DNA from: Neoechinorhynchus agilis
Lineage: Eukaryota > Animalia > Acanthocephala
Length of the DNA stretch: 64,000 bases
Direction of reading: 5' to 3'
NCBI GenBank assembly: GCA_051530055.1
Contig: CM121342.1
Coordinates: forward strand, 16,135,480 to 16,199,479
Shown in pieces: positions 1 to 64,000 of this stretch. Position numbers and translations under genes: made by a program. Numbering within the stretch: position 1 is the first letter of the stretch; the number at the start of each line of letters is the position of its first letter. The notes under the pieces are model-generated. The model had not been told where the DNA came from, searched no databases, and worked only from the letters and a program-made list of their open reading frames with translations.

Positions 1-786
1 AAATATGATTGGCGGAATATTTCCTTTGGCGCAAGCGAAGGCATGAAAATCAAAGATAGAAGTTAGTATCTGGTCCAAAGTGAAAGTTTTTAACCAGGAG
101 GTTACCTTTGATTTCCAGTTGATGAATTTCTTCCTCGAAATCGTATTCCACCACTTCGAAGAAAAAGGTTTTAAAGATTTTAAAAGGGCGCCGTCGAATA
201 CCATTTGTTGTCTGCATCGAGTTGCCACTATTGACTGGAGAGTACTTCAACAAGAAAAACGTCTCCGCAATGTTTAGCTTGATATAGTTGACGCCCATAT
301 CGTGCAACATGTTCGTCTAGGAGTGAATTGTGGGCATACAATTGATTTTGATGGCGCGAATATGACTAACGTACGGCCATATTTACGAAATCGTTTGGTA
401 ATGGAAGCCACCGAAATAAGCTGCTCAGGTCAGCCGATGGAAGGTAATAAAGCCAGTTTAAAATTGCCATTGAAAAGGCGGTAATACTCTTGCTCGAAGG
501 TTCTAGTGAACAACGAGTCCATGAACAGGGGTTTGGCGAACATGTTGCCCGAACGTGTAATATCAGAAGTAAATTAGTGAATCTAAATCCGGGGTGGCAA
601 AACTACCAAAAGAAAGTCTCTTTCCCCCAAAGATGATAATCTAAGACAAAGATTATATATTCACTGAATTGTTTCATTTTAAATGACTTTTTTTTCTGTA
701 TTTTAGTGATACTTGTCGCATCTAACTAGTGCAACCGCCCCTACCACATCTTTAACTTTACTTTATTCTGCATTACTAAGTTGCAC

Positions 787-3700
787 TCAAAAAGATACTG
801 TGCGAGCCATCGATGTTCCCGCATCCCGCGTGCTCGTTTCCTTCATTTCGAGTCCTTGCTGAACCTCTTCATTCGCTTCACCATGTATTATCGGTTTAAT
901 AGCCTTCCAAAATCGCTAAAATGCAAGTCTTGTACGATTAAGCTCTTTGGACAATAGCAGGCGCTCACATCTTCAACCGTGGCTCCTTTGGTCTTCCACA
1001 GTTTATAAACAACGTACAGCGGAATAACTAACATGGGAATGATTATCATCAAACCCGATATAATCCTGGTGTGCAGAGGAAGTTCACTTAGCTTAAGTCC
1101 CCGAACAATAATTGCATCATTAACAAGGGCCTGGATTTGCGTAACCAACATCGCCTAAAACGAAATTTCGGGTTTCACTTAATCAGTCAATTATTTTTAA
1201 ATGGCGTAGGAAAGTAAGTGATGCTCAAATACGTCTATGGAAAAATACCTATAGGTGAATGGAAGGAACTAATGGACTGCTAAAGGTACAAGAACAATTG
1301 AATTGCTCAATCCGGCTCAGGCGAAATGTAGTGCAAGTAATGACGGGAAAAACGCAATCGCGAATTACAAAGATCTCAAATTGCTTTTATTTTTTCATTC
1401 TTGCGATGTACACAAGTCAGGTTTAGGTGCTTAAACAGTTTAAAACTTTATATGTTGTCTTATTGTTTAAAAAACGAGATTAAAAATGGTTGTTGAAAAT
1501 GATCTTACCTAAACCTATGACAGCGCCTACTATTAAAAATTCAACGTTAATTAAAAAAAATTACTGACCGTCAGAGCAACTGGTGAGATTACAGTCCATG
1601 TAAATCGTAGCAGAAATCCTGGTCGATTGTTCATCATGCTGTACATATCGTCTGCCATTTTGCTTGACCCTTAAATTCTTCACTAGAGTGCAACTAAGCA
1701 AAGCAGCGATTACCATATGCCCAAGCGACAGCTAAGCATTCGACCAATAAAATCAATAAAATTGACGGACTGACGGAAAGTTCGTTCATAAGATCTATCA
1801 CATAAGGTCCTCCCTTTGCAGTAAATTGAATGGCTACTTCTTTAAGAACAGTTAAATAAACTTACGTTCGTACATGTTGGTAGTGCACCTATGAAGCAAA
1901 TCAATAGAACGATCGCAACTAATAGTTCCCTGTATTTTCGAAATACAACTGGATACTCATCACAAAGCCCGGTGATGATTGATTCCAAACCAGCGAACTA
2001 TTAAGGGAAAATAATACATTTTCGGCTGTCCATAGCATATATTACAGTACTGTCCAATCCGAGGGTAACTAGCATGAAAAAGAACATTAGTGCCCAAAAA
2101 GTAGATCCTTTCATAAGTGCCACGACATGCGGGTATACGATGAACACGATTTCAGAACCTGGATCCGGAATTTGAGTTAAGAGTATTCTTGGGTGCACCA
2201 AAACCTTTATCTTGAATAACATCCATAACGGAAGTTCCTGATATTTTCGCCATATGACCGAGGGTGGAAAAAACAACAAATCCTGATAGAATACTCGTGA
2301 GGCAATTGATAATACTTGTCAACAGAGCGTCTCTAAATGAATTTCATACGGTTTTAGCACCTAAAGAACCACTATACCTGAAGCAATTGTTATCCATTCT
2401 GTTGTAGCTAGATAATGCCAGTAACGTCCCGAATCCAGGGCCCAATGAGAAACATATCTGAGTTGCAGCATCGTTCCATATCTAAAGAGGCGAATTTTTA
2501 CCGCCATCTTCTACAAAACTCTGGAAACTAATGAACTAGTGATCCATATCATTATGTTCAATACTTTACGGATGCGTCCTGCGGGTCGCAATCTATTAAT
2601 ACTTTTTTCGATTTCAGCATTAATTAATCCAGTGACTTGAATTTAGTCTCGCCGAAGACTCATCGTAGAATTCACTCACCCTGAAGTTTTTCAGGAGCTT
2701 CAAGTCCGGTTTCAAATAAAATTTAATTCCAAGCATAGCTCCATCGAGTGTAACACCGCGGACAAGGAGGATGAAGAGTGCAATGTATGGTGCTATTGCG
2801 GTCACCCATACGAACTATGAGAGAATTTTTCTGGATATACACATAATTTTAAATATCCTACGTACCTTTCCGCTGCTTTTAACACCTTTCCAAAGAGCAA
2901 AATATGTCAAGACGAAGACAAATAATAAGCAAAGGCACAATTCCCATTTCAAGTGACCGAGGTTGCTAAAGTTATTTTGCGGTCCAATAGCCTGGACTTG
3001 TTTTCTAAATTACAACCATGTTTTACACTCTATGTCCCTCATAAATTACACGATTATTGAACGAAGCATTCACAAATTAAAATCCTATTTCAGCATACAA
3101 AACACGGTGGCAACACTGTCTTTATAGTATAAAATGATGGATTAGTCTATTGGAAATTCGTTCATTTATATTTCTTTATATAATGTCCTGTAAGATTATG
3201 TCTTTTTAATGCGAATTTCTAACAATAAATTTAAGCAAATTACAAGATAAATTTTAATTGCTTTAGCATAGGACGCTAATTATTTTCCAGCAGATTAAAA
3301 AGTATGTAGCGAGTAAACTCGATTATGGGGCGAACAAGTTATCCAATGGGAAAATCGATCACAATCCTTAACTCCTTCTTTTGACTCTGAAACAATGGTT
3401 GTACTAACTGAAAAAATTCTGTTGTGGAAAGGATGTACTTTGAACAATTGGGCATCTGAATTTGTTTCGTCCAATTAACTAGTGGAATCAATTCGCTTTG
3501 GCTGATCGCCGAATCGCTAATATTGTTTCTAGTTGAATACATTGCCACATCTGCATCCAAGCAACATTGACTATTCCACTCGTGTCCGCACCTTTTCCAG
3601 GGTACTTCCGATCGAAAAGAAGAGAAAAAATAATAAACCGCCCAAGATATAATTGTGTTGTAGTACATTGCCATCATAAAGTTGATCAGTACAGTTGCCG

Positions 3701-4556
3701 GTCCAATTCCTAAGGCGAAGTATCATTTGCACATACTTCAGCGAGATGATTTTCAAAAAGCAATGTTACTAATCTATAGAATTAGTATATTGTGTATTTA
3801 AGCAGATTATAACGACAGAAAATCAAATCTTTCTATCAAATGGATTTATTCGCATAGTATTTACGTCAATAGCGAATAATTGTAAGCAGTTGGATTTAAA
3901 TGAACCGCAAACCTAAGAATCACCATTAATAAGGTCTATTTGTGTTGTAAAATGATTCGAATGAAACATTTCTGGTGTTTGGAGGCTTAATTTCGAACGG
4001 CTACTTTCGCTTCACATTGCGAAAACACCCGTTAAATTTAAATTATATGATTTCTTAAATCTAAGTAGTTTAACCTCCCCCTGTTTGTAAAAGATACCAT
4101 AGTAAGCCACATAAAAGCATGATGCGTGTCACGATGCCACTTACCTTTAACTATTGGACAAATGTATCTCCAAACGGTAAATACTCCAGTTCTATGGAAC
4201 TGTCCTAGAGCGAGTTCCAAGTAGAATAGTGGAAATCCGACGAGGATTAACATGATGAAATAAGGAATGAAAAATGCTCCGCCACCGGATTGGTAGACGA
4301 CACTCGGGAATCGCCAAACATTCCCTAGGTCCACCGAAAATCCGATGATCGCAAGCAGGAACTCGGCTTTTCGGTCCCATTGTTCCCTGGTGCTTCTTCT
4401 TCGATATTGGAGTAGGAGATTAACGGGCGATTGACTGCCCCGTTTATTAGGTTTCTGCTTTGGCGTCGGGCATCGAAGATGGTGTGCATCCGTTTGATCT
4501 AATGAGAAACTTAAATCTTCTGATATTGAGTCTTCTATGACTACAAGTCGCTCCAT
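787..4556 (-). CDS. SLC6A4: Sodium-dependent serotonin transporter (SLC6 monoamine transporter, SERT-like), 11 coding exons
   Basis: TM1 [13 protein letters not shown] with the monoamine Asp and SERT-type Gly; GQFHRTG; TM3 YYN; [10 protein letters not shown]; TM8 GLDSTFAGLES (SERT-type). All ten introns traced are GT-AG. Stop TGA at 789-787, AATAAA about 20 nt downstream. An extra 5' exon is possible. Confidence 0.9.
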
Positions 4557-7446
4557 GACTTGGCTGATGCCGGTACGCTTGAAGTTGTAACATTATAAAG
4601 AATCCAGCTATCCCACAATGTGCAAACTGGGCTTAATCATTCGCAGGATGAGGATGTAGATGTTTGCACTAAAGAATGTAGTGCAAGTTGTCCCGGGTTT
4701 TCGTCGTTGACTAAAAGAGCCGTATTGCGCTTTTCTAATCTTTAACGCAATTTCAATACAAGGTTCATATCCAGGGTAAGAATAAGCATTCTTGTAGTAT
4801 AATACTATGGAGATTGAATGATTTGAAATTGTTTCTCGCAATTTTTGATTCGGTTGTAATGTGAACAACAATCCATCGTTGTTTTCTTGTTTTCTGCGAA
4901 TTGGACTTCTTTTATCTGTGTTCAAGAAAAGTATTAAATTTTGTGTTTATGTCTGGCTAGCCGGTTACAGTTATTTTGTGTGGGTGGTAGCGTGCCCAAG
5001 GAAAATGATCAGCCGAGAAAAAGGCTTCCACTTTAAAAAAGTATTAACATTCGATTATTAAAGGATTGCGCAAGTTATTGCATTGAGTTCGAGAACTAGT
5101 CATGGGTTTCAGAAATCCAACTCTGCTTTCCCGTGGCAGTAACTGGGAAACACTAAAGTTGGGAACTACCTAGCAGAAATATGCTGGTTGAGACTACGAG
5201 GGATCTTCGAAACTACGGTTGCCGGGTACGTCTATTTGAAAACCCGGAACTTTAGTGGGCTAAAGGGCTCTGGTTTAAGTACTCAATTAGCGATGGAAGG
5301 CTATACCACGCGGAGGGTACAGCACGGCGGACACCGGCAGATTGGGACCCCGGTGACCGCTGCAACCGTCAATCCTTATCATCGTTTCATCCTCTAGTTT
5401 TGCCATGGACCTTGTGGATTTACGGCCAAGCAATTGGATCCGGGATGACGCCAAAAGATCTCAGAAAAACGCGCTTGAATGCTTAGAGTCCTCATCCCCT
5501 ATTTTTTTATGAATGGAAAGCAATATAATAAACCAAGATATGGCCAGGGCGTCCCAGGGATGCGACGCAACACATCATCCCCGGGCGGGTTTAGAAATAT
5601 GCAAGGGGTATAACGAAGATGTCTAAATAAGATAGTTGGAAACTATAAACTGAAGAAAGAAGGAAAGGTAGACTGAAGACTATCTATCAAACATGAGGAA
5701 CAATTCAGTGCCCCAATTTCTGAGAATGTTCCGAGTCCAAATTGGATTAATTTAGCATTCAATTCTCGAATTCGAGGCGGCCAACGACGACTTAGTCATG
5801 AATTAAAAAATTGGAGTTCAATACGGTTTCCTGTTTTAAAATTCAAGCAAGAAAATGGTTTAGGGAATAAATATTTCGCGCGAATTCGTTTATGAAACAA
5901 TGAATTTTAGGCCCAATCATTCCGCCGCTTTTATGAACCAAGAATGTTCGGAATTGCTGAGAGCTAAGACCCATTCGTGAATAAACTTGTAATACTTACA
6001 TTTTTGGCATTTTGACACCCCGAGGACACTTCCTATTCTTGGCACAGAATATTTGAATGTTGCAGATGGAAATTAATCTTAGTCATTCAAGAATTATGTT
6101 CTTAAGGGCAACAAAAAACGTACTGAAAAGTATACTTTGCGCAATTGAGAAAGTTGGTTCATAAACTCAAGCCGCATAATTTTAGGATTCATGCTTACCC
6201 AAACTGGAATCGGAATTTAAGATTTATTATAAGATTTACATTTGTTTGCGGTGTTCAATTATCATGTGCTTAATGATTTTTCATTGAAAAGGAAAAGAGA
6301 TTTGCATGCTTTCTAGAAATTAACATCCACTTTTCAGCCGTCGGAAACACTAGCAAATAAATCTCAATGAGGCACCATAAAATGTGTGTTGCTCTATTTC
6401 AAGATCGTTGAAGGTCGTCATATGTGTTCAGGTTTTAGTATATTTATTGCACAGCAGCTTATACTCTAAATATAACTTTTTCATTAACTAATAAAGGTTG
6501 CAATTTATTAGCAGATTACTGGAAATTACTGCATAGATCGGAAATAACAAAACACCATTTCCAACGGAGCTTTGAGCGTTCTAAATTTTAAATTAATTAG
6601 AATTATTAAGAATTTAATGTTAATAAAATTTTATTGTTTTGCAATAATCAATTGGAGACGTAGATTCTATATTGCTATCAGACGCTCAGATCTCGGGAAT
6701 CAATTCTACTCTGTTGTCCCAAAGCACAATTACGAATCGTGAATTTATCGTCCAATAGTAGTCGATCTTTTCATTAGGAGCGCAGATTGAAATCATATTA
6801 AATATTTAAAGCACGATGCTGATTAACTGTTATAAAAGCTACATTGGTTATAAGAAAATATATAGAAAGTCCATGATGTGTCATCTTTGAACCGCTCATT
6901 CATATCACTAAATTCAAACGCAATTTTCTAGGTATAGGACAATAATTTCGTCATTAGTTGGATACATATATTGGTATTTTCTTATTTGAGTGATTCACAA
7001 TATGATAGCACGTTGTTTGCTGTTCTCATTTTCTACATCGAATAAGAAACGTTCTCTCATCATTAGTGCTTTTCATTTTTAAACCCAAATATTACTTTTA
7101 ATCATCAAGAGAAAATCCCTCGTGATGGTAAAAATAAAACATATTTCAATTCGATAAAATGTGTTTTAACCGAGTTATGATCACTAGAATTCTAATTATT
7201 TTTAATGTGGTGTTCCTCCCAATGCATTCTACTTTGATTATCAACGAATAGACTTATCGTGCTTCATCTAGACGTCGAACATACTGATTTTGTGATCGAT
7301 AGTCGATCGGCGCTTTGATGCTTTACGACTCTATGGATTGCAATCTGAATTCACGAGAAAGTGCATTTTTATGTTAAAATCATTAAAATGCTGGGACTTA
7401 GTGTGCGTACAATGCACACTAAAATGTCAATATGTGTAGTACCGAA

Positions 7447-7632
7447 GTACATGATTAGAGGTATTATTTAAGTTTTCACCCGGTAAATAATTTTTTATTA
7501 AATACGTTTCGAACTTCGTTGGATTCATCATCAGTTAACTAACAAACTCATGATGAACACGACAAAGTTCGATACATTTTTTAATAAAAGGTTATTTACC
7601 GGGTGAAGACCTAAATAACATTTTTAATGTAC
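7447..7632. repeat. Imperfect palindromic (foldback) element with hammerhead-like core in each arm
   Basis: Arms GTACATGATTAGAGGTATTATTTAAGTTTTCACCCGGTAAATAA... and ...TTATTTACCGGGTGAAGACCTAAATAACATTTTTTAATGTAC are approximate reverse complements. The minus strand of the left arm reads CTGATGA-T-GAAT-CCAACGAA-GTTC-GAAA-CG-TA. Confidence 0.8.
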
Positions 7633-7916
7633 ATTAAGAAATAAATTTCCTAAGGAAAAGATTTTGAAAACAAATAGAAAAATTTAATACCTATATTTTT
7701 AAGGAATATCTTTCAATTTTTTACAGACTTATATTTCCGGTTTTGCTGTGCACACGATTAGAGTGGACATAACATTGACATTTTACATTAGTCGCCACTT
7801 TTCATAAAAAAATTCAAATTGACTTCGTCTTATGCCAAGTAAGTGCTTCCTACAAATCTCTAAGTTCGCTTCACAACGTTCTTTGTTCTATGAGGTCTAT
7901 TTACGATGTACTAAAT

Positions 7917-8915
7917 TTAAACTTCTCGAATATTCATCCTTTTTTGTTTTTGTCGTTGATTGCAAAACCATATTCTCACAGTGTCTTTAGGAAGACCAAG
8001 ATTCTTTGCAATCATTGTAATGTCCTCAGTATTAGGCTTATTATTACCATGAAAAATCATTTCCAGTGATTTCTTTTCTTCAGTTCCAATCGGTGTTCGT
8101 TTTCGTTTTTTCGAATTCTCACCGTATCCCCGATTTCCTCCAAACCCATATTCATCGTTTTCAGCTTCCAATTTGCTTGCGCCTTCTTTTTCTGCCCAGA
8201 TCAAAAAATGATGCAAAACTGGTCTAAGATATTCCATATTTTGTATACTTAATGTCTGAGACTCGAATCGACAAATTGTACTTTGACTTAGTCTCGAGAA
8301 TCCCGGAATTCCTAGGCGATTTAACTGTTTTCCAGCCAATTCTTGTGTAATTCCTAAACGTGTACGTCTTGCCTTAAAATCAGTTGCGAATTTTCTCAGA
8401 TCTTCTTTTCGGTCAGCATCGCTCATTAATTTCGGTTCAAAATCTGAGATGAAGTTGGAGAATGTGCACTGTTGATTAGCCGCAGTGAATCCATGAGCCG
8501 GTATATGAACGTAGTCATGTGCATCACTTATTTGAGGATTATGAAAGCTGTAGAGGTTCAGATCAGTAAATGCGCTGGATCCTTGACTGTTCAAACAACT
8601 TCTGGTCGTTTGCGGCTGATTGGAAGGAAATTGCTGGGTTTGACCTGCTACGCCTGATTGCACAATTGGTAGATGCATTCCAACGTGGGGATGATATAAA
8701 TGCTCATAGCTAAACGCCGGTACTGTCACAACCCTGTACGGATCCACAAAATTTTGCTGGTGATTTTGATATAGATGTTGGTAGGGGTAGCTATTAACGA
8801 TGGAAGTGTCAAATCCATAAATATTATGATCCCCATGCGCAAGTGGATGTTGCTGCTGGTGGCGATATTGGTCGAATGTGGTGTTTTGTTGTGCCGGCTG
8901 TAGTCCCACGAAAGC
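7917..8915 (-). CDS. POU4F: POU class IV (Brn3/unc-86/acj6-like) homeodomain transcription factor, main exon
   Basis: POU-specific LSQSTICRFES and homeodomain KKRKRT...VRIWFCNQRQKQKRM (class IV signature). A TTTTAG acceptor precedes 8915; the start codon exon was not identified. Confidence 0.88.
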   Translation of the reverse strand, partial: AFVGLQPAQQNTTFDQYRHQQQHPLAHGDHNIYGFDTSIVNSYPYQHLYQNHQQNFVDPYRVVTVPAFSYEHLYHPHVGMHLPIVQSGVAGQTQQFPSNQPQTTRSCLNSQGSSAFTDLNLYSFHNPQISDAHDYVHIPAHGFTAANQQCTFSNFISDFEPKLMSDADRKEDLRKFATDFKARRTRLGITQELAGKQLNRLGIPGFSRLSQSTICRFESQTLSIQNMEYLRPVLHHFLIWAEKEGASKLEAENDEYGFGGNRGYGENSKKRKRTPIGTEEKKSLEMIFHGNNKPNTEDITMIAKNLGLPKDTVRIWFCNQRQKQKRMNIREV

Positions 8916-11900
8916 CTAAAAGTACGAGTGCAAAGTGAGATTTGAAGCATAATTCAATTACGACATAACATAGTAAATATTTTATGAGCCGCAGTGCTAC
9001 CGTCCGCTTTCGCTTTATGGATGCAGACGGCTGTTTTGGCAGGTTAAGTGCGCCAATGGATCTAATTCGCAAGGGGATTACGAAAGCCGCAACCCGGATA
9101 ACGACCCATCGTCGGTTGAAAAAAATGTGCAGTTTGGGAATGAACGTGAAAATTATCGGCATATGCACAGTACAATTCCCTTTAGATTAATGAGCTTAAT
9201 GATTAGAACCGTTGGCTAATGTGCAACTATAAAAAATTTAAGAGCTAAAAATATGTATAAATATTAGAATATTCAAAAGATCGAATATTTAAATCTAAGA
9301 ATCATTATGTACCTGCTCTACTGTTTGATTAAAATATTCATCGTTCTGCATACAATCCGTTGGACGCTTCATAATCAAGTTGTTCTAAAAGTGTTTCTAG
9401 TCAGGGAAGGGGGTGTTCTTGTGCTGCTGTGTGCGTTATGCAGGAAGGAGATGGATATTCTATAGGTAGTAGGCTTTATTTTCCTCTGTTGCCGCCAAAT
9501 CACAACACGATTGGCTGCGCTGAGGTACAAAAGCCAAAATAGGAGAACCGGCAAAAGCAGAATGTAATTGCTTGCTGATAGGAGTGTGGTATTTATGAGG
9601 ACGTAGTCAAGTGCTTTATGTCAGCGGGACGTGTGAAATGCGGCTTTAATGGTAGGTAACATTGGCGGACCAACCAGCTTCTTTGAAAGCTACGTTCTAA
9701 AAATATGAGATTGAGAAAAGTGATGAAACCGCACCTGACGACACAAAAATAGTAATTAGGTTTAATTGGCAGGTATGCACGGTGTTTAGACCAATAGAAA
9801 AATTTCCCAACATTTTTCTAGGCACTAAACTACCTTATTACAACGTACTCACCTAATCTATGAACAATTATTTAAGTAGGGTAACTCGCTCCCATAAAGT
9901 ATTAATTTTTTGATATCATTTAATTACATCAAAACAACTCTGAAACCGTTCATTAAAAATCATCGTGTATTTTTTGCATTGTTGTCAGTTTTTTCAAAGG
10001 AAATGTTAAGTCTTCAGAATCAAATATTTTACTGTGGCTCTTCAGACCATTGAATCATTTTACGGTCACAGAAAGCTTACATTTTTTAATTACAAAACAT
10101 TTTGTTCTCAATTATTTCTTGTAAAGGTTCACAGCTAAGAATGCATTGTACTGCATTTTTATATTTTTCAAGTGATTTCCATTTAAAGCGCATTAAATAT
10201 TTATTCGTTCTCCGCATCTGTACTTAACCATATAAGATATTTTATTAATAAACTAAATTGAAATTCCCACGCGTACTAATTCAAGGCATAAGCTCATTTT
10301 TATCATATTTACCTGTCTTATGAGCATTCATGCTTTTTTTTATTGTGCAGGAATATGTAATTTTAGGCTTAGCGGCTCTTTTATTTTTATCGCTCTCCAA
10401 TTTTGCTCAATTATGGATATTTCCTGGTATAACTTAGGCTGTAATTAAAGCAAAGCGCTGTCGTATGATCAGATAAGCCGATCACGCCTCTAAATTGATA
10501 GATTGGTTTTTTTGTGGATGTAATTTGCATGTAGGTCGATATTTTTTGAAAAAAGAATTCGGTGCGTCGATTTTATCAAAGTCGACGCTAACGATATTGC
10601 ACGAGTTTGTTTTAACACTACCAATTGTGTTAGATAATCATTACAAATGACCGCGATGTTAAAAGAGCGATTATTACAATGGCGGCTAGACATGCAGGTA
10701 AAATTGAAGATCAAAGGTTGTGATCCGATTGTATTAGTGATGATGAAAAAGAAAAAGTTATGCTTAAACTACTAGTCACAAACGGGGGTCAGATTGGGTT
10801 ATAGGAATGCTATTCCGTTAAATCTTCCTTTTAAATAATTGATTCGTATTTTAATAGGTAGATAAATTGCAACCAATCACCTCTGTATATTTCATTAAGT
10901 TTTGACTGGAAATAAGTATTTTTTACCATGAACGTTAATGATGCGCAGCCACAGTGAATGAGGATTATCTTGAAATTCCGATTTGTATTCACTTGACTTC
11001 CTTTGATCATTCAGCTGCGTTTATCAATAATTCACGCTGCAGTAACACTTCATCTAGGTCGAGCTAATTATCATCGGGACCAATGAAATTTCGTGATAGC
11101 CGACAGTGGATTATATACCGCAAGTCACACCTTCTTTTCGGGAAATCAAAGGTACCTTCAGTGGCGTGAGTTACCGGTATCTCGTTATACTTGTTATCTC
11201 ATTTTGAAGGAAAAGTTAGTTTGTGAATCGACAAGAGGCGATTAACTATTTATTCTTCGAAAAAAATCGCATAACGCTGCAAATTATAATCTTTCCTTTA
11301 CCACAGTGAATGAAACCTATTGAAAATGCACAATTTAGAGCTGAATAAAAATATTCCTTAAGATGATTGAATTTTTTGTTAACTTCGAAAATTTTTACGC
11401 TTTGGTAAATTTAAATAATTTCAAGCAATTTTTGTAGTTTTGTAACACGCAGATGTCAAAAATAAGAATACTTGTGTTTTTCAACTTGTAATGGTCGAAC
11501 AAGAAAAAATAAATACCTACTAGCTATAATCGCAAAACACAAAACCTATAAATTATGGATAATAATACTAAGCATACCGCAGGAACCAACCGTCACATAT
11601 ATTTTTGGTTTTAGCAATCGACAAAAAATATACACAAATTAATTTTCATAATTTATAATAACACATTTTATTAGTTAAAGTATAATTAGGGCAAGCATGT
11701 ATCTTTGGGTCTTTCAGTTTTACGATTGTTGCTAATAGTTATTTATTTTTCTTGTTCGACCATTACAAGTTGAAAAACACAAGTATTCTAATTTTTCTGG
11801 CATCTACGTGTTCATATTTCAATTTACCAAAGCATATTTTTGGGAAGGTAATAAAAATTCAATCCACTCAGGAAACTTTTTGCGTTGAATGGAGGAAACT

Positions 11901-12899
11901 CACTGATCAGTTCCGAGTACTCTTGGTATCTGAAGATCCTGAAGGATCTATAAAACTCGTAACTGTATGTTTAAGGGTCTAAGCGTCTCAATCAGACCCA
12001 GATCGGTGGGCTACGTGACCAAGGAAAATTATCAATCGTGTAGGGGATGTTCACAACATTTAGAGAAAAAATGAAACTAAATAGCGAGGCATAAGATAAG
12101 ACTAAAACTTAATGTTCAGCTTTGAGTGACAGTGCTACCGTTTGTAAGTCTTCTCCTTACTTTGAATATGTGATTTAAAAAGCAATTGCATTTATTGTTT
12201 CACAAATTGTTGAGAATCAGTCCGCTATATATTTTAAATCAAAGAACATTCATGATATTGAAATCGCAACCTTATCTTTTGAGCATTGAATTATATTCAA
12301 TTATCAGTGCGCCATTTGGGGGCATAAAAGACGTTAAGCAATATATTTTTATCCATGACCTCTCAAATACTTTGTTATATGCCTATCAGCTTCCAAAAAA
12401 GCGTAAAGTGAACTCAAAGGGAATGCATCCAGATGGAATAAAAATGGAATCTTCTTAGCATTTCGTAAAAGAAGAAAAGTACAACTTAACACTATAATTT
12501 ATTGTTCAACTATTTATTTGCAATTGGCTTCGTCGGTGGCATTGAATCCTGTAGCTATACATTTCATGCTTTAATGTGAACTTTTATATACTCTTTTCAT
12601 ACTCTCAAGAAAAATACTCGTAGGAAAGCGCATTACTGACCTTGTTAGAAGAGTGACAACATGTTCTGACACCGACCAATTTGCATTTTAGAAATTTAAA
12701 AGGCATCATTACGCTTTCGGTATGTCAAGAGATCTACCAAAAATGCGAGTACGAGTTTTGTATAAATCCATGAGGCATGCCTCATACAATTTTTAAAAAC
12801 GAAAAGTAATCATATAGATTATTATCGTTATATTTTCCGTAAAATTTGCTTCGAGTAAGACGTACTTACGGTTGTTATTCGTATTAATTTCTTACAAGC

Positions 12900-13960
12900 C
12901 ATTTTACAATTTATAAAAGTTCTGGTGGGAACGGATGAGCATCTTTATCTTTCATTGCCTCGAGGATGGATCCAGCATTTCCTTTCTGAATCACACAACT
13001 GATTCTCCGGTAAAAAATAGTTGGATATACAGGGTGTTGTTGGGGCCAACCATTTTCCAAGGTTAAAAATTCTGTGGTGCTTTGTTCGAGGGTACGAATT
13101 GTCTCAATGGCGAGAGATCTTGAAAAATGTAGAGCGATGGATCGAGGCATTTGTATTTCTCGCCACTTTACAAGCTACTGAAACTGTAGGGGACAAATCG
13201 CTCTTAGCAGTCGCATTCGGGCAGGTAAAGTCCCGCACTAGAAGGCGGCACCCGTCGTTTCTACTTAAACCGATCGGCTTCAGAAGAGATGGAATGCCTG
13301 CCATTGCCAATGTGGCGATTGTGCCTTGCTATCGTTTTGGGCCACCGAACCAGTGGGTTTCTGTGTTTTCCGTTTTTGCACCGTACTTGCATGTCGCAGG
13401 GCATGAGTAAGCTTCGGCTATGTCACCCATTTTAGAACCAAACTACGAAATTGGTAAAGGGTTAAGAAAACTACCGAACCATTTGTTACGGTCGCGAGTG
13501 GGCGTGCTTGTTCTTTGGGGTTGGGACAGGAACCAATCAGGTTTCGGAATTCCTTCTGAGATCAATGGGTTGACTTACGTCGTTGTGTTGATGTATCCGT
13601 TGGGAAAGGCAGTTCGAGTTCTTTACTCCATATTTCTTGTGGGATTCGGTAAGATTAGTCATAAATTAATGATCGGTCGCATAGGAATGCTGGTAACATT
13701 TGAGCTGTCAAGCGAAGTGTTCGGGAAGCAGATGAACCAAAGGTTGGGATTGCCATTTCTTTTGCGCACGCCACTTTGAGTCGGAAAGTTCAAGATGCGA
13801 AATTCCAGTCATTATGCGGCCGATCTCTTTGTCAAACGCGGCAAGGGTTTCGATTTGGAAGCACCGTTCACAGTGGAGAAGGAGATTCATTTCGGTAGGG
13901 CATGGCAGCGTCGAAGGATAAAGAAGTAGGCGTATTGTTTCGCCAATTTTAGCAGCTTCT
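12900..13960 (-). mobile_element. Degenerate 5'-truncated CRE-clade non-LTR retrotransposon fragment
   Basis: Broken frames encode AFDKEI..., AGIPSLLKPIGLSRNDG, RDFTCP and FYRRISCVIQKGNAGSIL, matching the C-terminal restriction-like endonuclease region of the other CRE copies here. Boundaries approximate. Confidence 0.7.
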
Positions 13961-14135
13961 CTGCTACATCACTTAGTTGATTTATCGCTGATTTTACTGA
14001 ATTATCGAAGTTGGATTTGCCGTATTTTATTCAATACTGTCTTGATGTCAAAATCCCCCGCGAGCTTTATCGACAGTGAAATCCAGTTGCCACTATCGCA
14101 CACAAAAACATGCATAATCGTTGTTTATTTGTCGA

Positions 14136-16825
14136 TCAGAACAATTTGTTTATTCTTTTAAGATACATTTGCCTCCACTGTGGAAGTAAATAAAATTGTT
14201 CTTTTTTTAAACCGAATATTTTTAAAAATTCTTCGTTAGAAAGATACTGTTCCAAATGATTGCGATCCATATCTGCTGGAGTCGATCTAAGCCGATCGGT
14301 TCTAAGTTGGGAGTAGGGATAAGTAGGAAAATCCAATACTGAGATAGTAGGAATATTCGTCTCCCTTGACGAAACTGAACCTTCGTTTTGTTGAGCAAGA
14401 ATGACTACATCTAACAAAGATGGTAAATAATTATCGCCTGAGTTCCAGATTCACCTTCATCTAGTACTGAGGAATCAAGTGTTTGATCGTAGACCGAAGG
14501 ATCACAAGAGTTCTAAAAATTTCTTATTTACAAACCATGCTCTGTGGTTTTGTTTAGACTAACCCTTTTCTGCTTCATTTCATGCTCTTCTTTTACGCCG
14601 TACTCACCTGGATGCAATAAGCTGACTTGACTAAGTGAAATTTTAGGAAGATCAACTCACTGGCACTATTGTACTTTCTCCTTCGAAATTTTTGGTATGC
14701 TTTGCAATCCCGTGCTAATCGCGAAGGACTGGCGAAACTCGGGTCATGATACCGAGTTTCGGAATGCAGATTGCGAGTAGCCGATGGGCATCGAGCATAC
14801 CTCCAGGGCATCACAATTTCCGTCTGGATTATAAGCATTGTTTGAAAAAACCGGGCTTTTAAACTTACATCATTCTTTAAATGTTTTAAGACCGTCTCGA
14901 CAACGCCAAAGTGATTCAGGTCTAAAGAAATTTCCTTTTTGGTACCCAATTTAGCACCCTTTGCCGGTTGTCCGAATGTTATAGTGGCATCGCCTTCTTT
15001 AGCAGACAATGATGATTCATTGAGCCACTTATAGCAGTGTTTTCGTACTAAAGTTTAATGTGCGTTACGATTTTCTAGATTTTTCGCTATGACGACGCTC
15101 TATAACGGTGAATTTTACTTGATGAATTTCTGCAATCAAATTGTACGCCTATTTAACACTAGCTGGGATTGTATGAGGCGTGAGTTTTAATAATAATAGC
15201 TAGGAATGCAGAAAGCTCCACTTTGTTCATTACAGTTGGAACTCTACGTAACTTTAAAAATATAAAAGATTTCGACGAAATCGCTGGACCCAACGCGCAG
15301 AGGTGTTAGTAGGGACTATTTCAGACGTCCGTAGATGACACAGTGAAAAGCAAATCGATTCATTGTGCTCTTTCAAAAAAAGATATTATGCTTTCTAAGC
15401 AGGGGTTTATGATAAACAAAATTCGAAGCAGTGAAAGGTTTTGCGCGACGGAATATTTTTTTAAGCGAATGCAAGTAAATAATTAGTTTTGAAGTTCCTT
15501 TTGGGCTTCGGTAAAAGCAAGATCGGACGCTAGCCTGTTTGGCATAATGCCTTCGGCTGACATTAAAACGGTAACAGCTTTCGGAAAGTTAATCCATCTC
15601 TATTTCCAGAGCAGACACCATTGAGAAAAATGTCAATTTTAAACAAACAAAAATACTGATCTTTTGACTGATGTAATATTTGTCAGCTCTGTGAAAAGTC
15701 TGCTTTTGACAGGAACAATGTCATTAAGGGTACATCCTAGTCGCATAGCGCATGAAAAATGACAATCCATTATCCAATTTTAAACTAATATTTCCTACTT
15801 ACGTTCCGGAACAGCGGCTGGAAGTAAAGGTGAAGGCCATGCGAGGGTTTCCATTCGTGTTGGATTGCACGGATTGGGTTCATATCCACCGGAAAATCGC
15901 GCAAGTTTACGAGGTTCGATTGTGTTCTCATGAATCGAGGTGCTCGAGGACGTTTTGGACTCATCCCCGGTACGCGGATGATGTTCCAAGATTAAGCTAT
16001 CCGGACTGGTTGCTAAGTCCCGACGTACAGCACTTCTGATCGATGCCTGACTTGAAAGCAGTTTTTTCATTTCTCAAAAAAAGAAAATATTTTAATTAAT
16101 CAATATAAATATACACTAACCGGAGTCTGTTTTGTATGGAAGTTTGTATGATGGATAGCTCCGATAGCTGAAATTCACTAAAAGGTTTCTCATTCTAATC
16201 ACTAAAAAGAAACTCTTCATACCGGGTCGATGAAAGTGTTGTAGATTTGCCGGCGGCTCCACCGATCTTTCTCTTACCAAATTGCACTCATTTCCAAGGT
16301 AGAAAACGAGTGGAGGGCAGTGGTCGTCATGCCTTGTTCGATGATGGTGGATATCTTAAGATTCACGAAGATGGATAAGCCGCATAAACAACCAGAAACG
16401 TACGTTGAGACAAATCGGTGGTTGTTGTAACGTCTGATACAGTTCGCCCTAAATGACATAACAAGATAAATCCGATTTTTAGGGCTTACCAGCTTGGACA
16501 TCGTAATTGTGAACTTCTGAAGTGAATTCACTGCTGTTATCATACGAGTTTTCATCCATTTGAGTTTTAATATTGGAGAAAGTTGAACGTGCCTCACTAA
16601 CGTCCTCATCTTTTTGCTTGGACGAGGACGAAGAAGCCAGTTTCCAGTGCCTCTTCTTCCTTCGTTTCCGCTGACTGTTTTTTTTCGGTTGCAGAATAAT
16701 AAGCATACAGCACTTTTTAAAAATCAATATTACCTCCCATTAGTCATGAATATGTCGACATTTTTTGTTTGATTAAACTCTTCACCCGCCTTGGTTTTAT
16801 TAATTTTTCGGAAAAATGAAAACAT
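14136..16825 (-). CDS. abLIM/dematin-family actin-binding protein with C-terminal villin headpiece; no LIM domain found
   Basis: Headpiece LEQYLSNEEFLKIFGLKKEQFYLLPQWRQMYLKRINKLF; family motifs HFHRP, LARFSGGYEPNP..METLAWPSP and RYHDPSFASPSR. Exons can be joined with GT-AG introns; exact exon set uncertain. Confidence 0.75.
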
Positions 16826-18959
16826 CTAGAAGCGACGGTCAGTAGTAGCGCAAAAGGCCAAACGCTTTGAGCTCTGGGCTTATAAGAACACGATGGCTGT
16901 TACGAGAGCAGTCCAAAAAGATCTTAGCTTGTCTTCATTCTTGCATAATCATTGGAGGGAAAACACATTAGCGAAGGAGTCTATCCGAGCAGCATTATTG
17001 GTTTTGTATGGGAACCGAAAGGCGAAAAAAGACATGTTGGTTGGCTTTTACTACGCGTGTGTAAAGGAGCGGAAGGAGGCGGATTCGCCGTGGTAGAATA
17101 AAATTTGAGTGTGAAGTAAGAAGACTAAGAGTAATTACTTTTCTGTTAAAGTGTACCGTTGTTTCCTATGCGTGCAAATATAATCCATTGAGATGATTAA
17201 AAAGTTACTACTCTTTGCTTGTACTTGGCCAAATACATTTTGCTTTCTATGTCCTAAAGTAGATATAATGGTCAGAAAGGCATCGCAAAAACGGAACATC
17301 CTTTAGGATCCTGGTAAGACGCATATGGATGACCGAGTTATCGTGTAGAATAATGCTAACCCCCAGGAAAGAACGTATTTTTACGATCCGTCTATATGGT
17401 TTTGCAAAAAAGGGTTTTATGGAACCTGACAGTTTATCACCCGTAGATAAAAGTGCTCCCATGAGTGTATTCTCGGAAATGATCACACATCGAGAATGTT
17501 AAAAACGTGAGGAGCGATGTAGTGATAAAGATGAATTCAGAGTTTCGTTAATGTAGTTAATAGTTGTATAATAATGGCACCAAGAATGATTGTAGCGCGA
17601 TGAGATGCCTAAGCATTTTTTCCACCTGAGATACCGGAAGTGGCGGTATTCATTCTGTGATCATTATAAAGTTTAGTTGAGACAAGAATTTGAAAGTTCA
17701 AGAGATCAAAAAATGGACGGCAGTTTGTAAAAAAATTCAATACTCGACAATCATTCTCAGAGGGAATGCGACTCCAAGATGGGTAAATAGAGAATATCGA
17801 AAGTGCGAATGTCTAGACAACTCGAATGGTTTAAATCTCAACCCAGCAAAAAGTTCATTTATTTGAGCCGGTGTGTTTATAGATGGTCACGAAAATTGGA
17901 ACGATATAATTTACTTAGAATAATGCTCACTGAAATACTTCTAATTATTCCACTTTAAGCAATAATTCTAATACTAAAATTAAGACAATTAAACATCAAA
18001 ATTGCGATGCAGATACAGATTCTCAAAATGATAGAGGAGAATGATTTCAATGAAACTTTAGCATGCATTATAATTATGTCAGTTAAGAGTTTGTTCGGAC
18101 GAAGTGCTTGGCAAGAGTTCTTTAAAAAATTTAGTTGTCAAATATTACTTGCTATAGTGCACTTGGTTTCAAAGCATTTTTATAAAGAACAAGGGAAAAG
18201 CATAGGGAGAAAAAGCACTTAATGAGAATAAAGTTTAAACATATTACGAATTTGGTTCTTTATTTGAATTTCGTACATTTGAAAGGATTTAGACTCAAGA
18301 CTAAATTCATAATGCGCGCTTACAAAAAGGAGAAAATTGATGCTAAAGTATTGCAAATAAATCGAATTTTTTAAAGTGAGATATCGTATGATTATGTATT
18401 GAGAAGCGTCTGTAAAGATGACTGATTGGACTCTACAGCAAAGAGACTGTCGATAGTGAAAGGAATTTTATGTGCGTTCATTTATAGGAGGGACAGCAAT
18501 CTTTGAATAACGTAGACCTCGAATAATCTAGGATCTCTGATTATTAAAGAAGAACAGATTGTACGCGTTTACCGGTTGCTGGGAATTATGTCAGACAAGT
18601 GCAGCAAGGCCACAATTGTCGGAAGTAGGTTTACATACCGAAAAGACTGGGGTCTGGACCCTCCGCGGGCGCGTGAGAGTGGCATTTATTTGCCAAAGGT
18701 GAACATTTTTCGTCTTCATGTGGAGTCAGAGACTTGCATCAAAACGGCGGTTCTCCAGGGCGGATGATGAATTGCCATTATACACAAAAACGCACCAAAG
18801 CATATCTTGTTCACGGCATTCTAGAGAATAATGCTTCTTTTTCTACTACGTGGAGACAGATTGCTGCGATTTTTGTTCTATCCGGAAATGATAAAATTAA
18901 GCTAAAGTAATTCTATGAGTGCACATCGGATAGTTCGCCACCGTTCTGAATGCTCCTTA

Positions 18960-19154
18960 GAGCATAGTTATCATTTTGGACCGTCCACGGTGGCATTATC
19001 TTTGTTTCAAGATTTAATAGAGGCAACCAGAGACTCAAGAGCAGGTGTATTCCTTCAACAAAATATCTCGCTAGCAGTACAACGAGGCAATACTGCCAGC
19101 GTGATGGCGACAGTCGAGGAAGGACAAAAGCTGGAATTTGGCGGGAGGTGGTGA
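18960..19154 (+). mobile_element. CRE-clade retrotransposon 3' end fragment
   Basis: TRDSRAGVFLQQNISLAVQRGNTASVMAT...GGRW, nearly identical to the 35911-36096 copy. Confidence 0.8.
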
Positions 19155-20289
19155 GTGTGCTTAAAACAGATCGTTCGAATTGTTAAAAATATATTATGTT
19201 TTTCACCCAGAAAAAAATTTATCCATGTTTGTTTATGGTGGAAAAATTAAAGGAATTTATTACATCTGATATTTCAGCACAATCTAGTACGCCTTTATCA
19301 AGGTATAAAAACACGCATGGGGAAACCTGCGACAAGAAAGATGCATTTTGATTTCGAAAAATCAATCGAACACGTTTTTGATTCCATACTTCAATTTTTT
19401 CAATAAGGCAAACTTATAGGTGCTACCACTATAATGATAACATTTCTTTATGGAACCAAGTAAAAAGTGAATAATCTTTAACACGCAAGACGCTTGCAGT
19501 GCCGTGCACGATACTCGTGAACGGAAGTAAAATGGTCTTAATGGAATATAAAGGCGAGTTTACTAAAGAAATTCGCGTTCTCCGCCCAAATGGACAAAAA
19601 TATTTCTTAAAAGCTTTACGGTTTTTTTAATTGTCTTGAAATGAAGGTAGAATTGTTGTTCTAATAAGAAGTTGCACCATCATTTCTCGATGAGAAACTT
19701 GACATCCAGATAACACCAGGACGACGAATTATTGAAAACATTTCTTTGAAACGAGATATTATAGGGAATCGTGGATGTTATGGACCAAATTTTGTAACGT
19801 ATCTTCGTGGCTCTTTTGCGAATCAATTGCATTATTGTATGGTGCCCAATGATTAGCGACAATCTGACAGCTCGATATTATAAGCACCGCAACTAAACGA
19901 TTAATACCAGAAAATTGTAGAAGATCGCTGAAAATCCATTTTCGGGCAAGTGCACTAAAGTCATAAGCCTTCTATTCGATTATTATGCTGTGTGCGTGAC
20001 CATAACATTCAAATACGCTTCATTTTTAGCAATGATTGAAACAATTCAACTAATGAATCTGACTGAACACGTTTGCGATTTAGATCACTAGGTGTTGGCA
20101 TTGCACTTTAGAAAACCTGAGGGTGAAATTCGAAACTTTAAGTTCTAACACTTCACAAGATTAAGAAGAAATGATCAGTCACAAAAGTCACCAACGATAA
20201 TCATGTTTTAAAAACAAAGACGCTGCATTATCATTTCAGATTTGGCGCAATTGACAAATGTAATTTCTGCATAATCAACTAAAAACTGA

Positions 20290-23100
20290 TTTTCTACAAA
20301 GGCAAGCTTCTAAGGCCCGTCGCAATAACTCCCCAGACTCTCCCCGTATACAAAAGGTACTTACTAACAAAATACCTATCAACCGCAAAAACTTCCTTTC
20401 CTTTAAAATTCGATCAGATGGCAACTCAACATGGTGGCAGGCCGTCAAGGACTCTCTTGGTCAACGCCACCCGGATCCCTTCCCTAATTTGTTCTCCACT
20501 GAATTTAAAAAGGTTAAAGATTCCGTTAATCAGAACCTCTGCCAGCTCAATATCAGTCTGCACACAATCTTTCGCACCCACAGCTGAAACTTTTGTCAAC
20601 TCACCGATACTCCCCTTAGTTTCGTCATACGAAGTACTCCAGTATCTCAAGAAATTACCTCGAAATTCGTCCTCTCAATCCAAAATCCCAAACTGGGCTC
20701 TTCGCTGCATCATCCCCGAACTCATCGACCCTCTTACCCACATTTTTTCCAGAAATTCACCAATTTATTGTTTGGAGATATAAACATAATTATTCGCCGC
20801 CCTCGTCCTCAATTTTTGCCCGAATGCTTGCAGGGTTGCCTCTCAACACGGCGATGCTGATATTTTGAACCAGGTATTGACCTGACCTTGCATCACCGGT
20901 TATAACCTGAAGGCGTCGCTTCAGATCCCTCGGGAGTTGAAGAGCCTCGCTACCAAGAGATCCGTAGGTCTCAACCCCAAAAGGCACAAACACATGGGTC
21001 CAGGCTAAATCGAGGTATTTCGCCATTTTCCGCCCTTCCGCAGCGCTCGCTGCACCTGCAGCTTTAACCACCGAGAACTTGAGATTGCTGGCCGCGAGTG
21101 TATCGACACAAGTGGCGTCCCAGAGGAGGCATTTACCCTCCCGCCAAGGAAATACGGTCACCCCATCAGGTCTACGCCCGTCGTCCTTACAGAGGTTGGC
21201 AGGTTCCAAAATATTGGTGGCATGTACCGTAACAAGTACCCGGCTCCGCACCATTTTAATTTCGGCAAGTCTTGCGAATCTGCCGGCTGATTTTCTACAG
21301 ATGAGACCATGACGTCCCGATGAATCCACATTTGCACCGCAGCGGCAACGATAGGGATGACACATCGGTAGTCCAAGTCTCATTGAAACTCCGACCCATA
21401 CTGCCTCGTCGGAGAGGAGAATACCCACAGATGCCAGCGGGACTGCGTTCAACCAAGCATTTGATTCTCTAGTGGAGACTGCCAACAACCTGGCACGGAC
21501 AACGTCGTCGCTTGAGTCTGATAAGAGAGAGCTTTGAACTCTTGCGACGAGGGGTCGATCCCACACAGATTGTTTTTGGCCATTCACAGGTACTTAATCG
21601 GAGTTGGTCAGTGTACACCACTCACTGATTCCCTCTTCAAAATTCCCACATTATAAACCTCAGCTTTTTATATGGCAGCCTGAAAACTGCTAAAGTTATC
21701 CTTGTTCCAAAAAAGGGCATCCTATTTCGGCCGAATCATTCCGTCCAATATCTATTCTACCCACTTTCAAAAATCATCGAAAAAGTGTTTTAAATCTCGC
21801 CTGATTTCACTTCTCTACGAAAAGCTATCGCCCCTACAATTTGGCTTCCGGCCCAGATTTTCTGCAACCGATGTCCTACTTTCCATTTATGACACGCTGC
21901 TACGTAACCTCGACAATAATCTCCCCCACGTCACCAGTTTCATTCAACTTGATTTATCTAAAGCTTTCGACTCAGTGTACCATTCATTCACTCCTTCTCC
22001 GGGCCTGTTCCGACTTTGGTCTCAACTTGTGGCAAATCCGCTGGCTCGAATCTTATCTTCACACCGAAGACGTAACTCAAGGTGCTGCTCTGTCACCACT
22101 TGTTTAATATTTTCTTGAACGAATTTAAACCGCTCTCGTCTCACTCTAAACTTTTCTTATACGCCGACGATCTCACCCTCATCACTCAATCACCCTCCCA
22201 CTTCTCCCTCTCCTTAACATCTAACGAAATCATCTACATAAAAGATTTCTGCACCAATCACAAATTCCACCTGAATTTCTATAAATGCTTCGAAATGATC
22301 CCTTCATTCTCCTCCAACCCCACATTCTCCCCTGAGCTTCTAAATTACATCCTGCGAGTAACCTCCCTAAGAATTCTGGGTATCCAATTTAAATCAAATT
22401 TGAAATGGCACTGGCACATCACTCTCTCCCTCAAGCACAACACCTTAAAAAATTAATCTCCTAAAACGCCTCCGATATTTAGGAATCCCTTCACCCGATC
22501 TCTACAAATTTTGCTTATGCTTTATTTTACCCTCCCGCACCTACGGTTAACCCATAATTTGCTACCTATCCAAATCTGTCGTCTTGGAATGTTTAGTAAA
22601 AGAGCATCCAAAATTTGCACAACTTACTTCCCCCTCTCACCGAACGCCTTGATGCTATTTTCATAAAACAAACCAAACGCATCTCAACTCTATCACCACA
22701 ATTTCTACACATATCGCCCTCTTTTCACCCCTCAACCTCGCACCTTCCTATACCTATGCTCGTTTACATGCTGCCCAATAGTTTCGGGTATCATAACTTG
22801 AAATGAACCTGGGGAAAGACGAACCTTACGAGCACTCCTACAAACAATAACCGCCAATTCCCACAAAAACGGGCCTTCCAAGCAAACGGATATTCTCAAA
22901 CGAGCGGACACATTCTCACCCGAACGAACCGTCCCCGACTGGATAGTTCTCCCCAGAATAGTTATCCCTCCGACCAGATATAACCTCCCGAACGGACATC
23001 CCTCGACTGCATATTCCCATATTAACGGATGAGGACCCAAAGGTACATGGGCCTCCTAACCTTTCTTTGTATTTTAAATAAACGTTTTATTATTATAAAT
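20290..23100 (+). mobile_element. CR1/L2-group LINE (RT region, frameshifted), split by a nested CRE element
   Basis: LIDPLTHIF / KTAKVILVPK / FRPISIL / LDLSKAFDSV / QGAALSP / LYADDLTLI / LRILG motifs across frameshifts; C-rich sense strand; 3' end AATAAACGTTTTATTATTATA. Boundaries approximate. Confidence 0.8.
20755..21620 (-). mobile_element. CRE-clade non-LTR retrotransposon 3' portion (zinc knuckle + restriction-like endonuclease) nested in the LINE
   Basis: ORF 20790-21587: CRCGANVDSSGRHGLIC, RRPDG, WDATCVDT, FVPFGVETYG, QNISIAVLRGNPASI. Confidence 0.88.
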
Positions 23101-23652
23101 AAATGGCGGGCCTCAGCATAACTGATAAAAATTATTTCGTATTGCTCATGGTTCTTTTGCTCAATACGATTGGTAGGAACTATTAAGACCTTGAATTATC
23201 AAGCGTTCGACGTTAAATAAAATCTCTGCTAGATCGACACATAGATGATGTTTCTAGATAAATAAGGTTCAGCGAATTTAACTTTATAATGACTGCTGAT
23301 ATCTATTTGGATGAATATAAGCGTTAAAATTCTAATTGTTTTATTATCCATTATAAACCGATAAAAATTTCAATCACGTATTGAACCATGATGAAAACTG
23401 CAGTGTTAAAAACAAACTTCAAATCGCAGTATTGAGTTCTGGAATTTTAGGCTTCCGTCACAAACAAGGGGGATCAGGTTGGTCAAAAGTTGCGAACCTT
23501 TAACTTAAGAGTATTTTAATGCGTAATCAAAAAGGAAATGATTAAATTGCCTCAACAGTCGAAGAATACTTTAGAGCTAGGCGTCAAAATCTATCTCAAA
23601 GAATATATAGCCCTTTTCCAAACCGACAAAGTAAACGAGCAAGCTATTTTAT

Positions 23653-25524
23653 TCACTTAGAGTTTACATGAGTCCTCATGCAATATCCTTTAAGCTTCAA
23701 AACCGGACATTCGCTATCGGAAAACAAACAAATTCTCTTTCTTACATTGCACTTATCTGAAATAGAAACAAGATTCGCCTTGAGATCAAAGTAGCCACTT
23801 TGCTTAATAATACTTTTAATTCCACCAGAAGACTTCGTCATGATAAGTAAATCTTTTTTATCCATATGCTTGTAGATATCAGCCAGTGATAATGTTTCGT
23901 TGTCAATCACCAAACGTACTACTTTCCTTAGCAAACCTTCGGTATCTTCGAGTTTTACATGATTCTGAGAGCTTCGTTTTTTGTCGGTGAACATTTGATC
24001 GCTCATAGATCCACCGTACTTTAGGTATATGCTCCGAATATCGTCTCCGGATCTTGCGTGGTCATTAACTAATCCTATAATACACTTAGCTCGTGTTGAA
24101 GGAATACGAAGTTTATCTATCAAAACGCGAAATCCTAGGTCATCACTCATTTTCTTCAAAATTGCTAAATAACGCTCATATACAGACGAAACGTTTTTTG
24201 TCTCTTCTAAACTTGAAAAATCACATGACTTGAATTTTCCGTGAAATCCGTATGGACAGCAAGGGATTATTTAGAAGATTTTTTAGAAAAATTCTCAAAA
24301 ATCTTTTAATTAAGATAAAATTGCTTTTATTGCTAGCGGCAATCAGCGGCACCCATGGAGTTAACTCGTCGCCATGATTGTTTATTAAGAAATCGAATTC
24401 TTTAAATTGATTCCAAGAGTCCCAATTGTGCAGGCATAACTGAATCTCTCTTAAATCACAATCTGATCCAAATAAATCCCATATTCTTCGTTTTCGCATA
24501 TCTATGCCGGTTCCAATGAAACCGCATTCCTTAAGTAGATACACCAAAAGTCCGTTTCCACAACCAATGTCCAAAAACCGTAGGGGTAGCGAATGCTGAG
24601 ACCATAAACTAATCAGGTAAGCTGCGATGTTCAAGTCTTCGTGAATAAACTTTGATGAGTCTGTAGATTCAGTCCAGTTTTTCTTTAGGTGAGTAGAATG
24701 GAGTTCTTTAATAAGGAAATCTGATCATTAAATGTTGGGAAATTAAATATGATAGGTTCACGTGAACAAAAATCTAAAGTGCTTTGATATAATTCCAGAC
24801 AAGTCTCGTAAATTATTTTATTGAGCATGAAGTTCAACATTTCAACAACAAGAATGGTTTTTAAATTCAGACGTAAGACTAAAATTTAGAAATGTAAGGG
24901 TTTTGTAAAAAAATTAAGCATCTAAAAGTTGTTGAGTTTTGGGTATAACTCGATGCTGATGAAGATTTGTTTTTGTACTTACAAAAGGATCCGAAAACAC
25001 TGCCTAAAAGCAGACCAGATTATTCGCCTTCGGTTGTACGTATCGTAGTAGAATTGTATATCAATATGCTTGAGGGTGCTTATGTCCGTTGAGCAATTCT
25101 CAATCGAAGACCAATTGCAGATCTTTCGAAACAACACATTCTGTATCCAACCATTGGGTTCCTCTTCAAAAAGGCAGGCAATTCTTCTACTTTCATCAAA
25201 TTTAAACCGATAGGCGGTTTTAATCGAAATCGATTCTTGACTGCAATTTGTTTCAGTTTCGCATTTTTGCGGAACGAAAGTGTATTGATTACAGTCAATG
25301 TACACTAACTCACTTGAACTCATTACACCCCATTTGTTAGAACGGTATAGAAGTTTTCTTTGGACTTGGTATGTGTCCGTTTCGTTTAAAAGTTCACCAA
25401 TAACACAAGCGAATAATCTTCGGTTTATAACCTGAGGCTTTTTGATGTAGATCATGCATGCAGCTCGAAAATCGGACTGACTGCAGTGCACTGGAATTGT
25501 TGTTGTGCATTTCCAATCAATCAT
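23653..25524 (-). CDS. TRMT44: tRNA (uracil-O2'-)-methyltransferase TRMT44; three segments separated by two non-GT-AG inserts
   Basis: KPQVINRRL, KFIHED, FLDIGCGNGLLVYLL, GIDMRKRRIW, NHGDELTPW, PCC, C-terminal C/H cluster. Segments 25524-25030, 24718(or 24712)-24310 and 24266-23653 join into an open frame of about 503-505 aa. Confidence 0.85.
24267..24309 (-). other. 43-nt hairpin insert in TRMT44 CDS (candidate non-canonical intron)
   Basis: 18-bp inverted repeat (16/18) with a 3-nt loop and TTAA/ATAA flanking repeat. Removal restores FILIPCC. No GT or GC donor. Confidence 0.75.
24719..25029 (-). other. About 311-317 nt insert in TRMT44 CDS with imperfect terminal inverted repeat (candidate non-canonical intron)
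   Basis: Ends AAGG..AATCTGGTC / GATCAGATTTCCTT. In-frame removal gives YNR(FL)IKELHSTHLKKNW. The strong GTAAGT donor inside is out of phase with the CAG acceptor. Confidence 0.6.
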
Positions 25525-25789
25525 AAGATATCTGCATAAAATAGAATAAAGGAAGAAAATAATTCCGAAGTTTTAATCTGATTTGCCTTTAAAGGCGTGA
25601 TATTGATCATTATCCAAAACTGACAGCAAATTTTCTCTTAATAATCGCTAAAATCATTCAATGTGAGGCTGAAAGGACTCTGTAATATTTAGGGTATGAA
25701 TAGGAAACCGTAAATGATTGGCTATAGTAAACGTCTACTCTATATCTTAAGCATTCGACTCGGTAGGCCATTCATTACTCCTTCAAGCC

Positions 25790-26825
25790 TTTTCGATTTC
25801 GGTCAAAACGCATGACAGATCATCTGTCTACCCCTTCTCGATTACCCTATCCTTTACAAAAGGTGTACCTCAAGGTGCGATCCCTTCACCACTTGTTTTT
25901 AATATTTTCTTAAACGACCTCAAACCTCTCTCCTCTCTAAACTCTTCTAATACGCCGACGATATCACCCTCATGACCCATTCACCAACCACCTCTCCCTC
26001 TCCTTAACCTCTAAAGAAATCACACACAAAAGATTTCTGCACCAATCACAAACTCTACCTAAACTTCTTTAAATGCTTCGAAATGATTCCCTCATTTTCC
26101 CGCAACACCACATCATACCCTGAGCTTCTAAATGACATTCTACGAGTCACATCCCTAAGAATTCTGGGTATCCAATTTCAACCAAACTTGAAATGGCACT
26201 GGTACATCACTCTCTTCCTCAAGCACAGCACTTTTGAAATTTATCTACTCAAACGCCTCTGACATTTAGGAATACCTTTACCCGATCTCTACAAATTTTG
26301 CTTATGCTTTATTTTATCCCCCGCATCTACGGTTATCCCATCCTTTGCTACCTATCCAAATCCGTCGTCTTGAAATTCTTCATAAAAGAGCATCTAAAAT
26401 TTGTACAATTGACTTCCCACTCTCTCCGAATACCTTGATGCTATTTTCATAAAACAAACCAAACGCATCTCAACTCTATCACCACAATTTCTACCGCATA
26501 TCGCCTCTTTTCACACGAGCACAACACTCGTAATTCCAATTCGTTTCATCATCTCTCGATCTCGCACCTCCCTATACCTACGCTCCTTTCTCCATGCTGC
26601 CCAATCTTGTCGGATATCATGATTAGAAGTGAACATGAGGAAATACCCAACCTCACAAACTCTCCTACAAACCAAATCCACTAATTCCCATCCGATTGAA
26701 TCCGTAATCCACTCCAAAATCAATAACCACATTCATTTTACTAATCAAAACCAGAATGTTTATAAGGACCCAAAGGTATATGCGTCTCATTCTTTTTGGA
26801 TTAGGAAATGAACGTGTTATTATTA
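25790..26825 (+). mobile_element. 5'-truncated CR1/L2-group LINE copy
   Basis: Highly similar to 22000-23100 (shared stretches CCTAAGAATTCTGGGTATCCAATTT and TTGAAATGGCACTGG); ends with AACGTGTTATTATT. Confidence 0.85.
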
Positions 26826-27708
26826 ATTCATCTACTTCTCAAATTTAAATATAGGTCAAAATACTTCTATTTGTTAATCATAAATTCAACGCTTGCTAGG
26901 CTGTAAGGAGACTCCTTATTTAATAAGTTTAGTCTTTAGCAAATTTCGGATCGATATTCCATGAATTCACATAGAACATTCTGATACTACATAGAATTCA
27001 CTTATATTAAAAAGTCTAGAATTGAGCTAAGCTCATGATAGCAGAAGGTAGCGACAAAAATCCATTTGAATACATGGAGGAAATATTTGTCTTTGTGTCA
27101 ATTGAACTCCAGGGGTTTTAGTATTTCACTCGCGGTAGAATATCAATTTCTGGTGCCGTCCAGCTTCGATTTAATCGATATTCTGCAATCAATTTCAGCA
27201 TCATTTTGAGTGAAACAACGAGGAACAGATCGAAATGCGGTTAGGAAGATCTTTGAACGCGAGTTCATTCGTGTAGTTCATTGCGGAAGAGTAGAAACGG
27301 GTGACTCTATGAGGTAAAAGAACCCGTTCGATCTGGATGTACGATTAGAATTCTTTTCCTATTGGAGTCTTCACTACTAAGGGACGCACCTAACTGCTTT
27401 GATCGATCGTAGATGGCGCAGCATCTCCAACTGAGTTGTTACAATACGACACCCAAAAGTCTGACCAAAATCCCAGTTATTCGAAGCTTCGACGAATGCA
27501 CGTCTCCTCGTGATACAGATCTTCTCCCATTGACATCTTTGCGATACTGTGCTTGTGGGCGTATCAAGCAATTCCTCAAGAAGACTGACGTCTCTGAAAG
27601 TATTTACCCAATTCTGATAAGTATTCGGTTAGGACGAGTGGTCACCGCATCTCTGTTGTCCTGCGACTGCATTCCTCCTTCCAACAGCAAGGATTCCCAT
27701 CATAAGAA

Positions 27709-30700
27709 ATGGCATACCTGATGTATCTATCAACGGGGTTTATACTCGCGATTTGTTCAATCAGTTAGGCACCCTTGAAACAAATCATGAAGATCTCGCT
27801 TCTTTGTAGGCCCTAGCAGCGATCTGTGCAACCAATTCCACGAAAACTGCGAATCGTGCATTTCAGGAGGCGGCCCGTTATGTGCTTGGTGCACTACTCC
27901 AGTGGTGAGGGAACTTCTGCGACTTTTAGTCGAATTTCCGTTTAGATTGAAGCGAATGCTAGTTTTAGTCGATGCGGCAGACATGACTTGATGAAAACTC
28001 ACTGCAAAAGCGATCGACTGGTCTACTCGAGAAGCAGTGTCGAACCAACTAAGGTTCGGCGATCGTTATTAAAATAAAAAACATAAAGTTCGCACTCGCT
28101 TCAAATAGATTGAACATTCACTAATGTCAGCAGCGATTGAAAGCGATCCAACCAACGTCGTTATTAAAATTAGACCAAGTAAGTTGTTAGTCGACTGTCT
28201 TAAGCCTGATCAAATAATTTTCGGGTTTTTCGAAACTCATTTGCATTATGAAATTGAATAAACGTTTTCCGATGCACAATGCCGTAAAAAACCTACCTCT
28301 TTGAGAATTTTAATTATAGTAATTCTCCACTGTCGCGGAGTGAATACGAAAATTATTAGTTTAATTTTTCCCATTAGCTCATCATCTCTTCTGTGAAAAA
28401 TTCGAAGGTCGAAATTCAACGCAAATTTACTTTTAGGCTGACCAACGAAGTTCGCCAGGGTACTTATCATCAGTCGTTTCTCAAGCATATTTTTGGAATT
28501 AAATACAGGGTATCCCAAAAAATGTATACACACTTTAAATAATTGTAAATTTAAGGTTTATTATAATTTGAATAATTTTCAACGTGTAAAAAATTATAAA
28601 AATACCATTCTATTGTCTTGTTATCGCATTTTCTCAAACTGTCAGGTCCCCAATAGATGCAATTGTGCTTGTTAATCGAAACATTTTTTCGGATATCCTG
28701 TATATAGTCCATTCGGTGTTATAATATTTTTAACAATAATATTACAATAGTATTTAAAATGCGCACTGTATCGCTTTGATAGCCCTTATCCACATCCACG
28801 GAGATAGCAAATGTAAACTTTTTCTATTGTTGAATATTATTGATCGAAGGGAACAATCGTATCCATTCTCATATTGTTTTCGAAAAAATCGTATTTAAAA
28901 TCGTTTTGCGAAGCTGTGTTTATTTTTCAACAGGGAAATTCGAGTTTCTGTTTAGCGCCCAGAATTTATTATTCATATAATTTAGGAGAATCCTAACCTG
29001 TTTTTTAAAACTATGTTAACATTTTTGTAAAATTATAATATTGTTGAAAATACTCCCGGTGCGAAAAAGCTACATAACATTATTATTTCTCACTACTTTA
29101 ACAATGACTGATGAGGCGAGGTTACCTCGCGAAATATCTCCAATAAATCAAATATGCTATTACCGGGAGTATTTTCACCAATATCGATGATTTTGTAAAA
29201 CATTGAAATTAAAAATCTCGTTCTTAAGCGGCTTGCGGTTTCCCGTTGAGCCCACAAAGTACAACGACAATGCGGATGTCAAGGAATAATCCCTAGATGA
29301 AATCCGTTCTCATACTAATTTATCCACCTGCCGCTCTTCACTTTAAAGAAACTTAAAACCTTTTAGACGACCCTGTGAAATTTAATGTGAGCTTCAAACA
29401 GGTTTCGGATTACCCGGTCGACCTTTATTTTTTAATGGATTTATCCAATTCTATGGTGGATGATAAGCATAGGCTGAGTCAGCTGGTTAAGCAACTAGGT
29501 ATGCCGCAAATCCATTTTCACTCACAAATATATTGTGAAAGCCACCAAAATGCGGAATATTACGTCGGACTTCAGATTGGGATTCGGAAGCTACGTGGAG
29601 AAACCTATAATGCCATTTGTAAGTATAGGTACCACTAATAGGTAATTTAAGATAAAAGTATTATGATTTGCTACATTTATGCCTGTCATAGATCTCATAA
29701 GTCGTGTGCGCTCCAAAATCAGAATGGAAACATTACAACTACATGTATACCAGCGTATAGTTTCAAACACCATCTTAGCCTGACAAATGACTCTGAGGAA
29801 TTCGCAGTGAGTTTTATGATTTAGTTTTGTTAATGTGATAGTGTCATATAGTCTAAAATTGTAGAATTGACTCACGTTTCACTAATTTTTTGTCAAAAAG
29901 TAGTAGTAGAATGTGCATATAACTCCATTGAAAGCCCTTTTCCTTCGGTATTTCGTCATGTATTATCTAGTCTCAAGTGGAAAAAACAAAGGTTTCCCGG
30001 AATATTGATGAACCTGAAGGCGGTCTAGATGCGCTAATGCAGGTCATTGTTTGCGAGGTGAGTTTATAGTGACATTAAAGATACATTATTTCATAATGGA
30101 AAGAAAATAATTGGCTGGCGACCGAACTCCAGAAGATTAATAGTCTTTTCAACAGACGCCGGTCTGCACTTTGCAGGAGACGGAAAGGCGCGTATTTAAC
30201 TTATTTCAGACTGGATAATATTCTTTTTTTTAACAGTTGGCTGGGATAATTGAACCAAACGATGAGAAATGCCACTTATCCCGAGTTTACGACCAATCAT
30301 TTGGTAGATTTGTCTACGAATATACCGAGTCAACGCGGCAGGTCAATTGGATCTTAGTACACTTTTTTATACACTGAAAAATTCTAGGATTATCCATCAT
30401 TTGGGCAAATCTATGCAAAATTGATGGAGTACAATGTCAATATTATTTTTGCGGTCACTTCGCGTCAAGTCCCTCTGTACACGGAAATCGCGAATTTTCT
30501 TGAAGCGGCTGTAGTCGGCGAATTGGACGATGACTCAAGCAACATTGTGGACTTGGTGGCAATGAATTATAAGGTATGTTGACGGGTATGTATGCTTTGA
30601 TCATAAAAGCATTAAGAAAATCACTAATCGAATGAGATTGATGTTCAAGGCATCTGGGGATGCGAAGGTTGTCAAAGAAGGCAAAGTGTTTTTAGTTGGA

Positions 30701-33119
30701 AATAAAGTAAAAATTGGATTGGATCCTGAATGCAGACCGTAAGTTACTCATTTAGTTCATTTAGTTTTTGAATCCTTTTACAGAGTAGCTGTAAATGGAG
30801 AGAAAAAGGATGCACGATGTGAAATTGGTTTAGGAGAACAGGTAAACGTGAATTGAATTTTTAGTTCAGAAAAACAGAACGATAATTTACGGTACACTTA
30901 ATTTTTTGAAGCCTGAATGCACTATGACAAATTGAGACGCTAAACGCTGATTTTGTTTATATATTTTTTGCCCCGTTCGCAGATTGAAAAATCAAAAGAT
31001 CTTTTCGCGAAATAAAATACATATTTCGAACTATTCAGCGTTTTAGTAACAATTTTTTATCCTTACGTTTAATATAACCAATAATGTGTTACAATTTTCG
31101 GAAACTGTTCAATGAACAAATTTGAAATGTTTTTAAAATTTGTACATTAAAAGTAACGTGCCTATGAGAACATTTACGTTTTCCAGCTTACTGTAAACGT
31201 AATGGTCCACTTGGATGAATGTGTCAATAATCAATCGGTTACTTTGTACCCTTATGGCATGATAAACGCTGGATTGAAGATGGAGATCTACTCGCAATGT
31301 AAGTGTGAATGCATAAAAAGTAAAAAGGATGACAAAAAAGTTAGTATCGTTTTTCCTTTTTAAATACTGCGAAATTAAAACGTAGATTTGTAACGACCAC
31401 GGCAATTATCATTGTGGTGTATGCCAATGCGCAGAGGGATATTTTGGACGAAATTGTGAATGTGATGGGGAAAGTGAAAGCGATGAAGCACTTTTGCAAC
31501 GATGTAAACGGTAAATCTAAAGATCGAGTCGAGCAGTCTTGTGTCGCCTTTTTACGACAAACTTCGCATAGGCCCGAAAGCAATGTTCTATGTTCAGGAC
31601 GTGGGCAATGTTTGTGTGGAAAATGCAATTGCTTTAAAAGAGAAGTAAGCGACTATTTTGTTATCTTAACGCCGACGATCTAGGCCGGTGAGAAAATAAG
31701 TGGAGAATTCTGCGAATGTGATAATTTCTCGTGTCCTCGCTGGAACGGACATGTATGTTCAGGTAACGTTCATCATAATATGGTCACATCTTTTGCTAAT
31801 TTTTCTAAAGGACACGGCGCTTGTCAGTGCGATGGAAGCTGTCTTTGTCATTTGGGGTGGACCGGGTACGATTGTGCTTGCACCTCCAACACGGTACCGT
31901 GTATGTCGAATGCTTCAGGGGTACGAACTATTTCAAGTCTTTTATGATCTACTTCAATTTCAAGCTCTTATGCAACGGTAAAGGAATATGCGAATGTGGC
32001 ACATGTATTTGCAATCCATCGGAAGACTTTCTTGGGCCGACATGTGAAGAGTGTCCAGTAAGACAAGCGATTTAGTTTTTGCCATAAAAATCAATTAGAC
32101 ATGCGAACGAGGATGTATCGACACACGCGACTGCGTCCGTTGTATGGCGTTTCAAACGGGTCCTTTGAACGAAAAGGAATGTTTGCAATGTCCTTACAAA
32201 CTCGAAATTATTGATGACTTCGCAGGTTCGAACATTAGTGATTTTTAATACCTTAGTGCATATTTAGTCAATGAAAGATTCGAGCATGGCTCACGCCGAT
32301 TCTGCCAATTTGCGGATAGTGATGGATGTACTTTTTTTTACTTCGCTGTAAATCCTGAGTATCGTAACCATTTTTAATCTTATTATTTCATAGTCACAAC
32401 AAATTGCGATTTTTTTAAAGAAGTAAACGTTTTTCTGGTTATGTACCTCCTTCTAAGCAGTTATAAGCAGAAGCCACTTTTGAAATTCGACTTTTCGACT
32501 AATAGATAATCGATTTTCCCTCTGTTGTTTACAAAAGTTTTGGACCAAGCACAATCAATTTACAAACATTGTGGGATGCTCTTTTATTAATATGGGATAA
32601 TTCAAACCTAAAGTTTGACGCTAATTATACAACTACATCGAATTTTATAAGCTTTTAAAAGGAATTCTGCATTTTTAAATTGTTAGCATTGTTTTTGTCG
32701 GCAAAAATTCTCGCCATGGCGCATAAAAAATATCTTTTGAAACTCAGGATCTAAGGCTTTACTCTTATCAGCTCGCATCCAACGGTAATACTGTGCTTCG
32801 AGTTAAAAGGGAAAAATCATGCCCCCTTCCGTTACCCTTCTGGCTTGTCTCGACGGTCATTACGTCTTCCATTTTAATCGTTGGAGCGCTTGCCCTTGCC
32901 ACTTGGAGGATTACAGTCACAATTCAGGACCGAAACGAGATCGCAGAATTTGATAGGGATTCCGACAAGACAAAATGGATTAAGGTTTGTTTCTTTTCTC
33001 AGACAGTTCGATTGAAATATTAGAACAAATGGTAGAATAAGAATCCTATCTATCGGCAAGCTTCAATGACATACGGAAACCCGCTTTACCGTCAACGTAG
33101 CCGCGTGACAGATCAATAA
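27709..33119 (+). CDS. ITGB: Integrin beta subunit, about 20 exons
   Basis: Signal peptide, PSI ([15 protein letters not shown]), beta-I domain [15 protein letters not shown] (MIDAS), [16 protein letters not shown], Cys-rich EGF repeats, TM segment, NPIY and NPLY tail motifs. Introns are GT-AG except one GC-AG. Confidence 0.93.
28506..28700. mobile_element. Tc1/mariner-type MITE (195 bp) in an integrin intron
   Basis: TIRs CAGGGTATCCCAAAAAATGT / ACATTTTTTCGGATATCCTG flanked by TA on both sides. Confidence 0.85.
29045..29185. repeat. Member of the GGTGAAAATACTCCCGGT foldback family with hammerhead-like core
   Basis: CTGATGA(29108)-G-GCGAGG-TTA-CCTCGC-GAAA-TA-TC; arms shared with 48225-48314 and 53501-53789. 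Confidence 0.7.
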
Positions 33120-33138
33120 ATGCAATTTTCTTTTGAAT

Positions 33139-34887
33139 TTAAACCTCACACTCATCATCCGCATCGTTTCCAGGATCATTTGATTCTTCGAGCACCATCG
33201 TAAGACAATTGGGGTCAGGTATCTTTTCGCCAACGACTTCCAATGCGACCTTTGTGTAATATTCATCTATACTCTGATAATCGCCAGCACAACCCGCTTG
33301 ACTGGTTTGTGAGATTTCTGAAGGATTTCGAGAGTGGTTAGCTTTTATCATGAGATTTGATTGATACATTGAAGATGTTACCTCTGCACTGGCATTTCGG
33401 GTGTGCTTTGCGAGAAGCATGGGTCGACCAAGAACACGATTCTTCGTGGCACCTTCTTCGCCGTTTTCATTCGTCCGCTCACTAGATTTGATCGAATTCA
33501 ATCGGAGAACACCAAAACTGTCAGAGAGATTGCGAATATGGCGATTAGATGATGAGTCCTCCAATGACATATCCAAATAAGCGCTCACCGAACTATTCGT
33601 TGAGTACTCATTATCATTGGTTGATTCCTCGATTCTTGCTACTTTCACATAAGCGATAGGCGGCGTTTAGGTCAACCAGCAAATAATTTATGCTGGGAGC
33701 AAAACCCATAGTTTTAAACTACAATTATTGCTGTCAGAATTATGACTGAACTAAAGTACAAATGTTCAAAAAAGATTTCATTTCGATCCGAAAAAGCAGA
33801 ATAATCATTGAAACATTTTTGAACAATGGTCTTAAGTTACCATTGAATGACTATACTTCAAAACAATTGGTAAAGGGTTTCGCAAACTCTAACTAATTTA
33901 GATGGGTGTCTTATCCGATATCGAAATACGGAATGTCGTTATTTGCACCTTCATTTTTAGCACTGCTCTCCGCAATGTCCTGAAATAAGATGGACCATTT
34001 GATATCTCTACAGAATCGCCACACTTTTTAAGAGCAAATGAACCTTTGCCACCTACCGCTTCTTTTTACGTGCTCAGAAATCCGTTTATATATAAGTTCT
34101 GCTCCGCTATAATCTAGAATCCCAACGGCTGCAACAAGAGCTCTAACATTGGTGCATTTCCCAAGAGCCTTTCGATTGAGGGCAAAAGCGCAGCATATTC
34201 GCTGTTCTTCGCAATATTCAAAAATTCTATTTATGATGTCGTCAAGACCGCCCTCGGCGTTAGTTGGTTCACAGTCAGGAGCAATTATCACCAGTCTGAC
34301 TTGCTTAGCCTTTAAGCGCTTAAGAATCTGACGAAGGCCAACAATATATCTTCGATGATATAGAGGTAAAGTTGATATATGTCACACCCAGCAATCATCT
34401 TCACCTCTCTCTATCGAGCTTTAATCTTATTCTTTGCGTATGCTCTTGATTGAAAATCAACGAGCAGTTTCAGTAAAAGACAGCAATCTTCATCGAGCTC
34501 GTGGGATCGTCTATTTCTACAATATTCCCGGTAAACAGCTAGGTCGGATTTTCTAGGCTTCTCAATCTCTTCTTCATTATCGATTGTTGCTTTCCAGTCG
34601 ATTTGACTTCTCTCTGATCTATCCGTACGTTCCTTCAAAATAATTTTCTTCAATGTGGATTGCTTCTTTTTTGCTGGACGCTCGGGAGGTCGTTCCTTTC
34701 CCCGCCGTATAATGATGGGTTCCGGTGTCTTTGTTTGCGGTTTCGGTTGGTCTTGCTTCTTTTGCACGGAGCGAGATGAATTGATAATCCGGGAAGACAA
34801 GTTTAATAAAATTGGTTGCTCTATTCTCTGGCGGAATGTTAGACGTTTGTTGTCAGAAGAAGGCGAATGATGTTTTGCCTTGCTCAT
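33139..34887 (-). CDS. SECISBP2L: SECIS-binding protein 2-like (SBP2/SBP2L) with L7Ae domain
   Basis: KKKQSTLKKIILKER, LLKLLVDFQSRAY, RRYIVGLRQILK, VIIAPDCE, ALNRKALGK, VGILDYSGA and C-terminal HSRNPS motif. Two GT-AG introns plus one non-canonical 53-nt insert. Confidence 0.85.
34360..34412 (-). other. 53-nt inverted-repeat insert in SECISBP2L CDS (candidate AG..AT intron)
   Basis: AGAGGTGAAGATGAT vs reverse complement AGAGGTAAAGTTGAT (13/15); ATA repeated at both junctions; in-frame TAG at the 5' junction. Removal gives KIKARYHRRYIVGLRQ. Confidence 0.8.
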
Positions 34888-35734
34888 ATTAGCACAATCT
34901 TTTGGGATGACTTAAATCTGAAAAGGAAAGATTCTGAAGCGATAATGCGTACTCGGAAGTGACCAATTTTTAAGCAACTGATCACAAAAATCAGCTTTCC
35001 AACGAAGGTTAAACTATAAGAACGAGGAAATAAAGTACAGAAAGCAAATCTACAACGCATATTCAGCGCACGTTGTATCCAATCAGAATAAAAGGGCATT
35101 CGCAAGGCAGCCAATCAGAATTAAAATTCGTCGGTGCTTTTGATTAGTCATAATATGATAATATTATTCGAGATTGAGCATGAAATAATTTAAATTATGT
35201 ATGCAATAAGCCAGAAACTAGCTTTTAATTCGACAACAATGGCACAGCGTTTCAAAGTTAACAAAATCGCGTTATAGGTCCAAGCGTAAAGTTGAAGAGC
35301 ACCGGAAAAACGCAAGTGTACGAGAGAAGACTATTTTGGGACAATAGAGTTAAAGTTATGATGATCATAACCGCCGTATAAAAATATTTCGAAAAAGAAA
35401 GCCACGTTGTATCGTCAATTACGATAACCACATTTCCAATAAAAAGAACGGTTGGAGAATAAGTTACAAGAAATTACTCACAATCTACTTTCTTTCGAAG
35501 TACAACATGAGACTTAAAAGGCACATTTGCTTTTTACGTTTCAGACTAGGCGTTTGCGTTCAAAGGTCGCGATTTAATTTCCCATTTCTCAGATTATCAC
35601 GACGAACTTGAGGAGCGGACGAATAAATCGGTTTTTTATAAAATGCGAAAATGTATTTTTGAATCCGACGGGGTTGTAAAATTAAGAAAAGGAAAGTGAA
35701 GTTCCAAGACTTTCTGGTGGCAGTTGAAGAATGG

Positions 35735-36096
35735 TGCCAGCAGACAGGCGCTAACCATGTTCCCGTGAATGGTCTCAGACAGTCGATCTGGGACAGACCT
35801 CTCGTCGCACTGGAGGTGCAGCCAGTGCAGCGGAAGGGAGGAAGGTACGAAAATATAGAGAATTAGCAAGGGCCCGCTATTTTGTCCCCTTCGGGGTAGA
35901 GACGTATGGAGTGCTTGGCAGCTCGGCACTCACTCTGCTCCAGGATCTCTCGAAAAAATTGAGAGAGACAACCGGAGACTCAAGAGCAGGTGTATTCCTG
36001 CGACAAAATATCTCGCTCGCAGTACGAGGCAATGCTGCTAGCGTGATAGCGACATCCGAGGAAGGAGAGAAGCTAAGATTTTGCGGACGGTGGTGA
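35735..36096 (+). mobile_element. Internally deleted CRE-clade fragment
   Basis: VPVNGLRQSIWDRPLVA fused to FVPFGVETYGVLGSSAL...GDSRAGVFLRQNISLAVRGNAASV. Confidence 0.8.
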
Positions 36097-36804
36097 TTGC
36101 ACGTTTTGTACTTTATTATTAATTAACAAAAAATGTTTTCAGATATTGTTAAAGTCAATAGCTCATAATTTGTCCGGGCCGTGTGCAAATCAATGAATTA
36201 TGGGACGAATTATTGTTTAGAAGTCTTCAATATGTAAATAATTTTTTCGATTGAAAACGTTCTGCGAACCACGTAAGGGGACGGGTGAAAACTTGAACAA
36301 TAATTCTAATCATATAGTCCGGTACCTGCTCGCACATCGACATTTTAATAAATTATGGTTTTTTAAAATGTTCATATCTGGATGTGAATTTTTACACTTT
36401 ATCACTAGTCTTTGTAGCTAGATTCGAATGCTCCCATTAATTTTTATCTCTAAGTTGCGAAATTCAATGAACGACGTTAAGAATCAACGATATCTTCCAT
36501 TTAATTTTTTTAGCATTGCAGTACACAATTCTATGCGTTAAATTGAGCACGGTCCTCGATCAGTTTTGAATGAGGCAAATAAATTGAGTCCGAGTAAATT
36601 ATTGTTTGTTTAATTTAAAACCTTAGATCGAAACGAATGATAATGAACACAGACTAATAAGTGAATCATTTATCGAAATTTAACACAATATTAAAAACAT
36701 GTCGAACAAAACGAGTAATAATGATTGCCGAACAAACATAACATTTGAAGAAAACGAAACTATGTTCATTCATAGAATTTATAGTGTGCGTGCTTTTATT
36801 GAAG

Positions 36805-36884
36805 TTATATCAATGTGTGGTCTTTTATCACACGGTTGATAATTTTTGGGCAGCCGTGTGATAAAAGGCCACACATTGATATAA
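36805..36884. repeat. 80-nt intergenic hairpin
   Basis: TTATATCAATGTGTGGTCTTTTATCACACGGTTG pairs with CAGCCGTGTGATAAAAGGCCACACATTGATATAA (near-perfect, about 34 bp). Confidence 0.8.
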
Positions 36885-38721
36885 TTTATCGGCTGGCCAA
36901 TCTTCATAACAAAATAATTTATCAGTTAAGCACGTTTACTTTTAACAGCAATGATTAAATCAATAAATACTGCGAACTCTACGTTAGTGTAATTAAAGTA
37001 ATTTGTTTAAGATTTGTTGATCATTAAGTTTTTGTTGGCTTTTGGTGGAAAAATTAGTTGAAAAACTTGTGCCGAAATATTGGATTTAATAAACTTTATT
37101 CGATTTTTCCACCAGAAACAAACATGAATAATTCAATCTTCAAACGTTTTAGGAATGATGCATTTTGTAGTAGGGACCAACCAAAAAGTACGCCACTATT
37201 TCGGGTGGACGACCGTAACCCAACGAATGTAAGTCTCTTGGCAAGATAAAAAACCGATTTTTATTTTCGCACTTGCATTCATCGAGCATTCGAGATTGTC
37301 AACACGTGTTAACATAACAAATTGTTTGAATTTTTCGTCCCTATTACAGTTGTGTAATTTTTTAAATTTCAATCATGCCAGCACAACGTACGTCCTTTTC
37401 GATTGTCTAAATAGAAATGTATTTTATAATTTATGATCCTATGGAGTCATTACTAGAAACTTGGACCAGCTTCGGCACAACAAAATGCAAAGTTGAAACA
37501 ATTAAATGATATTTTCAGTAAAACCTAGAAAATTGAATCTCTGCACGGAATACAGAGCGTACTCTTCGATCGACCTAAGCGTTTCAATAATTTGATGATT
37601 TTTTGAAAGATTATTGTCAATCAAAAAAGGTAAACTCGATACTCATCGTCCAGGTTTACTTTTAAAATATCAAGTACCAAAATGTATTTTGCAAACGAAG
37701 GCCTAACTGTCATTAATGCGACCGAATAGTCAGGCACTAAAAATTCTAAATTTGTCTCTAGCAAGTTTCCGACCATTGAACAATCAGCCTCTCTCTTTGT
37801 AAAATTACACGCCTCGCCTTCAAGGTACGTCTATATTTTTCAGAAAAGTGCTTGTATTTTTCTCAACACTTAATGGGTTGAACTTGTCATGAGTTTTTAT
37901 GTTTGCCGCAGAAATTGATTAAATCCAAAGCGTCTTTGATATATAAGATGCTGAAAAAGGATAAGTTCATCGGACGTTACAGTCTTTCAATATTTTGAAA
38001 TTTGAGCACTACGGCTGTTCGCATTGTAGGACAATAGGTGTTCCAATCATCTTTTTTTAGTCGATTGCTTTAATTTTTTCGCATCTCTGAGGTTTAGTAG
38101 TTGGACTTTGTCGCACTTGAATACATTTACGTTGGAAGCAGCTTTTAGGGAAGCATGCGTCTGTATGATAGAGACCACTTTATGGAGTAGTAGATTCCAC
38201 AGCAACCCATTCGACTACGAGTTATTTCTCCGTCTGCAGACGAATCTGCGCCACAGAATGCTTTTCTCGGGAAGCGTTTTGGTGCACATTACCGAGCCAA
38301 ATATTCGCTTTCATCACACGCTCTGTCAAATGTTTATGAAACCAAAAAGGTTGCTCAATCAGCTAAAATCCGATAAACTGGTTATTCGCTTTCTAATTCT
38401 ATATCTTAGCTTCACGGCCATTTTGCATAAACGAAAGTAATTATTGAATGGCCCCGCGTTTCGGGGAACTGGAAATAAAAATCCCTTTGTTAATTTGTGT
38501 ACTAGTGTCCATCTTGTTTCTCAAGTTAGTTTAAAAAGAAATTAACCTACAAGAGTGCATGCTCTTCTCTTTCTCTATATATTTATTTAAAAGCACTTTA
38601 CCATTGTTACCTCACACGAAGCACCGTCTGCTACTGCAGGAGGTAACGCCATGCATTCGAACGCAGTGCTTCTAAGAAGAACGAGAGACCGAGTTTCTTT
38701 TTAGGATCTGCCCACCGCTAG

Positions 38722-41700
38722 ATGAATGGGAATCTTCACTCAGATGAAATTAGTGAAGATGAGTCGACCAAAGATATCTCCATTGAAGGAGATCAGCTTT
38801 TGTCTCTTCTTTCTTCAAGTACATCACAACAAGTGAAGACCCTGGCCAGTAATTTTGTAGAACGAGCTGTACAGTTGGCATACGATAAGCATGGGCAAAG
38901 ATTCTTTGACTTAATAAAGAATCTCTGACTTTAACCGGCATGCCGTGAAGGAATGTCAAAACCGAAAGAGGGAAATTGAAGAGTTAAGTCAAGTGATAAG
39001 CCAAATGAAGAAAAGCATGCAAAATGAGTTGGGTTCTGGCGAGCAACGAGAAGCCATGTTGGTGATTGAAGGCGAACAAAGGGAGTTTGCCTCAAGGCAG
39101 TTAATCGCCCGTCTCGAAATGGACAACAGAAATCTTAAGGCTGAGTCGAAACAGCTCAAATCTAAGCTTAATGAGTACGAAGTGTCATTTGATCAATACG
39201 AAGCAGAAAAACGGGTCAATTCAATGAATATTAAGAAGCTTACGTCTGAATTGAACGATCTCAAGCCAAGGTACGTGCGGCTCGAGGAGGACAATTTCAA
39301 GCTAGAAGATAAGAACGTGAAACTCGAGAAACTTGCGGCGAAGTTGAGAAAAGAAATGTTGAAGATGGACGAAGTTCTAATGGAAAATGAACAGGCGAAG
39401 GAAAGAATAGGAGACCTTCGTACTCAAATTGAACACATTACAAGTCTTAAGGAAATTGCCCAGCAACAGTTCGAGGAAGTACTTCAAAACTTAAAGCATG
39501 AGCGCCAGATAAAATATCAGCTTAAGCGAGAGTTAGGCACCAAAACTCAAAAGGTAGGTCTCAGTTTTAAGTGTTTTTCAAATGATGAAACAGTTCATGG
39601 GAATTGCTATAGAGTCAACATTAAATATAAAGCGATTAGCACAACCACACTTACACATTTTTTAATGAACAACCTTTTATCAAGAAATTTCATTTGTTCC
39701 TAACGACGTTTTCTAGCTTTCTATATGTTGAAAAAACTTCACGAATTTGAAATCTGAGCGACTTTTCTAATACAAAGAGCGCCAAAGCTGGTTTGATTAA
39801 CTGCTCATGGGCATTCATTTTCTGCATCATTGGGTCAATTCGCCTTTTCTTAAAGCTACCTTTTGTTGTTTGCAGGAGTCTATGGCAATATTGGCTAACA
39901 TAGCCGACAGTTTGGCAACATCAGCAACAACGACAATCGAAGATGTTCATCAGATATCAGGGGACATGTTTGATCCCTGCGAAATGATTGTTGATATTCA
40001 TCAAAACGTGGACGAGGTCGACGAAGACGAATCCATCGACCCTAAACACGAACATGATACAGAACCGCCTTCTCTGCTCAGTGAATTGAATCAGGCTGAA
40101 ATGAATCAACTTCGACACGAGTGCTCCCGCGCCAAAAGCGAAAATGACCAGCTTTCCCACCAATTAAATGTCAATCAATGTATTTTGATGAAGTGCTCTG
40201 ATCATTTTGAAGATTGTATGAGGCGCTTGGGTGCCGTATCGAAGATAATCTTGAACATTAATGATGATCCAAATGAAAACAAAAGTATACGTGAAGATGG
40301 GAAATCGGTTGAGACTATGATGGAGCGGCACTTGTCGGTGGTGCGCATTCTCGAAGAGGCTATATGCGCCCCTAAATCTTGCGTCTCGGATGAAGATGTA
40401 AATCGGCTGAAATTAGAAGCATCGAATATTCAAAAACAATTGGACGAGATTATTTGCGAAAATTCTCAATACAAAGTCTGTTTGGAATCTGCGATGAGTG
40501 AAATTGAACAGATAAGTGGCCAAATGAGTATTGAAGATGTTTTACATTTTGGAGAAGACGAGAGTGAAGACAATGAAAATTATGTATCCAATGTAAGTGG
40601 ATGTGAGATTCTTTGCCAGAAGTTTAAAGACAAACTTCATTCGATATTTCAATCGGTAGATAATGCTGAGCTACGAGGACCGGCGGGAGGAGATCAAACA
40701 AGCGATGTTAATGATTGCGCAAAGTTGAGGTCAATTTTATCTGGAAAGCGAGAGCAGATAGCAGCCTTAAAGACTGTATTGGAAGCGAACAAAAGAACTG
40801 CTGAAATTGCTTTGGCCAACCTGAAGAGCAAGCACGTAGAGTATAAAACCTCGTTAATATTAAAACCTGAAATATTGCAACTTCGACTCGACAACTACTA
40901 TTTCGTTTTCCTCCTGCGTTTTTTAGATTTTACGAAGTTTCCTAAGAAAGCAAACTACGAGGAAATTCAAAAATTGGATACTGAGTTATTAAAAGAATAT
41001 ATTCAGATTACTTATAAGTAGTCTTTTATCTATATTAATTTCGGAAGCATTTCTGTATTTAATTGACCAAACGATCAATTATAATTTTTTTACTTGTTAA
41101 GTATAAATCACAACAATGCAATTTTTTAACAAAAGTTAAGAAACTTTTGAGATCTAGAATTTTTATTTGTTCCTGAAGATCCTAAAGATTTCGTTTTTCG
41201 TCTCTATACCTCAAAATGGTGCATTATTGGAATTTATTCAATAATTAAATTATGCGCAAATTTTTAAAAATCGTTAATTTATTATATGAATAAAAATAAC
41301 TTATTAACCAATTTTTTAAATCCTTAGAGAATATTTTGAAAGTTCTCAATTAAGTAAAAGTATGCGATTATAAAGTTAATTTCATTATTCCAGAAAGTCT
41401 CTGAAAATTAGTTTAAATACTAACTTGAAATTAAATGAATCAAAGCGTCTAAAATTCCATGTATCATCTTCCAGGATATAAGGTTGTCTTTTAACTCAAA
41501 AAGGTTGCCGTTTGAATAACTGTAATATTTAATCGGATTTTCATGCAATAGAGGGCTGCTTTCTAATACTTTTAAAGTCATTTTTGACATACAAGATACC
41601 TCTAGTGCTCCACAGAACACCTTGATACCCTTTGTCAGCTATATATTGAGCGATAATACTTTTTCGTGCATTTTAAAAGGACTCCCATTATTTTTAGTAA

Positions 41701-42040
41701 CCTTTCGATTTTGACGAGGTTTCATACCACAAACGATCGACTGGCTGTTCAAGAATCCATGAAGAAATTGTTGTTGGAATTGAAAACTCTACGAGAAGAG
41801 GTTGTCACCTTTGCATCCCTCCGTGCAATGTTTTCCGCTCGCTGTGATGAATATGTTAATGAGATCGATGATTTAAGGCAACAATTATCAGTTGCTCAAG
41901 AGGAAAACAAGACACTTAACTCTCTACTGCGTATGGCAATTCAACAAAAACTATCCCTTACTCAACGCTTGGAACTAATTGAGCTCCAAGAAGTTGATTC
42001 CAGCAGCGGAAGCAAGATTTTTTACCAACAACGACGATAG
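38722..42040 (+). CDS. BICD: Bicaudal-D dynein adaptor
   Basis: Coiled coils; C-terminal REQIAALKTVLEANKRTAEIALANLKSK and FASLRAMFSARCDEY...NKTLNSLLRMAIQQKLSLTQRLE. One clear GT-AG intron (about 39554-39875) and two inverted-repeat inserts. Confidence 0.9.
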
Positions 42041-42136
42041 ATTTTTCGTTGAGATAATTATGGAATGTATTAATATATTTAGTTTTTTGTTTTATACGAC
42101 AGCTCAACCCACCAATCATCCCACGTACGGTGCCGA

Positions 42137-43253
42137 TTAAACTCTTTCCTGTACAATTAGTGAAGGATTGAGAGCACAAACAAATAGTGCACAAATAAAT
42201 ACAAACAGTATACAGATCGCAAACGATGTACAACAAATGTACAAGAGAGTCATCGAGTAGAGCATCCTGTCACACCATTTCGATGGCTCGTGAAGGTCCG
42301 GAGTGAAATTGGGCTTGAATATGCGTAAAGTCCAATAATTTCCAGCCAGAAACCAGGCCAACAGGAACAGATTGAGTATTGGCGCCGTCACGTCGGTGCT
42401 CGTACTTTTTATCTCTTCGTGGTCGATTCCTTCCTGCTCCAATCGTTTTTGTCGCTCCTTGTGATACTTTTGCCAAATCAGTGTGAATATACGTAAAAAA
42501 CCAACTGATCCAGCTACCAAGAGGTAAATAGGGATCTTGGGTTCAAGCGGACATTCGTTCATATATTTGACGCCTTAAAAGAAACAAAAAGGGTTAAAGA
42601 AAGTAAAGGCTTGTTTTTAACAGAACGTTGACCGACAAACTCATCTATTCTGTCTTCCTAAAAGTGATTGGAGTGGTGCCATTCTCTCGCCTAGTTGCGC
42701 TGCAAAAATATTGGAACCCCAAAACCTCCACTGAGGTTCTTGTTTCCCGGGAAAATTTAGCTAGGAATCATCACAAGGTCAAGTACACATAATAAAAATA
42801 TTAAGACTTAAATTAAAGAAATAATCTTTTGAGCTAAATTGAAAAAACGACCGTGATATGACTTTTGACGACTGTGATTCTGATCGCCGTTAGTGCATTG
42901 ATTTTTATTAATTATCTAGCGTCTATGGCGAAACTGTTCATACCTGAGAAGAACATAACGATATGGAACACAGCTCCTACATAAAGGATAATGGTTATTC
43001 CAACTAAACTAAACGAGTGGGCGTGATTGATTATGAGTGTTTTAAAACATTTACCTGTATAGAACATGATACCGAAGGCTTTTCTCGCGAATTCAGCGAA
43101 GCTTTCTGAGTTGAGAATAGCTTCGCTTAATCGGCTAGATAATGATTGATAAGGGAGTGAATCAGCCTTAGTTTCGTCCTCGATCCAATTTGCAAGAGAT
43201 CCGCCGCTACCGTCGGCAGACGAAACGCCACAGATTGAGCCGCCACTTTTCAT
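42137..43253 (-). CDS. TMEM272-like multi-pass membrane protein, 3 exons
   Basis: G.KYMNECPLEPKIPIYLLVAG, LFLLAWFLAGNYW, WCDRMLY pattern; exons join via GT-AG introns. Confidence 0.7.
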
Positions 43254-43390
43254 AACATAGAAAAGTCTAGATTATGTCGTCTTATGAGTATTCGTGAATT
43301 GGCGGCCGTTTTCATCCAGATTCACAGTATTCACCAACATCTATAAATTGGCGGAGGGAGTTGAGTAAAAGGATCAATTGAGAAGGTCGT

Positions 43391-45073
43391 TTAATCGTCA
43401 AAAGAAATTAAAGGTTCGTCTCGGATGGTTTTAATGTTCTCCGTGGAATGCTCTTGCTTTTGTGGTGGTTGCGATAAACTGTTCTCGATTTTCACTGATG
43501 GTTGTAAAGCATTTAGAGGCTGCTCCGGCATTTCCTGATGATGGTAGACAGGATATCCGGTTTGGGGCTGGTATGTTTGCTGCTGCATTCGCCCATGCAG
43601 TTCCTGTTCTTGAAGTGCGAATTGTCTCAATTGGACCTCCTTTTGTAATCTCAAGCATTCTTGTTTCTTCATTCGCATTACCTCCAGTTTTTGATTCAAA
43701 GCAATTAACCGCTGATTCTCACGCTCTCGTGCTTCAAGTCGAATTCGCTCCTGGTGTTCATTGCGAAGGGCGTCGATTGCTTCACTCGCATCTTTTACGG
43801 ATGCGAGTTTGTCTTGAAGGCTCTCGTAGTAAGTTCGACAATCTTCTAAGTATTTCATAATCGATAATAGCTTTGGTGTCAATTGAGACAATATCACAAA
43901 CAATGATTGAACCGATGTGTCGTTAATCAGAAGACGGCCACGTCTTCTGTTACTCTCGAGACGGATATTAAACTTTTCAACATAATCAAGAACTTTGTTA
44001 ACTGTTTCCATTATCATCTCGTCTCGGGATGAAGGAGGCGGATTCGGCTTTGGTTCTTCAATAGATGGCATCGTAGAGATCGGAGGAGCTGATGGTAGAC
44101 ACGAAGAGACCGTCGATGGTGCCGATGTAACAGATACATCATCTATGGCCTTTTCGATCTCCTGAAACCTATCGTCAAGGGAAGGATAAGCCGATGGCTT
44201 TGACAGTGATGATGATGACGGTGCAGTTGATACCAAAATTTGTGATGATGATGGGCGACGTTTTAATCGTTCATCTTCCTCACTTTTAGATAATGCCAAA
44301 GCCAACTGAAGCTGCTCTTCTTCGTTCAACTCAGCGTGTGATACATTGTCTCTTTTAAGGCTCAAACTATCGTCGTTTTGCTTCTTAAAGAACTCTGGAT
44401 TTGTAATCTCCACGTGACAAGCATCACACACTCGCACTTCTTCATTGAATCCAAATTTTGGAAGCGGAAGTTTCTGAGATGAACATTTCTGACAGAAAAT
44501 ATCACCACAATTTCGGCAATGGTGTTTCCGATTGGTAAATGTGAACGCATCTCGACAAAGAAAACAAGAATCGCCATCTTTCCATTCCGGTGGAAGATCG
44601 GTTTCGTAAAATGCTGATACGTGTTGATTAACGTCGCCACTTGAAAATTTATAACCGTATATTTTAAGAGCTTCAAAGAGAGCAAGAATCGGTTTGCCAT
44701 CCTTGCTTTCACCGAAAGCAACAGTCCAATTATGAATTAGTTCGAGAGGTTTTTGGCGTGCCTCACTGGGCAATGAGAGAATGTAGTCACGAAGAAAGCA
44801 GACGAATTCCGGAGCGCAAATCTCTTTTTGCATTAAAGGAGCGCAATTTTTCACAAGAGACTCAAGACATTCTAATGCGAGATCCGAAGTGATGCGATTG
44901 TTTGAGCTCAGTGTTCGTTTGATCATTTGGAGGGCAGATTTAGGTGATACTTTTCCGTCTTTGACCATGTCACATAACTCAATGGCCGACGACCAGTCGA
45001 TTTCCGTTGAACTTGAACTCGTGCATTTTTCCAGAATCTTCTCGAATTTTTTGGTTTCAGATTGAAGAAACAT
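43391..45073 (-). CDS. HGS: Hepatocyte growth factor-regulated tyrosine kinase substrate (Hrs/Vps27), intronless
   Basis: VHS domain, FYVE (RKHHCRNCG...RVCDAC), UIM EEEQLQLALALS, PSAP, coiled coil, clathrin box LISFD; 560 aa ORF. Confidence 0.93.
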   Translation of the reverse strand: MFLQSETKKFEKILEKCTSSSSTEIDWSSAIELCDMVKDGKVSPKSALQMIKRTLSSNNRITSDLALECLESLVKNCAPLMQKEICAPEFVCFLRDYILSLPSEARQKPLELIHNWTVAFGESKDGKPILALFEALKIYGYKFSSGDVNQHVSAFYETDLPPEWKDGDSCFLCRDAFTFTNRKHHCRNCGDIFCQKCSSQKLPLPKFGFNEEVRVCDACHVEITNPEFFKKQNDDSLSLKRDNVSHAELNEEEQLQLALALSKSEEDERLKRRPSSSQILVSTAPSSSSLSKPSAYPSLDDRFQEIEKAIDDVSVTSAPSTVSSCLPSAPPISTMPSIEEPKPNPPPSSRDEMIMETVNKVLDYVEKFNIRLESNRRRGRLLINDTSVQSLFVILSQLTPKLLSIMKYLEDCRTYYESLQDKLASVKDASEAIDALRNEHQERIRLEARERENQRLIALNQKLEVMRMKKQECLRLQKEVQLRQFALQEQELHGRMQQQTYQPQTGYPVYHHQEMPEQPLNALQPSVKIENSLSQPPQKQEHSTENIKTIRDEPLISFDD

Positions 45074-47464
45074 CTAGAATCATTGAACACGGAAACTGAA
45101 AGCCAATCCGAGCACAGATAAGACGACTTAACATTGAAAATCAGTTCTTAAGAAGCCGAAACGCTGCGAGACTCCTATAAGAATTCCGGGATCGATAATG
45201 TGAAGGTTTAAAGGCAACTCTGGTTTTGCTTTAAAAACACTTGCTCTAACTCTGCAATCATGGAGATTGTACGTGGTAGCGATGGTAGTTGAAACTCAGT
45301 CGCTGCCTATAGGAACGTAAAACTTGATTTCGTTAATACATGAAAAATGTAAGCCTACAGGATCTAAGAAGGTGAAAAACACGCAGAAACGGTTTTTCTA
45401 AACGTCAGAAATTAAATGCCTTGAGAGAAAAAATAACGATCACTTCTGTCGGAATATGCGCTGCATAATTTGAGTAAATGAAGTTGTGGAAAGACGTCGA
45501 AGGAGATCACTTGGCGTCTCCCTGGGTGCTAATTTGTCGTTAAAATAAACCATGATTCTATGACCACAACAAAGTGTGGAATATATAAGACAAAGGCAGA
45601 GCAAAAAGTAGTGCAGTGAAGACAATAAAACGAGAAATGGCAATAAACGCACTGGTGTGAATCTATCGCGATATTGAATTAGAATCGGATGACATTGAAA
45701 GTGTAAACTGCCTCAGTTCAAATCGCGCTTGAAGATATTACGTGACGGATTTATCTAAAAGTTGCATTGTCGCGAGCAGCAACAACAAAAGTATGTAATC
45801 CTAAAACAGTATAAGACAACTACATTGAAGCGAAGACAAGGATCATTAGAATTGTTTCAACTATGGAGGATTTAAAGGCCGTGAAGCGATTTCGGTATAG
45901 TCCGTCGCAAATTAGATCTGGTAAAGATTGCGGATAAAACGCCACACAAACAGTAGAAAAGTTAAAAACTCAAATCGACGTGACAGTGAACAAAAGATGA
46001 AACCGATACAGCCCTATTGGTCGTTCATAACCGATTTATAATAGAGAAGCTTGTAGGTGCCAATGTGGATAAGCTTTAAAGTAGGCTAAACAAAGAGAGA
46101 GCATAACGATTTTTGTAGTTGCCGGACTTTGCGTGAGGAGGAGAACTCAAGAGTATTGAAAGCAACGAAAAGTGTTCCGCTATAAAAACAAAGAAAAACC
46201 TCTCATGACTCTGCGCAAAGTCGTTTGCGTTGAAAATGCGGATAAACAATAAGAACAGTTTTTTGTTAAATGAAAAGTCTCAAAATGAGACGACTACGTT
46301 CTGAAGCGTTAGAAGACGAGAACAGAATTTGAAGTGATGATGTACATTTTGCGATTTGAAAAGATTTAACAAAAAATGAAGGTCAAACAAGTACGTGTTT
46401 AAAAGCCAGCTTTGAAGAGTTTATAAAAAGTGGCGTTTCCAAATCCGATGGGACGACTCACACTAAGGAAATTCCGCTTCTCATTAAAATGTACCAACTT
46501 TACGTACGGTTAATGAGTATTTTGCGCAGACCAGCGTTTCTCTGAGGCCAGATCGGCCACGGTAAGCTATGTTGTAGCCAACAAACGAACCGTCTAACTG
46601 AAATAAAAAAATATGGATGCTTCTGAACGTTTAAAAACTTTCTTCTTCAGCCTTTGTACCGTTTGGATGCGGGGTCAGCTACTTTTGATAGTGTCCGCCA
46701 TTTTATTCGATCAGAACGTTTAAAAATCTTGCTTACTCGAATTGTATTCTGTTAAACCTTCCACACATTGTACCTGAGGTTTAATTTAGTCGTTGAACCC
46801 GACGAAACGCAATTGTTTCTTCCAGAAAAACTCCATAAGATCAAGGAACACGGAGGTGTTCGTTGCTAGTAGAAATTTCTCGTCAAACGCCTAGAGATTT
46901 GTGATCACTTTTAACACATTTGGGATGCTGTAAGATCGTGGGTTTTGCTGCTGCGTTTTTGCTCTTTCAGTCTATAATTTGCCTTTGGAAGTTAGATCCG
47001 GTTTTTGCCGTTAAATCGGCCTTTAAATGTAAATTTTCTCCTGTTTGGTTGATTACTTTCTCATTTAGTCCGTTCTCGAAATGTGTATCATTTCGTCCGT
47101 GCTTCGGAAACGTCTAAGTGACGATTAAACGTTTGGAACTCAATCGGGTTTGAAAAATTGAATGAAGTGTTTAAAAGAGAGAGTATCGTGGGTGGGGAGA
47201 ATTTTAAACAATGCGCTCAAATATGTAATTTTAATGCTTGAAAATGTTTTTTTCCTCAGTATTCCTTTAATGTGTGTGACCAAAGACGCATTCTTTGTGG
47301 TTGCTCGGTTGAGTCGGAAATCGTTTTATATGTAGCTGAAGACTGGTGATGAGGCTGGAAAGCAATAAGTTTGCCATTGATACTCGTTTTCCCGTTTTAA
47401 TCATAATTTAAACTACTTTTGCTTCAAGACTGCCTTTAGACCGAATCGGATTTTTTCTAAGATA

Positions 47465-48049
47465 ATGTCGCCTGGAATTTTCCGGAGAAACACACCAAAG
47501 GTCTTGGTGGTTATTGCTGATGGGTCGGAGGAGATAGAGTCCGTGGTAACAATCGACGTTCTCAGACGCGCCGAACTTGACGTGACTGTTGCTGGATTGA
47601 CTGATGAGCTCAGAGAAATCAAGTGCAGCCGAGGAGTTATTCTTAAACCGGATGCAACTCTTATTGATGTCCAGAAACGTGCATTCGATGCAATCGTGAT
47701 GCCTGGAGGCCTCGGAGGTGTTGAAATATTCTTGAAAAATGCACTTCTTAAGAGTCTTCTCAAATCTGCAGTCGAGGACGGGACGATTATTGCCGCAATC
47801 TGTGCAGCGCCACTTGCTTTGCATAAATTTGGCATAATGGCAGGAAAGACCATAACTTCGCATCCTAGTATTCGAAAAGACCTGGACTCTTCTTTTAATT
47901 ATAAGGATGATTCTGACGTCGTTTGTGATGGAAATCTGATTACGAGCAGAGGCCCAGGAACCAGCTTTCAATTTGCCTTAGCCATCGTCGAGAAGCTTTT
48001 ATCTAAAGACAAGGCGGACGAACTTAAAGCTCCAATGTGCCTAAAGTAA
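47465..48049 (+). CDS. PARK7: DJ-1/PARK7 deglycase, intronless
   Basis: GSEEIE, DVLRRA, FDAIVMPGG, AAICAAP (catalytic Cys), TSRGPGT. Confidence 0.93.
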   Translation: MSPGIFRRNTPKVLVVIADGSEEIESVVTIDVLRRAELDVTVAGLTDELREIKCSRGVILKPDATLIDVQKRAFDAIVMPGGLGGVEIFLKNALLKSLLKSAVEDGTIIAAICAAPLALHKFGIMAGKTITSHPSIRKDLDSSFNYKDDSDVVCDGNLITSRGPGTSFQFALAIVEKLLSKDKADELKAPMCLK

Positions 48050-48224
48050 GATTTAACCATTGATTGATAGACTTTAGAGTGATATGAATTGATTTTTTGA
48101 TACTTTATTTGAAAATCATGTGCCAAATGTGCCGCCCTACTTCTTAAATATCTGTTTAATGCGTCGACCCACTCGCCAAGAGTAAACAAAGCGTCGCAAA
48201 ACGAAAATCGATGGACATTATTTT

Positions 48225-48314
48225 GTATAATTTTGGTGAAAATACTCCCGGTAATAGTATATTTGATTTATTGGAAATATACTATTACCGGGAGTATTTT
48301 CACCAAAATTATAC
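48225..48314. repeat. Perfect 40-bp hairpin derived from the foldback family
   Basis: 48225-48264 is the exact reverse complement of 48275-48314; 10-nt loop. Confidence 0.9.
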
Positions 48315-49762
48315 TTTGATTAACCCGAAGGGTTTTCTATCGATGGCACTATTTTGTGCTGATTGGGGTCGATAACTGTGGTGCATCCGGTAATTCTCCT
48401 CAAAAAAATATGAGAAGAGATAATTCGTCGCTTAATACAAAAACCCAGGAGACCTAAAAAGAAAAACCTATCTCATGCAAAGTATAAGCCTAGCCATCCA
48501 AAAAAGCAACGCGATATCGTGAACTAAGAAAATAAATGATAAAATGAAAATATTTAAGATCAGAAAAAATCATTGTGATTTGTGATGGCCCACTTGTTAA
48601 AATCCTTGTCGCATCACTAAAATATAAAAAAAGAATATTGATCCGTAAAACTTAATTCAAACTCTTCTTGTGTTTTCTTCGAAAGCTTATGAATCCCAAT
48701 TCGGACTTTATTGGGACTTGAAGAATGAAATGAGCATAATTTTGATTTTGCTGACATTACCTTTAATGGGATAATGATAAAAGGAGATGAGACTTGTTTA
48801 TTTGACTTAATTGCTTTTTGTTTGAGGTATTCTTCCCATTTTTAATCACAACATGATTTTCCTATCATGACTATTTCATATTGCGAATGGGTACTTCTGT
48901 CCTTTTAGTAGTGACATTCTAATATAGTTCCGGCAAAGCACAAGATTGTCATCTTCACCAAGGCATCCTTATGCTTTAATCAAACTTTTGAACTTAGTCG
49001 TCTTCATTTAACCTGTCGAAGCCATGTTAAAGTAAATCGGCGTACCATATCACTTATTTCTATAATCTACAAATAGATCCGCGCATCGATCACTGAGTGT
49101 GTGATAATCACGCTTCCTAGATGTAGTTTAGGAGAAAATGATGCAGCTTTTTTCCATGCTTAGCTCAAATTAACGAGAATTGTGACGGTGATGTGAACAA
49201 GCGAACTTGTAATGAGTCTTATAATGCGATTTTAAGGTGTTTAGATAATGATATTCACGAGAAAAAGATTCTTAGATGATGCACAATGGTTACAAACACT
49301 AAGATATGACGCCAACCAAATACGTTGTTCATAGTTTAAACTTATCCAACTTCAGTCGATTTATCTTGCTTAATTTTACATTCTTTCCATCGATCACATT
49401 CTAAACCCCTGAACCCAAAGGCCTCAAAAATCTTACATTGTCCTAAGATCTCATCGGACGCAGCAAGTGATTATCAACGTTAAGAGAAGTTAAATGAAGG
49501 TCTCTATTTTTTTGGCACGAGCCGAGGAATCTCTATTTATAATAATTACTCTCACCACTTTTGCAGGCATTTACTAACATTCACGCCATCGCTCCGGATC
49601 ACTCAGCTTCCGTCCTGGGGGCGGATAAAAAAGCGTGTCTTTGTTCCTTCTTATTGATCGAAAATGGTAATATCGCTAAAATAACCGTGTTTTTTAAGAC
49701 ACGCAAACTCGCTAGTAGAAATAAGCTCTTTACAATCGTTTTACAAAACCTTTACAGCTCTA

Positions 49763-50922
49763 TTACTTCTGTTCGTGTTCTGCATTCTTTTTTGCGTTAA
49801 TAATGTCGAAATCAGGGATTATCCTCAATTCGCTTTCATCTTTTGGAACGATCCAACTCTCGTATCCCGCATCCAAAGCGTCAGGAAAATCGGATTCTAA
49901 AAGCGGAATGAAATCTTTTGTTTCCACTGTTGGAATCTCAATCTTTGAGCGTGCTCGTCTGACCAAGCGCTTGTCTTCTCCTTTGTATTTGTGGACAAAT
50001 TCACATTCGCTTCCTTTTTCACAGCGACCAAAATCAGAAAACGCCTGACAGTTCTGATATGGCCTAATCAAACTCTTATGGTGACCATACATGCAGTTAG
50101 GATTGGTGCATTTGCAAGAAGATATTGAATAAACACAAGTGGGAATTCGCTCCAAGTCCAATGAATGCTCCAGTGTACATCCGGAACATTCCCTGTTGTT
50201 CAAAAATCTCGGACACAGCCGAACACTCGATTTGTCGTGCTGGTACTTGCATCTACTGAACGAACAAACATCCACAAAAAATGACAGTACACGACTTTTT
50301 CAATCTTACGTTAAGAGAATCAAGAAAATAAATTAAATCTTTCCAATGTAACGAAAAAAAAATTCGTCTGAAAAAGTTTATCGGTTTTCCGTTCAACAAA
50401 GAGCAGATTATGTGGCAAAGAATAAAAAGATTCAATCCTAATTATTCTGTTGAATTTTATTTGGAAAATTCAAGATACTGCATTTTAATTGAATGCACCA
50501 ACGAAAATTCAGCTTACGTAATTGGCCGCAGTAAGCCAATCAGGATTCAGGAATTTCAATTACACAAAAAAGATCATTTGGTGTACTGATGTTTTTGTCG
50601 ATGTATAATTCGTTCTTCGACAACCGTTTACGCAGCATCCACGTCTAATGAACATTTGGCAATTAATTGTTTTCCGTCTGATTTTATAGCGCTGGTGAAT
50701 ACCCGATGAAGGCGCGCCGCAGTCGTACAGGCTGCTCGCCGAGCGCTTCAAGCTCTCCCGCTGCTTGTTATTGTTCAATGAAGCGATCGCAGACTTGGAA
50801 GTGCGGTCAATTTTGTACCGAGATATTTGCCCATCTCTACTATACGTGTTCAAGCAAAATCGATGTTCGGATCGATCACGAAAGTGAGTTTGGTGAAAGG
50901 ATGGCTGAAATCGATATGTCAT
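49763..50922 (-). CDS. ZC3H3-like tandem CCCH zinc-finger protein (264 aa), split by a non-canonical insert
   Basis: After removing 50253-50617 the first finger reads C-QMFIRRGC-C-VNGCR-C-KYQ-H followed by DKSSVRLCPRFL, as in ZC3H3-type arrays. Confidence 0.72.
50253..50617 (-). other. 365-nt TIR-bearing insert inside a CCCH finger (candidate AA..AG intron)
   Basis: About 35-bp TIR GAACGAATTATACATCGACAAAAACATCAGTACAC vs GAACGAACAAACATCCACAAAAATGACAGTACAC; degenerate flanking repeat TGTCGAA/AGTAGAT. Confidence 0.75.
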
Positions 50923-51359
50923 CTACAAAAATTGATACGATCTAAAACGCAATCCCATTCAAGTAAACGCGATAAAAGCGTTGCGAGGGATACATATTTG
51001 AATGCATGTATGTTTCTTCCGTATATAAACACGGAAGAATTGTGGAAAACTGCGTTTGTTTTTGCGCTTGTTTTTATATTTGTTTAGGGTGTTGATTCTA
51101 TCGTTGTAAATATTGATTTTCCCCGGCTGGAATCGATTTTCTACTGGGGATTACAAAGTACGAGGGACCTACACTTTCGATCGCACCTTTAGCGGACGCA
51201 TAGATGGTCCTACAATTTTATTTGCATGTGACGGTGGGGAAAAATTATATATATTTAAATATTTCGTCGAATTGTACTGGACTTCTTTAGTCAAGTATCT
51301 AATATTCCAGTAGATACTGCTATAGCTTTCGATCACTGAACCAAATTTTCGAACTTCCC

Positions 51360-52370
51360 ATTTGAGGGAATGGATTTTAATCAGGTGAATGGTGTAGCGA
51401 TGGGCAGCCCTCTAGCACCGGTGCTTGCGGAGTTCTACATGCGGCAGTGGGAAGAGAAATACCTACTCACAATTCCTGGAGTCTCATTGTGGGTCCGATA
51501 TGTGGACGACACATTTATTCTCCTTGATCGTTCTGCCTATGCCTCCATGCACCTGCAGAACTACCTCAACACTAACGATCCACACATTCAATGGTCGACG
51601 GATGTCGAGACTGACGGTAGATTCAGTTTCCTTGATGTTGCGATAGAGCGTGTTGGTGGAGATGGGTATGTGACTAAGGTGTATCGAAGATTCGATGTTC
51701 CACATGGCATGGTTCATGGATCTCCTATCAACCACGATAATATAAGATCTCCAGGGTTAGATCATTGGTACAACGATCGTTTGCTAATTGCAGCTCGAGT
51801 ACTGACCTCGAACATGAACTGGATTTTATCTTGGATTTATCAGGACAAAAGGGTTATCAGTTGAATCTGGTTAGGAAGGTGATCAGGAGCGCTAGATTTG
51901 AAAGGCCGACAGTCGTGACATTTCGGATAAGGACCGTGTGTTTCTGGAGTTGCGCTTTATTGACGATTCATCCTATCAGAGTTTATCCAGGATCCTATTG
52001 GCAGGCCGCCGGAGCAAATGTACGCTCAACTATTCAAAACGATGGAATTACCTGATCTGTCTGAGCATTCGTGAAAGCCCAAGTGGTGCGGAAACAGGAC
52101 ACGAACTCCGCTGTGGTTTCCCACTCTCTGAATACGGGCCACATGATAAATATGAACGACGCATTTGTGTTGGTACGCAATGACCATAAGGTTGAGCGTG
52201 TTATTTTCGAGGCCATGTTCATTCAGGGAGCCAGTACTTTCGAGGGTAACAAGACAGATTATTTGCTAAAGTTGGGGATACCTCCGGATAAGACAATGAG
52301 GTTGCCAAATTAATTTTTAGATAATTGACTGAAGAAGTCCAGCATGACTGGACGAAATATTTCAATTAAA
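51360..52370 (+). mobile_element. 5'-truncated Penelope-like retroelement (RT + GIY-YIG-associated C-terminus), frameshifted
   Basis: GVAMGSPLAP, WVRYVDDTF, FSFLDV, VYRR; C-terminal SAVVSH...TGH...FEAMFI; hammerhead core in the 3' UTR. Confidence 0.88.
52322..52368 (+). ncRNA. Putative minimal type I hammerhead ribozyme at the Penelope 3' end
   Basis: Stem I TAATTGA/TCAATTA (7 bp), CTGAAGA, extra A, stem II GTCCAG/CTGGAC, GAAA, palindromic A-TA-T helix III, cleavage triplet AUU. Confidence 0.7.
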
Positions 52371-52416
52371 GTGCCACCGCCGACGACATGATGCCGCCTC
52401 CACCACCGACGACATC

Positions 52417-52990
52417 GATGCCCCCGAAACTACTTTATAAACTGCGCACAGCTTTCTTCTTCAAGCACGTCGATAAGTTAAAGAAGCTCGATGACATTGT
52501 GAAGGCGTGTCTCGAGCACTTTTTAAATATCCAGCTATCAGACGAGGCCTGGTGACAAGCTTCATCGCCTTTATCGTCCGGTGGCTTGGGTATTGTGTCG
52601 GGATCTGGTAAAACCTATATTGAGACCCATGTTCTGTTTAGCGGACGAATTTCTAGTTGCGGTCCAGGAATGGTGGGAGAAGACGGGTTACAACCAAGTT
52701 CCCGTGAATGGCCTAAAGCAGTCTATCTGGGATAAGCTTTTAGTCGCCCGAGCTCATAGTTAGGTCTCACGTTTTTGCACCCTTTGGAGTAGAGACTCTT
52801 AGTGCGCTCGGTAGCTCGGCACTTAGATTTACGAAGGAGTTATCGAGTAGACTCCAGGCCAAGACAGGAAATACAAGAGGTGGTGCCTTCGAACGCCAAA
52901 ACATTGGTCTCGCGATCCAGAGAGGAAACGCAGCGAGTGTGGTTGCGACCACTGAGGGGAGAGCGACGCCTCTTCTTCGTGGACGGTGGT
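52417..52990 (+). mobile_element. Internally deleted, degenerate CRE-clade fragment
   Basis: PKLLYKLRTA..., FLNIQLSDEAW*QAS..GGLG, VPVNGLKQSIWDKLLVA and degenerate GVET..LGSSAL. Confidence 0.75.
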
Positions 52991-53121
52991 GATTGTTTAA
53001 ACATTTTTTGTTGTTGTGTGTAACAAAAAGTGTAATAAAATAAACTCCCGCAATATTAAAAAAATTTTGTTTGGTATAAATTTTTCCCCACCGTCACATA
53101 CTCATGGAATTTATCTTCAAT

Positions 53122-53465
53122 TTTATTTGTTCTTTGGTGATTGAGAAAATAGAGATGAACGGACGAAATATTGATAATTAATATAGAATTAATCATATCG
53201 AGAAAATCCATCGGGACGGTAAATTTTTACTTGTGGTGAAGATAATCCGGGTTAAAAGTCATTTTATTGTTCTGAAATATTTCGAAAGAGGAAACCTCGC
53301 CTTATCAATAATTGCTTGTAAGTTTTAAAATGTGTAAAAAATTTACAAGCAATGATTGATAATGCGAGGTTTTAGAGCAATAAAATGATTTTTAACCGGG
53401 ATTATCTTCACCAAAATTCATAATACAGAATTTGTCTCTATTTTCTCAATCACCAAAGAAATAAA
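53122..53465. repeat. Foldback element (about 340 bp) with variant hammerhead cores
   Basis: Outer arms TTCTTTGGTGATTGAGAAAATAGAGA / TCTCTATTTTCTCAATCACCAAAGAA; the minus strand carries TTGATAA-G-GCGAGG...GAAATATTT. Confidence 0.8.
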
Positions 53466-53500
53466 TCATCGCCGGAGGAAATCCTTCGGGTTAATCAAAG

Positions 53501-53789
53501 TATACTTTTGGTGAAAATAATCCCGGTCATAACATGTTTGATTTATTTGAAATATTTCGCGGGGTAACCTCGTCTCCTCTGTCATCTAAAAATAGGTTTT
53601 ACACATTATGGTGGTTCGAGCGGATAATTGGTCGCCGTACTTCGGGTTCGGCGATCCCGCGCACTCGAGCATAAAACTTAATGTGTAAAACTTATTTTTA
53701 GATGACTGAGGAGGCGAAATTACCTCCTCGTGAAATATTTCCAATAAATCAAATATGTTATGACCGGGATTATTTTCAACAAAAGTATA
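53501..53789. repeat. Second adjacent foldback element with decayed hammerhead cores in both arms
   Basis: TATACTTTTGGTGAAAATAATCCCGGTCATAACAT pairs with ATGTTATGACCGGGATTATTTTCAACAAAAGTATA; CTGAGGA...GAAATATTTC at 53706. Confidence 0.82.
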
Positions 53790-53825
53790 AATAAATGAAC
53801 AACTTTTCTACAATATTATTGCTTT

Positions 53826-54075
53826 GCTGATTTCTTGGGTAGACAGCCCACTGATATCTTGGATCAGGCAGAAAATCACACCTAATCTCAATGAACCATA
53901 CTCCGTGATGAGTTTGTAAGCATTCCTTCGGATCCAAGGCGGATGAGGCTTATCTGTGTAAGTTTCCTCCTGCCTTCACCTTTATTTCGTCCCCTTTAAT
54001 TGTGAATCATCTGCGATCTCGTGGATTTTGAACTTTTTGACCCACTTAAACAAGGATTCGAGACTGCTAGTTTCA
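53826..54075 (+). repeat. Dispersed repeat copy A, upstream of ADI
   Basis: Colinear similarity to 56670-56900 (CTTGGG..GCCCACTGAT, AAATCACAC.TAAT, AGTTTGTA, ATCTGTG..AGTTTCCTCC, ATTTCGT.CCC). Confidence 0.6.
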
Positions 54076-54407
54076 TGTGTATGTTTTATATGGCGGTGCG
54101 ATATATTTCGGAACTAAAATACATGGCTGATTGTATTAATGGCTTTTTTTCTAATTAAAGCAATTTAAATTTTATTCTGATTTCTTTTGGAATGATCGCT
54201 TGATGTATTATTGATTCCTTTTTGTTACGCGTCTCTTGCTGTAATCAGCTTTTTCAAAAAGGCACGAGTGTTTCCCTGTTTTTTTCCGAAGAATGACTTC
54301 GGCACCAGAAAAAACGTCTATGAAATGGAGAAAGCGAAAAATCGATAATGGTATTGCGCTTGTGCTGACTTCATTACTATGAAGTCGAGTTTGGATCCAC
54401 TAAAGAA

Positions 54408-56443
54408 ATGGAAAAGCGTTTGTGTATTACAGACGAAATCAGCAGGGTGCGATCTGTGCTTATTCATGCACCTGATGATGGGTACTTGAGAATATTCCCT
54501 GCTCATAGTCAAGATTGGATGCTTAAGGATATTGTGGATGTTACTGATCTAAGAAAAGACGAATATGAACACTTTATAAAAGTCCTCTTGGCTTTTGTGG
54601 ATTTGCCAACGCTGATGGCGATGGAGAAACAGCCAAAAGATCAGATTTCAGTAACTAATCCAAACGATCCTAAATATTTCAGGTCAGATCGAATCCTTGA
54701 TTTTCAATGGCTCCTCTCGGACGTACTTGAGGATCATAGAGTTCGAATGTGTCTCTTAAGTGCGGTTTGCGCCTTAGAGCGACCGAGATCGATTGTACAA
54801 CTTTTCTAGCTCATGGATTTGAATCAAAATTGATCTTCAAAAACCCAAGCCTAAGGATAGATTAATTGAAGTGGTGATAATCGTTTTTGTTTTTTGACAC
54901 GTTAGTAGAAATCGATCACAGTCGCCTAGAAGAAACAGTATCTAATGAGGTTAACGAAGAATTGCTAAAATTCCCGAGTCGAATACTGTCTAATATTCTA
55001 ATCACTGGATCTATGCCGAATAGTCCTCGTCTTCTTTTTCACCCAATCCCAAACTTAATGATGGCCCGCGATTCATTAGTCGTCGTCAAAGATCATTTAA
55101 TTCTCGCAAACTCCTTCAATCCTGTGAGACGTAGGGAGAACACTCTTGTCCGCTATATCGTCTACAATCACCCGATATTCGCTTGGAATAAGGAAAAAGT
55201 GATTGATTTGTTCACTGTTGGACATGCGCTGATGATCGGCGCTAAAAAGCGAAGATCGTGTGACATTACGGTCGAAGGTTCCGATTTGATGCTACTCACT
55301 CCAGATCACCTATTGATTGGTGTTGGTATTAGAACGAGTCTTGCTGGCGCTGTTGCTTTGAAGGAAATCTTACGGTTGCACTTATTTCCACTGAATTTCT
55401 TATACACAACAAGGATTAATCATCAAGACTAAATCCATCAAGATAATAATATTGGAGATTGTTGGATAGAAATATGTTTTATCCGTGAGGGTTGGAGGAT
55501 TATGATCACCACACTTCTCCAGCTAATAAGGAAGATCATCATCAAAAGAGGAAATCCTTCGAAATGAAGGAGTTAGAGATGTGTGGTGATCATAATCCTT
55601 TTCCAGACCAATCTTTTTTACTGAGATATTCCGCGGGGAAGCCTCGCCTTAGTGGTCACTGTTTCACGAGTTTGTTGTGAGCGAAGAATCGATACTTTCA
55701 ATGCGGACATGTTCAAAACGGTCGCTAATAACTTCACATTCCTTTTTATTTGTGACCATTCGAGATATCTTTGCTTGGGTTCTAGGTCAAAATGTCGATT
55801 GTGGACATAATTGCAACCGATAATGGATAAGAAACGACTTGTATCCAAGGTAACCTTTTTGTATTTGCCAAGTGAAAAGTTCTGCACTCATTTGGACACA
55901 ATATTGGTCCAAATCAAACGTGACATGTGGGTTGTCCAAACAGAAGCATTCTATGAAGCATCGGTTATCGACTGTACAAAAGTTATCGATGATTGCCAGT
56001 GGCGTGATTGGAATAGAATAAGGCGGATTATACAGTACCAATTGGACATGCCTCTGAAGGCATTCAATAGTCTTAGAGAGTTCGTTGAAGACATAACAGT
56101 CAATGATTTTAAAATTGATCGACCACCGACTGTAGTTTTATGTGACCAGGGAGAGATAGAGGATTTGTGGAGGGAACAATGGTCGGACTCTAGTAACATT
56201 CTGACTTTAAAGGAAGGTGTAATTGTCATTTACGAATCACATACTAGCCTGATCAATCTGATGGTGAAGCACGGAATGAAGGTTATGAAATCCAGCGATT
56301 TTGTAGGAGACGTCGTAAATCACAGTTTGGATCCGGATCGATTAGAAAACACGGTTATAACTATTCCGTCCAGAGAATTAGTTAATGTCAGAGGAGGAAC
56401 GCACTGTCTAGTTCTTCCTTTGTGTCGGGATTCTTTAAGGTGA
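54408..56443 (+). CDS. arcA: Bacterial-type (Bacteroidota-like) arginine deiminase, 477 aa after removal of two TIR inserts; functional status unresolved
   Basis: DEISRVRSVLIHAPD, QDWML.DIV, PIPNLMMARD, VEGSD, IRT, THLDT, REQWSDSSN, RGGTHCLVLPL; catalytic D, E, H, D and C retained. Segments 54408-54778, 54931-55372 and 55823-56443 total 1434 nt with no internal stop. Confidence 0.85.
54779..54930 (+). other. 147-bp TIR element + 5-nt repeat in ADI CDS (candidate AG..AG intron in register 54778-54929)
   Basis: TIR GCGACCGAGATCGATT / AATCGATCACAGTCGC (14/16); flanks TTAGA/CTAGA. Removal gives CALEETVSNEV. Confidence 0.75.
55373..55822 (+). other. 447-bp TIR element + 3-nt repeat in ADI CDS (candidate AC..AT intron in register 55372-55821)
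   Basis: TIR CGGTTGCACTTATTTCCAC / GTGGACATAATTGCAACCG (17/19); flanks TTA/ATA. Removal gives LKEILMDKKRLVSKVT. Confidence 0.8.
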
Positions 56444-56669
56444 AAATTCAATCAATCGTGTGCTAGTTCCGGTTTTACATTTCGATTTAGTTTGAGAAAC
56501 ACACACATACATTTTATTTACTTCAATTGTATTCCGCGTCATTGGTAGGTTGAGAAAATGTTTGAGCAGCTAGTGTAAAGAATCTCCATCTCAATACACT
56601 GAATTCTGCTCAGAAAGCATTCAAGGAACTTTATTAACATAGATATATAGTATATATGTTTTTTTCACG

Positions 56670-56900
56670 GCTGATAATTTTCCTTGGGCAAACTGCCCAC
56701 TGATCTGGTACAAGAAGGCGCATTAAATCACACTTAATATATTGAACCAAACGCGGTTATTAGTTTGTACATCCCTCCGTAGACTCATCTGTGAGTTTCC
56801 TCCCTTCAGTAATATTTCGTTCCCTATTGGCTATGCGTTACGGCGAAAATGGATATTGAACCCTTTGACTCAAACTGGGATCAGGAGCTTTTAGTCCACT
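56670..56900 (+). repeat. Dispersed repeat copy B, downstream of ADI
   Basis: Direct-orientation homolog of 53826-54075. A third partial copy (GGCTGATAATTT...CACTGAT) at about 57041-57086 is cut by the Gypsy LTR. Confidence 0.6.
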
Positions 56901-57086
56901 TGACCACATCGGCACAACTATGGAATGTACACACTGTCAGTTTTTGATTTTTAATTCTAAGCCAACTGAATTATTTTATTATTTCGAAGTCTGGCCAGCC
57001 GGTAACTTTTATTCTGTGTTTTAGGTTTTCCCTTTTTAACGGCTGATAATTTTATTGGTTGGGCACACACAGTGCACTGATATTTT

Positions 57087-60000
57087 TGTGATATTGGTTA
57101 ATTGATACTGTTGGCGCCGTCGTCCTCGCGTCATCACCGCGCTTTTGCTACCATATAGCACGCGCCCCTGGTGGTGTTTTGTGCAATAAAGCCCCTGTTT
57201 TGGTTACACATCAATTTATTGCACAAAAGAACAATTTCTTGCAATGGACGATTCAACAAGTTCGACCAGTTCGAATAGAACGTTAAAAAGGAATTTCAGG
57301 CTGGAGAGGTTCAATACGGGGCCGCACGAGCAATATTCCGAACAAAAGTTCAAACTATGGAAGAGAAACTTCAAATATACGATTCAATCGGTCGATCTTG
57401 ATAATTATAAACTAAAATACTTATTCGCCAATATTGGGCCCGATGTATACGAAGTTTTGGAAGATACCAAGACTTTTGAAAATGCTTGGACCTTATTGGA
57501 AAAGATATACAAAAAAGCACAATGAAGTGCTGAGCAGGCTCTTTTCTCTACCCGCAAACAATCAGAGAAAGAGAGCATCGATCAATACGTCCAATTTCTA
57601 ACTAGCATGGCTCGCAATTGTCGATTCAAAGCTGTCAATGCGGGGGGGGCAAATTGGAATTCATCCGAGATGCTTTCATCTCCACCATCAGATCCGATGC
57701 AATAAGATAGCGATTGCTCGAACAAGAGGATTTGGTATTGACAAAAGCCGTCGAAATAGCTAAATGTGTCCAATGTGCGACGGGCAGCATGGATCAATTT
57801 AATACCACGTCGAGTAACATGCTAAGAAGTTTGACAATAGCTGAGCGCGATTCCGTTGATATTTCCGACATAGATAGTGATTCCGCTAAATGCAATGCTG
57901 CTCGTGTAAAAGATCGATCTGACAAGCACGACAACCTTCATCTGAAATCGCTTTGCTTTTTTTTGTGGAAAAAACGACACCCAAGATTCCTTTGCCCTGC
58001 GAATCAAGCAAAATGCTACGAATGTTCAAAAAAGGGTCATTTCGTCAAAATGTGCCAATCAAAGTAAAATACTCAGGTCAGAACTTCATCTATATTCCTT
58101 GCTATTACTACAACTAATGGATTGAATAAGGGTTCCTTGATGGAGATACGAATTGGTGATTCAAAGTTTTCTGCCCTGATGGACACCTTGAGTTCACTTA
58201 ATTTCATCAACGATAAAATCGCTAAAGATATGAAATGCATTGTGAAACCGGTCTACGTGTATGTGTCAATGGCCTCTGGACATCTCCACAGGAGATCTCG
58301 TTGCAGGGTAATCACCGAGTTAAGATATGGTGGATAGACATACCAAAACGTTGAGTTGTTCATCCTGCCCGAATTATGCTATGACGTAATTTGGGGATTA
58401 CCGTTCACCAAACTACATAAGGAATTGCGGCTTAGAACATCTGGCCACGAGGATATTCTTGAACTCGCAGCCACGACCATTACCGAAGCAAATGGCGAAC
58501 CAGAGGTCGTTCCATTTCTTTTCGGGAATTTAAGCAGAGACTGCAAGCCCGTCATCACGAAATCACGAACGTTCAGTCAAAATGATACTGCCTTCATTAA
58601 ATCAGAGATCGGGCGTATGCTGAACCAAAGGATCATAGAGCCGATATCCAATGTGGAACTTCTTGTTCCTCTTCTCTGCCCATATTTAAAGGGGTCCCCC
58701 AAGGTGCCGCACTTTCCCCTCTCCTCTTTGACATTTTCTAAATGACCTCCATCGCTTCACTCCCCCTACCAAATATTTTCTCTATGCAGATGATCCCACA
58801 GTCATTACGATCGCATCTCCCTCTCTCGCCCTCTCCACAACCATGGACGAGCTCAACCATCTCATTTCCTCGCTCTGCCTAACAATTTATTCAAATCTTT
58901 TGAGCTTGTCCCCCACATTTCCAAACGCAAACTTATCCCCGCGCCTCTCCCTCTCCCCATCCAACGCTCCTCTTCTCTCCGAATACTGGGCCTGATTTTA
59001 CAAGAAAACCATAAATGACATGCCCACATTTCATTTACACTCTCTAAAGCAAACCCTTGTCTTTAACTTCTCAAACACCTCCGGCGTCTCGGCGTATCCC
59101 CTAAACACCTTCCCCACTTTCATCGCCCTTTCCGTCAATGCTCTCCATTCCATCGAAACCCTCGACAAGAGAGCAGCGAGAATATGCGGGACTTCACTCC
59201 TACCCTCGACGCCCACCTCCACTCCATTTTCTCCAAAAACGCCCTCCGTGTTTTTCAACCCCCTCCACAATTTTCTTCCCTCATCTCCAAATACTCTTCC
59301 TTCGTAAACACCCGTAACCCCAACCTTTTTCATCCTCCACTCGCTCGTACCACCCTCCACCAAAAATCTTTCCTCCCCCAAGCCCAATCTTTCCTTAATA
59401 ATCGGAAAACACGGAAAGACTCCCAATCGGCCATCTCCTGTACAAAGCCTCCGATCGCACATTAAAATTCTTTCAAAGACAAGTCCCACCTCCCTTGCCT
59501 TCAACATCCGTCATCCAGACACCTTCAGCAAAGATAGATGCTGGCAAGTGTGTGGATCGTGCTTTTCTTACATTAATTAAACGTGTTTATATATATTATA
59601 TAAACTCTCCGTGACGAGCCCAAGTTCTCATTATTAAAAAGGAAAAAGATAAAAAATTGGCTAGTGGTAGATTTTTCACGAACAATAAACTGCTTTTCAT
59701 ATTTGGACGTTTTTCCCCTTCCTAGGATAGACAAAATGGTTAATGCAATCGCTGAGAATGTAGTGTTCAGTAAAAATAGATTTAAAAGATGCATATTATC
59801 AAGTGTCAATCGACCCTAGTGAGAGAAACTATACTTCATTCGAAGCTTGCGGTAAGCTGTATCGATTCAAAAAGATCCCCATGGGTGTTACGAATGGAGT
59901 CGCAGCATTTCAGCGATTTATGAATCACATCGTTGAGAAGTATAAGTTAGCCAACACTTACTCGTATTTGGACGATGTAATAATATGCGGGAAAACAAAA

Positions 60001-61910
60001 GAAGAGCATGATGAGAACCTCAACCGTTTCCGGATGATAGCTGGAAAAAGGGATTACGATTAAATAACACTAAAAGCAAGTACGGGATGGATGGGATTTT
60101 CGTCCTGGGATATGAAATTGGTCACGCTCAGCTGAGACCTGACCCAAAACGATTGAGGCCTTTAAACGATATTGGGATTCCTACCAGCTCAACAACACTC
60201 CAAAAACTAATGGGGTTCTTCGCATATTATAGCCGATGGATACCCAATTACTCGAAGAAAATCCAACCCCTGGTGTCGAAGGATATTATTTTTCGCTTAA
60301 CTCGTGAATTAACGCCATTAAACATGCGGTCATTAACAACATCAATGAAGGAAAAGAATTCGTGCTTGAGACTTACGCGTCCGATAATGCCATAGGGGCG
60401 GCACTTTTTCAGGATGGACGTCCAGTCGGATTTTTTCCAGAACATTAAACAAGCACGAGAAAAAGTATCACATTGTAGAGAAAGAGGCTTATGCTCTCGT
60501 CGAGGCGGTAAAGCACTGGAAATACTTAGCTATTCGCCCCTTTACAATTATCACCGACCAAAGGTCTGTCCTTTTCATGATGGATCAAGATCACACAAAA
60601 AATCAGGAATGAGAGGATTCTGCGATGGAAACTAGAGTTATCCAATTACTCATATACGCTCTGGTATAGAGTCGGACGGGAGAACCTGGCCGCTGACGTT
60701 CTGACCCATGATTCTCGTGCCCGATTGTGTTCGGTCTAGAACAAATCTGAACTTGCTCATCTAGTTAAGTTGCATCGAAGACTTGGCCACCCTGGAATCA
60801 CACGAATGCAACATTATGTCAAACAGAACAATATTCCTTACTACATAGAAGACATTCGGAAGCTCAGTGCTGCTTGCTTTGTCTGCTGTCGGATCAAGCC
60901 TCGATTTTTTAAACCATAAGGGATGCATCTGATAAAGGCGACCCGACCTCTTTAAAGAATATCAATAGATTTCAAGGGCCGTTACCAAGGACCCCTCATG
61001 GACACCAATATCTCCTGGTAGCAGTGGATGAGTACTTTAGATTCCCAATGGCGTTTGCCTGTCGCGACTGTTTAGCTAACACAGTGAAAGATTGTCTTTC
61101 CAGGATAATATCGATAAGGGTCGTCGTTCACATGTCTGTGCGAATGGCTGAATGCTCGGCGAATTTGTTTGAGTCATACAACCGCATACCGCCCTCAAGG
61201 TAACGAGCAATGTGAGCGTCTAAATGGAGTCATTTGGAAAACGATAGAATTGGTGCTTTCCGATATAAATATTCCTTTATCTAGATGGCTCGAGGTGCTT
61301 CACGAAGCGCTAAGAAAAATACGGATGTTACCCTGTACTAGCACCGGAAAGACACCCCATGAACGGATGTTCAGCTTCTCAAGAAAAAGTGAGCTAATCT
61401 CCTCCATTCCTGACTGGATATCTTCAAATAAAATGGTGCTCTTACGGAATATGATTCCAAGGACCAAATTCGACGATAGAGTAAGTGAAGTCGTGTTGGT
61501 CAGTGGCAACGAGAAAACTGCACTGATTAAACACTCTGATGGCCGGCGAGATTTGGTTTCGACGTAAAGACTAGCTCCTCATTGTGAAGATCTGACCGCC
61601 ATAAAAAGCAGCGAAGACGATTTGCCGTCTGCAGTAAATTCGGGAGATGTTACGGTGAAAGAAAACATTAATGTCCAACACCCAGAGATGGGCTCAAAAT
61701 ATGTCACAGAACATGAACTGGAAGTTAGGAGACCCTGTCGGATCCTCAGCAAACTAAGAGCGAAGGCGGAAGATTGTGGTATTGATTAATTGATACTGTT
61801 GGCACCGTCGTCCTCACGTCATCACCGCGATTTTGCTACCATTTAGCACGCGCCCCTGGTGGTGTTTGGTGTGTGTTTTTGTGCAATGAAGCCCCTGTTT
61901 TGGTCATACA
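57087..61910 (+). mobile_element. Ty3/Gypsy LTR retrotransposon (Mag-like), decayed; LTRs 57087-57210 and 61775-61910
   Basis: TG...CA LTRs of 124/136 bp; purine tract before the 3' LTR; gag with Cys/His motif, protease MDT, RT SP*RAQV and YLDDVII, RNase H, integrase GHPGITRM and PQGNEQCER. Many stops and frameshifts; no TSD found. Confidence 0.9.
58644..59600 (+). mobile_element. CR1/L2-group LINE 3' fragment nested in the Gypsy RT
   Basis: Separates Gypsy IIEP from NSP*RAQV; YADDP and LRILG motifs, C-rich strand, 3' AAACGTGTTTATATATTATA as in the other LINE copies. Confidence 0.8.
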
Positions 61911-62282
61911 TAAATTTTACATCAGAGAAGTGATTCAATGATCTAAACACCTAGTTAATATAACCGGCTTTATTTTTTCGTTGCGTTACTTTCAATCTAC
62001 TTTCAAAATTCAGCGCCCAAGGTCACCACCCCGGAAGGTATCTGAGGCTCTAGAGGGACGTACAAACCGCTTGAGAGTGTAAGTGATTCAATTACTTGCC
62101 TGATGTTAGAGATCGGTGTGGCTGTGTGCCTAAGGCAAAAATCAGAGTAGGGGATGTTCTAAAAACACTTAATTAATATAACCGACTTGCCAAAAGACAT
62201 AAAAAAGTGATTTACTCTTCCAGACAATAGTTCAACTTTTATTTTTTAGCATTTTTGATCTAAGACACAGTAGCAAGAACCG

Positions 62283-63990
62283 TCAGTTGTTAATTTTGCA
62301 TTTTTCGATTCCACACGAGGGAGCCGTGCCTATGACGCTGGCCGTATTCCCTCGTTGTATGGCCATGCTGATTTTTTGAATTAGGTATGACCTTTGATTG
62401 CGATCACCTGTGGCCTTAATCATGAGTTTCCCCAGCTCGTCGCAGAATTTGAGAGCTGACTCACCGAACGAACCATTCGTTTCCACCCCGAAAGGAAGAT
62501 GTGAGACTTGCTCAACTCCAGGTATTTTGTCATCTTCCTCCTTTCACCCGCTGTCGCTGCCCCTCCCGTTATGGACGAAGCATCACTTTGGTTGGAGGGC
62601 GCCAGTGAATCGGCACACGTCGCGTCCCAGATGAGGCATTTTCCTTCCATGGAAATATAATCATACCATCGGGACGCTTTCTGTCGGAGCGACATAGGTG
62701 ATTTGGTTCCAATACGTTCGGTGCATTCAGTGAGTAGAGGGCTCTGCTGATAATATTATTTATCTCCGCGTGTCTCGCGATTTGTTCGCTGGATATTTTG
62801 CAGTGGAGACCATATCGTCTTGACTCATCGACCTCGGCACCACATCTGCATTTGTGAGGCGCACACGACAGCACTCCCAACCTGAAAGCGACGACAATTC
62901 TAACCGACTGTAAAGAAATTAATCATTATTGTTTCAATTAGCGATATTCACTCAGAAATAGATTTATATTGAAAATTTTCGGCCTTTTCGTTGGCCTTCT
63001 TCAGTCAGATTGTTTCGCAAGTTTGTCGCGAAACAATCTGACTGAAGAAGGCCAACGAAAAGGCCGAAAATTTTCAATATAAATCTATTTCTGAGTGAAT
63101 ATCGCTAATTGAAATTGAAACCCTAATCGACTGGTCATCGAGGCGTGTTCCGAGAGAAATTATTGGCAGTGCGTTCAGCCAGGCCCCAGACTCTTTCGAA
63201 GAGCTTGCCACTAGTCGTGCTTGAGAAGCCACGTCGAGTTTCCCTTTTAGTGTGTTCTCGACGAGGGTCTTGTCCCAAACCGACTGCTTATGGCTATTCT
63301 CTGGAGCTTTTTCGAAACCTGCCTTGTTGAGCCAGCACGAAATTGTGCCGAATTCGGTGTCGCCGTTATCCATATCCGTCTGGAGTAATATGGCATTGAC
63401 CATTTTTTTAGTACTGTGTACCGACGCGAGGAAAGCAGGGAGAGCGAGTTCTGTTACACTTCGTAGGCCCAATCCTCCATACGCTACTGGAAGTGTTGCT
63501 TGCTACCATGTCTCGTCGGAAAATTGCGTATTAATTACTCTCTGCAGTTGCGTCCTTAACATTGAGTCGAACCGAAGCAACTCAGTGAAATGCTCAAAAT
63601 ATGGGGCCGATCGCAATTTGTAGAGCATTTTCGGAATGTACAGGCAATTCCTCAAAAGGAACAAAGCCTCGTGAAGACATAAGTAGAAATGAAGTATGTT
63701 TATCCGACCTAATAAGCAAACTAAGACCCTATTGTTGAAATGCACATAAAACGGACTCTTATTCGCTTATTTTAATATTTTACATTTTTTATGAATCCGA
63801 CGCTTTCGAGTCCTTTCAACAAGTCGACCATCTTGGATGGCAGAGCCATCGCCGTAATGCTCCTCACGACCCGGATTCTCAACTCCGCGCGAAATGCTCC
63901 GAGAAGCTGGAGGACGGCGATCGTGTGCCGTTCGACTTGTAAGCGGAACGGACCGCCTACTCGCGCCGAACAAGGACATCCTCGACTCTT
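62283..63990 (-). mobile_element. CRE-clade non-LTR retrotransposon (frameshifted), interrupted by a palindromic insert
   Basis: PKMLYKLRSAP, GLRSVTELALPAFLAS, SGAWLNALP, HKCRCGAEVD, RHAEINNII, RPDG, WDATC, QKISMAIQRGNTASV. Confidence 0.88.
62932..63114. repeat. Perfect 87-bp inverted repeat with a hammerhead core in each arm
   Basis: 62932-63018 is the exact reverse complement of 63028-63114; CTGAAGA(63042)-A-GGCC-AACGAAAA-GGCC-GAAA-AT-TT. Confidence 0.9.
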
Positions 63991-64000
63991 TAAAATTGAA

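What the first reader, a model, noticed from the sequence alone, without database searches (positions are those of the whole stretch)
24267..55822. Candidate system: inverted-repeat, non-GT-AG inserts in conserved genes that must be precisely removed (non-canonical introns or DNA-level excision)
SEEN: eight inserts (43, about 311, 53, 49, about 893, 365, 152 and 450 nt) break conserved motifs of TRMT44 (x2), SECISBP2L, BicD (x2), a ZC3H3-like gene and ADI (x2). Each has an inverted repeat, terminal in most cases. Six have a 3-7 nt flanking direct repeat, and each adds a frameshift or in-frame stop. Six lack convincing in-frame GT/GC-AG ends; the two BicD cases have possible canonical alternatives. 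The flanking segments show no other stops or frameshifts, although the TIRs (where counted, about 87-92% identical) and most direct repeats have already diverged. The TIR sequences are unrelated to each other. Every insert has at least one in-frame register ending in A-N (AT x5, AG x2, AC x1), and six of those registers start with A. KNOWN: Fritillaria borealis has MITE-derived AG/AN non-canonical introns; euglenids have hairpin-forming non-conventional introns; ciliates excise transposon-derived IESs from DNA. INFERENCE: five independent pseudogenes with otherwise pristine frames are unlikely, so this animal probably removes these inserts, possibly guided by terminal base-pairing, alongside normal U2 introns. 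Caveat: AT-rich direct repeats make A-containing registers likely by chance.
Basis: partly seen in the sequence, partly recalled or inferred. Interest (0 to 1): 0.93.

Follow-up and report, generated by a model that had tools for sequence, protein, structure and literature searches.

The report
Hairpin transposon inserts splitting worm genes
In a thorny-headed worm genome, four small hairpin-forming transposon remnants sit inside the coding sequence of three otherwise intact genes, so either the worm cuts them out of its RNA without normal splice signals, which is rare in animals, or the genes have recently died; public RNA data can decide.

Summary
The window comes from Neoechinorhynchus agilis (Acanthocephala), chromosome CM121342.1.

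Four form a solid core: TRMT44-a (43 nt), SECISBP2L (53 nt), ADI-1 (152 nt) and ADI-2 (450 nt). Each is flanked by TA on both sides and carries terminal inverted repeats (end-pairing z -3.3 to -5.2). Removing the element plus one TA restores a gap-free alignment to homologs. None has an acceptable in-frame GT/GC-AG pair.

Three others (both BicD inserts, TRMT44-b) have in-frame canonical GT-AG solutions and may be ordinary introns. The ZC3H3-like insert (365 nt) splits a CCCH zinc finger and remains unexplained.

Ordinary GT-AG introns (43-52 nt and 165-435 nt) are the norm in neighbouring genes. The published annotation truncates or splits every affected gene at its insert.

No N. agilis transcript data were reachable, so removal is not shown. 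My best reading is RNA-level removal of transposon-derived non-canonical introns (0.45), as in Fritillaria, Amoebophrya and Euglena. Recent gene death by transposon insertion is close behind (0.38). Public RNA-seq (PRJNA1223661) can settle this quickly.

The parts
23653..25524 (-). TRMT44 (tRNA Um44 methyltransferase) gene. Three open segments cover the full length of rotifer orthologs.
   Evidence: Pfam AdoMet_MTase, E 4e-27. tblastn of rotifer and other orthologs covers 91-92% of the protein. No stop or frameshift apart from the two inserts.
24268..24310 (-). Core insert TRMT44-a, 43 nt. It is a 41-nt palindromic element (24270-24310) plus one TA, and is flanked by TA at 24268-9 and 24311-2. 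It splits ...SNFIL|IPCC...
   Evidence: Hairpin -8.6 kcal/mol, z -2.3. End pairing z -3.3. No in-frame GT-AG, GC-AG or AT-AC pair. TA|..TA| register present. Gap-free join against 7 orthologs.
24710..25026 (-). TRMT44-b, 317 nt by ortholog alignment. Not a core insert: no inverted repeat of 10 nt or more, and an in-frame canonical intron GT(24998)-AG(24721), 278 nt, is available at the cost of 13 extra residues.
34031..34887 (-). SECISBP2/SECISBP2L-like gene: an N-terminal exon and the L7Ae RNA-binding exon. The annotated model stops inside the insert, and the L7Ae exon is not annotated.
   Evidence: Pfam Ribosomal_L7Ae, E 1e-13. Match to PDB 7zjw_B SECISBP2, E 4e-32. Gene calls.
34361..34413 (-). 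Core insert SECISBP2L, 53 nt. Flanked by TA, with terminal inverted repeat AGAGGTGAAG / CTTTACCTCT. It splits ...KIKAR|YHRRYIVGLRQ...
   Evidence: Hairpin -20.5 kcal/mol, z -3.1. End pairing z -3.9. Gap-free against human SECISBP2 across the join. No GT/GC-AG pair.
38722..42040 (+). BicD gene. The annotated model (619 aa) skips 38833-38950 and then reads through into the 893-nt insert, so it loses the conserved C-terminal coiled-coil exon (41747-42037).
38893..38941 (+). BicD-49 (direct repeat GCATG). Not a core insert: an in-frame canonical 46-nt intron, GT(38874)-AG(38919), gives almost the same protein (+1 aa).
40854..41746 (+). BicD-893. The exact-length join is KSKHVEYKTS|VQESM. Not a core insert: canonical GT(40841)-AG(41718) adds 5 aa. 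A 25-nt inverted repeat (80%) lies at 40841-40865 / 41703-41727.
49763..50922 (-). ZC3H3-like CCCH zinc-finger gene. The annotated model covers only the last 109 aa.
50258..50622 (-). ZC3H3 insert, 365 nt, splitting CCCH finger 1. It has a subterminal inverted repeat (50604-50581 / 50292-50268). It has no TA flanks. The only canonical option puts 20 aa into the finger. Unexplained.
54408..56443 (+). Arginine-deiminase-family gene with bacterial (Bacteroidota-like) affinity, shared with Pomphorhynchus laevis. It is annotated as two separate genes, with the middle exon missing.
54780..54931 (+). Core insert ADI-1, 152 nt. The element 54777-54926 is flanked by TA at 54775-6 and 54927-8. Inverted repeat GAGCGACCGAGATCGATT / AATCGATCACAGTCGCC.
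   Evidence: Inverted repeat of 16 nt, 88%. End pairing z -5.0. The site is uninterrupted in P. laevis. The only canonical option is a poor GC-AG adding 4 aa.
55373..55822 (+). Core insert ADI-2, 450 nt. The element 55373-55820 is flanked by TA at 55371-2 and 55821-2, with a 19-nt inverted repeat (89%). It contains a nested TA-flanked 90-nt hairpin element at 55503-55592.
   Evidence: z -5.2; no GT/GC-AG. The site is uninterrupted in P. laevis.

Best explanation
The four core inserts are small non-autonomous DNA transposons of the TA-target type (Tc1/mariner- or Stowaway-like MITEs, or their remnants). They landed in coding exons of TRMT44, SECISBP2L and ADI in the N. agilis lineage. I propose they now behave as non-canonical introns.

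Proposed mechanism: in the pre-mRNA the terminal inverted repeats fold into a hairpin. The hairpin places the two exon ends, each next to a TA, within 0 to 3 nt of the base of the helix. The element and one TA copy are then removed, which restores the reading frame.

What is shown: the insert anatomy; the exact restoration of homolog-colinear proteins; the lack of usable GT-AG ends; the empty orthologous ADI sites in P. laevis; and the coexistence with many ordinary GT-AG introns.

What is inferred: that removal happens at all; that it happens in RNA; and which machinery does it. That machinery could be a spliceosome with relaxed splice-site demands, as in Fritillaria, or a structure-guided non-spliceosomal route, as suspected in Euglena.
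For: 1. Removing each core insert gives gap-free alignments through strongly conserved motifs.
2. About 4.4 kb of coding sequence in the three genes has no other stop or frameshift. ADI carries two independent elements plus a nested one, and still has no small lesion.
3. End pairing is strong in the core inserts (z -3.3 to -5.2) and absent in six short canonical introns (z -0.2 to +1.2).
4. The two shortest core inserts (43 and 53 nt) fall in or next to the size class of the genome's short introns (43-52 nt).
5. The four elements have unrelated inverted repeats and no second copy in the window. That argues against one recent burst.
6. No intact paralog of BicD, TRMT44 or ADI appears among annotated N. 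agilis proteins.
7. The published BUSCO completeness is higher for the transcriptome (54.9% metazoan, 71.0% eukaryotic) than for the genome (47.1%, 58.4%), despite 96% k-mer completeness.
8. The same anatomy (end inverted repeats plus short direct repeats, no GT-AG) is proven to be spliced in Amoebophrya. Related cases exist in Fritillaria and Euglena.
Against: - No transcript evidence is available.
- The three core genes are all plausibly dispensable in a parasite reported to lack about 40% of metazoan core genes.
- Neighbouring conserved genes (SLC6 transporter, integrin beta, HGS, DJ-1, POU) have no solid insert of this kind.
- The TA duplications are perfect, so the insertions may be recent.
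- N. agilis ADI has lost 46 of 123 near-invariant residues, against 16-20 in two other acanthocephalan sequences. That fits relaxed constraint.
- No common boundary motif was found. Neither the Fritillaria nor the Euglena rule fits.
- TA-flanked inverted-repeat elements are common in the window's non-coding DNA, so hits in genes could be plain insertional damage.
- The window is TE-rich and lies within about 250 kb of the chromosome end.
Confidence: 0.45

Rival explanations
1. Recent gene death. TA-targeting MITEs inserted into the exons of three dispensable genes (possibly four, with ZC3H3) in a genome undergoing reduction. The genes are young unitary pseudogenes that have not yet gathered other lesions. 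The BicD and TRMT44-b interruptions are ordinary introns.
For: The TA duplications are perfect. The same type of element is frequent in non-coding DNA of the window. The affected genes are non-essential types. ADI shows an excess loss of near-invariant residues, keeping 77 of 123 against 103 and 107. The region is TE-rich and lies within about 250 kb of the chromosome end. The source paper reports heavy gene loss.
Against: About 4.4 kb of coding sequence has no nonsense or small frameshift lesion, while there are four or five transposon hits. ADI alone has two plus a nested one. In neutral DNA, small lesions normally outnumber transposon hits. The four elements belong to unrelated, apparently low-copy families, so they are not one burst. 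Three such genes among about 12 host genes in one window would imply an implausibly high standing load of fresh pseudogenes in a 46-Mb genome that is 31.6% coding. For comparison, an old LTR element nearby (LTRs 85% identical) has thoroughly broken reading frames.
Confidence: 0.38
2. DNA-level excision. The inserts are germline-limited, TA-bounded, transposon-derived segments that are cut out precisely from somatic DNA, as ciliate IESs are. The assembly would then represent the unexcised form.
For: TA boundaries, inverted repeats, small size and exact frame restoration are the hallmarks of Paramecium IESs (the comparison rests on my own knowledge). The DNA came from pooled whole worms, which contain gonads and embryos.
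Against: Precise IES-type excision is not known in any animal. Whole-worm DNA should hold much somatic DNA, yet the consensus keeps all the inserts. The ends do not match the IES end consensus. No domesticated transposase evidence was examined.
Confidence: 0.05
3. Assembly or haplotype artefact. The inserts are mis-assembled, or they are rare insertion alleles that the hybrid assembler happened to pick.
For: The assembly is a hybrid ONT/HiFi/Illumina MaSuRCA assembly of pooled individuals.
Against: The TA duplications and terminal inverted repeats are the signatures of real transposition, not of assembler errors. Long neighbouring reading frames are clean (HGS 560 aa, BicD 404 aa). K-mer completeness is 96%.
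Confidence: 0.04

Closest known systems
Introner elements / non-canonical introns of Amoebophrya (parasitic dinoflagellate), PMC7789003
   Same: Inverted repeats of 8-20 nt at both intron ends form a hairpin. Short direct repeats overlap the exon/intron boundaries. There are no GT-AG ends and no single boundary dinucleotide. The elements are MITE-like and lack a transposase. The host is a parasite with a compact genome, and canonical introns coexist.
   Different: In Amoebophrya, removal is proven by RNA-seq and more than 60% of introns are non-canonical. Here removal is untested, canonical introns dominate, and the direct repeat is the dinucleotide TA. The host here is an animal.
MITE-derived AG/AC and AG/AT introns of Fritillaria borealis (larvacean tunicate), PMC13326754 and Henriet et al. 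2019
   Same: This is the only animal precedent. The introns are species-specific, transposon-derived and carry inverted repeats. They are spliced by a modified U2 system alongside a few GT-AG introns. The genome is compact and fast-evolving.
   Different: Fritillaria introns obey YAY|AG...YAY|. None of the core inserts can. In Fritillaria 95% of introns are non-canonical; here they are a minority.
Nonconventional introns of euglenids, PMC12501133 and PMC11282704
   Same: The intron ends base-pair and bring the exon ends together. TSD-like repeats sit at the junctions. Lengths are variable. A MITE origin is suspected, and the removal machinery is unknown.
   Different: The Euglena signature N3-CDG...CHG-N5-6|R is absent in every allowed register.
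Stowaway-type (Tc1/mariner-derived) MITE insertions that disrupt genes
   Same: TA target duplication, terminal inverted repeats, 40-450 nt, no coding capacity. Elements of the same type lie in nearby non-coding DNA.
   Different: Ordinary disruptive insertions come with decay of the host gene. Here the frames are otherwise intact, and one gene carries two elements plus a nested one.
Paramecium internal eliminated sequences (IESs)
   Same: TA-bounded, Tc1/mariner-derived, short, located inside coding sequence, and precisely removable (my own knowledge).
   Different: IESs are removed from DNA in a separate somatic nucleus. Nothing of the kind is known in animals, and the end consensus is not matched.

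Membership tests
U2-type GT-AG / GC-AG spliceosomal intron | GT or GC at the 5' end and AG at the 3' end, in a register that keeps the frame and a homolog-consistent length (four core inserts) | tested here: not met
   Exhaustive search within 90-120 nt of conserved anchors. TRMT44-a, SECISBP2L and ADI-2 have none. ADI-1 has only GCGACC...AG, which adds 4 aa.
U2-type GT-AG / GC-AG spliceosomal intron | The same feature, for BicD-49, BicD-893 and TRMT44-b | tested here: met
   In-frame pairs GT38874-AG38919 (46 nt), GT40841-AG41718 (878 nt, +5 aa) and GT24998-AG24721 (278 nt, +13 aa).
U12-type AT-AC intron | 5' /ATATCCTT (or /GTATCCTT) and a TCCTTAAC-like branch site | tested here: not met
   The in-frame AT...AC pairs found start ATAGAG, ATCGAT or ATTTCT. 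None carries the U12 5' motif.
Fritillaria-type non-canonical intron | Intron starts with AG, its last three bases are YAY, and YAY lies just upstream | tested here: not met
   Registers within 6 nt either side were tested. Only SECISBP2L can be written AG...YAY, and it lacks the upstream YAY. The other three core inserts cannot.
Euglenid nonconventional intron | Signature 5'-N3-CDG ... CHG-N5-6 | R(exon) | tested here: not met
   No register of any of the eight inserts fits.
Euglenid nonconventional intron | Base-pairing of the intron ends that juxtaposes the exon ends | tested here: met
   RNAduplex z of -3.3 to -5.2 for the four core inserts, against about 0 for short canonical introns. Folds.
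Amoebophrya-type introner element | 8-20 nt inverted repeats at both intron ends | tested here: met
   Inverted repeats of 16 nt (88%), 19 nt (89%), 16 of 18, and about 10 nt.
Amoebophrya-type introner element | 3-5 nt direct repeats overlapping the boundaries | tested here: inconclusive
   The exact repeats are TAAT, ATA and TA, and ADI-1 has none at the central register. All four share a TA|..TA| register.
Amoebophrya-type introner element | Absence of the insert from mature RNA | not testable with these tools
   No N. agilis transcript-derived proteins or contigs are in the collections. The reads exist as PRJNA1223661.
MITE of the TA-target (Tc1/mariner, Stowaway) type | Terminal inverted repeats plus a TA target-site duplication, small size, no ORF | tested here: met
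   The chance of 4 of 4 TA|..TA| registers is 2.8e-6.
MITE of the TA-target (Tc1/mariner, Stowaway) type | Multiple related copies in the genome | tested here: inconclusive
   No second copy of any insert lies in the 64-kb window. The rest of the genome could not be searched.
Ciliate-type IES (DNA excision) | Present in germline DNA and precisely absent from somatic DNA | not testable with these tools
   No genomic reads are available. Only the TA boundaries are met.
Unitary pseudogene | Disabling lesions other than the inserts (stops, small frameshifts) | tested here: not met
   None in TRMT44, the SECISBP2L exons or ADI.
Unitary pseudogene | Loss of residues that are near-invariant in the family | tested here: inconclusive
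   ADI keeps 77 of 123, against 103 and 107 in other acanthocephalan sequences. TRMT44 keeps 76 of 94, against 82-84 in rotifers, which is within the range of other animals.
Duplicate or processed pseudogene with an intact parent gene | An intact paralog elsewhere in the genome | tested here: not met
   The annotated N. agilis proteome is in the database (P0121). Even so, no second BicD, and no TRMT44 or ADI protein, of N. agilis was returned. Unannotated copies cannot be excluded.

The most novel reading that the evidence does not exclude
The four TA-bounded, inverted-repeat inserts are animal counterparts of ciliate IESs. On this reading they are germline-limited, Tc1/mariner-derived segments, and they are excised precisely from the DNA of the worm's somatic (partly giant, polyploid) nuclei to rebuild functional genes.
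Probability: 0.05. Interest if true: 0.95.

Novelty: new member of a known kind. Interest (0 to 1): 0.6.

Why it matters
If these inserts are removed from RNA, Acanthocephala would be the second animal lineage, and the first protostome, known to splice transposon-derived introns that lack GT-AG ends. The first is the tunicate Fritillaria. That would make three unrelated compact-genome or parasitic lineages (Fritillaria, Amoebophrya, acanthocephalans) with this kind of splicing. It would also offer a tractable case in which such introns are still a minority beside normal ones.

There is a practical consequence too. The published N. agilis annotation truncates or splits every affected gene. Part of the reported 'massive gene loss' in acanthocephalans, seen as missing BUSCO genes, could therefore be an annotation artefact.

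If the inserts are instead retained, the window documents gene loss in progress through MITE insertion. That is ordinary, but still useful for the reductive-evolution story.

Tried and rejected
1. Transcript evidence. Exact-protein look-ups for HGS and DJ-1 found only the genome record. Homolog searches with conceptual ADI, BicD and TRMT44 proteins returned no N. agilis transcript-derived protein. A look-up of the SECISBP2L N-terminal ORF found nothing. The paper's held supplement has no transcript tables.

2. Dating the insertions. I first read ADI-1 as having a diverged 8-bp target duplication (CCTTAGAG / CCT-AGAAG) and used it as a clock. The TA-flank analysis showed that the duplication is a perfect TA, so I dropped that argument.

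3. A common boundary motif. The Fritillaria and Euglena rules both fail.

4. U12-type AT-AC introns were rejected.

5. Translational bypassing (take-off and landing codons around a hairpin) was considered for the 43-53 nt inserts. I rejected it because the flanking codons do not match and the 152-450 nt inserts are far too long.

6. A one-base assembly error as the cause of the BicD N-terminal frameshift. This is disfavoured: the alignment to fly BicD is worse than with a 46- or 49-nt removal.

7. Repeat families. No second copy of any insert lies in the window.

8. Rfam search of the window found no hits.

9. A loose genome-style scan for TA-flanked inverted-repeat elements had a false-positive rate close to the signal (140 real hits against 103-121 in shuffles). 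Only its strict hits were used.

10. A possible ninth case in the SLC6 transporter (1662-1705) could not be separated from a 32-nt canonical intron.

Full report
**Origin of the window.** An exact-protein look-up of the intact 560-aa HGS gene places the window on NCBI assembly GCA_051530055.1, chromosome CM121342.1 (16.4 Mb), within about 250 kb of its end. The annotated BicD protein from the same record is named Neoechinorhynchus agilis, an acanthocephalan. The genome paper (PMC12690905) describes a 46.2-Mb hybrid long- and short-read assembly of pooled worms. It was annotated with BRAKER using RNA-seq from 74 worms. No paper in the searchable library links acanthocephalans or other Syndermata to non-canonical introns.

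**Checking the eight inserts.** I mapped each interruption against homologs.
- ADI: tblastn with 5 homologs and a 121-sequence alignment put the joins at CALE|ETVSNEV (152 or 155 nt removed) and ALKEIL|MDKK (450 or 453 nt). At most one residue of length difference remains.
- TRMT44-a: removing 43 nt gives SNFIL|IPCC, gap-free against seven orthologs.
- TRMT44-b: the ortholog-consistent removal is 317 nt, not about 311.
- SECISBP2L: removing 53 nt gives a gap-free alignment to human SECISBP2 residues 629-762.
- ZC3H3-like: removing 365 nt rebuilds the first CCCH finger as C-x8-C-x5-C-x3-H, gap-free against 10 of 11 homologs.
- BicD-49: with removal, the N-terminus is colinear with fly BicD (residues 11-255 against 10-257, 47.5 bits). 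With a one-base fix, only residues 80-272 align (41.0 bits).
- BicD-893: the exact-length join is KSKHVEYKTS|VQESM.

So the interruptions are real, and each breaks the frame or adds a stop.

**The eight are not one class.** An exhaustive search for in-frame GT-AG, GC-AG and AT-AC pairs near conserved anchors gave these results.
- TRMT44-a, SECISBP2L and ADI-2 have no GT-AG or GC-AG option; the in-frame AT...AC pairs in SECISBP2L and ADI-2 lack the U12 5' motif.
- ADI-1 has only a poor GC-AG that adds 4 aa.
- ZC3H3 has only an option that puts 20 aa into the zinc finger.
- BicD-49 has a 46-nt GT-AG intron that gives nearly the same protein.
- BicD-893 has a GT-AG that adds 5 aa.
- TRMT44-b has a 278-nt GT-AG that adds 13 aa, although it does so in a stretch whose length is invariant across animal orthologs.

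End pairing (RNAduplex against shuffles) separates the same groups.
- ADI-1 z -5.0, ADI-2 z -5.2, SECISBP2L z -3.9, TRMT44-a z -3.3.
- ZC3H3 and TRMT44-b, z about -2.
- The BicD inserts, not significant.
- Six short canonical introns of the neighbouring SLC6 gene, z -0.2 to +1.2.

**The core four are TA-flanked inverted-repeat elements.** Each of the four strong inserts can be written TA|element|TA within 3 nt of the homology-defined register. Removing the element plus one TA gives the homolog-consistent protein. This holds for 4 of 4 core inserts, 0 of 5 other candidates, 1 of 14 canonical introns and 4.1% of random segments. The chance of 4 of 4 is 2.8e-6. Together with terminal inverted repeats of 10-19 nt, this is the anatomy of Tc1/mariner- or Stowaway-type MITEs or their remnants.
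- ADI-2 contains a nested TA-flanked 90-nt hairpin element.
- Elements of the same type are common in the window's non-coding DNA.
- The four inverted-repeat sequences are unrelated to each other, and none has another copy in the window.
- In P. laevis the orthologous ADI gene is one continuous ORF across both sites. The ADI elements therefore most likely entered in the N. agilis lineage.

**Context.**
- Ordinary introns are the rule nearby. The SLC6 transporter has at least eight GT-AG introns (45, 46, 48, 51, 52, 198, 404 and 435 nt). Integrin beta has at least five GT-AG introns and one GC-AG intron, five of 43-50 nt and one of about 165 nt.
- The 43-nt and 53-nt core inserts fall in or next to this short-intron size class.
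- The BRAKER annotation breaks at every insert. ADI is split into two genes and its middle exon is missing. The SECISBP2L model stops in the insert, and its L7Ae exon is unannotated. ZC3H3 is reduced to 109 aa. BicD reads through into the 893-nt insert and loses its conserved C-terminal exon.
- From my own knowledge, BRAKER keeps only canonical intron hints. Its silence therefore says nothing about whether non-canonical junctions exist in the RNA-seq.

**Weighing the explanations.** Several points favour RNA-level removal.
- The only lesions in about 4.4 kb of coding sequence are four or five transposon-type inserts. ADI has two plus a nested one, and not a single stop or small frameshift.
- No intact paralogs appear in the annotated proteome.
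- The short inserts are intron-sized.
- The hairpin geometry puts both exon ends at the base of a helix.
- Transcriptome BUSCO completeness exceeds genome completeness.
- The same anatomy is proven to be spliced in Amoebophrya, and related cases exist in Fritillaria and Euglena.

Several points favour recent gene death.
- The TA duplications are perfect, so nothing dates the insertions.
- All three core genes are dispensable types, in a parasite with heavy gene loss.
- ADI has lost 46 of 123 near-invariant residues, against 16-20 in two other acanthocephalan sequences.
- The clearly conserved neighbours carry no solid insert of this kind.
- The region is TE-rich and subtelomeric.

I put RNA-level removal at 0.45, recent pseudogenes at 0.38, DNA-level (IES-like) excision at 0.05 and artefact at 0.04. 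The rest is unassigned.

**Comparison with known systems.** The closest structural match is the Amoebophrya introner class, with end inverted repeats of 8-20 nt, short boundary direct repeats and no fixed dinucleotides. The only animal precedent, Fritillaria, uses YAY|AG...YAY|, which the core inserts cannot satisfy. The Euglena signature is also absent. So this would work like those systems, but it is not a member of the Fritillaria or Euglena rule sets. If confirmed, it is a new member of the known kind 'transposon-derived non-canonical introns', in a new animal phylum.

**What remains unexplained.**
- The ZC3H3 insert splits a zinc finger. Its subterminal inverted-repeat element (337 nt) does not restore the frame, and it has no TA flanks.
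- I could not determine whether TRMT44-b and the BicD interruptions use the canonical or the homology-exact joins.
- The public RNA-seq and Trinity transcripts can answer all of these questions at once.

Noticed in passing
window 54408-56443; L003 6001-7736: Apart from a Pomphorhynchus laevis protein and one acanthocephalan-like transcript, the closest relatives of the arginine-deiminase-family gene are Bacteroidota proteins at 30-34% identity. This looks like an old bacterial-to-acanthocephalan gene transfer.
   Followed up: partly
window 54408-56443: N. agilis ADI keeps only 77 of 123 columns that are at least 95% identical in 118 homologs. P. laevis keeps 103. Changes include SERTS to GIRTS, EGGD to EGSD and DRN to ESH. 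The frame is nevertheless fully open. This suggests relaxed constraint or a change of function.
   Followed up: partly
window 1662-1705 (minus strand, SLC6 transporter, between the exons ending WAYG... and starting ...DDMYSMM): A possible further non-canonical 44-nt insert, with end pairing TTTGCTTAG / CAAGCAAA, would give an exact length match to human SERT. The canonical alternative is a 32-nt GT-AG intron that adds 4 aa. End pairing is not significant (z -0.6).
   Followed up: partly
window 38722-42040, 34031-35060, 49763-50922, 54379-56443: The deposited gene models are truncated or split at each insert. They include a BicD model that lacks its most conserved C-terminal coiled-coil exon. 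The paper's BUSCO completeness is higher for the transcriptome than for the genome. Part of the reported gene loss may be an annotation effect.
   Followed up: partly
window 29041-29181, 48228-48311, 53126-53791: A family of TA-flanked foldback or MITE elements shares the core GGTGAAAATACTCCCGG. Copies are 85-94% identical, and several are nested upstream of the ADI gene. All copies lie in non-coding DNA.
   Followed up: partly
window 57086-61917: An LTR retrotransposon with Ty3/gypsy-like gag-pol fragments. Its two LTRs are only 85% identical and its reading frames are broken many times. It serves as a local yardstick for what old neutral DNA looks like here.
   Followed up: no
window 21955-22863 and 25743-26690: Two copies of a reverse-transcriptase-bearing retroelement, 78% identical, flank the TRMT44 gene. 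Further fragments lie at 35.6-36.1 kb, 51.3-53.0 kb and 62.3-63.7 kb.
   Followed up: no
window 11398-11834 and 7471-7611: Long, nearly perfect TA-flanked inverted repeats (a foldback of about 437 nt and a 141-nt hairpin element) lie in intergenic DNA near the POU-domain gene.
   Followed up: no
window 30188-30236: The only in-frame solution for one integrin-beta intron is a GC-AG pair with an unusual donor (GCGCGT), 49 nt. It gives GDGK|LAGIIEPND, which matches my recollection of human GDGKLGGIVLPND (own knowledge, not fetched).
   Followed up: no
window 3005-3408 and 3710-4144 (SLC6 introns 2 and 1): Two long canonical GT-AG introns also show above-chance end pairing (z -3.0 and -2.0). They may be transposon-derived introns that do have normal splice sites.
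   Followed up: no
L003 about 7560-7620 (P. laevis ADI): The deposited P. laevis ADI model removes an in-frame stretch (MTVLCSADLLNDIKSG) as a GT-AG intron. A related transcript (P0002) keeps the homologous residues, so this is probably a false intron call.
   Followed up: no

Follow-up and report, generated by a model that had tools for sequence, protein, structure and literature searches.

Arginine deiminase (ADI) hydrolyses the guanidino group of L-arginine, yielding citrulline and ammonia via a Cys-thiouronium intermediate, and has an active site composed of Cys, His, Asp and Glu. Citrulline is converted to ornithine by CtlX. It has been described that ADI occurs in scattered eukaryotic lineages, with no member reported in Metazoa (PMC5052871), while in Giardia and similar gut protists the enzyme supplies energy and is implicated in virulence (PMC12810918). 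Among Syndermata, horizontally transferred genes have been described for bdelloid rotifers and, as bulk candidates, for Pomphorhynchus laevis (PMC7310846). The literature searched on acquired syndermatan genes does not name ADI, and no entries for "deiminase", "PF02274" or "arcA" occur in the supplementary files published with the N. agilis and P. laevis studies.

An ADI gene was identified on chromosome CM121342.1 (16,375,937 bp) of the fish parasite Neoechinorhynchus agilis (Acanthocephala), approximately 184 kb from the chromosome end. It occupies positions 54408-56443 (forward strand) of the window, the whole stretch of 64 kb that was analysed, and chromosome positions 16,189,887-16,191,922. 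Three coding segments, two inserts and the flanking elements were located as follows.

49763-50275, reverse strand: CCCH zinc-finger ORF, a eukaryotic flank of ADI
51370-51864, forward strand: reverse-transcriptase fragment in the upstream flank (PF00078, E = 5e-5, under the gathering score)
53130-53800, no strand: two foldback (MITE-like) elements directly upstream of ADI, relatives of the insert 2 core (inverted repeats; nhmmer E = 3e-7 and 0.005)
54408-54778, forward strand: ADI coding segment 1, N-terminal, with HAPDDG...QDW...DIV (within ORF 54408-54809; starting at the ATG and ending with the codon that precedes insert 1)
54779-54930, forward strand: insert 1, a 147-nt element (54779-54925) with 16-nt inverted repeats GCGACCGAGATCGATT / AATCGATCACAGTCGC
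54931-55372, forward strand: ADI coding segment 2, with PNLMMARD, RRRE, EGSD and GIRT (Pfam ADI match; missing from the deposited gene set)
55373-55822, forward strand: insert 2, MITE-like, 448 nt, with 19-nt terminal inverted repeats (TIRs; 17/19 complementary) and TA...TA flanks (inverted repeat at the homology break)
55496-55599, no strand: inner hairpin of insert 2, with 29-nt arms that are 90% complementary, within the part common to the host repeat family
55823-56443, forward strand: ADI coding segment 3 with the stop codon, and with KVTFLYLP, C-T-HLDT, WREQW, YESH and RGGTHC (Pfam ADI match)
57244-58067, forward strand: degenerate retroelement downstream of ADI, with gag-like ORFs that include a CCHC zinc knuckle (PF00098, E = 1e-3)

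The animal genes Hrs, DJ-1, BicD, POU and SNF are encoded in the same window, Hrs, DJ-1, BicD and POU belong to the same NCBI chromosome record, and host genes as well as host retroelements were found on both sides of ADI. The 64-kb window contains no runs of N, and the sequence between ADI and Hrs, DJ-1 and BicD is gap-free; a chimeric join, raised as a possibility when the locus was initially annotated, was not seen. Through this physical continuity with host genes, a bacterial-type ADI gene really is resident in the N. agilis chromosome. The initial annotation had described eukaryotic retroelement flanks and an absence of neighbouring arcB and arcC. Both descriptions agree with the reverse-transcriptase fragment at 51370-51864, the gag-like zinc-knuckle ORF at 57244-58067 and a search of the 64-kb window for arcB (OTC), arcC (carbamate kinase) and CtlX, in which none was found. 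Rfam and tRNA scans of the window gave no match. The composition of ADI is host-like, with an RSCU correlation with host genes of r = 0.69 and a GC3 of 0.41. An acceptor-like TAAAG had been noted 2 nt before the ATG; it lies at 54401-54405 and is followed by AA and the ATG at 54408, with an in-frame stop upstream. The Hrs homologue of the window shows only ~37% identity to any animal sequence. The assembly is a hybrid from pooled individuals with Hi-C scaffolding and an N50 of 16.4 Mb, and the transcriptome GC is 0.39 (PMC12690905).

Using tblastn against the window, residues 58-175 of P. laevis ADI were placed at 54411-54779, and the first ORF (54408-54809) aligns with the N-terminus of homologues. 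The two downstream ORFs match the Pfam ADI model (PF02274, guanidino-group modifying enzyme fold; cutoff 22.8) with 62.2 bits (ORF 54887-55432) and 60.7 bits (ORF 55811-56443). Joined, the three segments encode 476-477 aa that are colinear with relatives of ~480 aa, and the catalytic motifs are complete: ARD (R167/D168), RRRE, EGSD, IRT, HLD and RGGTHC. Residues C458, H289, D291, E235, D238, D168, R187/R189 and R254 are kept and align to the ADIs of P. aeruginosa and S. pyogenes, the kept roles being those of the Cys nucleophile, the His/Asp pair, the Glu/Asp guanidinium binders and the Arg carboxylate binders. These matches and motifs uphold the earlier description of a 477-aa ADI with all catalytic residues. 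An AlphaFold model of the conceptually joined sequence (pLDDT 81, pTM 0.86) was compared with the PDB: the top 26 matches were all ADIs (E 1e-22 to 1e-26), with amidinotransferases and DDAH at ~1e-8. In the deposited annotation, obtained with BRAKER and RNA-seq hints (PMC12690905), ADI is split into two hypothetical proteins, of which one has a wrong-frame N-terminus, and segment 2 is omitted. Segment 1 corresponds to gene call KAL7673679.1, and segment 3 is annotated as a separate unnamed protein of 206 aa (P0283; source NCBI).

At least 598 loci were matched in the bacterial search. The best 80 of them are nearly all named Bacteroidota and match over the full length (query residues 1-476) with 31-35% identity. 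A profile search, exhaustive over 1.84 billion representatives, returned an animal clade made up of acanthocephalan sequences and one protein of unrecorded origin, followed by Flammeovirgaceae, Limibacter, Algivirga and Flammeovirga; all else that was close is bacterial long-form ADI. In neighbour-joining (NJ) trees (own NumPy implementation, distance-based only) the N. agilis protein falls inside a long-form clade (bootstrap 96%), apart from the short canonical ADIs. By sequence comparison, it is a member of the ~480-aa long-form ADI family of Bacteroidota, with marine Cytophagales as its apparent closest relatives. The initial annotation had placed it among Bacteroidota ADIs by its motifs and length, and the best 80 of the at least 598 loci, with Flammeovirgaceae/Cytophagales nearest, fit that placement. 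The bacterial members (from Flammeovirga, Limibacter, Algivirga, Chitinophagaceae, Mucilaginibacter and Spirosoma, upstream of ctlX) resemble the N. agilis protein in being ~480 aa long and colinear throughout, in carrying the same segments beyond canonical ArcA together with the ADI fold, and in the motifs QDW...DIV, PN..F/M.RD, EGGD, RT, HLDT, REQW.D and RGG.HC. The N. agilis protein differs from them in its 31-35% identity (among the matches listed) and in the replacement of 12 family-invariant residues, and its gene in having no adjacent CtlX, a eukaryotic context, host-like composition and two inserts. Of 69 donor-family loci, 58 have CtlX (NF046062, above cutoff) downstream at a distance of no more than 500 nt; tblastn gave no match to it in the N. 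agilis window or at the P. laevis loci.

Canonical ArcA (P. aeruginosa 1RXX, S. pyogenes 4BOF, Mycoplasma 1LXY/4E4J) shares the fold (TM 0.68 by query, 0.80 by target) and has identical catalytic residues (Cys, His, Asp, Glu and Arg). The N. agilis protein is unlike it in showing ~20-27% identity, in being ~70 residues longer and in its context, which is without arcB, arcC and arcD. All long forms fall below the cutoff of the TIGR01078 ArcA equivalog (489 bits), N. agilis with 147 bits, P. laevis with 225 and the bacterial long forms with 216-239. As the family is under this cutoff, we infer arginine-to-citrulline activity from the catalytic residues, the fold and the ADI-CtlX operon of the donors; biochemical data on a long-form member were not found in the literature.

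The animal clade consists of the N. agilis ADI, two P. laevis genes (GJ496_006476, P0001; GJ496_003789, P0268), the mRNA-like contig SRR6291331_38286 (P0002) and the protein of unrecorded origin, and has NJ bootstrap values of 95% with three members and 90% with five. Both P. laevis genes are intact and intronless, and the contig carries a 5' UTR and an AATAAA poly(A) signal. One of the P. laevis gene models contains a spurious in-frame intron. Four animal relatives have 14-18 rare states in common with the N. agilis ADI, against a median of 2 in other sequences. Seven columns are synapomorphic for the clade, among them F to M in PN.MMxRD, where bacterial sequences are 100% F, and D.WREQW; the seven residues are absent or nearly absent in bacteria. 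The P. laevis genes and the contig share with N. agilis the M for F, the Cys before HLDT and D.WREQW, and are likewise single genes without bacterial neighbours. They are unlike it in having uninterrupted ORFs, short branches and 94-100% of the invariant columns, the N. agilis copy being interrupted, 34-40% identical to its relatives and on an approximately four-fold longer branch. Identity to P. laevis is 39-40%, and at the 34-40% protein identity across animal-clade relatives synonymous sites are saturated. As tblastx of both P. laevis loci with the window matched only ADI itself, shared ancestry rests on the protein tree and the synapomorphies. Horizontal acquisition from a Bacteroidota-type donor into the acanthocephalan lineage is supported by these sequence comparisons. 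Both the horizontal transfer and its old age had been proposed in the initial annotation. The first proposal is strengthened by the grouping of a gene in an animal chromosome with Bacteroidota long forms, and the second by its occurrence in P. laevis, its host-like GC3 and codon usage, and the host repeat inside it.

Both inserts are located where P. laevis and all bacterial homologues run uninterrupted. At insert 1, homology to ADI relatives stops at 54779 and restarts at 54932. Its inverted repeats (54779-54794/54910-54925) match at 14 of 16 positions, and the flanks TTAGA (54774-78) and CTAGA (54926-30) are alike at four of five, which may reflect a 5-nt target duplication. Alone, an inverted repeat matching at 14/16 is not rare (an estimated ~0.3 expected per 1.25 kb). 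No other copy was found within the window by blastn or nhmmer, on which grounds the idea of a repeated host element was dropped, and the RNA fold is unexceptional (z = -0.7), so that the position of the inverted repeats is the one line of evidence for insert 1 as a transposon. Alternatively, insert 1 could be read as a weak canonical intron, GT 54795...AG 54949 (155 nt, phase 0, both sites weak), whose in-frame removal gives exactly the family length.

The TIRs of insert 2 lie at 55373-55391 and 55801-55819, and their pattern occurs only at these two sites in the window (0.04 expected by chance); the TA/TA flanks require one unpaired terminal base. Reading on in frame from segment 2, a stop is met at 55430. 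The RNA of insert 2 folds with paired ends (z = -4.8), and its arms are only ~90% complementary. Diverged copies of its core were identified with nhmmer at 53450-53632, 53198-53307 and 29096-29179 of the window. The foldback elements upstream of ADI, which include a 26-nt perfect pair (53130-53155/53435-53460), are akin to this core, evidence that a host repeat is present in insert 2. The host-type TIR inserts reported initially were thus recovered as inverted repeats at both homology breaks, with window copies of the insert 2 core. None of the in-frame GT/GC-AG pairs around insert 2 leads to a product consistent with the family; all of them cost conserved residues, the best removing 9-14, and canonical splicing was rejected for this insert. 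The earlier statement that canonical introns are missing holds for insert 2, but for insert 1 it has to admit the weak in-frame pair GT(54795)...AG(54949). Somatic excision of the TA-bounded insert 2, as in ciliates, was set aside as unsupported.

The N. agilis ADI retains 45 of 57 family-invariant columns; the 12 replaced are invariant in 54 other members, and every other family member compared keeps 94-100% of the 57. Its terminal branch in the NJ tree is 0.81-0.83, approximately four times longer than the ~0.2 of its closest relatives. Over their joint 1431 nt, the three coding segments are free of stops and frameshifts. With 184 stop-neighbour sites, the neutral probability of remaining stop-free is 0.29 at 2% divergence and 0.047 at 5%, and lower when indels are counted, so any inactivation must be very recent. 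If the arms of insert 2 were perfect at insertion, their ~90% complementarity would make the insert older than neutral survival of the ORF, and this would favour continued selection and hence removal of the insert from the mRNA. Two independent insertions in a short time are unlikely in themselves; the neighbourhood is dense in elements of the same kind. The RNA-seq-guided annotation leaves the ADI segments unjoined.

Cut by two mobile-element inserts and with conserved residues lost, the N. agilis ADI may no longer work, and it is probably a recently disabled or decaying copy. The domestication with a present enzymatic role proposed in the initial annotation fits poorly with a coding sequence interrupted twice, insert 2 being without canonical splicing, and with 12 of 57 invariant residues lost. 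A functional gene, in which both inserts act as introner-like introns removed at cryptic or non-canonical sites, perhaps via end pairing, to give a ~476-aa enzyme of altered properties, is possible and appears distinctly less likely. It would account for a 1431-nt ORF left intact despite a very long branch, for the retention of every catalytic residue and for the in-frame GT-AG pair of insert 1 that restores the exact family length; the strong pairing of the RNA ends of insert 2 (z = -4.8) and its imperfect arms (~90%), which hint that it is not brand new, point the same way, and annotated introns of the host gene BicD can show weak signals too. However, insert 2 offers no family-consistent GT/GC-AG pair, the best deleting 9-14 conserved residues, the only unambiguous host intron among those inspected has canonical sites and a polypyrimidine tract, the BRAKER annotation guided by RNA-seq keeps the segments apart (PMC12690905), and 12 invariant residues are gone. 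More doubtful again is the fuller proposal that the inserts are transposon-derived introns in an acquired gene that encodes a working, fast-evolving ADI in a gut parasite, which would be the first active in a metazoan and could draw on or deplete host arginine.

Regarding origin, independent acquisition by N. agilis and P. laevis from related Bacteroidota, with the animal clade as a long-branch artefact, is improbable. The very long N. agilis branch (0.81-0.83), an identity to P. laevis (39-40%) only modestly above that to bacteria (31-35% among the matches listed), the lack of synteny between the P. laevis and N. agilis loci and the purely distance-based trees would all allow it, but the clade has 90-95% bootstrap, its four other sequences have the most rare states in common with N. 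agilis (14-18, the median elsewhere being 2), and seven columns unite it, including the F to M change in a column where bacterial sequences have F without exception. A vertically inherited eukaryotic ADI, lost in most animals, is harder still to credit. It would agree with the scattered eukaryotic occurrence of ADI (PMC5052871), but the animal clade found in the profile search is acanthocephalan apart from one protein of unrecorded origin, the P. laevis genes are intronless and the clade joins the Bacteroidota long forms instead of the short canonical ADIs; the eukaryotic amidinotransferase clade considered in the initial annotation is likewise not where the gene groups by similarity search and NJ tree. 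Bacterial contamination or a chimeric assembly join is the least probable account and is close to refuted. A hybrid assembly of pooled individuals with Hi-C scaffolding (PMC12690905) and an enzyme otherwise unreported in animals (PMC5052871) might invite it, yet the 64 kb are gap-free with host genes and retroelements on both sides, a host repeat lies inside the gene, codon usage is host-like, bacterial neighbours and the CtlX partner are missing, identity to bacterial sequences is 31-35% (among the matches listed), and relatives are known from another, independent acanthocephalan genome as well as from an mRNA-like contig that has a poly(A) signal. Of these accounts, contamination and vertical inheritance were discarded.

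The preferred history is a single ancient transfer of a long-form ADI gene from Bacteroidota, with marine Cytophagales closest, into the acanthocephalan lineage. Because the N. agilis gene forms a clade with those of P. laevis, the transfer would be old and would predate the split of Eoacanthocephala and Palaeacanthocephala, with the N. agilis locus as a descendant. In the donor bacteria ADI would work with the CtlX encoded directly downstream, and at the animal loci examined ADI stands by itself. In N. agilis the gene would have come to lie in a transposon-rich region, received insertions of two TIR-bounded elements and been subject to relaxed constraint. As assembled, this copy most likely yields no full-length enzyme and would be either a pseudogene of very recent origin or a null allele; we infer its present non-function, as well as the substrate and the donor order.

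An enzyme reported absent from animals (PMC5052871) is resident in acanthocephalan genomes. Two intact P. laevis paralogues, an mRNA from a third dataset that looks expressed and the N. agilis copy are best explained by one old transfer from a Bacteroidota donor with loss of CtlX, which offers a concrete, datable case behind the bulk percentages of horizontal transfer in acanthocephalans (PMC7310846). The gene suggests a possible parasite-specific route of arginine use, and the role of ADI in gut protists makes an ADI of intestinal worms worth testing. The N. agilis copy appears to document a later fate of an acquired gene, in which host MITEs insert themselves and invariant residues are lost, and it makes it possible to test cleanly whether inserted transposons turn into introns in such a gene. 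The deposited annotations need correction, since the N. agilis ADI is split in two and one P. laevis model has a spurious intron.

Compared with transposon-derived introns (introners and MITE-derived introns), the N. agilis inserts are similar in being short, TIR-bounded, structured and located in an originally intronless coding sequence. They are unlike them in that insert 2 has no usable canonical splice sites, splicing here being hypothetical, and in that related copies within the window were detected for insert 2 but not for insert 1. In common with other horizontally transferred genes of Syndermata, the N. agilis ADI is a metabolic gene of bacterial type that lies close to a chromosome end, where transposons are dense; its relatives are intronless and its composition is host-adjusted. 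It differs from these in that ADI is common to two acanthocephalan classes and in that the N. agilis copy appears to be eroding.

The arginine deiminase (ADI) gene is read in three stop-free segments split by two inserts; joining the segments yields 476-477 aa, colinear end to end with relatives of ~480 aa.

Features of the ADI locus and of host genes in the window
7917-8909, - strand: POU-homeobox gene, 330 aa, single uninterrupted ORF
43391-45073, - strand: Hrs, 560 aa, single uninterrupted ORF
47465-48049, + strand: DJ-1, 194 aa, single uninterrupted ORF
54379-54809: deposited protein KAL7673679.1 (P0392, 'hypothetical protein ACOME3_008531'), 132 aa, spanning ADI segment 1
54408-54809, + strand: ADI ORF 1, stop-free, aligning to the N-terminus of full-length homologues
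54779-54794 / 54910-54925: inverted repeats of insert 1, at the homology breaks
54887-55432, + strand: ADI ORF 2, stop-free, Pfam ADI (PF02274) 62.2 bits (cutoff 22.8 bits)
55373-55820: insert 2, 448 nt, bounded by 19-nt terminal inverted repeats (17/19) that coincide with the homology boundaries; TA and TA flanks
55811-56443, + strand: ADI ORF 3, stop-free, PF02274 60.7 bits

No part of the catalytic set is missing: ARD supplies Asp, RRRE the Arg cluster, EGSD Glu/Asp, IRT Arg, HLDT His/Asp and RGGTHC Arg...Cys. This agrees with what the initial annotation had claimed for a 477-aa protein, and the acceptor-like TAAAG it placed before the ATG is found at 54401-54410 (TAAAG-AA-ATG). Modelled with AlphaFold (pLDDT 81, pTM 0.86), the joined sequence has as its first structural matches the solved ADIs 4BOF, 4E4J and 1RXX (E 1e-24 to 1e-26, TM 0.68/0.80), with amidinotransferases and DDAH matching at only about 1e-8. 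Joined translations served solely to compare homology and structure. From the same fold and catalytic residues, the protein is predicted to work as an arginine deiminase-like enzyme; sequence and phylogeny together place it in the Bacteroidota long-form (~480-aa) ADI family.

The first homology search returned 29 relatives, the best being Pomphorhynchus laevis GJ496_006476 (gene 1; 36%), a Logan SRR6291331 contig (36%) and Bacteroidota proteins. At least 598 matching loci were found in a prokaryote scan using one genome per species; the best 80 of these, 31-35% identical to the window ADI over the whole length, nearly all carry Bacteroidota names (Chitinophagaceae, Cytophagales, Sphingobacteriales), the group to which the initial annotation had assigned the gene. 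When a profile built from the animal sequences was used, the named matches ranking next were ADIs of Flammeovirgaceae, Limibacter, Algivirga and Flammeovirga, sharing 45-47% identity with the P. laevis-type sequences. An exhaustive HMMER search across 1.84 billion cluster representatives brought in P. laevis GJ496_003789 (gene 2; P0268) and a UniParc protein (UPI00079FAEF2, P0270); of the other close matches, the one bearing names is from Chitinophagaceae, and the tree places the unnamed rest outside the animal clade.

Neighbour-joining trees built on 477 columns with 500 bootstraps split long forms from short canonical ADIs (96%) and put the window ADI in a clade with the two P. laevis-type sequences (95%). 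After sequences were added, a five-member animal clade received 90%, within which the pairing of the window ADI with P. laevis gene 1 has 50% support. As a guard against the length of the window branch, rare shared states were also checked: 14-18 rare residues are common to the window sequence and its four animal relatives, against a median of 2 for other sequences. Seven columns hold a residue that the animal sequences share and that bacteria lack or nearly lack; in one of them, Met replaces the Phe found in 100% of the bacterial sequences. The gene has a host-like GC3 (0.41), and its codon usage correlates with that of host genes (RSCU r = 0.69) more closely than Hrs does with other host genes. 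The old horizontal transfer proposed earlier is thus borne out by host-like codons and by a clade (90-95%) common to N. agilis and P. laevis. We conclude that a single transfer took place before Eoacanthocephala (N. agilis) split from Palaeacanthocephala (P. laevis), and that duplication followed.

P. laevis gene 1 is one uninterrupted ORF (L001:10189-11733, WNNJ02001654.1). Its deposited model cuts a 48-nt in-frame 'intron' encoding 16 conserved residues (GMTVLCSADLLNDIKS) and is extended at its N-terminus by a separate exon further upstream. Gene 2 (472 aa) is a single exon (L089:10001-11419, WNNJ02003730.1), is 43% identical to gene 1 and groups with the UniParc protein; as a second paralogue, it places duplication after transfer. 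The Logan contig (L002, SRR6291331_38286, 1680 nt) is mRNA-like, with AATAAA near its 3' end and an ADI (GC3 0.58) that is 67-69% identical to gene 1. The GTG start called in it is probably wrong, as beginning at an in-frame ATG located about 96 nt before it gains 32 residues, the conserved SEIGRLR motif among them. Novak et al. did not find ADI in Metazoa (PMC5052871), and Mauer et al., who put HGT candidates in P. laevis at 4.8%, do not name ADI (PMC7310846); in the literature searched, ADI was not found among named acanthocephalan HGT candidates. The N. agilis gene adds to the known acquisition of bacterial genes by Syndermata.

The ADI lies at about 16,189,887-16,191,922 of CM121342.1, ~184 kb from the chromosome end (window start about 16,135,480). 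The published assembly is 46.2 Mb (N50 16.4 Mb, three major scaffolds, transcriptome GC 0.39; PMC12690905), and the window's DJ-1 and Hrs ORFs are identical on CM121342.1 in GCA_051530055.1 (16,375,937 bp). The window has no N runs and holds ordinary animal genes (an SNF transporter, the POU homeobox gene, BicD, Hrs and DJ-1); therefore bacterial contamination or a scaffolding join is very unlikely. A CCCH zinc-finger ORF, an RT fragment and a gag-like ORF surround the gene, in agreement with the eukaryotic flanks described initially. The best animal matches of Hrs are only about 37% identical; this divergence and the uninterrupted Hrs, DJ-1 and POU ORFs fit a compact, intron-poor, fast-evolving genome. 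GC skew is strongly negative (-0.19 to -0.28) at 20001-28000 and 58001-60000, unlike the remaining window.

Both insert sites are contiguous in P. laevis genes 1 and 2 and in all bacterial homologues. At insert 1, homology ends at 54779 and restarts at 54932. It can be removed either as a 147-nt element with a possible TTAGA/CTAGA duplication or as a weak canonical intron (GT 54795 ... AG 54949, 155 nt, phase 0), whose excision restores the exact family length; the pair is not decisive, since its chance origin is estimated at roughly 0.4. The RNA fold of insert 1 is unremarkable, and no further copy of it was found within the window. The terminal repeat pattern of insert 2 occurs nowhere else in the window (0.04 matches expected by chance), and the insert, its ends paired, is much more stably folded than shuffled sequence (z = -4.8). 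Its core has relatives in two foldback elements directly upstream of ADI (53130-53800; nhmmer E = 3e-7 and 0.005) and in a copy at 29096-29179 (E = 0.002), which marks insert 2 as a predicted host repeat. Foldback MITE-like elements cluster at 53130-53800 and 29074-29199, with arms of 26 nt (100%), 35 nt (91%), 46 nt (89%), 55 nt (85%) and 75 nt (87%); they share the core motif GAGGAAATCCTTCG...TGGTGAAAATAATCC...CGCGGGGAAACCTCGCC with insert 2 and look like an abundant N. agilis repeat family. Canonical splicing of insert 2 was rejected, every in-frame GT/GC-AG pair losing 9-14 conserved residues, and on read-through the frame stops at 55430. The earlier statement that canonical introns are absent thus holds for insert 2 but not entirely for insert 1, given its weak pair. 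Among host introns, one in BicD is clear and canonical and has a polypyrimidine tract; signals in the second annotated BicD intron are weak.

KAL7673679.1 begins out of frame at ATG 54379, reaches the ADI frame via a 32-nt GT-AG 'intron' (54482-54513), then enters insert 1 and stops at 54807. Homologues instead place the true N-terminus in the frame from ATG 54408. Segment 3 is a separate 206-aa call, and the middle third (segment 2, 54931-55372) has no deposited annotation at all.

We favour, with some reserve, the reading that a gene already under relaxed constraint is present in the assembly as a young pseudogene or null allele. Only 45 of 57 columns invariant across 54 other long-form ADIs are kept (79%; every other compared member 94-100%), and the terminal branch, at 0.81-0.83 substitutions per site, exceeds the value of about 0.2 in the closest relatives. 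Among the 12 losses are changes in EGGD (G to S), in YDRN..T (R-N..T to S-H..L), in SRARGG (R to N) and ahead of HLDT (R to K); most of these positions are conserved in short canonical ADIs too. These losses and the long branch speak against a functional gene with both inserts spliced out, as does the RNA-seq-guided annotation, which keeps the pieces unjoined as 132-aa and 206-aa proteins. In its favour, the 1431 coding bases are free of stops and frameshifts; over 184 stop-neighbour sites, a neutral stop-free state has P = 0.29 at 2% divergence and 0.047 at 5%, and any loss of function must therefore be very recent. The arms of insert 2, roughly 90% complementary, hint likewise at an insert that may be older than neutral ORF survival allows. 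On balance a functional gene is rather unlikely, and independent transfer, vertical descent or artefact jointly take the still smaller remainder.

In Bacteroidota, the ORF directly downstream of the long-form ADI is the citrulline utilization hydrolase CtlX (NF046062 404-440 bits, cutoff 334) in 58 of the 69 loci with enough flank, among L009-L088. This context supports citrulline formation as the long-form function and, in the donors, a two-step route from arginine through citrulline to ornithine; such an ADI-ctlX route was not found described in the literature searched. By NCBI's standard the family, window protein included, is not an ArcA equivalog (147 bits for the window protein and 216-239 for bacterial long forms; cutoff 489). 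Neither arcB nor arcC, whose absence had been pointed out before, is present in the 64-kb window, and CtlX was found neither there nor in the P. laevis loci. Compared with Bacteroidota long-form ADIs, the N. agilis copy thus stands without its CtlX partner and without full retention of the invariant residues.
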